Below, piece by piece: positions 1 through 64,000 of a stretch of DNA of 64,000 bases. Numbering within the stretch: position 1 is the first letter of the stretch; each line of letters starts with the position of its first letter. Where the stretch lies: positions 96,704,230 through 96,768,229 of the forward strand of contig NC_057718.1 in NCBI RefSeq assembly GCF_004010195.1, read 5' to 3'. This DNA comes from Chiloscyllium plagiosum (lineage: Eukaryota). The position numbers were made by a program, and so were the translations under genes. The notes under the pieces were generated by a model, which ran no database searches, was not told the origin of the DNA, and was given only the letters and a program-made list of their open reading frames with translations.

Positions 1-273
1 TTAAGGTGAGAGGAGATAAATTTTAAAAAGACTTGAGGGGCAAATCTTTTACGAAGAGGGCGGTTCATGTGTGGCTGAGCTTCCTGAGGAAGTGGTGGTT
101 GCGGGTACAATTACAATGTTTAAAAGACATTTGGATAAGTTCATGAATAGGAAAGGTTTGGAGGGATATGGGCCAAGTGCAGGCAGGTGGGACTCGCTGA
201 GTTTGGGATTATGGTCAGCATGGACTGGTTGGACCGAAGGGTCTGTTTCTGTGCTCTATAATTCTATGACTCT
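1..273 (+). mobile_element. CR1 (HER1-like) LINE 3' end, truncated by window edge
   Basis: ELPEEVVVAGTITMFKRHLDKFM C-terminus, then 3' UTR ending GAAGGGTCTGTTTCTGTGCTCTATAATTCTATGACTCT; shared with many copies here. Confidence 0.9.
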
Positions 274-406
274 TTCAACATTTATTTGGTTAATTCAGAT
301 ACAGAAAAATAAAACAGCACCAATGCTCCTATGGACTGTTCAACACTTACAATAAACATTTTGAAATATGAAGTAGGTGGGAATTTATATAATTGCCCCA
401 AAGGTA

Positions 407-480
407 ACCCAATGCTGACTAGTTTCTTGTCACCCCATGCTGACTGTATTTCCTTGTCACCCAATGTTAACTGTAGTTTT
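407..480. repeat. Imperfect ~26-bp tandem repeat, about 3 copies
   Basis: acccaatgctgact-agtttcttgtc / accccatgctgactgtatttccttgtc / acccaatgttaactgtagtttt. Confidence 0.7.
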
Positions 481-1063
481 TCTATCACTCTTTATCATTG
501 ACTGCAGCAACTAGCAATCCAGACTGTGAGAGCCAGTGAATCCTGAACTAAGTTGATTTGTGAATGAAGGAACGGCTACATGTGGGAAATCTCTTTTACA
601 CACTGAGTGGTTAGGATCTGGAATGCACTGGCTGACAGTGAGGTGGAGGTAAATCCAACTTGGGCCATTAGAGGAGAATTGGACAGTTATCTGATGAGAA
701 AATATCTGATGAGAAGGGAAAAGACAGGGGAGTGGGTTAAGACAAGTTGCACTGACAGAAAGCCAGCAAGGACCCAAGAGATCGAAGAGAGCGGAAGGTA
801 TATATTATCTCAGATTTTATGATGAAAACTAATGGATTTGGGAAGTTTAACTCTGTCTCTGTTTCTCCAACGATGCTGCCAGACTTACGGACCAGAGTTT
901 CTCGCATTTTCTGATTAAACATTAAAAAATATTACTATATTTATGTTTTGTAAGTGCTACTTGGACAATTAAGACTCCAATTTGCCATGCAGAAAGGGTG
1001 AATACCTTTCTGGTAAGATGGGCAGTCTCTATATTACTTAAGGGCTCAAAATACACTACTTGT

Positions 1064-1370
1064 ACCTTTTGCCCAGGGTGGGGGGAGCCCACAACTAGAG
1101 GGCATAGGTTTAGGGTAAGAAGGAAAAGATTTAAAAGAGACCTAAGGGGCAATATTTACACACAGAGGGTGGTACGTGTATGGAATGAGCTGCCAGAGGA
1201 CATGGTGGAAGCTGGTAAAATTACAACATTTAAAAGACATCTGGATGGGTATATGAATAGGAAGGGTTTAGAGGGGTATGAGCCAAGTGCTGGCAAATAG
1301 GACCAGATTAGGTTAGGATATCTGGTCAGCATGGACGCATTGGTCTATTTCCATTCTGCATGACTCTATC
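1064..1370 (+). mobile_element. CR1 LINE 3' fragment
   Basis: TRGHRFRVRRKRFKRDLRGNIYTQRVVRVWNELPE motif plus 3' UTR. Confidence 0.9.
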
Positions 1371-1503
1371 TGAGGCATGCATTCACCTGTGCATACAGAG
1401 ACAAGTGACCTATCCCTGGCCTGTGGCCACCTTGGCAAAGCATTGTCATGCCCAAATTTCTGGACCTGTGTGTTAATGCCTCTTGTGTAAATAGATTTCT
1501 ATA

Positions 1504-1682
1504 GTTAAAAATCACACAACACCAGATTTAGTTCCAACAAGTTTATTTGGAAACACTAGCTTTCAGAGCTCCACAGTGCTCCGAAAGCTAGTGCTTCCAA
1601 ATAAACCTGTTGGACTATAACCTGGTGTTGTGTGATTTTTGATTTTCTCCACCCCAGTCCAATACCAGCTCCTCCAAATCAT
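1504..1682. mobile_element. Fold-back PLE-terminus element, family 2 (AGCT type), centre deleted
   Basis: aaaaatcacacaacaccag...ctggtgttgtgtgattttt inverted arms, gctccgaaagctagtg half-core; flanks atagatttctata/atagaattctgta resemble a decayed TSD. Confidence 0.8.
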
Positions 1683-1839
1683 AGAATTCTGTAATACACT
1701 GTGCGGTATGTATATATTATCCAAAATACTCTTACCATTGGTTAAAAGACAGCAGGTGAGCAACATCTCTCTCTTTAGGTCGCTGCTCAGGTTTTGTTAA
1801 AAAACTCTTTCACAACGCGGGCTTCACTTGTTAGGTCAG

Positions 1840-2235
1840 CATCACCCATCCCTGTTGAACATGGTGGTGAGCTGCCTTCTTAAATGGCTGCAGTCTGTCT
1901 GAAGTGTGTCAGTATACACACAGTGCTGTGAGGGAGGGAGTTCCAGGATTTTGACCAGCGTCTCTGACAGAACGCAGATAGATTTCCAAGTCATGATGGT
2001 GAGTGGCTTGGAAGGGAACCTACCAGTGTTGCTGTTCCCATGCATCTGCTGGCCTTTGTGGTAGAGGCCGTGGATTTGGAAACGGCTGCTGTAGGTGCCT
2101 TGGTGAGTTGCTGCAGTGCATCTTGGAAATGGCGTGCACTACTGTCACTATTATGCATCAGTGGTGGTGGAAGTGAATCTTGAAGGTGCTGGTGGGGTGC
2201 GAGTCAAGAGGTCTGCTTTGTCCTGGGTGGTGTGG
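1840..2235 (-). mobile_element. LINE family B (CR1/L2 group) 3' fragment
   Basis: Reverse complement matches part of the LINE at 44575-45300. Confidence 0.8.
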
Positions 2236-2330
2236 AGTCGAGAGTGTGGTGCTAGAAAAGCACAGCTGGTCAGGCAGCTTCCAAAGAACAGGAGAATCAA
2301 TGTTTCAGGCATAAGTCCTTCATCAGGAAT
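2236..2330 (-). mobile_element. PLE terminal repeat family 1 with decayed hammerhead motif
   Basis: Minus strand attcCTGATGAaggacttatgcctGAAAcattgattctcc. Confidence 0.75.
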
Positions 2331-2436
2331 GGTGTCAGGATATGCCAAAACATTGAATGTATCCAAGAGGCAGCTAGATATAGCATTTGGGACAAATGGG
2401 ATGAAAGGTTATGTGAAGAAAGCAGGATTAGGCTGT

Positions 2437-3155
2437 TGTTGTGAAGTTGAAGGTGTGTACTATACCTTTAAGAGAGAGTGAATGCTGTTCTGAACTGAAG
2501 ATTAGAAGCATCTGTGTCTATGACTTGATGGCAGCCCCAGAGTATGCACTGGAAAATTGAATATATACAACATTTCGCTGTGAAATGGATACCTGAATTT
2601 TGGTTGCTGTTTTGACCACATTTTGAATTTAACAAATAAGTTTATATTTTGCCCCAGGATACTAAAACCCAATCAAGTTTGGATTTAAAGTTTTGCCAAC
2701 ATCGAAACAATGAGACAATCCAATGTTGGAGCGGTGTAAAATGCGGACCTTTTGAAAATTGGTCAGAGAGTAACTGCCGTCGAAACAAAAATGCATGGAG
2801 AGCTAACATCTTGCTCTCTAAGAATTAGGAAACACTCTCTATCAAAGGTACCTTTTCATGTGAAACATACTCGCAGCTACAAGAAAGAAGACGACCCAGG
2901 GAGATCCTCAGCCAGAAGAAGCAAGACACAGAAGATGGCAGCCGCTGTGTGGTTTTGAAATTAAGTTGATGTAATTTTAATAAGTGTCTTATTGGCACAG
3001 CATATTGTGATAGAGTTAGAGGCAGATAATAAGCAGTAAAGAGAAACAGGGCTTAGAATTGTGAATAGTTGTTTAATGTTCATTTTTAAAGTTAAAAAAT
3101 AAATTGATGTTATTTTCTTTAAGTCACGGAATTCGGGAGTTCTCTGTCACTCATA
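2437..3155 (+). mobile_element. Possible solo LTR, 3'-truncated by CR1
   Basis: Abrupt TGT start, non-coding, AATAAA near 3098; no terminal CA, TSD or second copy seen. Confidence 0.35.
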
Positions 3156-3159
3156 TTGT

Positions 3160-3615
3160 GGGAGTTTGCTGAAGAAAGAGACCTTGGAGTGCAGGTTCAT
3201 AGCCCCTTGAAAGTGGAGTCACAGGTAGATAGGATAGTGAAGAAGGCTTTTGGTATGCTTTCCTTTATTGGTCAGAGTATTGAGGTCATGTTGCGGCTGT
3301 ACAGGACATTGATTAGGCCACTGTTGGAATATTGCGTGCAATTCTGGTCTCCTTCCTATCGGAAAGATGTTGTGAAACCTGAAAGGGTTCAGAAGAGATT
3401 TACAAGGATGTTGCCAGGGTTGGAGGATCTGAGCTACAGGGAGAGGCTGAACAGGCTGGGGCTGTTTTCCCTGGAACGTCGGATGCTGAGGGGTGACCTT
3501 ATAGAGGTTTTGCTGGCAGGTGGGACTAGATTGGATTGGGATATCTGGTCAGCATGGATGGGTTGGACCGAAGGGTCTGTTTCCATGCTGTACATCTCTA
3601 TGACTCTATGACTCT
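3160..3615 (+). mobile_element. CR1 LINE 3' fragment with internal deletion
   Basis: ERDLGVQVH...RPLLEYCVQFWSP...LRGDLIEV then jumps directly into the 3' UTR. Confidence 0.9.
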
Positions 3616-3774
3616 AAGTGAGCTTTTCTGGGTGTTTGGTTTAATTAGCAGAGGGGTTCACCTCCATGTCATAACTCTATTGAGTTGGATGATCAGCCAT
3701 GATTGTGATGAATGGTGGAGCAGGCTTGAAGGGCTGAAAGGCCTCCTCCTGCTCCCTATCTTCTATGTTGCTAT

Positions 3775-3960
3775 GCTTCTTGAGTGTTGTTAGAGCTATG
3801 TTCATCCATGCAAGTGGGAGGTATTCCATTACAATCCTGACTTGTACTTTGTAGACAGTGGACAAACTTTGGGGAGTCCGGAGGTGAGTTATTCACCACA
3901 GAATTCCCAGCCTCTGACCAGTTCTTATAGCCACAATATTTACATGGCTAGTACAGTTCA
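3775..3960 (-). mobile_element. LINE family B fragment
   Basis: Minus frame YKVQVRIVMEYLPLAWM. Confidence 0.75.
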
Positions 3961-4544
3961 TTGGACTAACTGAATAATAATGCAGAGAACATCCCTTAAT
4001 TGCCATCTCTTGGGAAAAACAAAAAACCTCCACTTTATGACACCTAATGGCAAAGTTGAGACTTCATCAAGAATCCAGGGATGAAAACAAGTCTAACTAC
4101 CTATAAGCATGCCTGTGCTTTCTCAAGGCAAGTATCATGCATCAAATGAATTTCTATTGATCTCAAGAAAATAATTGAAACATTTTGAGATTAGCCTAGG
4201 ATCAGACACAGAAGATTAGGGTAGCATTGAGTGGTACACATTGCTTGTTCTTGCTCCTGGTCCTTATGTGCTATCTGGCTATGTAGCAATTTAATGAGAA
4301 ATAATCCTGCCACTTATTGAACATCAACCAGTCTTTAACTGTTCAGACTGGCAAAGATCAACACTTGAACATCAGGAACATCTCCAGTTGGCCACTTTAC
4401 CTACTGAAGGAGGAAGACCAGATTTTTATAAGCCACCAACCTTTGGAAACAAGAGTTAGGTAATTATTGAAGGCAGACCAGTAATGTAAAAAGATAAAGT
4501 CTCCACGATTGAAGTGTTTAACTATCAGGCTGTCAAACTGACAG

Positions 4545-4750
4545 GAGAAAGTGAGGACTGCAAATGCTGGAGATCAGAGCTGAAAATGCGTTGCTGGAAA
4601 AGCGCAGCAGGTCAGGCAGCATCCAAGGAGCAGGAGAATCGACGTTTCGGGCATGAGCCCTTCCTCAGGAATCCCTGAAACATCGATTCTCCTGCTCCTT
4701 GGATGCTGCCTGACCTGCTGCGCTTTTCCAGCAACGCATTTTCAGCTCTG
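4545..4750. mobile_element. Fold-back PLE-terminus element, family 1
   Basis: ~76-bp inverted arms (4575-4651 / 4674-4750); TSD ctgtcaaactg at 4530-4540 and 4748-4758. Confidence 0.9.
4637..4672 (-). ncRNA. Minimal type-I hammerhead ribozyme motif
   Basis: attc CTGAGGA a GGGC tcat GCCC GAAA cg TC gatt. Confidence 0.7.
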
Positions 4751-6099
4751 TCAAACTGGCAGTACTGCATGTAGAGGAAAAATTGATACCAAACAATAAA
4801 TTGTGGATTTAATAAATTATTGAATTTTTCTTACATATTCAATGGTTTCCCATTTAGCAATTTCTAATATCATTACGTCATCATGTGCATCAGCCATATA
4901 AGGAGGCCATTAGTTTAGAGGTTTGACAGAAAGCCCAGAGGGGAGGTATCTGCCAGGCCCCAAGCTCCGAGAAACTTCGACGAGTCCCCAAGGAAACTGT
5001 GTTGTAAGGTGTTTAGGATCCTGAATGACCCATGTGGTGAAGTCACAGAGCTGCACATTACTGGGTGTACATATCACAGAGTGGGAGCAGTTAAAACACT
5101 CTAAGAATAGGCTCGAAAAGGCATTGGAAGGTGAGGCTTTTTGAAAGACAGGCAGAGAGCACATAGACTTGAATACTCAGCTGAAAGATAAATGCTGATC
5201 TGTCCAGCTAGCCATAGCATATTATTGCAAACAGATCAAAGAATTGGGAGAGCTCAAAGCTGATTTTATTCAGGCATAGTTCGTGCATTATTTCTGTCAC
5301 ATTCTGTCACAAGTTTAGCTGTGTAATATCTTGGTGCAAATGAGTCTTTGGCGTAATCATCTGTAACAAAGTGTAAAAGAACTTGCATTTGCATGTGGCA
5401 TTCACATCCTCATTAAGTTCCATTGCGCTAGCTGGTAATAATTGAGGCATGGCCAGGGAAAACTGTCCAATGCAAATAATAATCTGCCCTCTCCTCATAG
5501 ACCAACAAGTGAAAAGGTTGTTAAAGGTGGAATGTTGGTCAAGGTCTCACAATATCCAGAATGAGCTAAAATTATTCAGCTGACAATGACATTCACTCAG
5601 AGAAATCAGCTAAGGTCAGGGAGCATCGAAGTATTAAATATACCCTCTGATTTCTTCAAAATATCCAATTAACTTAAATACCTAGCAATCCACTGCTAAC
5701 CTCAAACCTTCCCTTATAATTAGGGTGATTTACTTTGCTGGCTTGAATGAGAATAATGTGGAGATCGACCTTTGTAATTCATTAAGATTCCAACTATGGG
5801 TGATCCGAAGCTAATGCCTAGTGTGTGGTGTTAAGTGTTAATGAGGACATCAATGAGATAGCCCACACCATCGGCAATGTAAGGTCATAAGACCACTGGA
5901 ACTATGAAAAGATGGTTCTCTGTAATAGCCTCATGTAAAGCCTTGTCCCAAAATAGTTACAAGACTATATGTTTGATGAAAGGTTAGGTTTACCAATAAC
6001 CTGACCTCCTGCACTCTCTATCGATTTTGGACACGGACTACAACTCTATGATACAAACTGGTAATCTGAAGCTAGTTGATAGGTGATCAAATTAAGGAA

Positions 6100-6430
6100 G
6101 TTTTAAATGATTAAAGAAGTTGATAAGGTGGCTATTTCCTCTTAATGGTAACAAAATGTCAAATTGGAGTGAAACCATGTGAGCATGATGTCAGAAAATA
6201 TTTCTTCTCACAAAGGGTTTTGAAAATCTGGAAATTTCTTTCCCTAAAAGTAAAACTAACTTTTAACACTCTCGGACCAACTGAAAACTTAAAAACGGAG
6301 ACTGAAGAATCCTTATGAGGCAAGGGTATTAAAGGCTTGATGGAATTAAGATGCAGATGAGTCCAGCTTTAACTGAATGTTAAAATGGGCTTAAGAAACA
6401 GCATGGTCCATACCTCATCATGCATTCCTG
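6100..6430 (+). mobile_element. Old CR1 3' fragment
   Basis: Decayed ttcttctcacaaagggttttgaaaatctgg (FFSQRVLKIW) and UTR. Confidence 0.6.
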
Positions 6431-7199
6431 TGTTGTAACCTGAATCATTAATAATTGTTAGAGATGAATGTCATGCTCATGTAACTCAATAGCCAAAAAT
6501 GTTTTAACTAGGCTAGGAAATTCCCTGGATAACTTGGGCAGGTTTTCCATTGCATTTCTGTTGCACTTATGCCACCAGGGCAGATGCAGGCCCAGGTGAA
6601 TCCCTGGCATACCAGCAGAATGGTTTGGGGAACATGTTATATTCCTTGACTATGAGCTATGTTTAGTCAATCCCAACAAATTCATTGTAACCTATTCCAG
6701 AAAATTCACCAAAAGAAGAGAAAGGATGTGCATTTTTTTAAGAGCCTTTCTTGAAGTCAAGTCAAGAGAAAAATCCAATATCGCGAGGAGCTCGGCATAG
6801 TTCAGGACAATGCCAGAAACCTCCGAAGCCTGAAGCCCCCTAATGGACGTTTACCTGTCCACAGGGGAGGAACAGGGGACTTTGAGACTTACACTCCTTT
6901 TGTCTGCCTGATTGAATATATTCATCCAAAATACAAGACCCAACTCTACAAATGTTGCAAGAAGTAGGAATGAACGGTTATCCCAAAGGCATTAGGGTCA
7001 CACAAGTTGCCAAAGAGCACACTGAGCACAAAAAAGCAAAGTGACAGTTCAAGGCACATTGCGCAAAGAAAATAGAGTCATTATCCCAAAGAGAGAGGCA
7101 AGATCAATACAAGCCACTAAGGAACTGAGTCAAGTCTGAGAAAGGCAAGCACTTGTGTTCTATTAGTCAAACAAGATCTTGCAATGTGCTGAACTTTCT

Positions 7200-7590
7200 T
7201 TAATTTCAAAAATATACTTAGTTTATTAAAAAGTCTTTATACACATACATAGTCACTGAAAAGGTTTGGTTCCATACAGTTGTATATGAAGAGGTAAGCA
7301 AATGTTGGAGTGTGACTCTATCCAACAAACAAACCCAAGGCACTTCTTGCTTGTACAAGATACTGTTGACATACATTCAAGGCACCAGGAGGGTCCGATA
7401 TCTGAACAGGCCCCCATTTACCTTCAGCAGGAAGACCTCAGACAGTGGTCTTTCCTCACTGTGCCTTGGCAGCAGCTGCTCCCAACTTTAGTGCATCCCT
7501 CAGCACGAAGTCCTGGATCTTGGAATATTCCAATCTGCAAAACCCGGTCAGGATCAATCCCTTGTTCTGGAAGATCCACAAGTTTCGGGG
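7200..7590 (-). mobile_element. Tx1/L1-clade LINE 3' end
   Basis: Minus frame RNLWIFQNKGLILTGFCRLEYSKIQDFVLRDALKLGAAAAKAQ*GKTTV*; a second copy lies at 22835-23030. Confidence 0.7.
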
Positions 7591-7699
7591 TAATGAGCAA
7601 GTTAGAGAGCCCCTGACGACATGTGACATCCCAGACAGATTATTGGATGAAGCTGGGATTATACCTCTTTGAACTCATTGGAACTTTTCTTTTTTTTAA

Positions 7700-8125
7700 T
7701 TTTTTTCAAGGGACTTGGGCATCATTGGAGGGCCCAGCATTCATCACCTATCCCTTAATTTTCCAGAAAGGATTGAAGAGACACAGGTAGGTGAGACAGG
7801 CAGGAGGCTGGAAGAACAGAACAAGCCAGGCAGCATCAAGAGCTGGTGAAGTCAATGTAATTCAGTTGCTGTAATTCAGCATCTGCAGGTTTTTATGTCT
7901 CAGACCAGGCAAGGATGACAATTTGCCTCCCGCCATTCCAGACAATATTTAGTGAGCTTTTACCAGAATCTGGCTGTGGTCGCACCTTAGGCCAGCTGTC
8001 TAAGTCTTAGTAAATCCAAAATCCACCATCTTCGTCTCCATGGTGAAATTTGAGAATATGTCCTCAGATCGCTGGCCTGAGGTTCTATATTACTAGGCCA
8101 ATGAAACTACCACCACACCACCATC
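7700..8125 (-). mobile_element. Decayed SINE family B with a PLE-terminus fragment (about 7780-7880) inside
   Basis: Similar to 9165-9694; insert resembles 51265-51445. Confidence 0.55.
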
Positions 8126-8275
8126 ACCACCTTTCCTGTTGGGAACTGCTTATCTTTATCACCACAGATACCGAGTGCCACCCGATTCTCAAGCTGATCA
8201 GATTGTCGACACTTTTATTAACCTTTTGTAACTAATAAGGCAATCTATAGAAATCACACCTGCCAGTGCTTTGTA

Positions 8276-8621
8276 GATTAGATTAGATTCCCTATCGTAC
8301 AGAAACAGGCCCTTCAACCCAACAAGTCCACACTGACCCTCCGAAGACTAGTCCCATTGGGACTGACCCAGTCCCATTCCCCTACCCTGTATTTACCCTT
8401 GATTAATGCACCTAAAACTATGGGCAATTTAGCCTGGCCAATTCACATAACCTGCACATCTTTGGGTTGTGGGAGGAAACCAGAGCACCCGGAGGAAACC
8501 CACGCAGACATGGGGAGAATGTGCAAACTCCACACAGACTGTTGCCCGAGGTGGGACTGAAAACCGGGTCCCTGGTGCTGTGAGGCAGCAGTGCTAACCA
8601 CTGAGCCACCGTGTCGCTGCC
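8276..8621 (-). mobile_element. HE1-type V-SINE
   Basis: tRNA-like head GGCACGGTGGCTCAGTGGTTAGCACTGCTGCCTCACAG, V-domain, CR1-like tail with (ATCTA)n. Confidence 0.92.
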
Positions 8622-9293
8622 CCTCCCCCCCATTTGTAAATGGGCAAATTTTTGAGGTGCTGCTGAACAAGATTCTCCATTTTATTCCCAAGTCTTTGAG
8701 AAGAATGGTAACATAAGCTTCCCTCACACCTTGAACATGACATATGACACGATAGCAATGGGTCTTCAATATGACATCACCACATCAGTCTCCAGTTATA
8801 CTGATGGGCTAAGGGTGCGTGCATTATGAGTTTGTTAAAGAGTCATTTGCAAATTTTTCAATGCATTTCAGGCAGTAAACAGGAAACGTTTGGGACTGAT
8901 TTACAACAATAATGGCACAAGGGAGAAAGTAAAGGCCCCATCACTGGGACCACAACTGATTGTGGCAGTGAGTTATGTTGGTAAAGGCGACTTCATCTGT
9001 GTATGTCCCTTCACTCCATTTATTGACTCTTTCTGAGCTTGCTTTAAGGACTAAAGGAGGATTCAGAGAGCTATTAAGTTTGGTACAGAGTCAAGGATAA
9101 TGGTCTAATAATCAGTTGTTCATCAGGAATGGATTACCTCTGTGGGTTGGTTTGTTTTTTTGTATTCATTCACAGGTTGAGGAAGTCACTGGCTCAGCAG
9201 CATTTGTTGCCCATCCCTAATTGCCCAGAGGGTAGTTAAGAGTCAACCACATTGCTGTGGGTCTGGGGTCACATGTAGGCCAGACCAGTAAAG

Positions 9294-9494
9294 TTAAAAA
9301 TCAGACAGTTCCAGGTTATGGTCCAACAGGTTTAGTTGGAAGAACTAACTTTCGGAGTGCTGCTCCCTCAACCACCTGATGAAGGAGAGCATTCTGAAAG
9401 CTAGTGCTTCCAAATAAACCTGTTGGACTATAACCTGGTGTTGTGTGAGTTTTAACTTGGTACACCCCAGTCCAACACCAGCATCCCCAAATCA
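9294..9494. mobile_element. Fold-back PLE-terminus element, family 2
   Basis: Inverted arms; 12-bp TSD agaccagtaaag at 9282-9293 and 9495-9506. Confidence 0.9.
9373..9406 (+). ncRNA. Minimal hammerhead ribozyme motif (AGCT type)
   Basis: cac CTGATGA a GGAG agca TTCT GAAA gc TA gtg; stem I cac/gtg, stem II paired with G-U wobbles. Confidence 0.65.
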
Positions 9495-9776
9495 AGACCA
9501 GTAAAGGACATTAGTGAACGAGATGGGTTTTTTCGACAGTCGATGCACGGTCATCATTAGGTCCTTAATTCCAGATGTTTATTGAATTCAAATTCCACCA
9601 TCTGCCATGGCAGGATTCAAACCCACATCCCAGACCATTATCTGGGTCTCTGAATTATCAGGCCAGTGATGATAGCACTAGGTCATCGCCTCCCTAGGTT
9701 TACATGTTATGAAGCAGAGGAAACCTTGTAGGCATAAGGCATTAAGCAGACTGAGTGGCAACATTATAGGGGGATG

Positions 9777-10020
9777 GGGGGTGTCTAGTGGCGTAGTAGT
9801 GGTGTCACTACCTCTGAGCCAGGAGGCATGGGCATATGTCCCATCTGCACTGAAGGGATGTGACAATATCTCTGAACAGGTTGATAAGAAGAATATCTGT
9901 GTTGGGAAATGGGAGTTCTTGCGGTGGTATCCCTACCTCTAAGTCAGGAGGTCTGGGTTCAGGTCTGACGCTGCCCTGAAGGTATGTAGTAGCATCTTTG
10001 AACAGATTAACTGGAAACTA
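9777..10020 (+). mobile_element. Short tRNA-like SINE family C, two tandem units
   Basis: Units end in catctctgaacaggttgat-like tail; same as 55400-55520 and 58306-58840. Confidence 0.6.
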
Positions 10021-10149
10021 TACATACGCAACAAATAGAATTCTTAAAGGTATAGTATACGCACAGCAACCTCTTCCATTCCAAAGTAAAGTTTATCTAT
10101 GTCCAGTACAGAGCCTGTGCATCTTTGTAATGTGTAAGTAATTTGATTC

Positions 10150-10625
10150 TTTTTATTCATTCATGTGATGTGGAAGTCACTGGCTGGGCCCAGCATTTAT
10201 TGCCCCTGTCCATGGTTGCCCTTGAGAAGGTGGTGGTGAGCTGCCTTCTTGAACTACTGCAGTCCACCTGCTGTGGGTTGACCCACAATGCTCCTAGGGA
10301 GGGAATTCCAGGAGTTTGACTCAGTGACAGTGAAGGAACTGCAATAGATTTCCAAGTCAGGATGGAGAGTGGTTTGGAGGGGTCCTTGAAGGTGGTGGTG
10401 TTCCCATATTTCTGCTGCTCTTGTCCTTCTAGGTGGAAGTAGTTGTGGGTTTGGAAGGTGAATTTCTGCTGTGCATCTTGCAGATAGTACACACCTGCTG
10501 CTACTGAGCGTCGGTGGTGGAGGGAATGGATGCTTAGGGATGTAATACCATCAAGCGAGGGCTGCATTGTCCTGGACAGTGTCAAGCTTCTTGAGTGTTG
10601 TAGGAGCTGCACCCATCCAGGCACG
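10150..10625 (-). mobile_element. LINE family B 3' end
   Basis: Reverse complement of 44815-45300 including the terminal atgaatgaataaaa. Confidence 0.85.
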
Positions 10626-11936
10626 TGGTGAGAAGGTCCAATCTCATGATGGTGACCATGGCTGCAGGAACTGCCAACTTTTCTCTGTTGCTCCTGTTTG
10701 TGCTCAGCATCACGTACAACTGACTGACCGTTCATGGGCTACACTTCCAAAAGGCCTTCCACAACTTGATTTGCAGAGCAGCACCAGTCCCTGATGAAGG
10801 GTCAAGGCTGAAATGTTGACTCTCTCGCTCCTCAGATGTTACCTGACCTGCTGTGCTTTGTCCAGTGCCACACTTTGTCAACTCTGACTTCTCCAGCATC
10901 TGCAGTCCTCACTTTCTCCTGGAGCAGCCCACTTCCTATTCCTCCTCCCCGACCACCCTGAGCAAATGTGTAATCCAGCAGGTAATCACCATGAACAGGT
11001 CAGGTGGAATAACACAATGTAAGGCAGGTCCCCAGAACTTCCTTCATGTGCTCTTCTTACCCTCAAAGCAATGTAAAAATATTCCATTCTCCCAGTTCCT
11101 CCATCTCTGTCTCATCTGGTCTGACAATACCAACTTCAACAAGGGGACCTCCAAAATGTCCACTTTCTTCCTCAACTCTAGGATTCCCCAGCACCGTAGT
11201 TGACAGGCCCCTCGGCTTGGTCTGACCCATCTCCTGCACTTCAGCCCTCACCCCTTCTCTTCCCGCCCACAACAGCGATTGGGTCCCCCATTGTCCTCAC
11301 CTACCATCCCATCAGCATTCATCCAGAGTCACATTAGCTGCCATTTCTGCAACCTCCAGTGAGATGCCACCATCAGATACATATTCCCTTCCCCATCCCT
11401 GTCAGCCTTCCTCAGGGACCATTCCCTCAGGGAACACCCTGGTCCATTTCTCCTTCACTTCCAACACCCCACGGCACCTTCCCCTGCAACTGCAGGAGCT
11501 CTAACACCTGTCTGTTTACCTCCTCCCTCCTCAGGATCCAAGGGTCCAAACACACCTTCCAGGCAAAGCAGCACTTTAACTGCACTTCCCACAATCCAGT
11601 CTACTGCATTGGCTGCTCACAATGTGGTCTCCTGGGTGACTGCTTCACAGAACATCTATGTTCTGTCTGTAAGTCAGACCCTGAGCTTCCAGTTGCCTGC
11701 CCCTTCAACTCCCCACACTGTTCCCTGGCCAACATCTCTGTCTCAGGCTTGCTGCAGTGTCCCAGTGAAGCTCAGTGCAAGCTGGAAGGACAACACCTCA
11801 TTTTCCACTTGGGAACACGACAGCCTTCTGGAATCAACATTGAGTTCAATGAGTTTAGGGCTTGAGACGCCCTTTCCAAGTTCTCCCCATCCCCACATAC
11901 CAGGCCTTGGCATCAAATGGGCTGTTACCGCACACT

Positions 11937-12013
11937 GGAAATGTGTTGCTGGAAAAGCGCAGCAGGTCAGGCAGCATCCAGGGAACAGGAGAATCGACGT
12001 TTCGGGCATAAGC
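11937..12013 (-). mobile_element. Young single-arm family-1 terminus insertion
   Basis: 9-bp TSD ccgcacact at 11928-11936 and 12014-12022. Confidence 0.8.
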
Positions 12014-12173
12014 CCGCACACTACCCATTGTCAGTCCCTAATAGTCCCCATGAGAAACTAATCATTCCCCCAGACTGACCTTTACCATTACTCTCTCTTT
12101 GGGTTCTAACTCCAATTAGTGTTTACTCTCTCACACCCCACATAAAAGAAAAATCCTTTTCCTCGCTCCCATC

Positions 12174-12212
12174 AGTTCTGAAGAAGGGTCACTGAACTCC
12201 GAAATGTTAACT
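12174..12212 (+). ncRNA. Decayed minimal hammerhead motif (family 3, AACGTT type)
   Basis: agtt CTGAAGA agggtcactgaactcc GAAA tg TT aact; stem I agtt/aact. Confidence 0.55.
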
Positions 12213-13856
12213 CTGATTTCACTCCACGGATGCTGCCGGACCTGCTGAGATTTTCCAGAAATTTCTTGTTTTGTTAAAAGTTGAGTTGAACTGTCATAGA
12301 CCTAATAATCTGCCAGTGGGTGTGCTGTTGACCTGCACAATAGAGTGGGGTCAATCTGAGTGTAAGGCAGCAGTGATGTCTCGATAGAGGGGGGAACTTG
12401 CATTGTTTAAAACCACAGGTCTCCAACCCATTATGTATCAGGCAGATACTGGTTAAAATTAGGGCCACCCCCATCCTAACATAGAGATTAGAACATTTGG
12501 AAAACACCCCAACCACAACGATGGGGATATTGCCAACTTTCTGTCCCAACCACAATGAAGGAAACACTTTTTAACTTAGTGTGATGAAATCCGAGACTGG
12601 TCTATAAAAGACAGGCTACACACAGGACGAAGAGGAAATATCATTCCTATGGCCTTGAAATCTCTGTTTATTTTGTGTGAGTTAATGCCTGCATTAAAAT
12701 AGCAGACAGATGAATATCATATGCATATGTTCAATAGCTTGCCCACTATTACTGCCAGGGGCACTTTCGAACTTTCAATCTTTTCAAGGGATATATTTGC
12801 ATGAAAATACTCAAGGGGAAATTACTCTTAAAAGTACATAATTACATTAATAAGGAATTTGACCGCAAAATGCCGTATTCCAAAAGGAAATCTCTTCCAA
12901 GATTTAAAGTTGGCCTTTGCCATCTACATCTAGCGTTACAACTCGCTTGTTGTGAAGCGATTGCATTCGGTCTGTGACAGGTATATACCTTGGGTTAGTG
13001 GTTAATTGTCTCGTTTAGCAGTGGGCAATTATAATCAGATGATGGTATGTTTGCAGACCAAACACATTTGCTCAGGTCTGTCAACAAAACCAGAGGAGGA
13101 ACTCTCAAACAGGAAATTCACAGGCAGAGCGATCTGGTGGGCAGGGCACAGCGAGATGAATCAACTGGTTGAGTGATTTTACAAACGAGAGTTCGTTTGC
13201 ACAAAGCTTTGATTCATTCAACAAGGAAAGGCCTCCTTGCAATGTCACCTCCTTTACTATTTTCACAGTCTCCAAAACTCGCAAGCCAAAAACACGTTCG
13301 GTGAATCATTACCATGGACAAGTTTCCAACCAGTGCTATTTTCAATGCTAAGTCAGCCTAGATTATTCCATTCATGACCTTATGCACTCAGGTGACTGGA
13401 CAGCAGTTTTGTACTGTTACCTCAGTGCTAACAAGCAACACCGGAGATGTTAATCATTCAGTACGTGCACTATTTTAGTGACAAATGTTAGACTAATTAA
13501 ATAAATTAATCATACTTCGCTTTTTTTTTAGATTCCACATCCTCTGGAATATTACAGATCCTTTGGCTAATCAATGGACAAACAAAATGGCCAAGGGAAT
13601 CACTGCCTTGTAGCCGTCAGTTGTTGCAAACATTGAGAGTCATCAGCCGACTGGTCGAATGTGGGCTTCAGATGGAGTATAAATGGGACTGTTTGTGCTC
13701 AGAGCAGCACTCCAAGTCAGGTTTCAAATGGCCCCATTATACTGCAGCTGGTTGTGTGACTCTGTCATCACCCTTGCACGAGATCAACATCAAACCTGGC
13801 ACACGGTTACACACAATGCCAAGTGTCTTATGAACAGAGAATGCTTTCCACCCACT

Positions 13857-15391
13857 CAGAATCATAGAATCCCGAACAGTGTGAAAACAGGCCATTTGGC
13901 CCAACAAGTCCACACTGACCCTCCAAAGAGTATCCCACCCAGAACCATCCCCCCTACTCTATTATTCCAAATTTCCCATGACGTGATTCACATGGACTTC
14001 AGTAAGGCATTCAACAAGGTTCCCCATGGGAGACTGGTTAGCAAGGTTAGATCTCATGGAATACCAGGAGAACTAGCCATTTGGATACAAAACTGGTTCA
14101 AAGGTAGAAGACAGAGGGTGGTGGTTCAGGGTTGTTTCTCAGACTGGAGGCTTGTGACCAGTGGAGTGCCACAAGGATCGATGCTGAGTCCACTGCTTTT
14201 CATCATTTATATAAATGATTTGGATGTGAACATAGGAGGTATAGTTAGTAAGTTTGCAGATGACACCAAAATTGGAGGTATCATGGACAGTGAAGAAGGT
14301 TACCTCAGATTACAACGGGATCTTGATTAGATGGGCCAATGGGCTGAGGAGAGGCAGATGGAGTTTAATTTGGATAAATGTGAGGTGCTGCATTTTGGGA
14401 AAACAAATCTTGCAGGACTTATACACTTAATGGCAAGGACCTAGGGAGTGTTGCTGAGCAAAGAGACCTTGGAGTGTAGGTTCATAGCTCCTTGAAAGTA
14501 AAGTCGCAGGTAGATAGAATAGTGAAGAAGGCATTTGGTATGCTTTTCTTTATTGGTCAGAGCATTGAGTACAGGAGTTGGGAGGTCATGTTGCAGCTGT
14601 ACAGGACATTGGTTAGGCTGCTTTTGGAATATTGCGGGCAATTCTGGTCTCCTTCCTATCGGAAGGGTATTGTTAAACTTGAAAAGATTCAGAAAAGATT
14701 TACAAGGATGTTGCCAGGGTTGAAGGGTTTGAGCTATAAAGAGAGGTTGAATAGGCTAGGGCTGTTTTCCCTGGAGTGTCGGAGGCTGAGGGGTGACCTT
14801 ATAGAGGTTTATAAAATCATGAGGGGTATGGATAGGGTAAACAGACAAGACCTTTTCCCTGGGGTGGAGGAGTCCAGAACTAGAGGGCATAGGTTTAGAG
14901 TGAGAGGGAAAAGATATAAAAAGGGCCTAACGGGCAACTTTTTCACACAGAGGGTGGTACGTGTATGGAATGAGCTACCAGAGGAAGTGGTGGAGGCTGG
15001 TACAATAACAACATTTAAAAGATATCTGGGTGGGTATATGAATAGGAAGGGTTTGGAGGGATATGAGTCAGGTGCTGGCAGGTGGGACTGGATTAGATTA
15101 GGATATCTGGTCGGTATGGACGAGTTGGACTGAAGGGTCTGTTTCTGTGCTATGCATCTCCATGATTAATTCACCTAACCTACACATCCCTGAACACAAT
15201 TTAGCATGGCCAATCCACCTAAGCTGCAAATCTTTGGACTGTGGGAGGAAACCAGAGCACCCGGAGGAAGCCCACGTAGACACGGGGAGAACGAGCAAAC
15301 TCCACACAGACAGTCGCCCGAGGCTGGGATCGAACCCGGGTCCCTTACACTTTGAGGCAGCAGTGCTAACCACTGAGCCACCGTGCCATCC
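13857..15391 (-). mobile_element. HE1 SINE split by a CR1 insertion (13857-13980 and 15165-15391)
   Basis: Tail and head halves are collinear across the CR1; ccatga at both junctions. Confidence 0.85.
13981..15164 (+). mobile_element. 5'-truncated CR1 LINE, reverse transcriptase to 3' UTR, disrupted
   Basis: MDFSKAFNKVPH, SGVPQGSMLSPLLF, FADDTK; in-frame stop near 14330 and a frameshift. Confidence 0.95.
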
Positions 15392-16577
15392 TTATTGCTG
15401 TTTACATCTGTCGGCCTGGGCTCCCGGATTGGACCAGGTCAACAGCCCCAATCCGGGAACTCATATTCTATAATATTTACCTGGCTGATATCATTCCAAT
15501 CCCTACAATGATGACGCAGGGTGTCGCATGTTCCTTTGTAACTCACTGAAGTACTTTTAAAGTATAGTCTCCACCAGAACGTAGGAAATCCAAGAATTGA
15601 TTTATGTCCAGCAAGTTCCTACACATAGCAATGTGATCATGACATTCTGAAAGAGAGATGGTTGCTGCTTGAGTACAGAACTGTGTGTTAGATCCGTGTG
15701 GAAATCACAATGTCGCTGACTCCACTGGATGCGCTCAGGAGATTGAAAATTCCAATGGACCATTACCCAATGTCTAGAAAACACTGACAAGATTCCCAAT
15801 GCTTGGTTAGATTCACAGGTTTTGGAGGATTCCATCTGTCGTACTTTAATGGTTAGTAGAAAGTAATACCTGCTCTAAATCCTGGCTGTCTATCAAACTG
15901 ACCCCGCGCCCACTGCCCGGGTCACCAGTGAACTCCAATCCCCGACTATCCTGTCTGCCTGGCAACCGCGGGAATCAAACATTCTCCCCAGCCTCTCCCG
16001 AGCACCCATCGAAACCAACATCGCCACTCCCAACCTGTTCCAAATCCATCTCCTCCTGAATCCCCATAACCCCTTCCCCAAGTGTGCAAGCCCCGACAGA
16101 CCCCCAATCATGCTCCCCACCTATTATAAAAGCTCACCTGTGTCTCTGTTCTTTACTTCCACCCACTTGGCATTGTACCCCTCATTTACCTGGCACCCCA
16201 CCCCCTCATCCAATCAGCACAGTGGAAAAAGAGGCATGGTTTCTGTGCCAACCCTGCCCACCATTGCCCACACAGGTTCTTGGTACATTGCTTTAATTGG
16301 GAAGGTTCCTGGCCCCGAAGTTTAGCCGGAAAACTCCTCCAAAGGTACGTGAGTGATGTCTAGTCTGATCTGAGTTGGAGAGAGGGATTCCAATTTGAAG
16401 CTGAAGTTTTGGGCTATTATTTCTTAAATGTAGGCTCAAACAGCGAAATAAACTCCTCCTCTATTCAACAAAGTAGTACTGTAGGATTTTTTTTAACATC
16501 CAACTGAGAGGGAAGGCAGCGGCTTTATTGAACACCTCTCCTGTAGTGCACCTCCAACAATGCGGCACAATGGCTGG

Positions 16578-16912
16578 AGTGGCACGGTGCTTCAGTGGTT
16601 AGCACTGCTGCCTCACAGCGCCAGGGACCTAGGTTCAATTCCAGCCTCGGGTGATTGTTGTGTTTGTACATTCTCCCCTGTGTCTGCGTGGGTTTACTCC
16701 AGGTGCTCTGGTTTCCTCCCATAGTCCTAAGATGTGCAGGTTAGGTGGAGTGGCCTTGCTAACTTACCCGTAGTTTTCAGGGATGTGTAGGTTTGGTGTA
16801 TTAATCAGGAGTAAATTGAGAGTAATGGGTTTGGGTGGAATACTCTTCAGAGGGTCAGTGTGGACTTGTTGGGCTGAAGGGCCTGTTCCCACACTGCAGG
16901 GATTCTAAGAAT
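16578..16912 (+). mobile_element. HE1-type V-SINE
   Basis: Head, V-domain and tail. Confidence 0.9.
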
Positions 16913-18154
16913 GCAGCCCTCCCTCAGTGATGCACCATACTCGAATTCAATGTAGGATGAGAAAGGTGGAGACATCAAAGCTGTGCAATGCTCTTCATAT
17001 CATTTTTATAGGTATATATAAAAAATGTTTTATGTATGTATTATCACGAACACTGAATTAACCACATGGACAAACACAAAGTGGAGAACCATGGGTCCAT
17101 AATGTGTGATAAACATTTTGTGAAGTTATCTCAGTAAATCCACCTAATTGATTTGGCCCCAGTACACTGCCCTCAATCTATGCTGATCACAAAGACATCT
17201 GACAACAATTGCCTTATGTAAAACAGAAGTAACTATTTATTACTGACGAAAAGTACTCTGCAAAATTCCGGGAATGACAGCGAGACTAACTTGAAACCAT
17301 GAACTATTACCCGAAAATCCTCCTGTATCCCGGAGCCAGCATTTAAATCTGACAGGCAAGGCAAAAGGTGAGTAGTGGAGGTTAGTTATTATGTCAAAGA
17401 TAAAAAGAGAGTAGGGTAGTAAGCCAGAGGACTCAGAGTATTTGAATCTCAGGCAGTTCCATCCTCCAACTGTGCTAAATCCCTCTGAGCTGCTCAGTTT
17501 GGTGATGAGAGTTGGAAGCTTTGAAAGAGTTACTGAGTTGGGTTGGGTCCTTCTTCCAGGTGTGGTATCCTTCCAATTGGACACTCAAAATATGGCTTCT
17601 CCCTGAAAACGTTTTTCCACTTCAACCTTTGCCGCTCCAGTCACAGTTATCTGTTCTCCTGCTTCTGGCAGTGCCCCCCTGGTGTGTCTCCTGTCCTGGG
17701 GCTGTGGTTTCTCAGAGCTCACTGCTCAGGCCCAGCTGCCGACTTCTCACAGAGGGCTGGAGGGTTTGCCTTCACATCTCTGGCCGGTGGACAATCCCAG
17801 TCCATATTGATTCTTGCTGTGTCCGAGATGAATTCCCCAGCGTGGGGTGTGGGGGAACCGGATTGAATCCTGAACCTGATACAGAAACGGATCAATTTTC
17901 AAAAGTAACACTCAAACTTAATTATAGAAGGAAAGGTAAGGTAATAATAATATTTAACATCAGGACAAAATATGCTGGAAACACTGAGTAAGCCAGGCAG
18001 CATCTGTAGAGGGAATGATCAAGTTAATGTTACAGGTTAATGTTTTTCTCATTTGAGCCTCTCCACCCTTTCCAACATTTTCTGTTTTAATGTCAGAATT
18101 ACAACACCCACAGTATTTTATTTCGTACTTGTTCATCTGTTGTTGAATCCTTGT

Positions 18155-18468
18155 AAATCATACAATGTGGAAGCAGGCCATTCAGCCCATCAAGTCCACG
18201 CCAACTGTCTGAAGAGCCTCCCACCCAGACTGCTACCCGATCCCTGCATTTCCCATGGCTACCCCACCTAGCCTGCACATCCCTGGAGACTATGGGGAAT
18301 ATAGTCTGGCCAATCCACCCTAACCTGCACATGTTTGGACTATGGGAGGAAACTGGAGCACCCGGAGGAAACCCCATGCAGATATGGGGAGTCTCCCGAG
18401 GGTGGGATCGAACCAGGGTTCCTGGCGCTGTGAGGCAGCAGTGCCAACCACTGAGCCACCGTGCCATC
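18155..18468 (-). mobile_element. HE1-type V-SINE
   Basis: Head, V-domain and tail. Confidence 0.88.
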
Positions 18469-18489
18469 CAATCATCTGAAATATACTCA

Positions 18490-18780
18490 GAACCATGTTC
18501 TTCTCCATCTCTGCCACTCCCTCTCGTCACACAATTCACCGAGATCTCCGTGTTTCTCTAATTCTGGCCTGGTACACATCTCTGATTATCTTCACTCCAT
18601 CATTGGCAGCCGAGCTCCTAGGTGTCTTTGCTCTAAATTCTGGAATTCACACCCTAACCACCTGCATTCTCTCCTTCTTCAAGACACTCCTTATAATCTA
18701 TCCTTTTGATGCCAAACCTTGCTTAGTAATGCTTCTGTGAGCCACCTTGGTGTTAAAGGTGCTATATAAATGCAGTTCAT
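18490..18780 (+). mobile_element. Old L2-like LINE 3' end
   Basis: IGSRAPRCLCSKFWNSHP, FFKTLLIIYPFD and tail ggtgctatataaatgcag. Confidence 0.6.
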
Positions 18781-18884
18781 TGTTTTGGTTCTCAGAATCA
18801 CAAACAAACCTTGCAATGGCATGGGATAGGTCTGATCATTAAGCACATTTATGAAAAGCTTTCCTTTTCAGTTATCCTTGTATG

Positions 18885-19108
18885 AAAGTTGAAACTTTAT
18901 TGCTGGAACAGCACAGCAGGTCAGGCAGCATCCAGGGAACAGGAGATTCGACGTTTCGGGCACAGGCCCTTCTTCAGGAATTCCTGAAGAAGGGCCTGTG
19001 CCCGAAACGTCGAATCTCCTGTTCCCTGGATGCTGCCTGACCTGCTGTGCTGTTCCAGCAATAAAGTTTCAACTTTGATCTCCAGCATCTGCAGACCTCA
19101 CTTTCTCC
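18885..19108. mobile_element. Perfect fold-back PLE-terminus element, family 1
   Basis: Exact 96-bp arms 18885-18980 / 18981-19076 with no spacer, ~30-bp one-sided tail; 14-bp direct repeat tccttgtatgaaag at 18875-18888 and 19106-19119. Confidence 0.95.
18980..19015 (+). ncRNA. Intact minimal type-I hammerhead ribozyme motif (mirror copy on minus strand 18946-18981)
   Basis: attc CTGAAGA a GGGC ctgt GCCC GAAA cg TC gaat; 4-bp stem I, 4-bp stem II, predicted cleavage after GUC at 19011. Confidence 0.8.
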
Positions 19109-19647
19109 TTGTATGAAAGACATGCATGAAACCATCAGGACCTGATGCTATCCTGTGAGACTAATTGAAAATGCAGAATCTAAAACATTTTGAATAAAAT
19201 TCAGCAAAGATTCAAACAGAGACTTGCAACTGCACACAGATATTGAACTCTGAGAACTGGAGAAAGTCCACATTTTTTAACCTTGGAGGGAGTCAGCATA
19301 AACCTGATGGTACAAGTAGTTATCACCTGTGCTTCTGATTCTGAATACTTTAAAGCCGATTGAAAAACAGTTAAAACTGACCAACATCCAGTTGCCACGT
19401 AAATCATCCGCCTCGTCCACTTCTCCCCAATGTATCCAGCACATATGTTACACATGAAAATATTTGAGAAGGGTTACAATTGTGGGAGTTCTCACTGTGA
19501 CATTTTGGGGGCACCCCTGCCTCTGAGATGGAAATGCTGGGTTTGAGTCTGTTGTGAAAATGTTAATGCTGGAGAATGTATTAGCTCCACCCAGTCTAGA
19601 AATATGAAAAGGACTTGAGTAGTGAAAGACAACATATCGTTGGGCCT

Positions 19648-19802
19648 TGGAGAAAGTGAGGACTGCAGATGCTGGAGATCAGAGTCGAGGATTGTTGTGC
19701 TGGAAAAGCGCAGCAAGTCAGGCAGCAAGAGAATCAAGGTTCATCAGGTTCTGACAAAGGGCTTATGCCCAAAACCTTGATTCTCCTGCCATTCAGATGC
19801 TG
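19648..19802. mobile_element. Decayed family-1 fold-back element
   Basis: ggagaaagtgaggactgcagatgctgg tail and ctgacaaagggcttatgcccaaaacc decayed core. Confidence 0.7.
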
Positions 19803-20083
19803 TACATATCGTTGGATCTTGTCAAATAAGGCTCCATATCCACAGATGCCCCAATAGTCCTAGTGACACTGTCCAACTTACTAATATAAGTTGTACCTGA
19901 CTGTATTGCTCTCTTGTAATAAACTACTCCTTTCTTCAGACACAAACTTCTTTCGTTAAGACTCACCTATAGCTTCTCTCTGCCACCAAGTAGGTCCTTA
20001 GGTCAGATCAAAGGAAGGTGATGACGACAACAAACTACCCCAGACATAAGCTGGGAGTAGTTGGCAATGCAAAAACGTGCAAC

Positions 20084-20338
20084 AGATTCCCACTCCTGGA
20101 CTTGACAGATTCCCACTCGTGGACTTGAGAGATTCGCACTCTGGGACTTGAGAGACTCCCACTATGGGACTTGACAGATTCCCACTCCTGGACTTGATAG
20201 ATTTCCACTCCTGGACTTCATAGATTCCCACTCCTGGACTTCATAGATTCCCACTCCTGGACTTGACAGATTCCTACTCCTGGACTTGAGAGATTCCCAC
20301 TCCGGGACTTGACAGATTCCCACTCTGGGACTTGATAG
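20084..20338. repeat. 23-bp minisatellite, 11 copies
   Basis: Consensus agattcccactcctggacttgac, exact 23-bp period from 20084 to 20336, no spacers. Confidence 0.95.
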
Positions 20339-20509
20339 CTAAGGAATGTGTTTTCACAAAGTGGCCAAAGAGATTGAGTATCAACCTGCAAATGGCCCCA
20401 ACACACACACCAATAATACATAGTAGAAACAGAAGAGAGTCTCTTTCAGCCACGTGATGGAAAGGGCATTTGGCACATTATCCACTACACAGAGTACAAC
20501 AGGTAAAAA

Positions 20510-20725
20510 GTACAAACACTGTGGATGTTGGGAATCTGAAACAGACACAGAGAATGCTGGAGAAACTCAGCAGCTCTGGCAACATATGTGGGGAGAGAAA
20601 TAGAATTAATGTTTTGACTCCGGTATGACCGTTCTGTCAGGCTTGAAATGTTAGTCTGTTTCTCTCTCCTCACATGCTGCCAGACCTGCTGAGTTCTTCC
20701 AGCAATTTCTTCTGTTTGTTTTATT
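20510..20725. mobile_element. Older fold-back PLE-terminus element (family 3-like)
   Basis: tgctggagaaactcagcagctctggca ... tgccagacctgctgagttcttccagca inverted arms. Confidence 0.75.
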
Positions 20726-20989
20726 TAAGAAATACATGTTGCCACAGTAGCCTGGACTCCCTGAGTGAACTGTAATGCACTGCCTCTGTACTGAATAGCA
20801 AATATCACACAAAAGTTCTTCTGGAATAACAGTATAAAACAGATGTGAGCAAGAAACAGACTGAAAGCTAATCAAGTGGTTTGTGAATGTCATTTTGAAC
20901 AAACATTCACTCTTTAATCTGACTCACAGGCACCTGTTTGTGAGTCAAGTTAAAAATACAAGATCGAAGTCAAATTTCTTAAATTGTGG

Positions 20990-21290
20990 GTTAGTCCAAA
21001 ACTAACAGTCTTAAATATGAGATAGTCACTAATACATCCAATAAGGACTTCAGGAATACCTTCTTTCCCCACAGACTGGTGAGAATGTGGAAGTCGTTAC
21101 CACAAAGACTAGTTTGTGAATAGCATTGATGTATTTAGGGGAAGTTAGAAACGCAGCTGAGAGAGAAATGAATTGAAACATGTACTGATGGGTGAGATGA
21201 AGAGGAATCGGAGGAAGCTGGAGAGAAGCACGAAAGCCGGCATAGGTAAGTGGGGCTGAATGGCCTTATTTATGTTCTGTAAAGTTTATT
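20990..21290 (+). mobile_element. Old CR1 3' fragment
   Basis: ttctttcccacagactggtgagaatgtgg and gggctgaatggcct UTR. Confidence 0.6.
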
Positions 21291-21497
21291 GGTGAAATTT
21301 AGTAAGTAGCACGTAGGTCCTGTTCTGCCTCATTGGGGCAGCATACTGAAAATCACACCTTGCTGTTCCCAGAGTCATCAGAAAAGTTAATTCCCCAAGT
21401 TACCTGACTTTCAGATCCATGTTGACAGAAATCACAGACCGCATTTCCATGTTTAATGAGACTAACTAATTAATACAAATTAATAGATTCTCCTCTC

Positions 21498-21825
21498 AGA
21501 ATCATAGAATCCTATAGAGTGTGGAATTACACCCTTCGGCCCAACAAGTCCACACCGACCCTATGAAGAGTAACCCAATCACACCAATTCCAATACTCCA
21601 CATTTCCCCTGGCAAGTGCACCTAACCTACCCATCCTTGAAAACTGTGGGCAATTTTAGCATGGCCAATCCACCTAACCTGCACATCTTTGGATTGTGAG
21701 AGGAAACCAGAGGAAACCCCACGCAGACACAGGGAGAATGTGCAAACTCCACACAGTCACCTGAGACTGGATTCTAACCTGGGCCCTGGCGCTGTGACAC
21801 AGCAGTGCTAACCACTGAGCCACCC
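21498..21825 (-). mobile_element. HE1-type V-SINE
   Basis: Head, V-domain and tail. Confidence 0.9.
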
Positions 21826-22087
21826 CTACAGGTAAACAATTATGAATCATTGGTAGACAACTAAAACTCTAACCACCTTATAATCTCCCCTCTTTATGCA
21901 TGTAAATACAGAGAGACATAGGCAAGAATAAATAAAGCATGGGTACTGTGGAAGGAGGGGAAAGAGTAAGAAGGCAGTTCATAAGCTTTGCAGAGATGGT
22001 TCTTGTGATGATCAGGCCATCTCAATCTTCCTTCTCCAGATGCTTCTACTTGTCTACAGAAGGCGCAGAATGATTAGTTCACACTTA

Positions 22088-22296
22088 TTGATGATGTGGA
22101 CGTGCCAGTATTGGATTGATGTGGACAAAGTCAGAACACACATGACACCAAGCTATAGTCCAACAGGTTTATTTGAAATCACAAGCTTTCAGAGCACTGC
22201 TCCTTCCCCCAACAAAGGAGCAGCACTCCAAAAACTTGTGGTTTCAAATAAACCTGTTGGACCTCAACCTAGTGTAGTGTGACTTCTGACTTTGTC
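22088..22296. mobile_element. Fold-back PLE-terminus element, family 2
   Basis: ggacaaagtcagaa...ttctgactttgtcc arms; cacactta repeated at 22080-22087 and 22297-22304. Confidence 0.85.
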
Positions 22297-22834
22297 CACA
22301 CTTAAAAAGGTCTCCAACTTGTTAATTAAAAGTCAGTGCTTACAACTACTGCTGAAGTTTTAACAAGATGGTTTTCTTCAAGTGATTCAGAGCTACAGAT
22401 CAGCTGGATTACTTAACTGAAGTTGGGAGAAAAAAATAATAACATTATGTACACTTGTAATATTTGAAGGCTTTTAAGAGTTTAACTTCACAGTCTCCCT
22501 TCAGTTTTTATTTCCTTAACTAATTTCTGAGTTGCACTGGGCTTTATGGATATGTTTTAAACAGTACAATACTACTCCAGGTTGAATTTTAACAAACAGG
22601 AGAGTGCTGGTTTGCAAGAGGTATGGATAAAAGGATAGGAATTGTCAGTAAGTCAGGGAGAGAGCAGAAAGAAAAGTAAGTCAGGCACCAATGAAGGTTA
22701 TCCACTTATCACTGCTGTGAAGTGGTTTACCCGTGAGTAGTTTTGGGATTTTGGAATTCCCCTTTTGCAATCAGTTCACCCTCGAACACTGGGCTAATAC
22801 TGGAGAAAGATCAGCTAGGTATGGCATCATGTAA

Positions 22835-23030
22835 CAAGAGTCGACCCTGACTGAGTGTTGCAGACTGACACATTCTGAAGACCAGGACTATGTGCTGGGG
22901 GACACACTAAAGCCTGAGGCAGCTGCTACTAAGGCCCAGTGGGGAAAGACCACCGTCTGAAGTTTTCCTGCCAAAGGTAAACAAGGGTCCATTCAATTAT
23001 CAGACCCTTCTGGTACCTCAAATATAGTCT
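22835..23030 (+). mobile_element. Tx1/L1-clade LINE 3' end
   Basis: TLTECCRLTHSEDQDYVLGDTLKPEAAATKAQWGKTTV*. Confidence 0.7.
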
Positions 23031-23879
23031 TGCATGTGAAAGAGATGGTCTTTAGTTTGTTGGATAGAGTCAAAGTCCAAGGTTTGTTTGTTTCTTTGAT
23101 ATGCTATTGCACAGAACCAAACTGCAGAGCAGACTTGATGAGCTAAATGGCCTACATTTTCTGCTGTGTCTTAATATGTTGAGTGGCTGATGCTCGGCTT
23201 ACAGTTGAGGGGAACTTTGGAACCATTGCCTAAAGGAGCAATGCAGCAAGTTGCCAAAGCTAACCCCATCAATAACCATGACCACAAGAGGTTCCTCCAG
23301 CTGGACAACATGTCTCCCTTTCCACCGTCAAAAGCCATCTCTTCCTGGACAATGAAGGAGCGATTTGAACAGCCTCTCACCTTAGAGAACCTGGCCTAGC
23401 CAGCATTGGTCTGCTCAGGGATAGCAAGATGGTCTGAGGGTACATGACCTTCATCATGCCTGGTGACTTACTCCTCAAAGTTCAATCTCAGTTGTTTGAA
23501 CAGTGAACTCTAACACTCGCTAAATAAAGGAATTACATTTATATTGTGCGTTTCGCAACCTCAGGACATCCCAACGTGCTTTAAATATTGTTCAAGTGTC
23601 TTCACTGGTCTAATCTAAGACAGTCACTCATGTTGAATATTGCAAACATTCTATGAAATTTCACCCTGAGCTACAATGCTGGAACAGAGTTATTTAAACA
23701 TTTAGAAATTTATTGTTACTTGTATTTGTGAAAATACAGTAAAATGTGTATAAGATGCCACAAAAACAGCGCCATTTAATTGCACAAAGTATACATAATA
23801 AAAAAAGAGTAAGTATCTCCAAATGCCAATCCCTAAACAAATCTGCTGAGTAGATTATGAAGCCACTGTTTAAATTCAA

Positions 23880-24960
23880 TCAGACACACTCTCATGCTCA
23901 CTCACACGCATCACCACACACTCCAGCGACACACTCACAGAAACAGCCACTATACACTTAAATGCAAAAAGACACTCACACCCACGCTGATAGATGACAG
24001 ACTAAACATACAGTCATAGGCGTGTACATACTCGTGGAAACATACATTACACACACACTCTCACACACATACAAACATACAGACTCTCTCACACACACAC
24101 TCTCACACTCATACAGACACACACAAACACACACTCTCTCTCTCTCGCATGTACACAAACACACTCTCTCAATCTCACACAGACGNNNNNNNNNNNNNNN
24201 NNNNNNNNNNNNNNNNNNNNNNNNNNNNNNNNNNNNNNNNNNNNNNNNNNNNNNNNNNNNNNNNNNNNNNNNNNNNNNNNNNNNNNNNNNNNNNNNNNNN
24301 NNNNNNNNNNNNNNNNNNNNNNNNNNNNNNNNNNNNNNNNNNNNNNNNNNNNNNNNNNNNNNNNNNNNNNNNNNNNNNNNNNNNNNNNNNNNNNNNNNNN
24401 NNNNNNNNNNNNNNNNNNNNNNNNNNNNNNNNNNNNNNNNNNNNNNNNNNNNNNNNNNNNNNNNNNNNNNNNNNNNNNNNNNNNNNNNNNNNNNNNNNNN
24501 NNNNNNNNNNNNNNNNNNNNNNNNNNNNNNNNNNNNNNNNNNNNNNNNNNNNNNNNNNNNNNNNNNNNNNNNNNNNNNNNNNNNNNNNNNNNNNNNNNNN
24601 NNNNNNNNNNNNNNNNNNNNNNNNNNNNNNNNNNNNNNNNNNNNNNNNNNNNNNNNNNNNNNNNNNNNNNNNNNNNTCACAAACACATGCACACACACTC
24701 TCTCTCTATCTCTCTCTCACACACACACACATGTCACAGGATCTCAGTCACACTCAGATGTAGTTAACATGAGTGCACACATACACAGCCAGTGTATTTG
24801 TGGACATGGACTCACAGCACACTTGCTCCCACACAGAAGGATATAGCACACTCTCACAGACACAAACACAGCACACACTCATTTACATTTCCACAAATAG
24901 AAACGTTCACAGATGTACTCACACACACCATGCATACATGCACACACACACACACACACA
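23880..24960. repeat. Degenerate (CA)n/(CT)n low-complexity tract spanning an assembly gap (24186-24676)
   Basis: CA/CT-rich sequence on both sides of the N run. Confidence 0.9.
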
Positions 24961-25104
24961 GAAAACCAATATTAACCCCCGCGAAGAAACAAACGTCAAC
25001 ATTAGATTTAACTGTTTCTTCAACAGAACTCTTGAATCATTGGCCAGTCCTGATCTGAAGTACATTTTTTCCCTTGACCCACCTAAAACTACTAAAATAA
25101 AATA

Positions 25105-25285
25105 AAAAACTGCAGGTGCTGGAGATTTATGAGAAACATAAAAATGAAAGTCGCTGGAGAAACACAGCAGGTTTGGCAGCATCTGTGGAGAGAAATGTGA
25201 CACCTCATCAGGCACTTACTCTGTTTCTCTCTCCACAGATACTACCAGACCTGCTGAGCTTCTCCAGCAATCTCTGTTCTTGATG
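25105..25285. mobile_element. Fold-back PLE-terminus element (family 3-like), centre lost
   Basis: gctggagaaacacagcaggtttggcagcatctgtggagagaa ... tctctccacagatactaccagacctgctgagcttctccagc. Confidence 0.8.
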
Positions 25286-25634
25286 GGTTCACTTAAAACT
25301 ACCTTATATTTTTGAGCCAACAAAGCTCAACCTTCTAGCCTATGGATGTAACCTGAAATATTTTAATTAGGCCATAAGTATATTTTAAAGGATGAATATA
25401 ATAAACATTTATAAACATGGCTTTGCACAGTAGGATTTAAATATGTATTTGTACATCTCCTGAATTCAGTTACAAAGGCGTTGAATTTAATAATACCTTT
25501 AAGTGTGTTGAATATTTAAGAATTAGTTGCATTATATCAAAAAATTATTTTAATGCAAGAAAAGAAATTACAAAAATACCCAAAGACATGAGTTTGTTTG
25601 ATAAAGAATACATTTCCGAAGAACTTTTAGGCCA

Positions 25635-26205
25635 CGTTTGCAATTCTGCTTTCCCTGCTACAGGAAAGATGTTGTGAAACTTGAAAGAGTGCAGAAAAGA
25701 TTTGCAGGGATGTTGCTGGAGTTGGGGTGGGGTTGTGGTGCAGGGGAGTGAAGAGCTATAAGGAGAGGCTGAATAGGTTGGGCAAATTTTCCCTGGAGCG
25801 TCAGAGGTTGAGGGGGTGACGTTATAGGAGTTTATAAAATCGTGAGGGGCATGGATAGGGTGAATAAATCATGAGGGGCATGGTAGGGTGAATAGCCAAG
25901 GATTTTATCCCCAGAGTAGGGGAGTCAAAAACGAGAGGGTATAAGTTTAGGGTGAGAGGAGAAAGATATAAAAGGGACCTAAGGGGCAACATTATCACGC
26001 AGAGGTGGTGTGTGTATGGAATGAACTGCCAGAGGAAGTGGTGGAGGCTGGTACAATTGCAACAGTTAAAAGGCATCTGGATGGGCATATGAATATGGGC
26101 TAAGTGCCGGTGAATGGAACTGGATTAAGTTAGGATATCTAGCCGGCATGGATGAGTTGGACCAGTGGGTCTGTTTTAGTGCTGTACATCTCTGTGACTC
26201 TATGG
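25635..26205 (+). mobile_element. CR1 LINE 3' fragment with a ~28-bp internal tandem duplication
   Basis: CR1 C-terminal motifs; gaggggcatggatagggtgaata repeated near 25840-25895. Confidence 0.9.
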
Positions 26206-27249
26206 CATTGCCCCTTCAAACTTTCTCCATGCCTTCACATTTAAACATCAAGGTAATGTTCATTTGCAATCACTCAGTGGAAAACAGCACCATCTAATGG
26301 TGGACGTTATGCTCATTCAAGACAGTGACCAAAGCAAGGTTTGTTGATTTACCTTCTCTGAAAGGTGATTAATAGATTTTACATTGATGGGTTGTATTCA
26401 TTTCCACCATTTTTCAATGAGGTGCATGGATGTTTTCAGTGTATAAATGAACCCGGAAACTCGTGCACAGCAGTGTAGTGTGCGGTGAGACTGCACAACA
26501 CTCCACTGAATGCAATATATCCAATTTTTGTTTGCATTCCAGGGAAAACAGATCAGAACTGCGGTGGCAGTTGGACGAACACAGTTGTGGTCCTGAGATT
26601 CCTGCTTCACTCACCCATCTCGCTTCCTTATGATGCAGGTTTAAAACTGAGGAGGACTGTTACTGATTTAACAGGCAGGTGAGAGTGACAGGCAGCACTG
26701 GGACCTTCTACGTAGCCTGTGCCAACTGCTCAGACGCCAAGTACAATATCTACACGCATTTCAGTCGCATTTATTCTAGCTTCGCCACTGTAAGCGGCTG
26801 CACTCAGTTTCCTTCCAGGACTGCGAATGTTATCGCTCTGCAATTCAATAACGTCATCTCATGGTGTGTTCTGAAGGAGAAAGCAGCTCAGTTCATACCG
26901 CAGACATTCAGAAGGTCGCCAAAGAGACGGAAGACATAAGTCATTCTCTTCACGTCAGTCTCTGCGTGGAATGAAATAGTTGCACAACACTTCAGGGACT
27001 GGAGTTGTTCTGAATTCAAAGCCGTTCCTGTTCTAGTTCCACATGCTTCCTATTTTTGCACTGTATGAGAATGTGTTAGCGCCTGTCTGAGGATTCCAGC
27101 TCCTGCAACAACTCATTTCAGTTTGTGGCTTCAACCTCACCAAGAGCACTCATTCCTCACTTTGCCTGAAAGGGAGAAAGATCTGTAATCTCATCCCACA
27201 CTGTCATTGCACTCTGTCAAAGGTCTGGTATTGACTCCATTGACACACG

Positions 27250-27560
27250 TCTCAGTGATTAGCACTGCTGCCTCACAGCGCCAGGGACCCGGGTTTGATC
27301 CCACACTCAGGTGACTTCCTGTGTGGAGTTTGCACGTTCTCCACTTGACTGCGTGAGCTTCCTCTGTGTGGTCTGATTTCCTCCCACAGTCCAAAGATCT
27401 GCAGAGCAGGGTGGATTGTTCATAGCGTTCAGGGATGTGTAGGTTAGGTGTATTAGTCAGGGGCATATCTAGGGGAATGGGTCTGGGTGGGATACTTGTC
27501 GGAGAGTTGGTTTGGACATGTTGGGCCAAATGGCCTATTTCCACACAGTAGGGATTCTAT
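27250..27560 (+). mobile_element. HE1-type V-SINE
   Basis: V-domain and tail. Confidence 0.88.
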
Positions 27561-27656
27561 GTGGCCTTTCAGGCTAGGCCTCTGTGTTACAATTACAGAA
27601 AGTCAGCTAGTGAACAATAGAGCTGGAGCTGATCTTTACACACTGATGTAAACATT

Positions 27657-28000
27657 TATTTTTATTCATTCATAGGAAGAAGGTGTCACTGGCTAGGCCA
27701 GCATTTATTGCCTGGAGGTCAGTTAAGAGTCAATTGCATTGCTGTGGACCTGGAGTCACATGTAGGCCAGAACATGTCAGGCTAGCAGTTTCCTTCCCTA
27801 AAGGACATTAGTGAACTAGATGGGTTTTGTTTCCCCAATAAGTGGCAATGGTTTCATGGTCTTTAGGTTCTTAACTCCAGACATTCTTTGAACTCAAATT
27901 CCACCTTCTGCTGTGGCAAGATTTGAACCTCAGTCCCCAGAACGTTACCTGGCTCATTAGATGAGCAGTCCAGTGATAAATACCACAAGGACATTGCCTT
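27657..28000 (-). mobile_element. SINE family B
   Basis: Matches 9165-9694. Confidence 0.85.
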
Positions 28001-28399
28001 TCCCTTTGTTTAGCAGCGATACACTTTACAAGCATGCATCTCTGAAACGACAGCAGGAACGCCAATGCCCGACATGTGCCTCCTCTAAGCGAGAGAGACA
28101 ACTTACTTCAGGGACTGACTCTGAGCTGGCTGGCCACAGGCAGTGCACATGTAAATAAAATGTGGCTCGGATAGTGGCCTTAGTGCAGTTATTTCAATCT
28201 CCCTTCTTCCACCTTCACAATCTCTGTACGATCTTAAGTGTAGGAGCACGAGTGATTCCATTAGCTGTGTACAGTTAATTTATAGTTCACATACAATTCT
28301 AGTCCCCTGACCCCGCAACTCTCTGCCTGCTACATGCCAACAATGCTTGCCCGTGCCCTGCCCTTCAGTTCCAGTTAAAATTGGACCCATTGTTTCTCT

Positions 28400-28600
28400 A
28401 AAATACACACATCGGTATTAGCAGAATTACGCCACTCAGCCCTTCAAGACTATCCCACCATGTGACAGAGTCAAGGCTGATCAGGTTGCTCCACGTTCCC
28501 ACCCACGCCTGACAACATTTCACACCTCTGCTCATCCAGAATCCATCCACCTCTGCCCTTAAAATATTCAGATACTCTCCAGAGCTGCAAACAGACCCCA
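28400..28600 (-). mobile_element. Old CR1 3' UTR fragment
   Basis: ccactcagcccttcaag...atccatccacctctgcccttaaaatattca. Confidence 0.55.
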
Positions 28601-28679
28601 ATCCTCACTGATTTACTGACCAAACCCAGTCTAGAAGCATCCCACCCCGCCAAGGGAACATCACAGGGAGGGTTTTAAT

Positions 28680-28865
28680 ATTCATTCATGGGATGAGGGT
28701 GTCGTTGGCTCGGCCGGCATTTATTGCTCCATCTCCAACAGTTGAGAGTCGACCACGTGGCTGTGGGTCTGGAGTCACGTGTAGGCCAGACCAGGTAAGG
28801 ATGGCACATTCCTTCCCAAAGGGCATTAGTGAACCTGATGGGCTTTCCCAACAATCAACAATGGC
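28680..28865 (-). mobile_element. SINE family B, 3' half
   Basis: Matches 9165-9550. Confidence 0.8.
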
Positions 28866-28874
28866 TTAGACATT

Positions 28875-29195
28875 GGGTGGCACGGTGGCTCAGTGGTTAG
28901 CACTGCTATCTCACAGCGCCAGGGACCGGGTTCAATTCCAGCCTCAGGCGACTGTTTGTGTGGAGTTTGCACATTCTCCTTGTGTCTGCGTGGGTTTCCT
29001 CCCACAATCCAAAGATGTGCAGGTTAGGTGAATTGGCCATACTAAATTGCCTATAGTGTTCAGGGATGTGTAGGTTAGGTGCATTGGACAGGAGTAAATG
29101 TAGAGTAGGAGTATGGGCTTGGATGGGATACTCTTCGGGGGGTCGGTGTGGACTTGTTGGGCCAAAGGGCCTGTTTCCACACTGTAGGGAATCTA
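28875..29195 (+). mobile_element. HE1-type V-SINE
   Basis: Head, V-domain and tail. Confidence 0.92.
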
Positions 29196-29359
29196 AAAGT
29201 CATGGTCTGGAGTCTTCACCCCAAATGAGAGAGTATGACTGTAACTCTGTTTCTATCTCACAGACCGGAAGCAACTTTGAGGAATTTTGTCTTTCAAAGA
29301 TGTGGGAATGTGCATTTATAGCATTTCTAGTTCTGGCCCACCCCACCTGGAAAAGCATT

Positions 29360-30065
29360 ATCATAGAATCATATGGTGTGAAAGAGGGCCTTTGGCCAAC
29401 TGGGGCTGTACTGCCAAAAATACATCCAGTCTACACTAGTCACACTTGCCAACGCTGGGCCCATAGTTTTGATTCAATGGCACTTCAAGTGGTCATCCAA
29501 GCACTTCTTAAAGGTTGTGAGATTTCCTGCCTTAACTCCCCTTCCAGGGAGCGTATTCCAGGCCCCCATTATCCTCCAAGTGAAAAACTATTTCCTCAAA
29601 TCAACTCTAAATCTCCTGCCTTTCACCTTAAAATAACACTCCTTTGTTATTGACCCTTGACTAAGGGGAATAGTTGCTTTCTGTTCATTCTGTCCAAGCC
29701 CTTCATAATCTTATGCACCTCACTCAGGTCTTGTCTCAACCTTCTTTGTTCTTCAGAGAACAGCCTGAGCTTATCCAACCTCTCTCCATAGCTAAGGTGA
29801 TCCATCCCAGGCAACACCTTGCCAGATCTCCTCTGCTCTCCCTCTCTCTCTCGTGCAATCACATCCTTCCTGTTATTGGTGACCAGGACTGCACACTGTA
29901 AACTAAAGCTCTGTACAGCCCCAGCATGACCTCCCTGTTCTTATAACCTGGGTTACAGCTGATGAAGTCAATTGCCCCATCTGCCTTGTTAACCACCTAT
30001 TAGCTTGACCTTCAAACTTCAGGGATCTGTGGACACACACCCCAATATCCCTCTGAGCTTCCTGG
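29360..30065 (-). mobile_element. CR1 LINE fragment (older subfamily)
   Basis: Minus frame LSYGERLDKLRLFSEEQRRLRQDLSEVHKIMKG. Confidence 0.85.
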
Positions 30066-30338
30066 TAAAGGTTTAAGGTGAGAGGGGGAAGATTTAAAAG
30101 GGACCTGAAAGGCAACTTTTTCACAGTGCGTATATGGAATGAGCTGCCAGAGGAAGTGATGGAGGCTGGTACAATTACATTTCAAAGGCATCTGGATAGG
30201 CACATGAATAGGAAGGCTTTAGAGGGTTATGGGACAAATGCTGGCAAATGGGGCTAAATTAATTTAGAATATCTGGCCGGCATGGTCGAGTTGGACCGAA
30301 AGATCTGTTTCCATGCTGTACACCTCTATGACTCTATG
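30066..30338 (+). mobile_element. CR1 LINE 3' end
   Basis: WNELPEEVMEAG and 3' UTR ending ctctatgactctatga. Confidence 0.9.
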
Positions 30339-30979
30339 AATTTGAGAGATTTCAAACTATGTTCGTGTCATGTTGTCCATGCAGAAATATATACCAAATG
30401 GAAACATTTATTGAGGATTCTACCTGTACAATTATATAAAGGGATAGTGGCAAACCAATCAGAATGTGTGACAATTGTTTTCACTGTCATAATGATTTTG
30501 TCACTTCGATCACAAGCACATTTTGACAAGAGTCATTGACTTCATCTTAGTTCATGGAGGGAGAAAACTCTCCCTGTCAGAATTGAAATATCTCTTAAGC
30601 TGATCACATTATGTGTCATTTCCACCATACTACCTGCAAGAGTGGATTGCAATTCATGTGAAGAACATCTTAAAGTAGATTTTCTTTTGTTTTGCAACAT
30701 AACGTGAAGGCATGGGTCCTCAAATTCACAAGGCTAATGATGAGGCTCACAGCACTGTTTGAAAGCTCAGTGGGTCCTGGTCTATTGCATATCACCCCAA
30801 GCCCAGTTCAAGGTGCCATACTCAGGATGAGGTCGAATGTAAGGCTGAGATAGTGAAGAAACTAAGCGTCATGAGGATGAGGCAGAAAAGTGAGGTTAAG
30901 GATTATCTGATCCTTCATGATCTTTTTGAATGGCAGAACAGACCTGATGGGCTGATTGGCCAACTTGTGCTGTTGTGTC

Positions 30980-31325
30980 TGTTGGAATATTGCGTGCAAT
31001 TCTGGTCTCCTTCTTATCGGAAAGATGTTGTGAAACCTGAAAGGGTTCAGAAGAGATTTACAAGGATGTTGCCAGGGTGGGAGGGTTTGAGCTACAGGGA
31101 GAGGCTGAACAGGCTGGGGCTGTTTTCCCAGAGGAAGTGGTGGAGGCTGGTACAATTGCAACATTTAAGAGGCATTTGGATGGGTATATTAATAGGAAGG
31201 GTTTGGAGGGATATAGGCTGGGTGCTGGCAGTTGGGACTAGATTGGGTTGGGATATCTGGTCAGCATGAACGGGTTGGACCGAAGGGTCTGTTTCCATGC
31301 TGTACATCTCTCTGACTCTCTGAGT
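30980..31325 (+). mobile_element. CR1 3' fragment with internal deletion
   Basis: LLEYCVQFWSP...LGLFS joined directly to agaggaagtggtggag. Confidence 0.9.
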
Positions 31326-31734
31326 CTATGTCTCATGGATTACAATCCTCTTCTTACGACTGCAACACCAGTGAATGCATTCCTGTGCTGCTGGAAGAAC
31401 TGGAAACCTCACTGAGGCATCAGTGTCAACTTAAACCTCTTCAGAGATCTTACAACTGTGGAGAGCTGTTTAATAGAATCCTCCTCTCCCATATACATGA
31501 CATTACCCATTCCATTCCAAAAGACCAGGCAGTAGTCTGCAGGCATCCAGCACTCACCCCAAATTAAACCTGAACCATAAAGGGTTAATTAAGTTATAGA
31601 ACAAACTGCAACTTCCTCCAGAGTATGGCAGCTTGAGGAAGGCAAAGTTAGAAGGCTCCTGCTAACAAGGGCTAATATCCATATTATCTCCTTTGAAGCG
31701 ATCTGCAACATTGAAGCCATTCATTTCCTATCTA

Positions 31735-32020
31735 CAGCCCTAAGATCCTGCCTGCTCTCTCAGGCAGACTTAGGAGATCCCTGACACTATTTCAAAGAAG
31801 GGTGAGGGATTTATTCCCAGTGTCCGAAATAATAATATTTCTCCATCTGGGTCAGAGAGACAGATTTGCTGATGGGTTTCACATTGCTGTTTGCAGGGCT
31901 TTGCTGTGCACAAACTGATTTCCTCATTACTTACATTGTTGGAGTACTACTCCTCGAAGGTACTTAAGCTGTTCTAAGGTCATAAAAGGTGCGATATGTA
32001 AAAATGCAGATCTGTCTTTG
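31735..32020 (+). mobile_element. DeuSINE-like remnant
   Basis: cacattgctgtttgcagggctttgctgtgcacaaa (Deu-domain-like) and L2-type tail ggtgcgatatgtaaaaatgcag. Confidence 0.55.
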
Positions 32021-32330
32021 CTAAGAATGTAGCATCGGAACTTTTATACCTACAGGATGGTGGGAGTCTGGAACTCACTGCCTGAAAATGTGGTGGAGGC
32101 AGAAACGCTCATTATATTTAAGAGTAACTGTGTGCCAAAACATACAAGTTTATGAGCTAAGTGCTGGAAAATGGGATTGAAATAGTTAAATGGTTATTTT
32201 TGAGTGGTGTGCAGTCACAATAGCTGAAGGACCTTTTTCAGTGCTATAGGTGGTCAATATGATGGCTCAGCAGTTATCACTACTACTTCACAGTACCAGG
32301 TTCAATGCCAGCCTTGGGTAACTGCTGAGT

Positions 32331-32514
32331 TTGATTTATTGTTGTCACATGTACCAAGATACAGTGAAAAATGTTGTTTTGCGTGCTATGCAGGCAGATT
32401 GTACTGTACAAAGTGCATCAGGATAACAGAACAGAGCGCAGAATTAGGTGTAGAGAAAGTGCAGAGAGAGAGAGATCAGAATTAATATTTGAGACGTCCA
32501 TTCAAACCTCTGAT
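32331..32514 (-). mobile_element. Rex1/Babar-like LINE 3' tail, continued at 37905-37935
   Basis: Minus tttcactgtatcttggtacatgtgacaacaataaatcaa; ccattcaaacctctgata is continued by acagtgggaagaagctgttc. Confidence 0.55.
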
Positions 32515-34168
32515 AGGTTCCCAGGTAAAGGGACGACTGGAAAGTGGGAAGCCTTCAAAAATGAGATAACAAATCCAGAAACAATATGCTCCTGTTAGGG
32601 TGACGGGCAAGGCTGGCAGGTGTAGGGAACGTTGGATGACTGGAGAAATCGAGATTTTGGTCAAGAAGAAGAAGGAAGCATATATCAGGTATAGACAGGA
32701 GAATCAAGTGAATCCTTAGAAGAGTATAAAGCCAGTAGGAGTATATTTAAGACTGAAATCAGGAGGGCAAAAAGGGGACATAAGGTAGCTTTGGCAAATA
32801 GGGTTAAGGAGAATCCAAAGAGGTTCTATAAATGCATTAAGACCAAAAAGGGTAACTAGGGAGAGAATAGGGCCCCTCAAAAATCAGCAACGCAGCCCAT
32901 GTGTGGAGCAGCAGGAAATGAGGGAGATACTAAATGAGAATTTTGCATCAGTGTTTACTGTGGAGAAGGACATGGAAGATATAGAATGTGGGGAAATAGA
33001 TGATGACATCTTGAAAAATATTGATATTACAGAGGAGGAGGTGCTGGGTGTCTTAAAACACACAAAGATAGATAAATCCCCAGAACCTGATCAGGTGTAC
33101 CCAAGAACTCCATGGGAAGCTAGGGAAGTGATTGCTGGACCCCTTGCTGAGATATTTGTTTCATCGATAGTCACAGGTGAGGTGCCAGAAAATTGGACGT
33201 TGGCTAACGTGGTTTAAGAAAAGTGGTAAGGAAAATCCTGGGAACTATAGACCAGTGAGCCTGACATCAATATGGGGCAGGTTGTTGGAGGGAATCCTGA
33301 GGGACAGGATTTGGAAAGGCAAGGGATTAGTCAACATGGTTTTGTGCGTGGGAAATCATGTCTCACAAACGTTATTGAGTTTTTGAAGAAGTAACAAAGA
33401 GGATTGTTGAGGGCAGAGCAGTGGACATGATCTATATGGACTTCAGTAAAGCATTTGACAAGATTCCCCATGGGAGATTGGTTAGCAAGGTTAGATCTCA
33501 TGGAATAGAGGGAGAACTACTCATTTGGATACAGAACTGGCTCAAAGGTAGAAGGCAGAGGGTGGTGGTGGATGGTTGCTTTTCAGACTGGAGGCCTGTG
33601 ACCAGTGGAATGACACAAGGATCGGTGCTGGGTCCACTACTTTTTGTCATTAGATAAATGATTTGGATGTGAACATAGGAGATATAGCTACTAGGTTTGC
33701 AGATGACTCCAAAATTGGAAATGCAGTGGGCAGTGAAGAAGATTACCTCAGAGTACAATGGGATCATGATCAGATGGGCCAATGGGCTGAGGAGTGGCAG
33801 ATGGAGTTTAATTTAGATAAATGTGAGGTGCTATATTTTGGAAAGGCAAATCAGGGCAGGACTTATACACTTAATGGTAAGGTGCTAGGGTGTGTTGCTG
33901 AACAAAGAGACCTTGGAGTGCAGGTTCATAGTGCCTTGAAAGTGGAGTGTCAGGTAGATGGGATAGTGAAGAAGGCATTTTTTTATGCTTTCCTTTATTG
34001 AGTACAGGATTTGGAAGTTCATATTGCGGCTGTACAGGACATTGGTTAGGCCACTGTTGGAATATTGCGTGCAATTCTGGTCTCCTTCCTATTGGAAAGA
34101 TGTTGTGACACTTGAAAGGGTTCAGAAAAGATTTACAAGGATGTTGCCAGGGTTGGAGGATCTGAGCT
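32515..34168 (+). mobile_element. Long disrupted CR1 LINE (upstream-of-RT and RT regions) up to gap
   Basis: ILNENFASVFT, DKSPEPDQVYPR, PGNYRPVSLTS, MDFSKAFDKIPH, QGSVLGPLLF, FADDSK; multiple stops and frameshifts. Confidence 0.95.
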
Positions 34169-34634
34169 NNNNNNNNNNNNNNNNNNNNNNNNNNNNNNNN
34201 NNNNNNNNNNNNNNNNNNNNNNNNNNNNNNNNNNNNNNNNNNNNNNNNNNNNNNNNNNNNNNNNNNNNNNNNNNNNNNNNNNNNNNNNNNNNNNNNNNNN
34301 NNNNNNNNNNNNNNNNNNNNNNNNNNNNNNNNNNNNNNNNNNNNNNNNNNNNNNNNNNNNNNNNNNNNNNNNNNNNNNNNNNNNNNNNNNNNNNNNNNNN
34401 NNNNNNNNNNNNNNNNNNNNNNNNNNNNNNNNNNNNNNNNNNNNNNNNNNNNNNNNNNNNNNNNNNNNNNNNNNNNNNNNNNNNNNNNNNNNNNNNNNNN
34501 NNNNNNNNNNNNNNNNNNNNNNNNNNNNNNNNNNNNNNNNNNNNNNNNNNNNNNNNNNNNNNNNNNNNNNNNNNNNNNNNNNNNNNNNNNNNNNNNNNNN
34601 NNNNNNNNNNNNNNNNNNNNNNNNNNNNNNNNNN

Positions 34635-37300
34635 ATGTTTTGGGCATAAGCCCTTCATCAGGAATGTGGGGTGGGGGAATGGCGCTGAGAATAAATTGGA
34701 GGGGGTGGGTTGGGGGGAAGGTAGCGAAAAAGTGATAGCTAGATGAAAGTGAGGGAGAAGGTGATAGGTCGGGAGGGTTGGAGCGGATTGATGGGAAAGG
34801 TGACGGACAGGTCAGGAGGACGGTGCTGAGTTGGAGGCTTGGGACTGGGATAATGTGGGGGGAGGGCCAATGAGGAAACTGTTGAAGTCCCCATTAATCC
34901 AGTGTGGTTGCAGGGTCCTAAGTCAAAACATGAGGCTTTTTTTCCTCCAGGCGTTGGGTGGTAAGAGTTTGGTGATGGAGGAGGCCCATGACCTGCAAAC
35001 CCTTGGCGGAGTGGGAGGGGGAGTTGAAGTGTTCAGTCACGGGGTGGTGGGGTTGATTGGTGCTGGTGTCTCAGAGATGTTCTCTGAAATGATCTGCAAG
35101 AAGGCGTTCTGTCTCTTGGATGTAGAGGAGACCACATCAGGTGCAACGGATACAGTAGACAAGTGGTAGTTTGGCGCACCGACCTCTACACCGCTGAAGC
35201 CAGGCGCCAACTTGCAGACACCTCCTCTTACTGCCCCTTCGTCACAACCTCACCACCCATCACCAAACCATCATCTCCCAGACCATTCGCAACCTCATTA
35301 CCACAGGGGATCTCCCATCCACAGCCTCCAACCTAACGGCCCAGAACCCTGCACCACCAGATTCTACCTCCTACCAAAGATTCACAAACCTGACTACCTC
35401 AGTTAACCCATTGTCTCAGCCTGTTCCTGTCACAATGAACTCATCTCTGCCTACCTCGACACCGTCCTGTCCCCCCTTAGTCCAGGAACTCCCCACCTAT
35501 ATTCAGGACACCACCCACATCTTTCAACTCCTCCAAGATATTCGTTTCCCCGGCCCCCAATACCTCATCTTCACCATGAACATCCATTCCCTGTTCACAT
35601 CTACCCGCCATGACAAAGGTCTCTAAGCTCTCCGTTTCTTCCTCTCACGCCATCCCAACCAGTACCTTTCCACCGACACCCTCATCTGCCTGGCTGAACT
35701 GGTCCTCACCCTCAACAATTTTTCCTTCCCATCTCCCACTTCCTCCAAACCAAAGGGGTAGCCATGGGCCCCGCATGGGACCCAGCTATGCCTGCCTCTT
35801 TATCTGGTACGTGGAACAGTCTATCTTCCGCAGCTACACCAACACCATTCCCCACCTGTTCCTCTGCTACATCGATGACTTTATCTGCGCAACCTTGTGC
35901 TCCCGCGAGGAGGTTGATCAATTCATCAACTTCACCAACACATTCTGCTCCAACCTCAAATTCACGTGGACCATCTCTGATACCTTCCTCTCCTTCCTGG
36001 ACCACTCCAACATCGTCTCTGGTGACCAACTAACCACATACATCTACTACAAGCCCACCAACTTTACCTAGACTACACCTCTTCTCACCCTACCTCTGGT
36101 AAAAATGCCATCCCTTATTCCCAATTCCTCTGCCTCCACCACATCTGTTCCCAACATGTCCAATTCCTCCTTCTTCCAAGATCACAATTTCTCTTCACAT
36201 GTGGTCATTGATGCCCTCCAGCGCACCTCCTCCACTTCTCGCACTACCGCCCTTGAACCCCACCCCTTCCAATTGCAACCAGGCAGAGCCCTCCTGGTCT
36301 TCACCTTCCAACCAACCTCCATATACATTGCATAATCCTCCGCCACCTCCATACAGACCCCACCAACAGAGATATATTTTCCTCCCCACCCCTATCCGGA
36401 GAGACCATTCCCTCAGCGACTCCCTCGTCATGTCCACGCCTCCCACCAGCCCACACCTCACTCCTGGCACCTTCCCCTGCCACCGCAGGAAGTGCAAAAC
36501 CTGCACCTGCACCACTCCCCTCAGCTCTGTCGAAGGCCCCAAAGGATCCTTCCACATTCGACAGAAATTTACCTGTACCTCTACCAATGTCATCTACTGT
36601 ATCCGTTGCACTCAATGTGGACTCCTTTACATCAGGGAGACAGGGTGCCTTCTTGAGGTTTGTTCCAGAGAACATCTCTGGGACACTCGTGCCCACCAAC
36701 CCCACTGCCCCATGGCTGAACAGTTCAATTCCCCTCCCACTCCACCAAGGCCTTGCAGTCTTGAGCCTCCTCCATTGCCAAACCGTTACCACCCGATGCC
36801 TAGAGGAAGAACACCGTGGGCGGCACAGTGGCTCAGTGGTTAGCACCGCTGCCTCACAGCACCAGGATCCCAGGTTCGATTCCAACCTCGGGTGACTGTC
36901 TATGTGGAGTTTGCATGTTCTCCCCGTGTCTGCGTGGGTTTCTTCCCATAGTCACAAAGATGTGCAGGTCAGGTGAATTGGCCATGCTAAATTGCCCATA
37001 ATGCTAGGTGCATTAGTCAGAGGGAAATGGGTCTGGATGGGTTACTCTTCGGTGGGTCAATGTGGACTGGTTGGGCTGAAGGGCCTGTTTCTATACTGTA
37101 GGGAATCTAATCTAATTAATATTCCACATTGGGACCCTACAACCATACGGGATCAATGTGGATTTTAACAGATTCCTCATTTTCCCTCCCCGACGTTATC
37201 CCAGTCCCAAGCCTCCAACTCGGCACCATGCCCGAAGCGTTGATTCTCCTGCTACTCGGATGCTGCCTGACCTGCTGTGCTTTTCCAGCACCACACCCTT
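34635..37300 (+). mobile_element. Penelope-like element (Neptune-like) with inverted 3' segment at 34635-35160, disrupted
   Basis: FYLLPKIHKP, MGPSYACLF, YIDD RT motifs; CHRRKCKTC linker; VIYCIRCTQCGLLYIRETG GIY-YIG; family-1 terminal repeat at both ends in opposite orientation. Confidence 0.92.
36817..37115 (+). mobile_element. HE1 SINE inserted in the PLE endonuclease
   Basis: PLE frame LEEEH resumes IFHIGTLQPYGINVDF after the SINE. Confidence 0.92.
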
Positions 37301-37905
37301 GACATTGAATACAGGAGTTGGGAGGTCATGTTGCAGCTGTACAGGACATTGGTAGTCCACTTTGGAATATTGTGTGCAATTTTGGTCTCCCTCCTATTAG
37401 AAGGATGTTGTGAAACTTGAAAGGGTTCAGAAAGGATTTACAAGGATGGTGCAGGATTAGAGGGTTTGAGCTATAGGGAGAGGCTGAACAGGCTGGGGCT
37501 GTTTTCTCTGGAGCACCGGAGGATGAAAGGTGACCTTATAGGGGTTTATAAAATCATGAGGGGCATGGATAGGGTAAATAGACAAGGTCTTTTCTCTGGG
37601 TTGGATGACTCTGGGCAGTGATTCAGGATGAGAGGGAAAAGATTTAAAAGGGACCTAAGGGGCAACATTTTCACACAAAATGTGGTGCGCGTATGGAACG
37701 TACTGCCAGAGGAAGTGGTGGAGGCTGGTACAATGACAACATTTAAAAGGCATCTGGATGGGTATATGAATAGGAAGGCTTTAGAAGGATATGGGCCAAG
37801 TGCAGGAGAATTGGGCTAGATTAATTTAGGATATCTGGTCGGCAAGGACGGATTAGACCGAAGGGTCTGTTTCTGCGCTGTACATCTCTATAACTCTATG
37901 ACTCT
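37301..37905 (+). mobile_element. CR1 LINE 3' part
   Basis: IEYRSWEVMLQLYRTL through 3' UTR. Confidence 0.92.
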
Positions 37906-38249
37906 GTAACAGTGGGAAGAAGCTGTTCATGAATCTTGTGGAGTTTGCATCTTCTCTCAGTTCCTGCTGGGTGCTCTGGGTTTCCTCCCACAGTCCAAAG
38001 ACTTCGAGGCTCGATGGATTGGCCATTGGAAATGCAGGGTTATGGGGTTAGGCTCTGGGTCTGGCCGCATGCTCTTCAGCGAGTCAGTCTTCAGAGACCT
38101 GATGGGCTGAAAGGCCTCTTTACACACTGTCGGGATTCTATGATTCTTAACTGCTTAGGCCAGTGAGCCATGCAAATAACAAAGAGCAATTCAGGTTGTC
38201 ATGCTTTGTTCACAACGAGCAAAGCTCAGAGGGAAACAGTTTCCATTCT

Positions 38250-38560
38250 AAGCTAGGACATCATGGGTTTGAGTTCCACCTTAGTGAGTTGAGCACATGA
38301 ACTCCACTGAAATTGTAAGTGCCGTGCTGAATTCTGAACTCTCAGAGACGCTGTCTTCCAGACCAGGCCTTCATCTGCCACCAAATCGATGTTAAAAATT
38401 TCCCAGAACTCACATAAGGGGATTGGATGTGTCCTGTCCAACATATATCCCTCAGGCTGAAAAACAGATGCTGTTGACTTCATCATTGTGTGCCGCACCT
38501 TGCTGTGTGTATTGTTGGCCGCCAAACACTTTGGGGTATTCTGAGGTCATGAAATACTTT
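38250..38560 (+). mobile_element. DeuSINE-like remnant
   Basis: gtcctgtccaacatatatccctca and ccttgctgtgtgtattgttggc. Confidence 0.5.
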
Positions 38561-39057
38561 TATTTCTTGTCTCTTCCGCTCTCTTCCAGATGATCTTATT
38601 CCACTGAGTTATCTCCACCACCCCGCAACAAGTTATTAATGCATCCCTTGCCCTTAATATCAAACATATGAAAATTCCTGAAAAGAGAGACATGTTGCTT
38701 TCCATCTCGTACCGTCAGGATGATCACTAGAATGCCAAACTCCCAACATTCACATTTGAAATCTGGCATTCTTGTGTTTGTCCGGATATGCATAAGACAA
38801 AAAAAGATTTGGCAACATGCCTCAATAGACCTCTGTGCTCCCAAGTAACTGGTTAAAAATTGGTTTAGTGCATGACGTAGCGTAATGGAGGAACTCAGTA
38901 GTAACTCCATAATTGCTGGAAATTCAATACCAAGCAAGGAAGCTTTCACACTTGCAAGAAATAGTTTGTTGACATAAGTGTTTGTGTTGTTTTTTTGAGT
39001 CAACTGTTAATTGTGAGAACAAAGTACTGATGGCCATCCTATGGTTTGGTTTTTTTT

Positions 39058-39400
39058 ATTCATTCATTCACTAGGATGTGGGCATTGCTGGCTAGTCCAG
39101 CATCCTTTGCCCATTCCTAATTGTCCAGAGGGCAGTTAAGAGTCAACCTCATGGCTGTGGGTCCGGAGTCACATGCAGGCCAGACCAGGTAAGGATGGTA
39201 GTTTCCTTCCCTGAAGGACATTACTGAACCAGAAGGGTCTTTGGATTCATGGTCATCATTAGACTCTTTAATTCCAGATTTCTATTGAATTCAAATGCTA
39301 GCATCTGCCATGGCAGAACTTAAACCTGGCATCCCAGAACATTACTTGGGTCTCTGGATTAACAATCCAGCAATAATACAATCTGGCTGCTGTCTCCTCT
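39058..39400 (-). mobile_element. SINE family B
   Basis: Matches 9165-9694. Confidence 0.88.
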
Positions 39401-40526
39401 ATGGCTGTGTACAGGGCTATTCAGCTAATGACCAAATAGTTCCTGTTCTCAACTTTCATGCCCCTGAGAACACTCACTATTCCTCAAACCTACTGCTTAG
39501 ACGTAAAGCACTTCAGGATGCTCCTGACTGTTAAAAGCTGTTAAATAAACACAGGTCTCCACTTTTTTATTGTCCTTAATCATAGATCTGTAATGAAGCT
39601 CCCCTATTTGATGTGATGAGCATGTACCTTTCAGAGGGCACATATTAAAGTGCCCTGGAGGCTCCCTGCCTCTATTCCTGAAGTCGATTTTCTGCTCCTC
39701 AGATGCTGCCTGAGCTGCTGAGCTTTTCCAGCACCACTCTAATCTAAAAAAAAGCCCTTCACTATTTGCCGCAAGATAATATTGTGGTCCAACATTCCAT
39801 GACTCTGGCAGACAGAACACAGCAAGGTTCATATGGGATTAGTCATGTCTGCATAGCCTCCCAGTTGCCATCATCTGCAATATCGTCTGAAAGAACTCAC
39901 CTCACTGTTTTATCAACATCCGCTGATACCGTATATACTCTGGTAAAAGTCAAAGGTGACCCCATATATTTGGCCAAAGGATCTTGAATTTTCCATTTAT
40001 CTTGTGTAAAAGCCGACCCAAGTTCTGCACAGACAACACATCAACATTTGTGAGTCAAGGTGTTACCCTGTCCATAAATGTAAGGATGAGGAAATGAATT
40101 TTTGTTTCCCTGCTATTCTGTGACAATTCACACCAATTTGGCATGAAAGTTTAAGACGTAATAGGTCAGTCAGGTGACAACCTGCCTTTGCGTGCAGCTC
40201 AGCTGAGCCACGTTCCCCTGTAGCTCTCTAGTGGAGTACAGTCATATTACCCATAATTCATTGTGTTTCTTTTCTTTATTCATTTAGAGATCAATTGGGT
40301 TTCTGCTAATGATACAGTATTTTGGACTGTATATGAATTTCATCTCCTCTAAAGTAGTATCCATGTAATAGTCAACCCCATAAATTTAACCTTAAAAGAA
40401 TCAGTCTAAAAAACTTGACATTTACACAAGTATATTTGGTACAGTTCACGATAAACAGAACAACACACCATTTTCACCATGTTTGGGGAGAGGATCAACT
40501 GAAAACTCAGATTTGCACAAGAAACC

Positions 40527-40815
40527 CAGGTGGTCTGGTAGCTCAGTGGTTAGCACTGCTGCCCCACAGCGCCTGGGACCTGGCTTTGATCCTACCTTTG
40601 GGTGTGAAGTTTGCACATTCTCCCTGTGTCTGTGTGGGTTTCCTCCCACAGTCCAAAGATGTACAGGTTAGGTAGAATGGCCATGCTAAAGTGCCCAGGG
40701 ATGTGCAGGCTAGATGGATTAGTCATGGGGTTATGGGCATGGAGTGGGTTGGAAAGCTTTTAGGAGGGTAGTTGTGGAGTCAAATAGCCTCCTCTTGCAC
40801 TGTAGAAATTCTATA
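40527..40815 (+). mobile_element. HE1-type V-SINE
   Basis: Head and V-domain. Confidence 0.85.
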
Positions 40816-42479
40816 AACTACGTTGCCATTTTGGCCAAAGTCATGTTTGGGATTGCACCAACATTATCAAATGCATGAGGCTGCCTGACGCATTGCTGTA
40901 AACTATTTGAGTGCCCCAAGTAGCATCATTTACCTCCATCAGCCCCAGCACTTGGCTCTTAAAGTACACTCAGGGTCTAATCCTTGCAAAGGTATGGGGT
41001 TAGATGTCCAGAACCTCCAAAATCTAATTGACTCCCAGATTACTGATCAGCTCCCTCGGACTTTGAGGTACCTCTTGTGCAGTATGAAGGTGCAGGCTTG
41101 CTTCAAAGTGAATTGAGCTGTTGCACCAACCATTACAGCGTGAAAGGAGGACCACTCCCTGAGCAGTGGGCACTGGCAGATGGGCCCAGCGGAACCCCAC
41201 CTGCCCGCCTCCCCACGCCATTCCACGTTCCAAACCAGGGAAGGAATGATCCGTCGCTACTGATCGGCGGCTGTCAAGAGTCCATTTGCCCTGTGTGCTG
41301 CCTCTCAGCACATAATGGCTTCATTCAGCAACCTCTGATCGAGCCTGGAAAGTGTTGGTAAAATCCGACAGATTTCAGACAACCTTTCTGCACTTTGCAC
41401 TGACACAGAGCTTTCTTGCTGTCTCTCTCTCTCTCTCTCTCTCCTCCTTGTTTCCACCTTCCATCTTCCCCCTCCCCACCCTGCCACAAACCCTTTATGT
41501 TTGCATTACAGATTTTGCCAGGGACAACATAAATATTCATCAGCTGATATTTGCAGTAGCCACAAAGCTATAAATGGGCTAGATTACCTTCCTGTATACA
41601 CCGTTACATCTACAACAAGACAGCTTCTGGTCTTTGCTTTCAGCCAAATGACATTTTCCAAAACCTCCAAAGTACTCTCCAGGGTTTTTAAAATCAGCCA
41701 AGCTTTAATGTGCTAAGCAGAAATACTGTCTGCCTTTTATTTGTCTAGGGATTACAGGAAAATATATATTACTTCTCAAGTCTTTAAACTTATTCATGCC
41801 TTAACATAATAGGCCGAAGTGTTGGCAGGTCTGCTCCCTGCATCTCAGCACACTGCTTTTCTCATGCTCGTTACAACATTTTCTCCTTTGAAATAAAAAT
41901 CAGCAAGATGTAAACCGCTGAGCCAAAAATAAAAACGCAAAGATATTTCAACCGTCTTGTTGCAGTCCACAGAAATGATTTTGTTTTAAAAAAAACAAAA
42001 CACTCAACAGGATGCTTTTTCAAAAACACACAGCACTTGGCCTTTTAGCGTTCACTATTCACTAGATTGGCAGTGAAGCATTTTGGGCCATCCTGAGATT
42101 TTGCAAGGCGCTACATAAATGCAAGTCTTCTCTACTCCCAACTTTGGATCTGCCCACATCAGCAAAATCTAAAGAATCCAAGGTGTACCTTCCATAACTC
42201 ATATACTGTTGTCAGCAGCAGGGTTCTGTAGAATTATTGAAATGCATGCATATGAATGCATGTTTTCCCTTTGCTAAATATTATTGTAATCGAATTGCAG
42301 TTTACCATGCAAATACTCCACCTGTTTTGTGAATTTATCGTAATGATATGAAATTTCTAAATGATCCAAATTAATGAGTTTGAGAAGCATTTGATGATGA
42401 ACCCAGACTTCCAAGTCTCTCACTAACTTGACATTTCTGGTCCTATGTCTTTAACTTTGGCAGTCTAGCTCAAGTATGG

Positions 42480-43125
42480 TATTTGGTATGCTTATCTGTA
42501 GTGGTCAGTGCATTGAGTATAGGAGTTGGGAGGTCATGTTGTGGCTGTACAGGACATTGATTAGGCCACTTTTGGAATACTACTTTGATTCAGGTCTCCC
42601 AGCTGTAGGAAAGATATTGTGAAACTCAAAAGGGTTCAGAAAAGATTTACAAGGATGTTGCCAGGGTTGGAGGGTTTGAGCTATAAGGAAGAGGCTGAAC
42701 AGGCTGAGTCTGTTTTCTCTGGAGCGTTGGAGGCTGAGGGTGACCTCATAGAGGTTTATAAAATCAGGAGGGGCATGGATAGGGTGAATAGTTGAGGGAT
42801 TTTTCTCCCCGGGTAGAGGAGTCAAAAACTAGAGGGTATAGGTTTAAGGTGAGAGGGGAAAGATATAAAAGAGACCTAAGGGGCAACTTTTTCACACAGA
42901 GGGTGGTGTGTGTATGGAATGAGCTGCTTGAGGAAGTGGTGGAGGCTGGTAGAATTACAGCATTTAAAAGGCATTTGGATGGGTATATGCATAGGAAGGG
43001 TTTAGAGGAATATGGGCCAAGTGCTGGCAAATGGGATGAGATTAATTTAAGAATCAGGAGGGCATGGATGAGTTGGACTGAAGGGTCTGTTTCCATACTG
43101 TATATCTCTCTGACTCAATGGCTCT
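42480..43125 (+). mobile_element. CR1 LINE 3' fragment
   Basis: TRGYRFKVRGERYKRDLRGNFFTQRVVCVWNELLEEVVEAG and UTR. Confidence 0.92.
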
Positions 43126-43170
43126 AAGCAGTCATTTCTAGTGCAGGGTATGATAAACTTTGTCAACTAT

Positions 43171-43480
43171 GGGCGGCACAGTGGTTAGCACTGCTGCCTC
43201 ACAGCGCCAGAGACCCAGGTTCAATTCCCGCTTCAGTCGACTGACTGTGTGGAGTTTGCACATTCTCCCCGCATCTGCGTGGGTTTCCTCTGGGTGCTCT
43301 GGTTTCCTCCCACAATCCAAAAATGTGCAGATCAGGTGAATTGGCCATGCTAAATTGCCCGTCGTGTTAGGTGCAGGGGCAAACATAGGGGAATGGGTCT
43401 GGGTGGGTGCGCTTCGGCGGGTCGGTGTGGACTTGTTGGGCCGAAGGGCCTGTTTCCACACTGTAAGTAATCTAATCTAA
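43171..43480 (+). mobile_element. HE1-type V-SINE
   Basis: Head, V-domain and (ATCTA)n tail. Confidence 0.92.
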
Positions 43481-44139
43481 AAAAAACTGTTGTAGGGGAA
43501 GGCTTTACTGAGATCGTACTGAAGTAAGCTGTTGGGGTAGAGAAAAGACATAACTGATAGTTCTCTATACCCTGACCTGGGAATGCACACTTTGTGCTGG
43601 TCATCAGGTGCCCAAGTTAACTCACTCCCCTGTACTAACATCAGCAAATCTTGGTGAGCAATAAATTGATGGAGTCCTTAATATCATGGAATTGACTATT
43701 CAGTCAATGGGGAATTGATTCAGTGAATGAAATGCTCATTAAGTACAGTTGTGAATGTAGTTGAATGTATTACTGGGCTGTATCATGAGCGAAATATTGG
43801 CTCCAATCATTCTTTCTTCATTTTAAATCATGCCGACATTGTTTTTTACATTCAATAAAAGAATTCTGAGTAGACTGTTTACAAGATAGAACTTTAACGA
43901 TGTAATTCTCTGTGTAATTATTAGGTACAGTGTAAGCACTTGGTCATGGCAAGGATAGATAAACATGACTCTTATAAATATCGCATCGGTATTTATGTAT
44001 CTAGGCCATATGTCCTAATAACTGCTTGATTATATCTTCCAGCGGATCCCTTTAGGCAGCTCGCAAAAGGCAGACTCACCTGCTTTTCCAGCACCACTCT
44101 AATCTAGACTCCCTAAATAGCCAAGCTTGAAGAACTCAG

Positions 44140-44500
44140 TGCCCTGAGGGAAGGAATTCCAGGATTTTGACCCAGTGACAGTGAAAGAACGGCGATACAT
44201 TTCCAAGTCAGGACAGTGAGTGACTTGGAGGGGAACTTGAAGTGGATGGTGTTCCCATGTAACTGCTGCCCTTGTCCTTCTAGATGGAAGTAGTCATTGG
44301 TTTGGAAGGTACTGCCTGAGGATCTTTGGTGAATTTCTACAGTGGATCTTGTAGGTGGTAAACACTGCTGCTACTGAGCATTGGTGGTGGAGGGACTAGA
44401 TGCATACGGATGTGGTCCCAATGCTTTTTCCTGGATAGTGTCAAGCTTCTTGAGAGTTGTTGGGGCTGCACCCATCCAGCCAAGTGGGGAGTATTCCATC
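44140..44500 (-). mobile_element. LINE family B fragment
   Basis: Diverged reverse complement of 44790-45150. Confidence 0.85.
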
Positions 44501-44574
44501 GCATTTCAGTTAGATGTGATTCCATGATTGGACAGTTCTTGCTAAACAATCCCAATTGTTCTAGGTATTGCGTT

Positions 44575-45300
44575 ACCAATCTAACTACTGCCCCTTGGCA
44601 TTCAATGATGTTACCATCACTGAAATTCCCACTATCAACATCCTCGGGCTATTATTGACCAGAAACTTAACTAGACTCATTACATAAACACAGCGCCTAC
44701 AAAAGCAGGTCAGAAGCTAGGAATACTGCAGCAAGTAACTCACTCCCTGACTCCTCGAAGCCTGTCCACCAAGGCACAAGTCAGGAGTGTGATGGAATAT
44801 TCTCCACTTGCCTGGATGGGTGCAGCCAAAACAACACTCAAGAAGCTTGACACCATCCAGGACAAAGCAGCCCGCTCGATTGGCACCACATCCACAAGTA
44901 TCCACTCCCTCCACCACTGATGCTTAGTAGCAGCAGTGTGTACCACCTACAAGATGCACTGTAGAAATTCACCAAAGATCCTCAGACACCACTTTCCAAA
45001 CCCATGACCACTTCCATCAAGAAGGACAAGGGCAGAAGGTACATGGGAACACCACCACCTTCAGGTTCCCTCCAAGCCCCTCACCATCCTGACTTGGAAA
45101 TATATTGCTGTTCCTTCACTGCCGCTGGGTCAAGATCCTGGAATTCCCTCCCTAAGGGCATTGTGGGTCAACCCACAGCAGGAGGACTGCAGCGATTCAA
45201 GAAGGCAGCTCACCCCCACCTTCTCAAGGGGCAACTAGGGACGGGCAATAAATGCTGGGCCCAGCCAGTAACACCCACATCCCACAAAATGAATAATTTT
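44575..45300 (+). mobile_element. LINE family B (CR1/L2 group) ORF2 C-terminus and 3' tail
   Basis: KAGQKLGILQQVTHSLTPRSLSTKAQVRSVMEYSPLAWMGAAKTTLKKLDTIQDKAARSIG; tail gggcaataaatgctgggcccagccag...atgaataa. Confidence 0.88.
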
Positions 45301-45679
45301 TAAAAAAAGGTAAGGTGGTGAAGAGTGCATATAGAATGTTTCTTTTATTGAATGGAAAAGCAGGGACGTAATGCTGGACCTGTAGAAGATTTGGTTTGGA
45401 AATAGCTGGACTTTTGCAGAGAGTTCAGATCACCAGAACACGGAAGGACATAATTGCTTTAGAGAAGACACAGAGGAAAATTACAAGAATGTTGCCAGGG
45501 TTTGAAAAATTACAACTTAGTAAGATTAAATTTTGATACCTCAGTTCTTAAAGGAATAAGAAGGACATAGCATCTGTTAGAATGTTCCAAAATGCTTCAC
45601 CACTACTTGTCATGGTTGCATTTGGCAGCAAATTTGCAATATTCCACAAATTCCAATAACAAAGGTAACATAAAGCATA

Positions 45680-46490
45680 GAATATCGAACGTTACAGCGC
45701 AGTTCAGGCCCTTCAGCCCTCGATGTTGTGCCGACCTGTGGAACCAATCTGAAGCCAATCTCACCTACACCATTCCATTTTCATCCATATGTCTATCCAA
45801 TGACCATTTAAATGCCCTTAAAGTTGGTGAGTCTACTATTGTTGCTGGCAGGACATTCCATGCCCTTACTACTCTCTGAGTAAAGAACCTACCTCTGACA
45901 TTAGATTAGATTAGATTAGATTACATTACAGCGTGGAAACAGGCTCTTCGGCCCAACAAGTCCACACCGACCCGCTGAAGCACAACCCACCCATGCCCCT
46001 ACATTTACCCCTTACCTAACCCTATGGGCAATTTAGCATGGCCAATTCACCTGACCTGTACATCTTTGGACTGTGGGAGGAAACCGGAGCACCCGGAGGA
46101 AACCCACGCAGACACAGGGAGAATGTGCAAACTCCACACAGTCAGTCACCTGAGGCGGGAATTGAACCCAGGTCTCAGACGCTGTGAGGCAGCAGTGCTA
46201 ACCACTGTGCCACCATGCCGCTCACATGTGTCCTATATTTATCACTCCTCAAGTTAAAGCTATGTGTCCTCATGCTAGCCATCATCATCTGAGGAAAAAG
46301 GCTCTCACTATCTACCCTATCTAACCCTCTGCTCATCTTGTGTGTCTCAATTAAGTCACCTCTCAGACTTCTTCTCTCTAACAGCCTCAAGTCCCTCAGC
46401 CTTTCCTCATCAGACCTTCCCTCCATACCAGGCAGCATCTTGGTATATCTCTACTGCACCCTTTCCAACGCTTCCACATCCTTCCTGTAA
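45680..46490 (-). mobile_element. CR1 fragment interrupted by HE1
   Basis: Minus frame EERLRDLRLLERRSLRGDLIETHKMSRGLDRV; halves collinear around the SINE. Confidence 0.85.
45901..46221 (-). mobile_element. HE1-type V-SINE
   Basis: (TTAGA)n tail, V-domain, head. Confidence 0.92.
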
Positions 46491-47192
46491 CCAGATAATG
46501 AGCTTGGTGCCGATGGTTAGAATAGCTATTGGCCAGGACAGAGCAGCAGGATGTGTCTTCCTATTGCTCTACAATTAATATCAAATGGTGATTGGGTTCA
46601 GTTAGTTATTTAATCCAAAAGGCCTCGATTCTGACTCTCTCAGCAAGCCATGGGGATTTTCAGCTTGGCTTATAAATGGCGTGGGTGGGATATTTCAAGA
46701 CTAAGGGGCATATTTTTAAGGTGAGAGAAGAAAAATTTGTATTGTCTCATTTTCAAACGAGCGTAGATCACAAGCAGGTTGGTCCAACCCATTCTAAAGG
46801 ATGTGATGACGTGATCGATGCTGCTGCAGTGTCGGTGCTGGAAGGTGATCCTCACATTTCAATCCTTATCCTGTTAACTTTTAAAATGCAAAACTACAGA
46901 ACATTGCACAACTGCATTTTTGTTTTCTATTCTGTAACATTTGGAAGCATTTAGGGCAGGTGTGTTTGCCTTCACAGCAAATGGATTGGAACACAGGAAC
47001 AAGGATGTCTTTCTGCAATTGGATGTTACACTCCTTTCTGCAGACTAAAATGGGCATCACCATTGATGTTATGTCCCACAATCAGTGTGTCAGTATACTG
47101 TTGAGAATGACATTATCACCACATGATCACATATGAACTGAGCATACAAACAAAATCACAGACTCAGGCCACAATGTGCTACCTCTTGTATG

Positions 47193-47445
47193 ATAGAATC
47201 CCTACAGCATGGAAACAAGCCATTCAACCCATCAAGCTCACACTGACCCTGCAAAGTGCATCCCACCCCATTCCTGCAGTTCCCATGGCTAATCCACCCA
47301 ACCTACACATCTTTCGACTGGGAGGAAACCCATGCCAACGCAGGAAGAATGTGCAAACTCCACACAGATGGTCGCCCAAGGCTGTAACTGACCCCAGGTC
47401 CCTGGCACTGTGAGGTAGCAGTGCTAACCACTGAGCCACCATGCT
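47193..47445 (-). mobile_element. HE1-type V-SINE, internally deleted
   Basis: Head and tail. Confidence 0.85.
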
Positions 47446-47879
47446 GTCAGGAACTGAGTGGCTTAGGATTAGCCCAAGGACTGAAGTGGCTGTGACTGTA
47501 ATGAATGTATACATGAGGAATTGTATTAATTATATTGACTCTTCCATTACCCTTTCACCAAGATCTTGTTCTACACTAAAAGAGCTATCATTGGTGTTTC
47601 TCCATCAGACACAAAAACACTGCTTGTGGCAAGATCCACGATATGGTGATAGATCAACCACAATCACCAATTTAGTATGCCAGAGGACAAGCCTGATTTC
47701 TATGTGAGGTCAAATTCTGACTGAAACAGAAATTGTTGGAGAAACTCAGCAGGTCTGGCAGCATGTTAGGCGCGAGAAAGCAGAGCTAACGTTGTTGGAG
47801 AGCAGAGTGGAAATTCGTTGAGGTGGGCACTCTTGGAGGAGATGTGGCACTGAGTTAAACATGAAGCAAAAAAAAAACA

Positions 47880-48035
47880 AAGACATGCAGGCACCGGGAA
47901 ATCAGAAACAAAAACAGAAACTGTAAAACAGAAGGAGGGTCACTGGACCCAAAACGTTAACCCTGCTTTCTCTCTCCTCAGAGGCTGCCAATCTTGCTGA
48001 GTTTATCCAGCGATTTCTGGTTTTGGTTCTGAATT
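47880..48035. mobile_element. Family-3 PLE terminus remnant
   Basis: gggtcactggacccaaaacgttaac partial hammerhead core. Confidence 0.65.
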
Positions 48036-48378
48036 CCAGATGCACTGCAGAAATTCACCAAAGATCCTTAGACAACACCTTCCAAGCCTACAACCACCTC
48101 CATCTCGAAGGACAAGGGCAGCAGGTACTTGGGAACACCACCACCTGCAAGAACCCCCTCCAAGCCACTCAGCAACCTGACTTGAAAATATAGTGTTGCT
48201 CCTTCACAGTCATTGGGTCAAAATCCTGGAAATCCCTCCCTACCGGCATTGTGGGTCAACCCACAGTAAGTGGTCTGCAGTAATTCAAGAAGGCAGCTCA
48301 CCCTCACCTTCTCAAGGGCAAATAGCGATGGGCTATCAATGCTGGCCCAGCCCAAGTCCCACAAATGAGTAAAAAAAA
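48036..48378 (+). mobile_element. LINE family B 3' end
   Basis: Matches 44950-45300. Confidence 0.85.
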
Positions 48379-49309
48379 TCCGCAAATTCTTTAGGTCTCA
48401 GAGTGTTGCTGAGCTGATCGGGTCCTTTTATTGAGATGGCTCTTCCAACAGCCTGAAGTGATCGGGCTCAGTCCCAGTCTCTTACATTCACTTTCATTGA
48501 GTGTCATGTAGGACAGAGAAAACTGTACACCAAGTGCTAGCTTTTAATAAGTGTAACAGCCTTCTCCCACTAGGATCTTCATATTGTCTCAGGAGCTTGT
48601 TTCTCCCCAACAATAGCAACATGATCCTAGCGCATGACACTCCAGACGCATTGTCTTCCCCATCTGTCTCCCACCTTCACTGGCACTTGGCTATGGCAAG
48701 GAGTACCAGGAGCCAGCCAATGCCACCTGAATAATCTCAGAGTAGAAATCCCAGTACTAGGAAGTTTGAGTTGGAGATGTGGACTTCAAATACTCTGTTC
48801 CTGATGAGAACCAGGGGACAGGAGAGAGATGTGTATCATGAAAGTCTTTCCAGTGTGCCTTCGGGAAGGAAGATTGGCATTTCTGTAGCACCCTTCACCA
48901 CAATAGACAGCCAGACAGCAGTTTTACTGACAATGGCGTGCAATGTAGTAAAGGACAGCATAGCAAGATCCCACAAGTACTGTGGTGAGAATGGCCAGAT
49001 GCTCTGGGCTGAATCATATGTTTCCTTTTTTCTACCAAGTGTCAGTTTTGTCGAGGTTTATGGAGGATTTTTGCTCCCTGGGTCCTCGCGGCCATCTGGC
49101 CTCGCTAACTATCGACCCTCCTCCTACAGCGCCCCCTCTTGTCCGACTACAGCCCTAATTTTGTCACTCTCCGCACCCAGAAACACTCACCCGTCGGCGA
49201 CGTTCCAGAACGGACCAGCGTCCCCAGCATCAGCGCTAGCTTTAAAATCTCAATCAGGCAGTCAATCCAGGACTGCCCAGCATTGCTCTTGCCATTTGCC
49301 CTGGGGGCA

Positions 49310-50081
49310 AGAGAGAAGGGAAAATCAGTGCCTTGTATTTGTGGGCAGGGAGCTGGGGATCCTACTGGATGAGCCAGGGTGGAGATGGAACATCCTCTTT
49401 CTCAGGACCAACAGAGGATGCCACAACCCCAGGCCATATCCACCAGGTCTGAGGCTTCCATCTGAGGCAGTGCACTCATAGGAGTAGGAAGAAGGTCACT
49501 CTACCAGGCCACATGCCACCATTTTCTCTCCAATGCCCCACCCTCACTCTCTCTCTGATACTGTACCCTTCATCCACCCAGGCTCATGTTCTACCACTCT
49601 CATTATTGCCTGCAACATTTTTCATCACTGACCCCTCACGCATCACAAACCCCAACAGTACTGATCCTCTGCGCTCAAGATTAGAGTGTTGCTGGAAAAG
49701 CACAGCAGGTCAATCAGCATCCAAGGAGCAGGAAAATCGATATTTCAGGATTGAAGGGCTCCTGCCCGAAATGTTGATTCTCCTACTCCTCGGATGCTGC
49801 CTGACCTGCTGTGCTTTGCCAGCACCACTCTAATCTTGACTCTAATTTCCAGCATCTGCAGTCCTCACTTTCGCCTGATCCTCTGCGCTGTCCACTCACT
49901 CACTAGTGACAGCCCCCGACCCACCAAAAACAGCTGTGGCATCCACTTCCATCTCACTTTATACCTGCTTTTCCCTCAGTACCAACAGGCCTACAATAGG
50001 GCAGACAGAGTCAAGATGGGAGGTGGGCTGCCTGACATTGGGCACCTCACACCCCTCCCATCCTGTCTCGGAATACCCTGA
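49310..50081 (+). pseudogene. Decayed Myb/SANT-like (NAIF1/MSANTD-type, PIF/Harbinger-associated) two-exon gene remnant
   Basis: FVGRELGILLDEPGWRWNILF resembles the Myb/SANT-like first helix; after acceptor ttttccctcag (49979) the frame reads YQQAYNRADRVKMGGGLPDIGHLTP, resembling the TGGG motif; frameshifted. Confidence 0.55.
49676..49874. mobile_element. Fold-back PLE-terminus element, family 1
   Basis: caagattagagtg...cactctaatcttg arms; perfect 15-bp TSD ctgatcctctgcgct at 49661-49675 and 49875-49889. Confidence 0.92.
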
Positions 50082-50542
50082 CTGACTGTGTCCAAGCCCC
50101 TGGCCTGGGATCAGAGACCGCCCTTTGGCATGGCCAGACAACGGAGCGTGGTATCTCTGGCTGAGGCGAAACATTACAAAAGGGCAAGATAAAACAGGGA
50201 TGTTGAGAGCTCAAGGTGAATGAATTCTCTGAGAGTGAGTGAAGACCCAGAGATAGATTCTGATCTACCCACCATGAGCTGGGTGTGTGTCCCTGCGGGC
50301 ACTGTGTTCTTGCTGCAACATGATAATGATAGATGCCAGTGCAGTCCAAGGTGCAGTATTGAAATGTAGAAGTATTCTGTAAGAAAGCCTAGCCGGTGCA
50401 GGGAGGAGCGAGCCCTCTTGGAAAGGGCCCAGCTTGGAGCGACTGTGGGCCCACGGATTAAGAAAGTTCTGTAACGCTTGATGTATTAACTTTATTTCTT
50501 TAACTTCTATTTCTAAGAAGACTGAAATTTTTTAAAAAGAAT

Positions 50543-50870
50543 TAGAATCCCTACAATGTGGACACAGGCCCTTTGGCCCAACAAGTCCACACTGACCCTC
50601 CAAAGAGTAACCCACCCAGATCCATTTCCCAACCCTACATTTACCCCTGGCTAAGCACCTAGCCTACACACCCCTGAACACTGTGGGCAATTTAACACGG
50701 CCAATTCACCCTAACATGCACATCGTTGTGATTGTGGGATGAAACCAGAGCACCCGGAGGAAACCCATGCAGACACGGGGAGAACACGCAAACTCCACAC
50801 AGATAGTCACCCAAGGATGGAATTGAACTCAGGTCTCTGGCACTGTGAGGCAGCAGTGCTAACCACTAAC
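50543..50870 (-). mobile_element. HE1-type V-SINE
   Basis: V-domain and tail. Confidence 0.9.
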
Positions 50871-50979
50871 CTTTTTCTACTTATGTAACAAAGAAATTGT
50901 TCCCAGGTATTTTGCACTTAAGATGACACCGTGTCTGGTAAAATTGTGCACTTTTCACTGCACACTTGTAGCCCCCATG

Positions 50980-51190
50980 CAGCTCGTTCTGCTGTAACGA
51001 GCGTTTCATTAATGCGAATTTGTTGTAACGCGATCAATGAATTGGGGACACTGTTGACAAAGTGTGAACTTTTAAAAGGTGTGCTGGCTGTAACTCAATT
51101 ACATCACCAACACTTTAAGCATTGTTTCTAAAGCGTGATTTTTCTATAATGCACAAGAACACAACCATCGCGCTACGGAAGAACTACCTA
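50980..51190. mobile_element. Possible Tc1/mariner (Tigger-like) MITE
   Basis: Imperfect TIRs agctcgttctgctgtaacg / cgctacggaagaactacct (14/19 complementary); TA TSD not preserved. Confidence 0.45.
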
Positions 51191-51264
51191 GACTTTAGTA
51201 CATGTGGCAATAAAACCTAAATCTAAATCTAAAGTGGATCAGAGACATGCCACAGGGACCTAAG

Positions 51265-51445
51265 AGAGACAAGCAGGAGGCTGGAAGAAAACAGCAAACA
51301 TCAGGAGGTGGAGAAGTCAACGTTTCGGGTGTAACCCTTCTTCACAACAACGCTGTGAGCTCCTCAGCCTTCCAGCTCTTTGGCCACACGATGTACCCTC
51401 CTGCTTGTCCACCTTGGATTCCAGCAACTGCAGTTTTTTTTTTGT
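51265..51445. mobile_element. PLE-terminus fold-back, family 4; second partial copy 51530-51600
   Basis: Minus TGAAGA a GGGT tac ACCC GAAA cg TT gac at 51316-51344. Confidence 0.65.
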
Positions 51446-51954
51446 CTCTGATAAGGGTTCTCAGAGGCTGGCATATGTCAGATGCCGATCTCCATGAACA
51501 TGGGATGCATGTGGCTAGTGCCCATGGTAGACAGGCAGGAGGCTGGAAGCCAGGCAGCATCATGGGGTGCAGAAGTCAACGTTTTGGGTGTAACCTTTAC
51601 GTGAGATGTTGCTGTCCAACATGGAGGTTCTTCACAAACATCAGCGAAGTCAACAAGAACTCGTTCTGACATCCATGCGGTGAATTCTCAGACTCCCTGG
51701 TTAGTCTTGCACATTAATGAGGCACGGTGTACAGTTTATAAGGTCATTAACAAACAATAACCCCCCCCCCCCCCCCCCCCAACCCCGGTAAGCAATTCAT
51801 CATGGCCCAGAGAGAATCCATGCTGGGAACTTAGTTCCAAGATGCAACAAATTGCCCCCAGCCTCGCTGTACACCTCATGTGGTTCTACCAGATTTCTCA
51901 CCATAGCCCACAGAGGTCAGGCCCCTATAAGATTCTGCCCTCTTTTGTTCTTAA

Positions 51955-52440
51955 TATTCATTCATGGGATGCGGGCCATCACTGGCTAGGCTAACAGTTA
52001 TTGCCCATTCCTAATTGCCCAGAAGCAGTTCAAAGTCAACCACATTGCCGTGGGTCTGGAGTCACACGTAGGCCAGACCAGGTAAGGATGGCAGCTTCCT
52101 TGCCTGAAGGACATGAGTGAACTAGATGTGTTTTCCCCCGACAATTGACAATGGATTCATGGTTATCATTAGACACTTAATTCCAGTCTTCTTTTTTTTA
52201 TTGGATTCAAATTCCGCCATTTGCTGTGGCGGGATTCGAACCTCGGTCCCCAGAACATTATTTGGGTCTCTGAATGAATTAGAGAAAGGGAGGATTGCAA
52301 ATGCTGGAACTCAGAGTCATAAAGTGTGGCGCTGGAGAAGCACAGTAGGTCAGGCAGCATCTGAGGAGCAGAAGAGCTGACATTTGGGCATAGGCCCAAT
52401 GAATAATCCAGCAACAATGCCATTTGGCCATCACCACCCC
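51955..52440 (-). mobile_element. SINE family B with family-1 terminus inserted at 52280-52397
   Basis: B-box complement ggattcgaacc; aatgaat repeated at 52273-52279 and 52398-52404. Confidence 0.85.
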
Positions 52441-53167
52441 TTCAGCAGTGTTGAATTTTGACACAAGGCAGTCTGAAGACTCAATATGCAGATGGCTTGT
52501 AATATTACAGACTGATTGTCATCAATCTATCGCAGTCAAAATATTTTTTAAAAATACCATTTTATTGTAATATTGAGGTCGAACATTGTTAATTATTTAT
52601 GAGGGAATTCAACAGACATGGCGTATTCCAAAACCCTGATGTTTCGCAAGCTTTCCTAATGACAGTGTGACAAAGCTTCAAGACGGTCTGAATGGATCCG
52701 AATGTGATTGATGGCTTTTTAATAACTGACAATGATTCGGAGTCGAAGTTATTATAACATTCTCACTGATGCAATACTTTGTCAGATGAAGCAATAGGAA
52801 TGAATTTCCCAATGTCGGTTTGTACTCCAGCTTGTGAAGCAGATCTTTTTCCATTACATTCTGACTAGACACTCAGGAAAAATCTGCAGCTGTTCTATTC
52901 CATGGAACATATGTAAAAGATGTTTTTCAAAACTGTAAAAATGGGGTGAATTTAGTGCAGACGTGATGGATATCTTTCTCTCTGAATTTTAACACCAGTT
53001 GTGTCCCATACCTACGAGACACAGAATGCTGAGTTTATGACTGCAATTACATTTTGACTTCAGTTATTTCATACAGACACAAGTAGTCCTTCTACTGTTT
53101 GAAATAACTCAATGACATTGCCGCTGATCTGAATCTTAAAACCCGCCTCAGTTCTGTGAGCCTTAAT

Positions 53168-53295
53168 ACCCTGATGAAGACAGAGCAGCGTCTGAAAGCT
53201 TGTGATTTCAAATGAACCTGTCGGACTATACCCTAGTGTTGTGTGACTTCTGACCTTGTCCAGCCCCGTCCAACACCGGCACGTCCACATCATGA
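53168..53295 (+). mobile_element. Family-2 PLE terminus, single arm
   Basis: cCTGATGAagacagagcagcgtctGAAAgcTTgtg. Confidence 0.75.
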
Positions 53296-54212
53296 CCTTG
53301 TTAGACCCTTCCATAACAAAAAGCCACCCATCACAGTCCTGAAATTTTCAATCGACCCTCCAGCCTGAGTAGTTATTTCTGTTTTGTCAGAGAAAATTCC
53401 AGAATTCCCTCCAGGTGAAAAAACGTTTTTGCAAAGATGCGATATTGGAAATTACACAAGCGCAAGCATTGACCAGCAAATGGAGAGACCTCTGAACCTG
53501 TGCATTATTATGGACTGAAGTAAAGAAATTAAAAAGAAAGGGTTGAGTTAAATCAGCTTATACAATTCCACAGATCAATAAACATAGGAATGTAGAAAAT
53601 TGGAATAGGAGGCATTCAGCCCTTTGAGCGTGCTCTGGCATTCAGTATAATTAGGTTCCCTACAGTGTGGAAACAGACCCTTCAGCCCAACCAGTCCTCC
53701 GAATAGTAACCCACCCAGACCCATTTCCCTCTGACTAATGCACCTAACACCATGGGCAATTTAGAGTGGCCAATTCACCTGACCTGGGACTGTGGGAGGA
53801 AACTGGAGCACCGAGAGGAAACCCACACAGACACGGGGAGAACGTGCAAACTCCACACAGTCACCCGAGGCTGGAATCGAACCTGGGACGCTGGTGTTTT
53901 GAGGCAGCAGTGCTAACCACTGATCCACTAAACTCACTATGTTCCCAATTTCTCCATATGCCCTTTAACCCTAATATATATCTAAGTCCTTCTTGAAAGC
54001 ATTCAATGTTTTAGCCTCAACTGCTTTCTGTAGCAGAGAATTCCACAGGCTCCCCACTCTCTGGGTAAAGAAATTTCTCCTCATCCCAGTCCTGAATGGC
54101 CCACACCGTATCATTGGAATGTGATCCCTGGTTCTGGACTCACTGCTCTTTAGGAACATCCTTGTAATTTCAATGGAATCCCCACTCATTCTTCTAAACT
54201 TCAGTGAATATA

Positions 54213-54369
54213 TGACTTGGAGGTGCCGGTGTTGGACTGGGGTGGTCAAAGTTACAAATCACACAACACCAGATTATAGTCCAACAGGTTGATTTGGAGG
54301 CACTAGCTTTCGGAGCGTCACTCCCTCATCAGGTAGTTGGACTAAACCTGGTGTTGTGTGATTTTTAAC
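54213..54369. mobile_element. Fold-back PLE-terminus element, family 2
   Basis: 12-bp TSD tcagtgaatata at 54201-54212 and 54370-54381. Confidence 0.9.
54301..54335 (-). ncRNA. Intact minimal hammerhead motif (AGCT type)
   Basis: tac CTGATGA g GGAG tgacg CTCC GAAA gc TA gtg. Confidence 0.75.
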
Positions 54370-54699
54370 TCAGTGAATATAATCCTAACTGATCCAGTCT
54401 CTCTTCATGCATCAGTCCTACCACCCCAGGAATCAGTCTGGTAAAAATTCACTGCCCTCCCCCTGTAGCCAGAACATCCTTCTTCTGATGAGGAAACCAA
54501 AACTGATCACAATATTCTAGGTGCACACAATACTCCAGGTGTGGACGACAAAGTGTGCATTAAAGTTAAATTCTGAAGCTGCAATCATATTTTGTATGTT
54601 TGTTATTATCTAAGTGCCATATTGAATGACACAGGTGATCATGAGTTTCCAAGCATTCTTCTCACAGCAACAGTGAAGACCTCATTATTGGATGTCTGC

Positions 54700-55065
54700 A
54701 TTAAGCGGGTCTTTCATCCTAAACCATGTGGACAGAACAGACAAGGAGAAATTGTTCCCGCTTGTGAAAGGATCAAGAATGAGAGAGTACAACATTAAAT
54801 TAAATGACAAAAAGAAGCAAACACAATACCAGGAATGGTACTTATCAAATATTATCAAACACTTGCATTTATCAAGTAGTTATCGATGGAATGCACTGCC
54901 TGGGAGTCTGGTAGAGGTCTGGTTCAATAATGCATTCAAAAGGAAGTTAGACCTAGGAATGTCGGGCAGAACTACAGGGAGAATGGCACAAAGTGATTTG
55001 TTCCTTTGGAGAACCAGCACTGAAATGGTGGGTTGAATGGCTTTTGGCTGCGCTGTGATAACTCT
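54700..55065 (+). mobile_element. Old CR1 3' fragment
   Basis: DRTDKEKLFPLV, WNALPGSLVE...AFKRKLD. Confidence 0.75.
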
Positions 55066-55559
55066 GAGATTTTGTCAAGGTGTTTCCTTCACAGTCAACC
55101 TTTAGCTTTGCTTCCATTATTCCCTTCCATTGGGTCAATTTGGTTCCAGTCCTTTTGTGCAGAAAACAGTCTGAAGAAGTCCATCCTTCTTCTTTTGAGA
55201 GTACCTAAGGGTTTCCTCATCCTTCAAACCTCGTTCAGTACTTTGTCACTCTTTTTTATCGACCCACTTTATCCTTAGAATGCAAATCAGGAAAAGGGAC
55301 CAAACAAAGGATAAGGTTGATAGGAAGCTTACTTTTCGAAGAACTCAACTGCTTGCTGAATCTCATTGAGTTTGTATTTTGGATATGTCAACCCTTAAGC
55401 CATAGAAGAGGGTTCATGTGACACATGGTAATGTCTATATGTCTGATCTAGGAGGCCCGGGTTGAAGGCCCATCTGCTTCATAGGTGCGTAATATCTCTG
55501 AACAAGGTGATGAGAAAATATCTCAAACACTACAGGTATTCTCTGATACGTATTCACTT

Positions 55560-55843
55560 TAGATTAGATTCTCTACAGTATGGAAACAGGCCATTTGGTC
55601 TTACAAGTCCACACCAACCCTCCAAAGACTAACCCACTGCCCCCCCCCCCCCCCCCCCAACTAATGCGCCTAACACTATGGGCAATTTTCCATGGCCAAT
55701 TCACCTGCACATCTTTGAATTGCAGGAGGAAACCCACACAGCCATGGGGAGAAAGTGCAAACTCCACACAGACACTCACCCAAGGCTAGAATCGAACCTA
55801 GGTCCCTGGCATTGTGAGGCAGCAGTACTAACCACTGAGCCAC
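55560..55843 (-). mobile_element. HE1-type V-SINE with internal poly-C
   Basis: V-domain and tail. Confidence 0.88.
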
Positions 55844-56690
55844 AGATTAGAAAATATGTGTGAGCATGTGCACAAATTAAGGACTATGTTTCCAACTTTT
55901 GACTGTCAATTAATTCAGTGATTTTAAAAAAAATTCCTGATACTGCCTGTCAAAACGAGCTCAGCATACCAATATCCCAAAGTTATGCAGGGACATGTAT
56001 CTGGCAGAGATTTTTGAGCAGGTAAGACAGTCAATCTCCTGTAACTAAGTGCAAGCATCTGAATTATGACAATAATTGCATTATTGATCGAACCCAGGTC
56101 CCTGGCGCTGTGAGGCAGCAACGCGAACTATTGAGCCATTGCGCCACCCCCAGTGGAGAGTGGTTAGCTCAGTTGGCAATGCATTGTGGGTTAATTCTGG
56201 CACTGGCTGAGATTACCATGAAGGACTTTTCTTCTTAGTCTCTCCCCTTGCCTGAGGTGTGGTGAACCTCAGATTAAACCACCACCAGTTGTCTCTCTAA
56301 TGTAGTTCAGTGGTCCTGTAAGACTATGGCGACTTTACATTTATCGATGAAGTACATAGTTAGTTAAAGCATTTTAACGTACGTTGTGACCACAGGAATA
56401 ATGGGACTAGAGAAAGAGAGGGCACTCCTCCAACTACAATCATAATATCACTGTCATCAGCAATGAGTTGCTAAAGAATATGATTGTCCACCTAGGAAAT
56501 TCCAGATGTCACTGGTCATAGGTTTTTTTTAGATCAGATTAGATTAGATTCTCTACAGTAAGGAAAAAGGCCCTTCGGCCCAACAAGTCCACACCAACCC
56601 TCCAAAGAGTAACCCACCCAGACCCATTCCCCTACATTTATCCCTGGCTAATGCACCTAACACTGTGGGCAATTTAGCATGGCCAATCCA

Positions 56691-57342
56691 TGGATGTAGG
56701 TTTGCTCGCTGAGCTGGAAGGTTCATTTCCAGATGTTTCGTTACCCTACTAGGTAACATCTTCAGTGGGCCTCAGGTGAAGCAATGCTGAACATTCCTAC
56801 TTTCTATTTATATGCTTGGGTTTCTTTGGATTGGTAATGTTATTTCCTGTGGTGATGTTATTTCCTGTGGTGAAGTCACTTCCTGTTCCTTTTCTCAGGG
56901 GATGGTAGATGAGGTCTAACTCGATGTGTTTGTTGATAGAGTTTTGATTGGAATGCCATGCTTCTAGGAATTCTCATCCATGTTTTTGTTTGGCTTGTCC
57001 TAGGATGGATGTGTTGTCCCAGTCGAGGTGGTGTCCTTCGTCATCCATATGTGAGGATACTAGTGACAGAGGGTCATGTCTTTAGTTAGACCCCATCTAC
57101 CATCCCCTGAGTAAAGGTACAGGAAGTGACTTCACCACAGGAAATAACATCACCACAGGAAATTACGTCACCAACCCAAACATATAAACAGAAAGCAGGA
57201 ATGTTCAGCATTCCTTCGCCTGAGGCCCACTGAAGATGTTACCTAGTAAGTAACGAAACATCTGGAAATGAACCTTGCAGCTCAGCAAGCAAACCTACAT
57301 CCAAAGCCTCAACCTGAGCTACAAATCTTCTCAAAACTCACT
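56691..57342 (-). mobile_element. Short PLE of a different clade (Poseidon/Penelope-like), family 5, with ~220-bp inverted termini
   Basis: Arms 56691-56920 / 57085-57303; internal minus frame HMDDEGHHLDWDNTSILGQAKQKHG*EFLEAWHSNQNSINK (GIY-YIG C-terminus). Confidence 0.85.
57227..57265 (+). ncRNA. Minimal hammerhead motif, family 5 (mirror copy on minus strand 56729-56768)
   Basis: cca CTGAAGA t GTTAC ctagtaa GTAAC GAAA ca TC tgg; stem I cca/tgg, 5-bp stem II. Confidence 0.75.
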
Positions 57343-58305
57343 ATGGCCAATTCACCCAACCTGCACATCTTTGGACTGTGGGAGGAAACCCACACAGTCA
57401 CAGGGAAAATGTGCAAACTCCACACAGACAGTCGTCCAAGGCCAGCATTGAACCCCAAGTCCCTGGTGCTGTGAGGCAGCAGTGCTAACCACTGAGCTAC
57501 CATGCTGCCCATTAGGTTCTGTGGGTCCTAGTGTGACTGATGAGCCCAATCCTACAGCCACATCTCTGACATTAATTGTAACAATAGTGACACTGAATAG
57601 TGGGGCTAAGTGATTTGCATCTGTTTCTAATTACCTCTTTGTGTGTTTAACCAACACGAGAATATACCAGTAAACAACATGTGAATTGACGTTAATTTAT
57701 ATTCCACCATAATGACCTCCACAATACTCAGTTCGATTGGAATTGCATCCTTGGTGGTGGCTAAGTGAGTGTAGACTCAATAGGAATGAGGGGTTACTGG
57801 GGATCTGTCATGACCAGGCCGTGAGAAATGTTCCTCAATCATTATGGCTCTAGATGGGATATCCCAAATGGCTAAGTTCCTGGGTGGGGAAGGACAAACT
57901 GATTCAACTTTCTTTAATCATACGGCCCTCTGTTGTTTGCACCAATGTTAATTTAAAAAGGATTCTCTTCACAGTGGACATTTTTCTCCCTGACCCATAT
58001 TGACTCATACTTTAATAAGACTCAGTTTAACCAGGCTTTGTTGAATTAACACCAAAGAGTAAGTTTATTAGTTACGAAATACAAGGAGAATTAATTATAT
58101 AAAACGTACACACACAGATTAGAAATAAGAGGTGAATGCAAAAAGATAAAAGTTTTTAAAATCCTGTAAAGTCTGTGAATTGTTCGCAGTGGTCCAAATC
58201 AACACCCAGGTTTAACCAATCAAGCACAATGAGCATCAATCAGTTGCCAGCCTCAACTAATTGGGCACAGAACAATTAAACAGTCAACACAGCACTCCTT
58301 TCCCT

Positions 58306-58840
58306 GGCCCTCTTGTGGTGCAGTGGTAGTTACCCTACCTCTGGACTGAGAGGCCTGTGTTCAAGTCAAACCTGCTCTGGAGGTATGTAAAAACATCTCT
58401 GAACAGGTTGATAAGAAAAATTAGGTTAAGTGCTCGAAAGAGAGCAGTGTCCCTTCCTCTGAGCCAAGGTGTGAGTTGAATTATTGAACTTGATTGAAAA
58501 GCATTCTTGGAGTATCTTAGATTAAAGGATATTCAAGATAATAAGAGTATTAAATTAAAAGAATCAACAGGGTAAATTGAGAAAAGTTATTTTCAAAAAT
58601 TGAACACTCAAAAAGGGGCTCTTGTTGTGCAGTGGTAGTGCCCATACCTTTGGACCAGGAGTCCTGGGTCCAAATCCCACTTTCTTCCATTGGATTGTAA
58701 CAACATCACTGAACAGGTTGATTAGAGAAAATCTTAAATTTTCCCCATAGTGATAGTCTCACTGTTTCTGAGCGAGGAGTCCTGAGTTCAAGTTTCACCA
58801 GTCTCCAGAGACATATAACAACAGGTTGATTACAAAATAT
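58306..58840 (+). mobile_element. Cluster of about 4 short tRNA-like SINE family C units
   Basis: tggtgcagtggtag A-box-like, gttcaagtc B-box-like, aacaggttgatt tail in each full unit. Confidence 0.6.
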
Positions 58841-59310
58841 CTTTAACACAGAATGTTATCTGATATTTGTCCTCTTTTCCTATTATTACCTCTTTTTGTC
58901 TTATACCCATTACCCTATGTTTCATTCCTCTCCTAATCAGCATCTCATTACTTTCAACTCTCCTCCTTGCCATCTGTCTCTGTACTTTTCTGCTTGTCTC
59001 TGTTTCTACTTATTGGATTTCACGGGGGATAGGAACAGTGAGGTGGAATGAGGTGTGACTGGACTGTAAATTGCTGTTTAAATATAATTTTTTCCAGCTC
59101 TAACAAAGAACCATGAGGTTTGAAATGTTAGCGGAGATAAAGGAATGTAGAATTCGGAATACCAGCTGATAGGCCATGACCTTATGGAATGATGAAGTGA
59201 ATTGAAGGACCAAATGTCCTAACTCATGTTTGTACGTCTATTCCAATGCTCAAAACAATTAACATTTAATAATAGAGAATACAAACCATAGGAAGAAGGG
59301 GTAGCAGAAT

Positions 59311-59415
59311 CATTCTGAGGAAGGGTCACTTGACCTGAAATGTTAAAACTCTGATTTCTCTCCTCAGATGCTGTCAGACCTGTTGAGCTTTTCCAGCAAT
59401 TTCTGGTTTCATTTT
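59311..59415 (+). mobile_element. Family-3 PLE terminus with decayed hammerhead
   Basis: att CTGAGGA a GGGTCA ct TGACCT GAAA tg TT aa. Confidence 0.7.
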
Positions 59416-59629
59416 CAATAATAGGGACTGCACATGATAAATCCTCCCATGTAAAACACTCTGCGAGATGGGACAAGGATGATAGAAATCGACCTTCTGC
59501 TACCTTTGCCAATCTGAGAAAGTTGAAGACCTTTGAACCCGTCACTTGTTTGTTTATTAATTTTGGATTCATTCGAAGTAAGTCTTTGCTGACGAGGATA
59601 TATTCTGAAAACCCTGGGATGCAACTATC

Positions 59630-60730
59630 TCCTGCTCCATGCTGGAAGGACAAGGACAGCAGATGCATGGGAGAGCTACCACCCCTGTGTTTCTCTCTAA
59701 GTCAGTCAGTGTTGTGACCTGGAAGTATATCTGTGTGTAAAGCATTCCTTCAGCATCACTGAATCAAGATAGTGAAAATCCCTTCCTCAACAGCATGGTG
59801 GATGTCTCAGCACCGCATGGATTGCTATGATCCATGAACGTAGCCCAACACAACCTTCACAAGGTTGGCTATGGATGGGCTGAAAATGTGTTGCTGGAAA
59901 AGCGCAGCAGGTCAGACAGCATCCAGGGAACAGGAGAATCGACGTTTCGGGCATGAGCCCTTCTTCAGGAATGAGGAAAGCGTGTCCAGCAGGCTAAGAT
60001 AAAAGGTAGGGAGGAGGGACTTGGGGGAGGAGCGTTGGAAATGCGATAGGTGGAAGGAGGTCAAGTTGAGGGTGAAAGGCCGGAGCGGGGGTGGGGGCGG
60101 ACAGGTCAGGAAAAAGATTNNNNNNNNNNNNNNNNNNNNNNNNNNNNNNNNNNNNNNNNNNNNNNNNNNNNNNNNNNNNNNNNNNNNNNNNNNNNNNNNN
60201 NNNNNNNNNNNNNNNNNNNNNNNNNNNNNNNNNNNNNNNNNNNNNNNNNNNNNNNNNNNNNNNNNNNNNNNNNNNNNNNNNNNNNNNNNNNNNNNNNNNN
60301 NNNNNNNNNNNNNNNNNNNNNNNNNNNNNNNNNNNNNNNNNNNNNNNNNNNNNNNNNNNNNNNNNNNNNNNNNNNNNNNNNNNNNNNNNNNNNNNNNNNN
60401 NNNNNNNNNNNNNNNNNNNNNNNNNNNNNNNNNNNNNNNNNNNNNNNNGGAGTGGTCTTTTCGGAACGCTGATAGGGGAGGGGAGGGAAATATATATATC
60501 TGGTGGTGGGGTCCGTTTGGAGGTGGCGGAAATGACGACGGATGATATGATGTATATGGAGGTTGGTGGGGTGGTAGGTGAGGACCAGCGGGATTCTGTC
60601 CTGGTGGCGATTGGAGGGGCGGGGCTCAAGGGCGGAGGAGCGGGAAGTGGAGGAGATGCGGTGGAGGGCTATGGATGGGTAATCAATGATGGCCCAGCCA
60701 GGGGCACCCACATCCTGTGAAAGAATAACT
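59630..60730 (+). mobile_element. LINE family B 3' end split by a PLE
   Basis: Tail resumes taatcaatgatggcccagccagg after the insertion. Confidence 0.75.
59880..60666 (-). mobile_element. Young 5'-truncated Neptune-like PLE spanning a gap
   Basis: 13-bp TSD ggctatggatggg at 59867-59879 and 60667-60679; DRIPLVLTYHPTNLHIHHIIRRHFRHLQTDP; intact hammerhead core on minus strand 59937-59972. Confidence 0.9.
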
Positions 60731-60769
60731 TTAACTTTAAAAAGAAATACAAAAGAGGTGATTTTTAAA

Positions 60770-61085
60770 AAATTCATTCACAGGATGAGGGCATCATTTA
60801 TTGCCCAGAGGGCAGTTAAGAGTCAACCACATTGCTGTGGACCTGGATTTACATGTAGGCCAGACCAGGTAAGGATGGCAGTTTCCTTCCCTAAAGGACA
60901 TTAATGAACCAGATGGGGTTTTCCCAATCAGTTCATGGTCAACATTTGATTTTTAATTCCAGATTTATTTTTAAATTGAATTCAAATTCCACCATTAACC
61001 ACACTGGGATTTGAATCCAGTTCCCTAGAACATTACCTGGGTCTCTAGGTTAACAGTCCAGCAATAACACCACTCGTCCAGTCCC
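60770..61085 (-). mobile_element. SINE family B
   Basis: Matches 9165-9694. Confidence 0.85.
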
Positions 61086-61704
61086 TCATAATGCTTGAGA
61101 TAGCTAACTGACATATCGAATACCCAATTTGCAGTGGTGCTTAATTTGAACCAGCAGTATTGGCTAGAAAACACCAAAGGGTGGATTTTTTTAACAGTAA
61201 ATTGTGCAGCAAATTGAAATTACAACACTGAAGGACTAACAAATGGTTTACTGTTTTCATGGCAAAAATAATTTCAAATAGAGTATAATAGTGAATCAAA
61301 TCCTGCTCAGAGAATTCTTGAACGTGCTTTGAATAGGCTGTTGATGACTCCCTCCAGACTTTAGAACAGGGCTTGCCTTCAGATACGGGATGTTACCCAG
61401 GGACTCCTTTTCACAAGAGACTTGTCAATTTCTTTCACACTGCGACACCCTGAAACAATATTTTACATTTAATTCACGACTCTGAGACGGGGACAGTGCA
61501 AATGAGTTTAACGTGGTTCTCTTCTGAGTATTGCTTAAGGTATTTGGTTTGTATTATCCCAGTTTCAATTTCAGCACAGAAGCAGACCATTCAGGCCTAC
61601 ATGCCTGTGCTAACACTTTGAGAGAGAAAAGCCATTAAACTCGCACACAAGCTCTTTCCACATGGTCCCAGAAATATTTTCTTCTCAAACCCCCAGCCAA
61701 GTTT

Positions 61705-63332
61705 CATAGGATCCTTACAGTGTCGAACCAGGCCATTTGGCCCAATGAGATCATGCTAACCCTTCAAAGAGCATCCCACCCCATCCCTGGAACCCTTCAT
61801 TTCCCATGGCCAATCCACCTCACATCTTGGAACTCTGAAGATGGACGAGGGATATCCAGTAGATGTAGTGTACCTGTATTTTCAGAAAGCTTTTGATAAT
61901 GTCCCACATGGGAGGTTAGTGAGCAAAATTAGGGCGCATGGTATTGGGGACAAAGTACTAACTTGGATTGAAAGTTGGTTGGCTGACAGGAAACAAAGAG
62001 TAGTGATAAACGGCTCCATTTCGGAATGGCAGGCAGTGACCACTGGGATACCAGTGCTGGGCCCGCAGCTTTTTGCAATATATATTAATGATATAGAAGA
62101 TGGTATTAGTAATAACATTAGCAAATTTTCTGATGATACGAAGCTGGGTGGCAGGGTGAAATGTGATGAGGATGTTAGGAGATTACAGGGTGACCTGGAC
62201 AAGTTAGGTGAGTGGTCAGATGCATGGCAGATGCAGTTTAATGTGGATAAATGTATGGTTGTCCACTTTGGAGGCAAGAACAGGAAGGCAGATTACTACC
62301 TAAATGGAATCAATTTAGGTAAAGGGGCAGTACAAAGAGATCTGCCGTGGGCGGCACCGTGGGTGGCACGGTGGCACAGTGGTTAGCACTGCTGCCTCAC
62401 AGCGCCAGAGACCCGGATTCAATTCCCGCCTCAGGCGACTGATTGCGTGGAGTTTGCACGTTCTCCCCGTGTCTGCGTGGGTTTACTCCGGGTGCTCCGA
62501 TTTCCTCCCACAGTCCAAAGATGTGCAGGTCAGGTGAATTGGCCATGCTAAATTGCCCGTAGTGTTAGGTAAGGGGTANNNNNNNNNNNNNNNNNNNNNN
62601 NNNNNNNNNNNNNNNNNNNNNNNNNNNNNNNNNNNNNNNNNNNNNNNNNNNNNNNNNNNNNNNNNNNNNNNNNNNNNNNNNNNNNNNNNNNNNNNNNNNN
62701 NNNNNNNNNNNNNNNNNNNNNNNNNNNNNNNNNNNNNNNNNNNNNNNNNNNNNNNNNNNNNNNNNNNNNNNNNNNNNNNNNNNNNNNNNNNNNNNNNNNN
62801 NNNNNNNNNNNNNNNNNNNNNNNNNNNNNNNNNNNNNNNNNNNNNNNNNNNNNNNNNNNNNNNNNNNNNNNNNNNNNNNNNNNNNNNNNNNNNNNNNNGA
62901 ACCAGAGGAGACAGCTTAAAAATACGGGGTAGACCATTTAGGACAGAGATGGGGAGAAACTTCTTCACCCAGAGAGTGGTGGCTGTGTGGAATGCTCTGC
63001 CCCAGAGGGCAGTGGAGGCCCAGTCTCTGGATTCATTTAAGAAAGAGTTGGATAGAGCTCTCAAGGATAGTGGAATCAAGGGTTATGGAGATAAGGCAGG
63101 AACAGGATACTGATTAAGGATGATCAGCCATGATCATATTGAATGGTGGTGCAGAATGGACTACTCCTGCACCTATTGTCTATCTTTGGACTGTGGGAGG
63201 AAACAAGAGTACCTAGCAGAAACAGGGAGATCGTGCAAACGCCACACAAAGAGTCAAGCAAGAGTGAAATCAAACCCAGGTCCGTAGTGCTGTGAGGCAG
63301 CAGTGCTAACCACTGAGCCACTGTGCCATCCC
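61705..63332 (-). mobile_element. HE1 SINE split (61705-61830 and 63183-63332) by a CR1
   Basis: atcttgga / atctttgga at the junctions; halves collinear. Confidence 0.75.
61835..63182 (+). mobile_element. CR1 LINE (second subfamily) RT to 3' UTR, containing an HE1 (62345-62578) and a gap
   Basis: DVVYLYFQKAFDNVPH, FSDDTKLGG, WQMQFNVDKC; FFTQRVVAVWNALPQRAVEA. Confidence 0.92.
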
Positions 63333-64000
63333 ACTTATTTGTGAAATTTATTTGTAAAATTAGTATTGAATCTATTTCCACAGCTTGGTGTGTTTGCCTC
63401 AATCAGTTGTTTTAGCTGGAACAGCAATGCTGATGCTATCTCCCATAATGTAAAAAAACTGGGCTCAGCTATCATGGTATTGAAGAATTCAACAGATGTT
63501 TACTACAACTAACCATCACGTGCAAACATGACATTCCTCAGGCCAAAAAGTGTCAGGGCTAATATTGAGCTACTACGTTAAAACAGAGCAGAATGCTTCC
63601 TGTAGAGTCTACTGCTTCAAGTGATCCAAGATAAGATGGTAAATATCCTCGAGTCACATGCTATGAAGCAGAAATGAATTCATGAGCATGTCTCTTAAAG
63701 ATATAAGGACAGAAAGATAGAATACATCACCCTTGCAGATATTCGCACTCTCCTGCATTGTCAATTCTGCTGAAATGCAACAATGCAATTCTCTCAGGTT
63801 GGAAAACAGTTGACCAGGGCAATGAATCAGGTGACGTTTAGCTTGATTCAAAGCACACGAGATTGGAGATATTTACAAATTCCATTTACAAGGTGGAAAC
63901 ACCCAATGGAAAACCACAAGTTAATCTTAAAATCCATATCCATGGTGTCTCTTCTTCTGCCTGTAGTTCCAGCAATGGCCACCGCTTCTGGTGGCGCTGC

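Follow-up and report, generated by a model that had tools for sequence, protein, structure and literature searches.

Minimal hammerheads of PLEs and the motifs of the window

Minimal hammerhead ribozymes in the pseudo-LTRs of PLEs were described by Cervera and De la Pena (2014; PMC4209133), and the vertebrate counts published there are about 4,000 per genome in coelacanth and about 9,000 in Xenopus. The motifs analysed here, from a 64,000-nucleotide stretch of the Chiloscyllium plagiosum genome (contig NC_057718.1; hereafter the window), resemble them in their core, in an extra base between positions 9 and 10.1, in the G10.1–C11.1 pair and in the palindromic 15.2–16.2 pair, and likewise form several covarying families in one genome, mostly as single truncated copies and opposite-strand pairs. 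Every structural trait listed in an earlier note on this DNA is already in PMC4209133: its reading is correct but of a known class. Three differences stand out. Neither the 56 motifs of Fig. S3 nor Table S1 of that paper includes a cartilaginous fish; the density in the window, 112 motifs per Mb (seven per 62 kb with the published descriptor), is far above the vertebrate counts; and the usual stem I of lineage A, two pairs followed by a U–U mismatch, escapes the published descriptor.

Other described systems are also close. The Poseidon element PAc of Anolis, which is intact, has been tested biochemically (Frangione et al., 2024; PMC11167929), whereas the corresponding lineage here, D, is a broken 3′ end that has lost the 15.2–16.2 pair. 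Neptune-clade PLEs share with the A/C elements a CxxC linker between RT and GIY-YIG, and inverted 5′-truncated insertions share the head-to-head arrangement with palindromic junctions, although many of those in the window are cut to under 200 nt of terminus (PMC8557442, PMC3846280). Non-LTR retrozymes, with type-I hammerheads related to those of pseudo-LTRs and reported in one chondrichthyan genome (bioRxiv 10.64898/2026.07.22.740005), differ in being defined by tandem units, none of which lies in the window. Dimer cleavage was addressed by Lunse et al. (as cited in PMC6765202). A literature search for a shark catalogue of these families found none; Repbase, Dfam or other papers may list them.

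Our own hammerhead descriptor matched the window 11 times, compared with 0.023 on average in 300 dinucleotide shuffles, and the published one (Fig. S7 in PMC4209133) seven times (9376+, 12178+, 18977−, 18984+, 54332−, 56765− and 57230+; 0.01 by chance, 400 shuffles), with matches in A, B, C and D. The core thus recurs far above chance, which confirms the recurrence seen in the earlier note. The note's estimate of roughly 15–20 copies, many of them decayed, holds for the decay, while the count becomes 39 element termini: 13 with both core boxes intact, six with mutated boxes and 20 without the 5′ box. Thirteen head-to-head pairs supply 26 of these termini as arms, and stem pairing is the reason why six of the 13 core-intact copies miss the published descriptor. 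The loci are listed below (strand in brackets).

1507–1640: lineage B head-to-head pair without the 5′ core box, each arm beginning in stem II
2295–2330 (−): lineage A motif; both boxes intact, 15.2–16.2 decayed to CA
4575–4750: lineage A head-to-head pair; intact core at 4637–4672 (−), other arm starting in stem II
9373–9406 (+): lineage B motif within inverted pair 9291–9458; stem I CAC/GTG, AGCT, triplet CUA, H17 at 9403
9413–9433 (+): AATAAA (9413–9418) and poly(A) addition behind 9430 and 9433, from RNA reads of family members
10787–10821 (+): subfamily A2 motif; boxes intact, stems damaged
10982–11859 (+): broken Neptune-type PLE ORF (thumb, CxxC linker, GIY-YIG); the C motif at 12178 follows 319 nt downstream
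11930–12022 (−): lineage A terminus starting in stem II, inserted in reverse in the C element 3′ UTR, with a 7-bp direct repeat on its two sides
12174–12212 (+): subfamily C motif; stem I AGTT/AACT, triplet GUU
18882–19079: near-perfect 198-nt palindrome; two intact lineage A motifs back to back, 18946–18981 (−) and 18980–19015 (+)
19649–19788: decayed lineage A inverted pair
20549–20710: decayed subfamily C inverted pair
22091–22300: subfamily B2 inverted pair, without the 5′ core box
25153–25276: old subfamily C inverted pair, tail only
34630–37295: broken Neptune-type PLE with inverted 5′-truncated copy
34821–35217 (−), 35160–36813 and 37116–37190 (+, split by a SINE): ORF remnants at this locus
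34661 (−) and 37227–37295 (+): termini at this locus, an A motif with G12→A and a truncated A terminus
47722–48023: decayed subfamily C inverted pair
49675–49876: lineage A inverted pair, junction in stem II
51315–51349 (−): subfamily A3 motif; stem II GGGT/ACCC, C3→G
51529–51598: second A3 terminus, decayed
53167–53205 (+): subfamily B2 motif; boxes intact, stems damaged, triplet CUU
54301–54335 (−): lineage B motif, intact; stem II GGAGT/GCTCC
56691–57345: lineage D inverted pair of a Poseidon-type element end; ORF remnants 56719–57081 (−) and 57086–57243 (+)
56729–56768 (−) and 57227–57265 (+): D motifs, both with CA at 15.2–16.2
59311–59348 (+): subfamily C motif; boxes intact, stem I down to two pairs
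59937–59972 (−): lineage A motif, intact, ending a pyrimidine-rich 3′ UTR behind a Neptune-type ORF remnant
60449–60744 (−): this ORF remnant, separated from the motif by an assembly gap

Rfam gave no hammerhead family among 12 matches at E-values up to 5; its matches to miRNA families sit on inverted pairs with scores far below the gathering level and were rejected. A covariance model built from 11 copies revealed no additional family in the window, the best 19 of its 25 matches being known copies, and pattern scans of metagenome contigs for lineages A and B found no match.

Lineages and covarying stems

A downstream tail is common to A, A2 and C (71–74% identity) and another to B and B2 (80%), whereas A/C, B and D are mutually unalignable. 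Judged by alignment, independent lineages number three, instead of the at least four or five families proposed in the earlier note, and its description of termini with otherwise different sequence applies only between these three.

Since MAFFT misaligned D and B, stem pairs were counted by coordinate parse. Of 112 stem cells, 92 are paired, a value equalled in none of 10,000 shuffles; with one copy per lineage, 20 of 21 are paired (equalled in 11 of 10,000). All three stem I pairs change on both sides between lineages, which none of 500 shuffles matched; this test used only alignment columns in register, and stem II was mostly uncountable in the alignment. Stem I pairing reaches 88%, compared with 13–50% in slid controls. 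The claim that pairing changes in step is therefore borne out between lineages, with the proviso that a rigorous test of covariation would need more than three independent lineages. One extra base after A9, likewise claimed, fits all 16 parsed core-bearing copies, in a parse that assumed it; the first stem II pair (10.1–11.1) is G–C in 11 of them and G–U in five.

The details of the stems need some correction. The four stem I pairs quoted in the earlier note are present at their positions, and attc/gaat is found at 18980 but is confined to the palindrome 18882–19079: nine other lineage A copies have gatt, which leaves the U–U mismatch. The stem II read as GGGTCA/TGACCT (59315) would leave a 2-nt loop, whereas five pairs and a 4-nt loop fit. 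In standard hammerhead numbering helix III excludes A14 and H17, so that the 6-mers AACGTT and AAGCTT, which include both, extend beyond it. As in the published motifs there is no helix III beyond the palindromic 15.2–16.2. That palindrome is strictly kept in seven of the 13 core-intact copies (CG or GC) and not in the six others, with TG in three and CA in three, among them both D copies, whose cleavage-site triplet is AUC; TG and CA here are CpG decay products. A strand-swapped dimer was not favoured by nearest-neighbour energies (0 of six copies tried; at best −14.5, compared with a dimer minimum of −19.7 kcal/mol), in a model that ignores core contacts.

Parent elements, truncation and decay

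The whale-shark protein P0001, with RVT_1 and GIY-YIG domains, matches the DNA upstream of the motifs or termini at 12178, 34661, 37214 and 59968, and the A and C motifs lie 160–320 nt beyond the end of the ORF match. The CxxC linker between RT and GIY-YIG, a Neptune feature, is present both in P0001 and in the translated window around 36480–36510. The match to the zebra-shark protein P0152, for which no CxxC linker was seen upstream of GIY-YIG, runs through the D motif (E = 2.5e-43); the D tail peptide was compared by way of relatives of P0152. Copies of A, C and D thus have RT/GIY-YIG remnants immediately upstream, and it is on this basis that A/C and D are assigned to PLEs; the labels Neptune-type for A/C and Poseidon-type for D rest on motifs rather than on a tree. 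Pfam searches with 15 ORF remnants of the window gave only two RVT_1 matches, both in CR1-like pieces, the PLE remnants being too broken. Together with the descriptor matches and the covarying stems, these remnants sustain the earlier reading of minimal type-I hammerheads on PLE termini.

Of the 39 termini, 36 extend 5′ of the cut site and none starts at it; the reverse-transcription templates of these copies were therefore probably uncut. In the A family mismatches are no rarer in the core than in the tail (8/95 versus 67/549, p = 0.39); C11.1–G12 has become TG or CA in 13 of 23 copies, while A13–A14 is intact in 21 of 23. The copies look neutrally decayed, with the A core kept no better than the tail and CpG hot spots within it. 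To judge from their sequences, most copies in the window are broken, either truncated or decayed, and are to be regarded as motifs rather than proven ribozymes; wherever "ribozyme" is applied to them, a motif is meant.

We consider it very probable that the motifs are minimal type-I hammerheads of PLE pseudo-LTRs and that the copies are remains of element 3′ ends, truncated on their 5′ side and in many cases folded back. Three lineages would have left them: A/C (Neptune-type), D (Poseidon-type) and B, whose parent is unproven. The motif and its covarying stems are directly observed, as are its place behind RT/GIY-YIG remnants and the truncated, decayed state of the copies. Active master elements would be transcribed as partial tandems in which two motifs swap strands, the palindromic A15.1-N-N-U16.1 giving a 4-bp helix III in the swapped pair, and the RNA would be cut after NUH, probably aided by the protein of the element. 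Reverse transcription would take uncut RNA as its template, begin in the tail that follows the motif on the 3′ side, and often halt in the motif stems and fold back, producing head-to-head pairs. The inserted copies would be inert and decay fastest at the CpGs C11.1–G12 and 15.2–16.2; covariation would reflect selection on past master elements, not on present copies.

Lineage B shows an AATAAA 10 nt after H17 in five of its nine termini. Among 7,371 placed RNA reads, 1,528 carry poly(A) tails, 654 behind 9430 and 874 behind 9433, that is 27–30 nt behind the cut site, and read depth is strand-biased (1160.6 versus 302). One single-cell poly(A) run showed no accumulation of read ends at any cut site, which is a weak test; run X16 contributed no placed reads.

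Alternatives and implications

Lineage B leaves most room for another origin: instead of being the end of an autonomous PLE, it could be a hammerhead retroelement that is itself non-autonomous (a retrozyme, or SINE-like). None of its nine termini, all truncated at or near the motif, has an ORF match upstream, and retrozymes are reported in one chondrichthyan (bioRxiv 10.64898/2026.07.22.740005). Yet none of the ten tandem repeats of the window overlaps a motif, B has head-to-head pairs and stem truncation like A and C, and with only about 10–20 nt known upstream of the B core the ORF test has little power; we regard this origin as unlikely.

A second alternative accepts the PLE origin and holds that the motif is kept for a role other than cleavage, as a signal for folding or for protein binding where the ORF starts and reverse transcription takes place, or, for D, because of an overlapping coding constraint. 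Catalytic mutants of the anole element have no effect on insertion, and no read ends fall at its cut site, according to the results reported in PMC11167929; the same study describes cleavage that is protein-assisted and C3–G8-dependent. In the window, templates were probably mostly uncut, and the D ORF continues across the core and stops in loop II, so that motif and coding sequence overlap; an ATG at A9 opens a frame with weak alignments to two full-length relatives at their N-termini (E = 0.40 and 2.6). The A and C motifs, however, lie well past the ORF match and yet have all catalytic positions in common with D, which leaves this role quite improbable.

It is hardly credible that some dispersed copies, above all those of B, are host-adopted 3′-end devices in which the hammerhead removes the poly(A) tail, for example via trans-dimers. 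The signal so close behind H17, the poly(A) ends and the strand bias would fit, and Clec2 offers a precedent, with a hammerhead that precedes a poly(A) signal in the 3′ UTR. Against this, about 1,000 reads extend past the cut site to 14–16 nt upstream of it, G12→A is present in a group of 406 reads, core conservation in A is not above that of the tail, and a poly(A) signal is expected at any retroelement 3′ end; scanning 124 of the 146 non-repeat ORFs found no host exon, with one sub-threshold DUF436 match. Chance matches in repeat-rich DNA are practically ruled out: the shuffles do overstate significance where copies of one repeat are not independent, but each of three unalignable lineages has a full core with different, paired stems, at the place known for PLE hammerheads, with published-descriptor matches and, in A/C and D, with RT/GIY-YIG remnants upstream.

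For minimal hammerheads of PLE pseudo-LTRs, the preferred reading, the largest extrapolation would be carpet-shark genomes with hundreds of thousands of motifs, in which the B poly(A) sites form a dispersed, ribozyme-gated 3′-end system: a copy that terminates a host transcript and still has its core intact could lose the tail by trans pairing with another copy. As a whole this is very improbable; the high density alone is likely, host function being the improbable part. If true, such a density would be one to two orders of magnitude above any vertebrate counted so far, and only if B poly(A) sites were cleavage-controlled in host transcripts would the finding matter more. Sharks join the animals with PLE minimal hammerheads, and the data suggest an unusually high motif density in them. 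There is an Rfam gap to fill, and natural variants are at hand for RNA biologists (U–U in stem I, CUA and CUU triplets). From the many truncated copies one could also learn at which points the reverse transcription of PLEs stops and folds back.

Hammerhead motifs, lineages and stem pairing

A plain search of the window for CTGANGA...GAAA strings returned 20 occurrences. A descriptor of stems plus NUH triplet gave 11 matches, compared with 0.023 by chance (300 shuffles), and the published descriptor for minimal hammerheads of Penelope-like elements (PLEs; PMC4209133) gave seven, compared with 0.01 (400 shuffles). An Rfam search of the window yielded no hammerhead match, and a search with a covariance model added no new family. 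BLAST with eight seed termini identified 39 element termini: 13 with both core boxes, six mutated and 20 without the 5′ box, a classification in which seven are the references themselves and about four are fold-back arms with doubtful alignment.

The tails of A, A2 and C are 71–74% identical and A3 aligns with them across the motif; those of B and B2 are 80% identical, and D aligns with neither A/C nor B. On these alignments, the motifs form three lineages with about seven subfamilies, rather than the at least four or five families of the earlier note, whose compensating stems are nevertheless borne out. Stem pairing is found in 92 of 112 cells across 16 copies (0/10,000 shuffles as high), 39/49 across seven subfamily representatives (1/10,000) and 20/21 across three lineage representatives (11/10,000), the shuffles treating copies as unrelated. 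In alignment A3, both sides vary in all three stem I pairs, and slid controls are 13–50% paired compared with 88% in register; the pairing changes in step between families, as first noticed. Adjoining C3, lineages A and B carry a C-G pair, C carries U-A and D carries A-U; the first stem II pair is G-C (or G-U) in every lineage, with divergence beyond it. The attc/gaat stem I noted earlier is present but confined to one palindromic insertion; the common lineage A stem I has a U-U mismatch.

Motif density reaches 112 per Mb in this window, which was picked for density and may overstate it, compared with roughly 1–6 per Mb in coelacanth and Xenopus for the genome sizes that we presume. Motifs per genome number about 4,000 and 9,000 in these two species, respectively (PMC4209133). 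Covarying families, the extra base, G10.1-C11.1, the 15.2-16.2 palindrome and opposite-strand pairs are all documented for PLEs (PMC4209133), and the shark motifs are of this already described class. The tables of that paper contain no cartilaginous fish; one chondrichthyan was screened for tandem forms in a 2026 preprint (bioRxiv 10.64898/2026.07.22.740005), and the whale-shark genome paper lists Penelope among the superfamilies present. Our searches of the accessible literature found no shark catalogue of PLE hammerheads.

Carrier elements and genomic setting

P0001, a whale-shark protein with RVT_1 and GIY-YIG domains plus a CxxC linker, matches four stretches, each followed by a C or A terminus in the same orientation:

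10982–11859, forward strand, P0001 match
34821–35217, reverse strand, P0001 match
35160–37190, forward strand, P0001 match
60449–60744, reverse strand, P0001 match

At 11930–12022, a PLE terminus lies in reverse within the 3′ UTR of another PLE, with a 7-bp target duplication.

The frame upstream of the D motif is matched by six shark or eukaryote proteins; the match of the zebra-shark protein P0152 to 56719–57081 (E = 2.5e-43) extends through the motif. This frame stops within loop II. A second frame begins with an ATG at A9 and shows weak alignment to the N-terminal ends of two full-length relatives, P0162 (E = 0.40) and P0160 (E = 2.6). The same arrangement is described for the anole element (PMC11167929). 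Over GAAA-N-N-U-C, P0152 reads E-T-S, which would be compatible with an ancestral CG at 15.2-16.2 in D. Shark gene models P0153–P0156 (CUE domain, WW-binding protein, others) end in the D endonuclease tail (56719–57345), by exonisation or annotation artefact.

No ORF link was found in the window for lineage B, whose copies end at or near the motif. A non-autonomous nature, a reading that bears on B only, is rather unlikely.

Self-repeated or gap DNA makes up 37% of the window, CpG observed/expected is 0.27, and reverse-transcriptase pieces and repeats of what we take to be the CR1-like and SINE-like classes are numerous. The nearest named proteins belong to carpet sharks of the genera Rhincodon, Stegostoma, Hemiscyllium and Chiloscyllium. 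We also observed a tandem array at 20082–20335 (23-bp unit, 11 copies, 89% matches); a separate repeat family at 44422–44869 and 10157–10738 (82-nt inverted arms, spacing 284 nt), in which no hammerhead core was found; and a weak U6 match at 14650–14707 within a CR1-like piece, probably due to chance (25 bits, gathering 44). Assembly gaps lie at about 24190–24670, 34170–34633, 60121–60448 and 62580–62900 (1,606 N in total), two within PLE copies.

Activity, decay and transcripts

The motifs are very probably dimer-type ribozymes of past master elements, probably protein-assisted and now inert. In vitro dimer activity of PLE hammerheads is reported to be low (PMC4209133); two further papers describe protein-dependent cleavage of the anole element (PMC11167929) and review the dimer model (PMC6765202). 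Folding energy favoured the strand-swapped dimer in none of the six copies tried. Conservation of the lineage A core does not significantly exceed that of the tail (mismatches 8/95 and 67/549, respectively; p = 0.39). C11.1-G12 and 15.2-16.2 are TG or CA in 13 and nine of 23 copies, respectively, and A13-A14 is unchanged in 21/23. The pattern matches the expectation of neutral CpG decay.

Four read runs were mapped to 9280–12300 at 85% likeness. In run X11, summed contig depth, which is not a copy number, reaches 8.8 million on the A tail and 5.7 million on B, compared with 12–22 for four near-identical contigs and 1,500–196,000 on the ORF. This suggests some 100,000 termini per lineage as an order of magnitude, far more than ORFs. 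The single-cell poly(A) run X15, whose species label is that of DNA runs sharing half the words, gave 7,371 mapped reads and X16 none; the X15 reads represent family members.

In the lineage B terminus within this interval, AATAAA starts 10 nt after H17 and poly(A) ends follow 12–15 nt later (9413–9433), with 654 loose ends behind 9430 and 874 behind 9433 (1,528 in total), where the DNA is not A-rich. About 1,000 X15 reads cover positions 14–16 nt upstream of the cut, 406 carry the inactivating G12-to-A change, and no pile of read ends appears anywhere in X15, although cleavage products as short as 27–30 nt would probably escape detection. That the motif serves as a non-catalytic signal is improbable. 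Use of B copies by the host is more doubtful still; no host exon was found among 124 window ORFs scanned. Chance matching is extremely improbable.

Truncated and inverted copies

Of the 39 termini, 36 reach 5′ of the cut site, 12 start in stem II and none starts at the cut; the RNA template copied was thus probably uncut, as also in the anole assay (PMC11167929). Head-to-head pairs (n = 13) comprise 26/39 termini, inverted copies being a known PLE trait (PMC8557442, PMC3846280). Ten pairs fold as long hairpins with 63–97% of bases paired, and the motif region is absorbed into the hairpin in all four structures examined in detail. The palindrome at 18882–19079 (arms 99% complementary, 89% like other A copies) is a recent fold-back insertion, a gene conversion or an assembly artefact. 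The fold-back junctions of the inverted pairs (1507–54370) tend to lie within stem II or at stem I, and their positions could map stalling points of reverse transcription.
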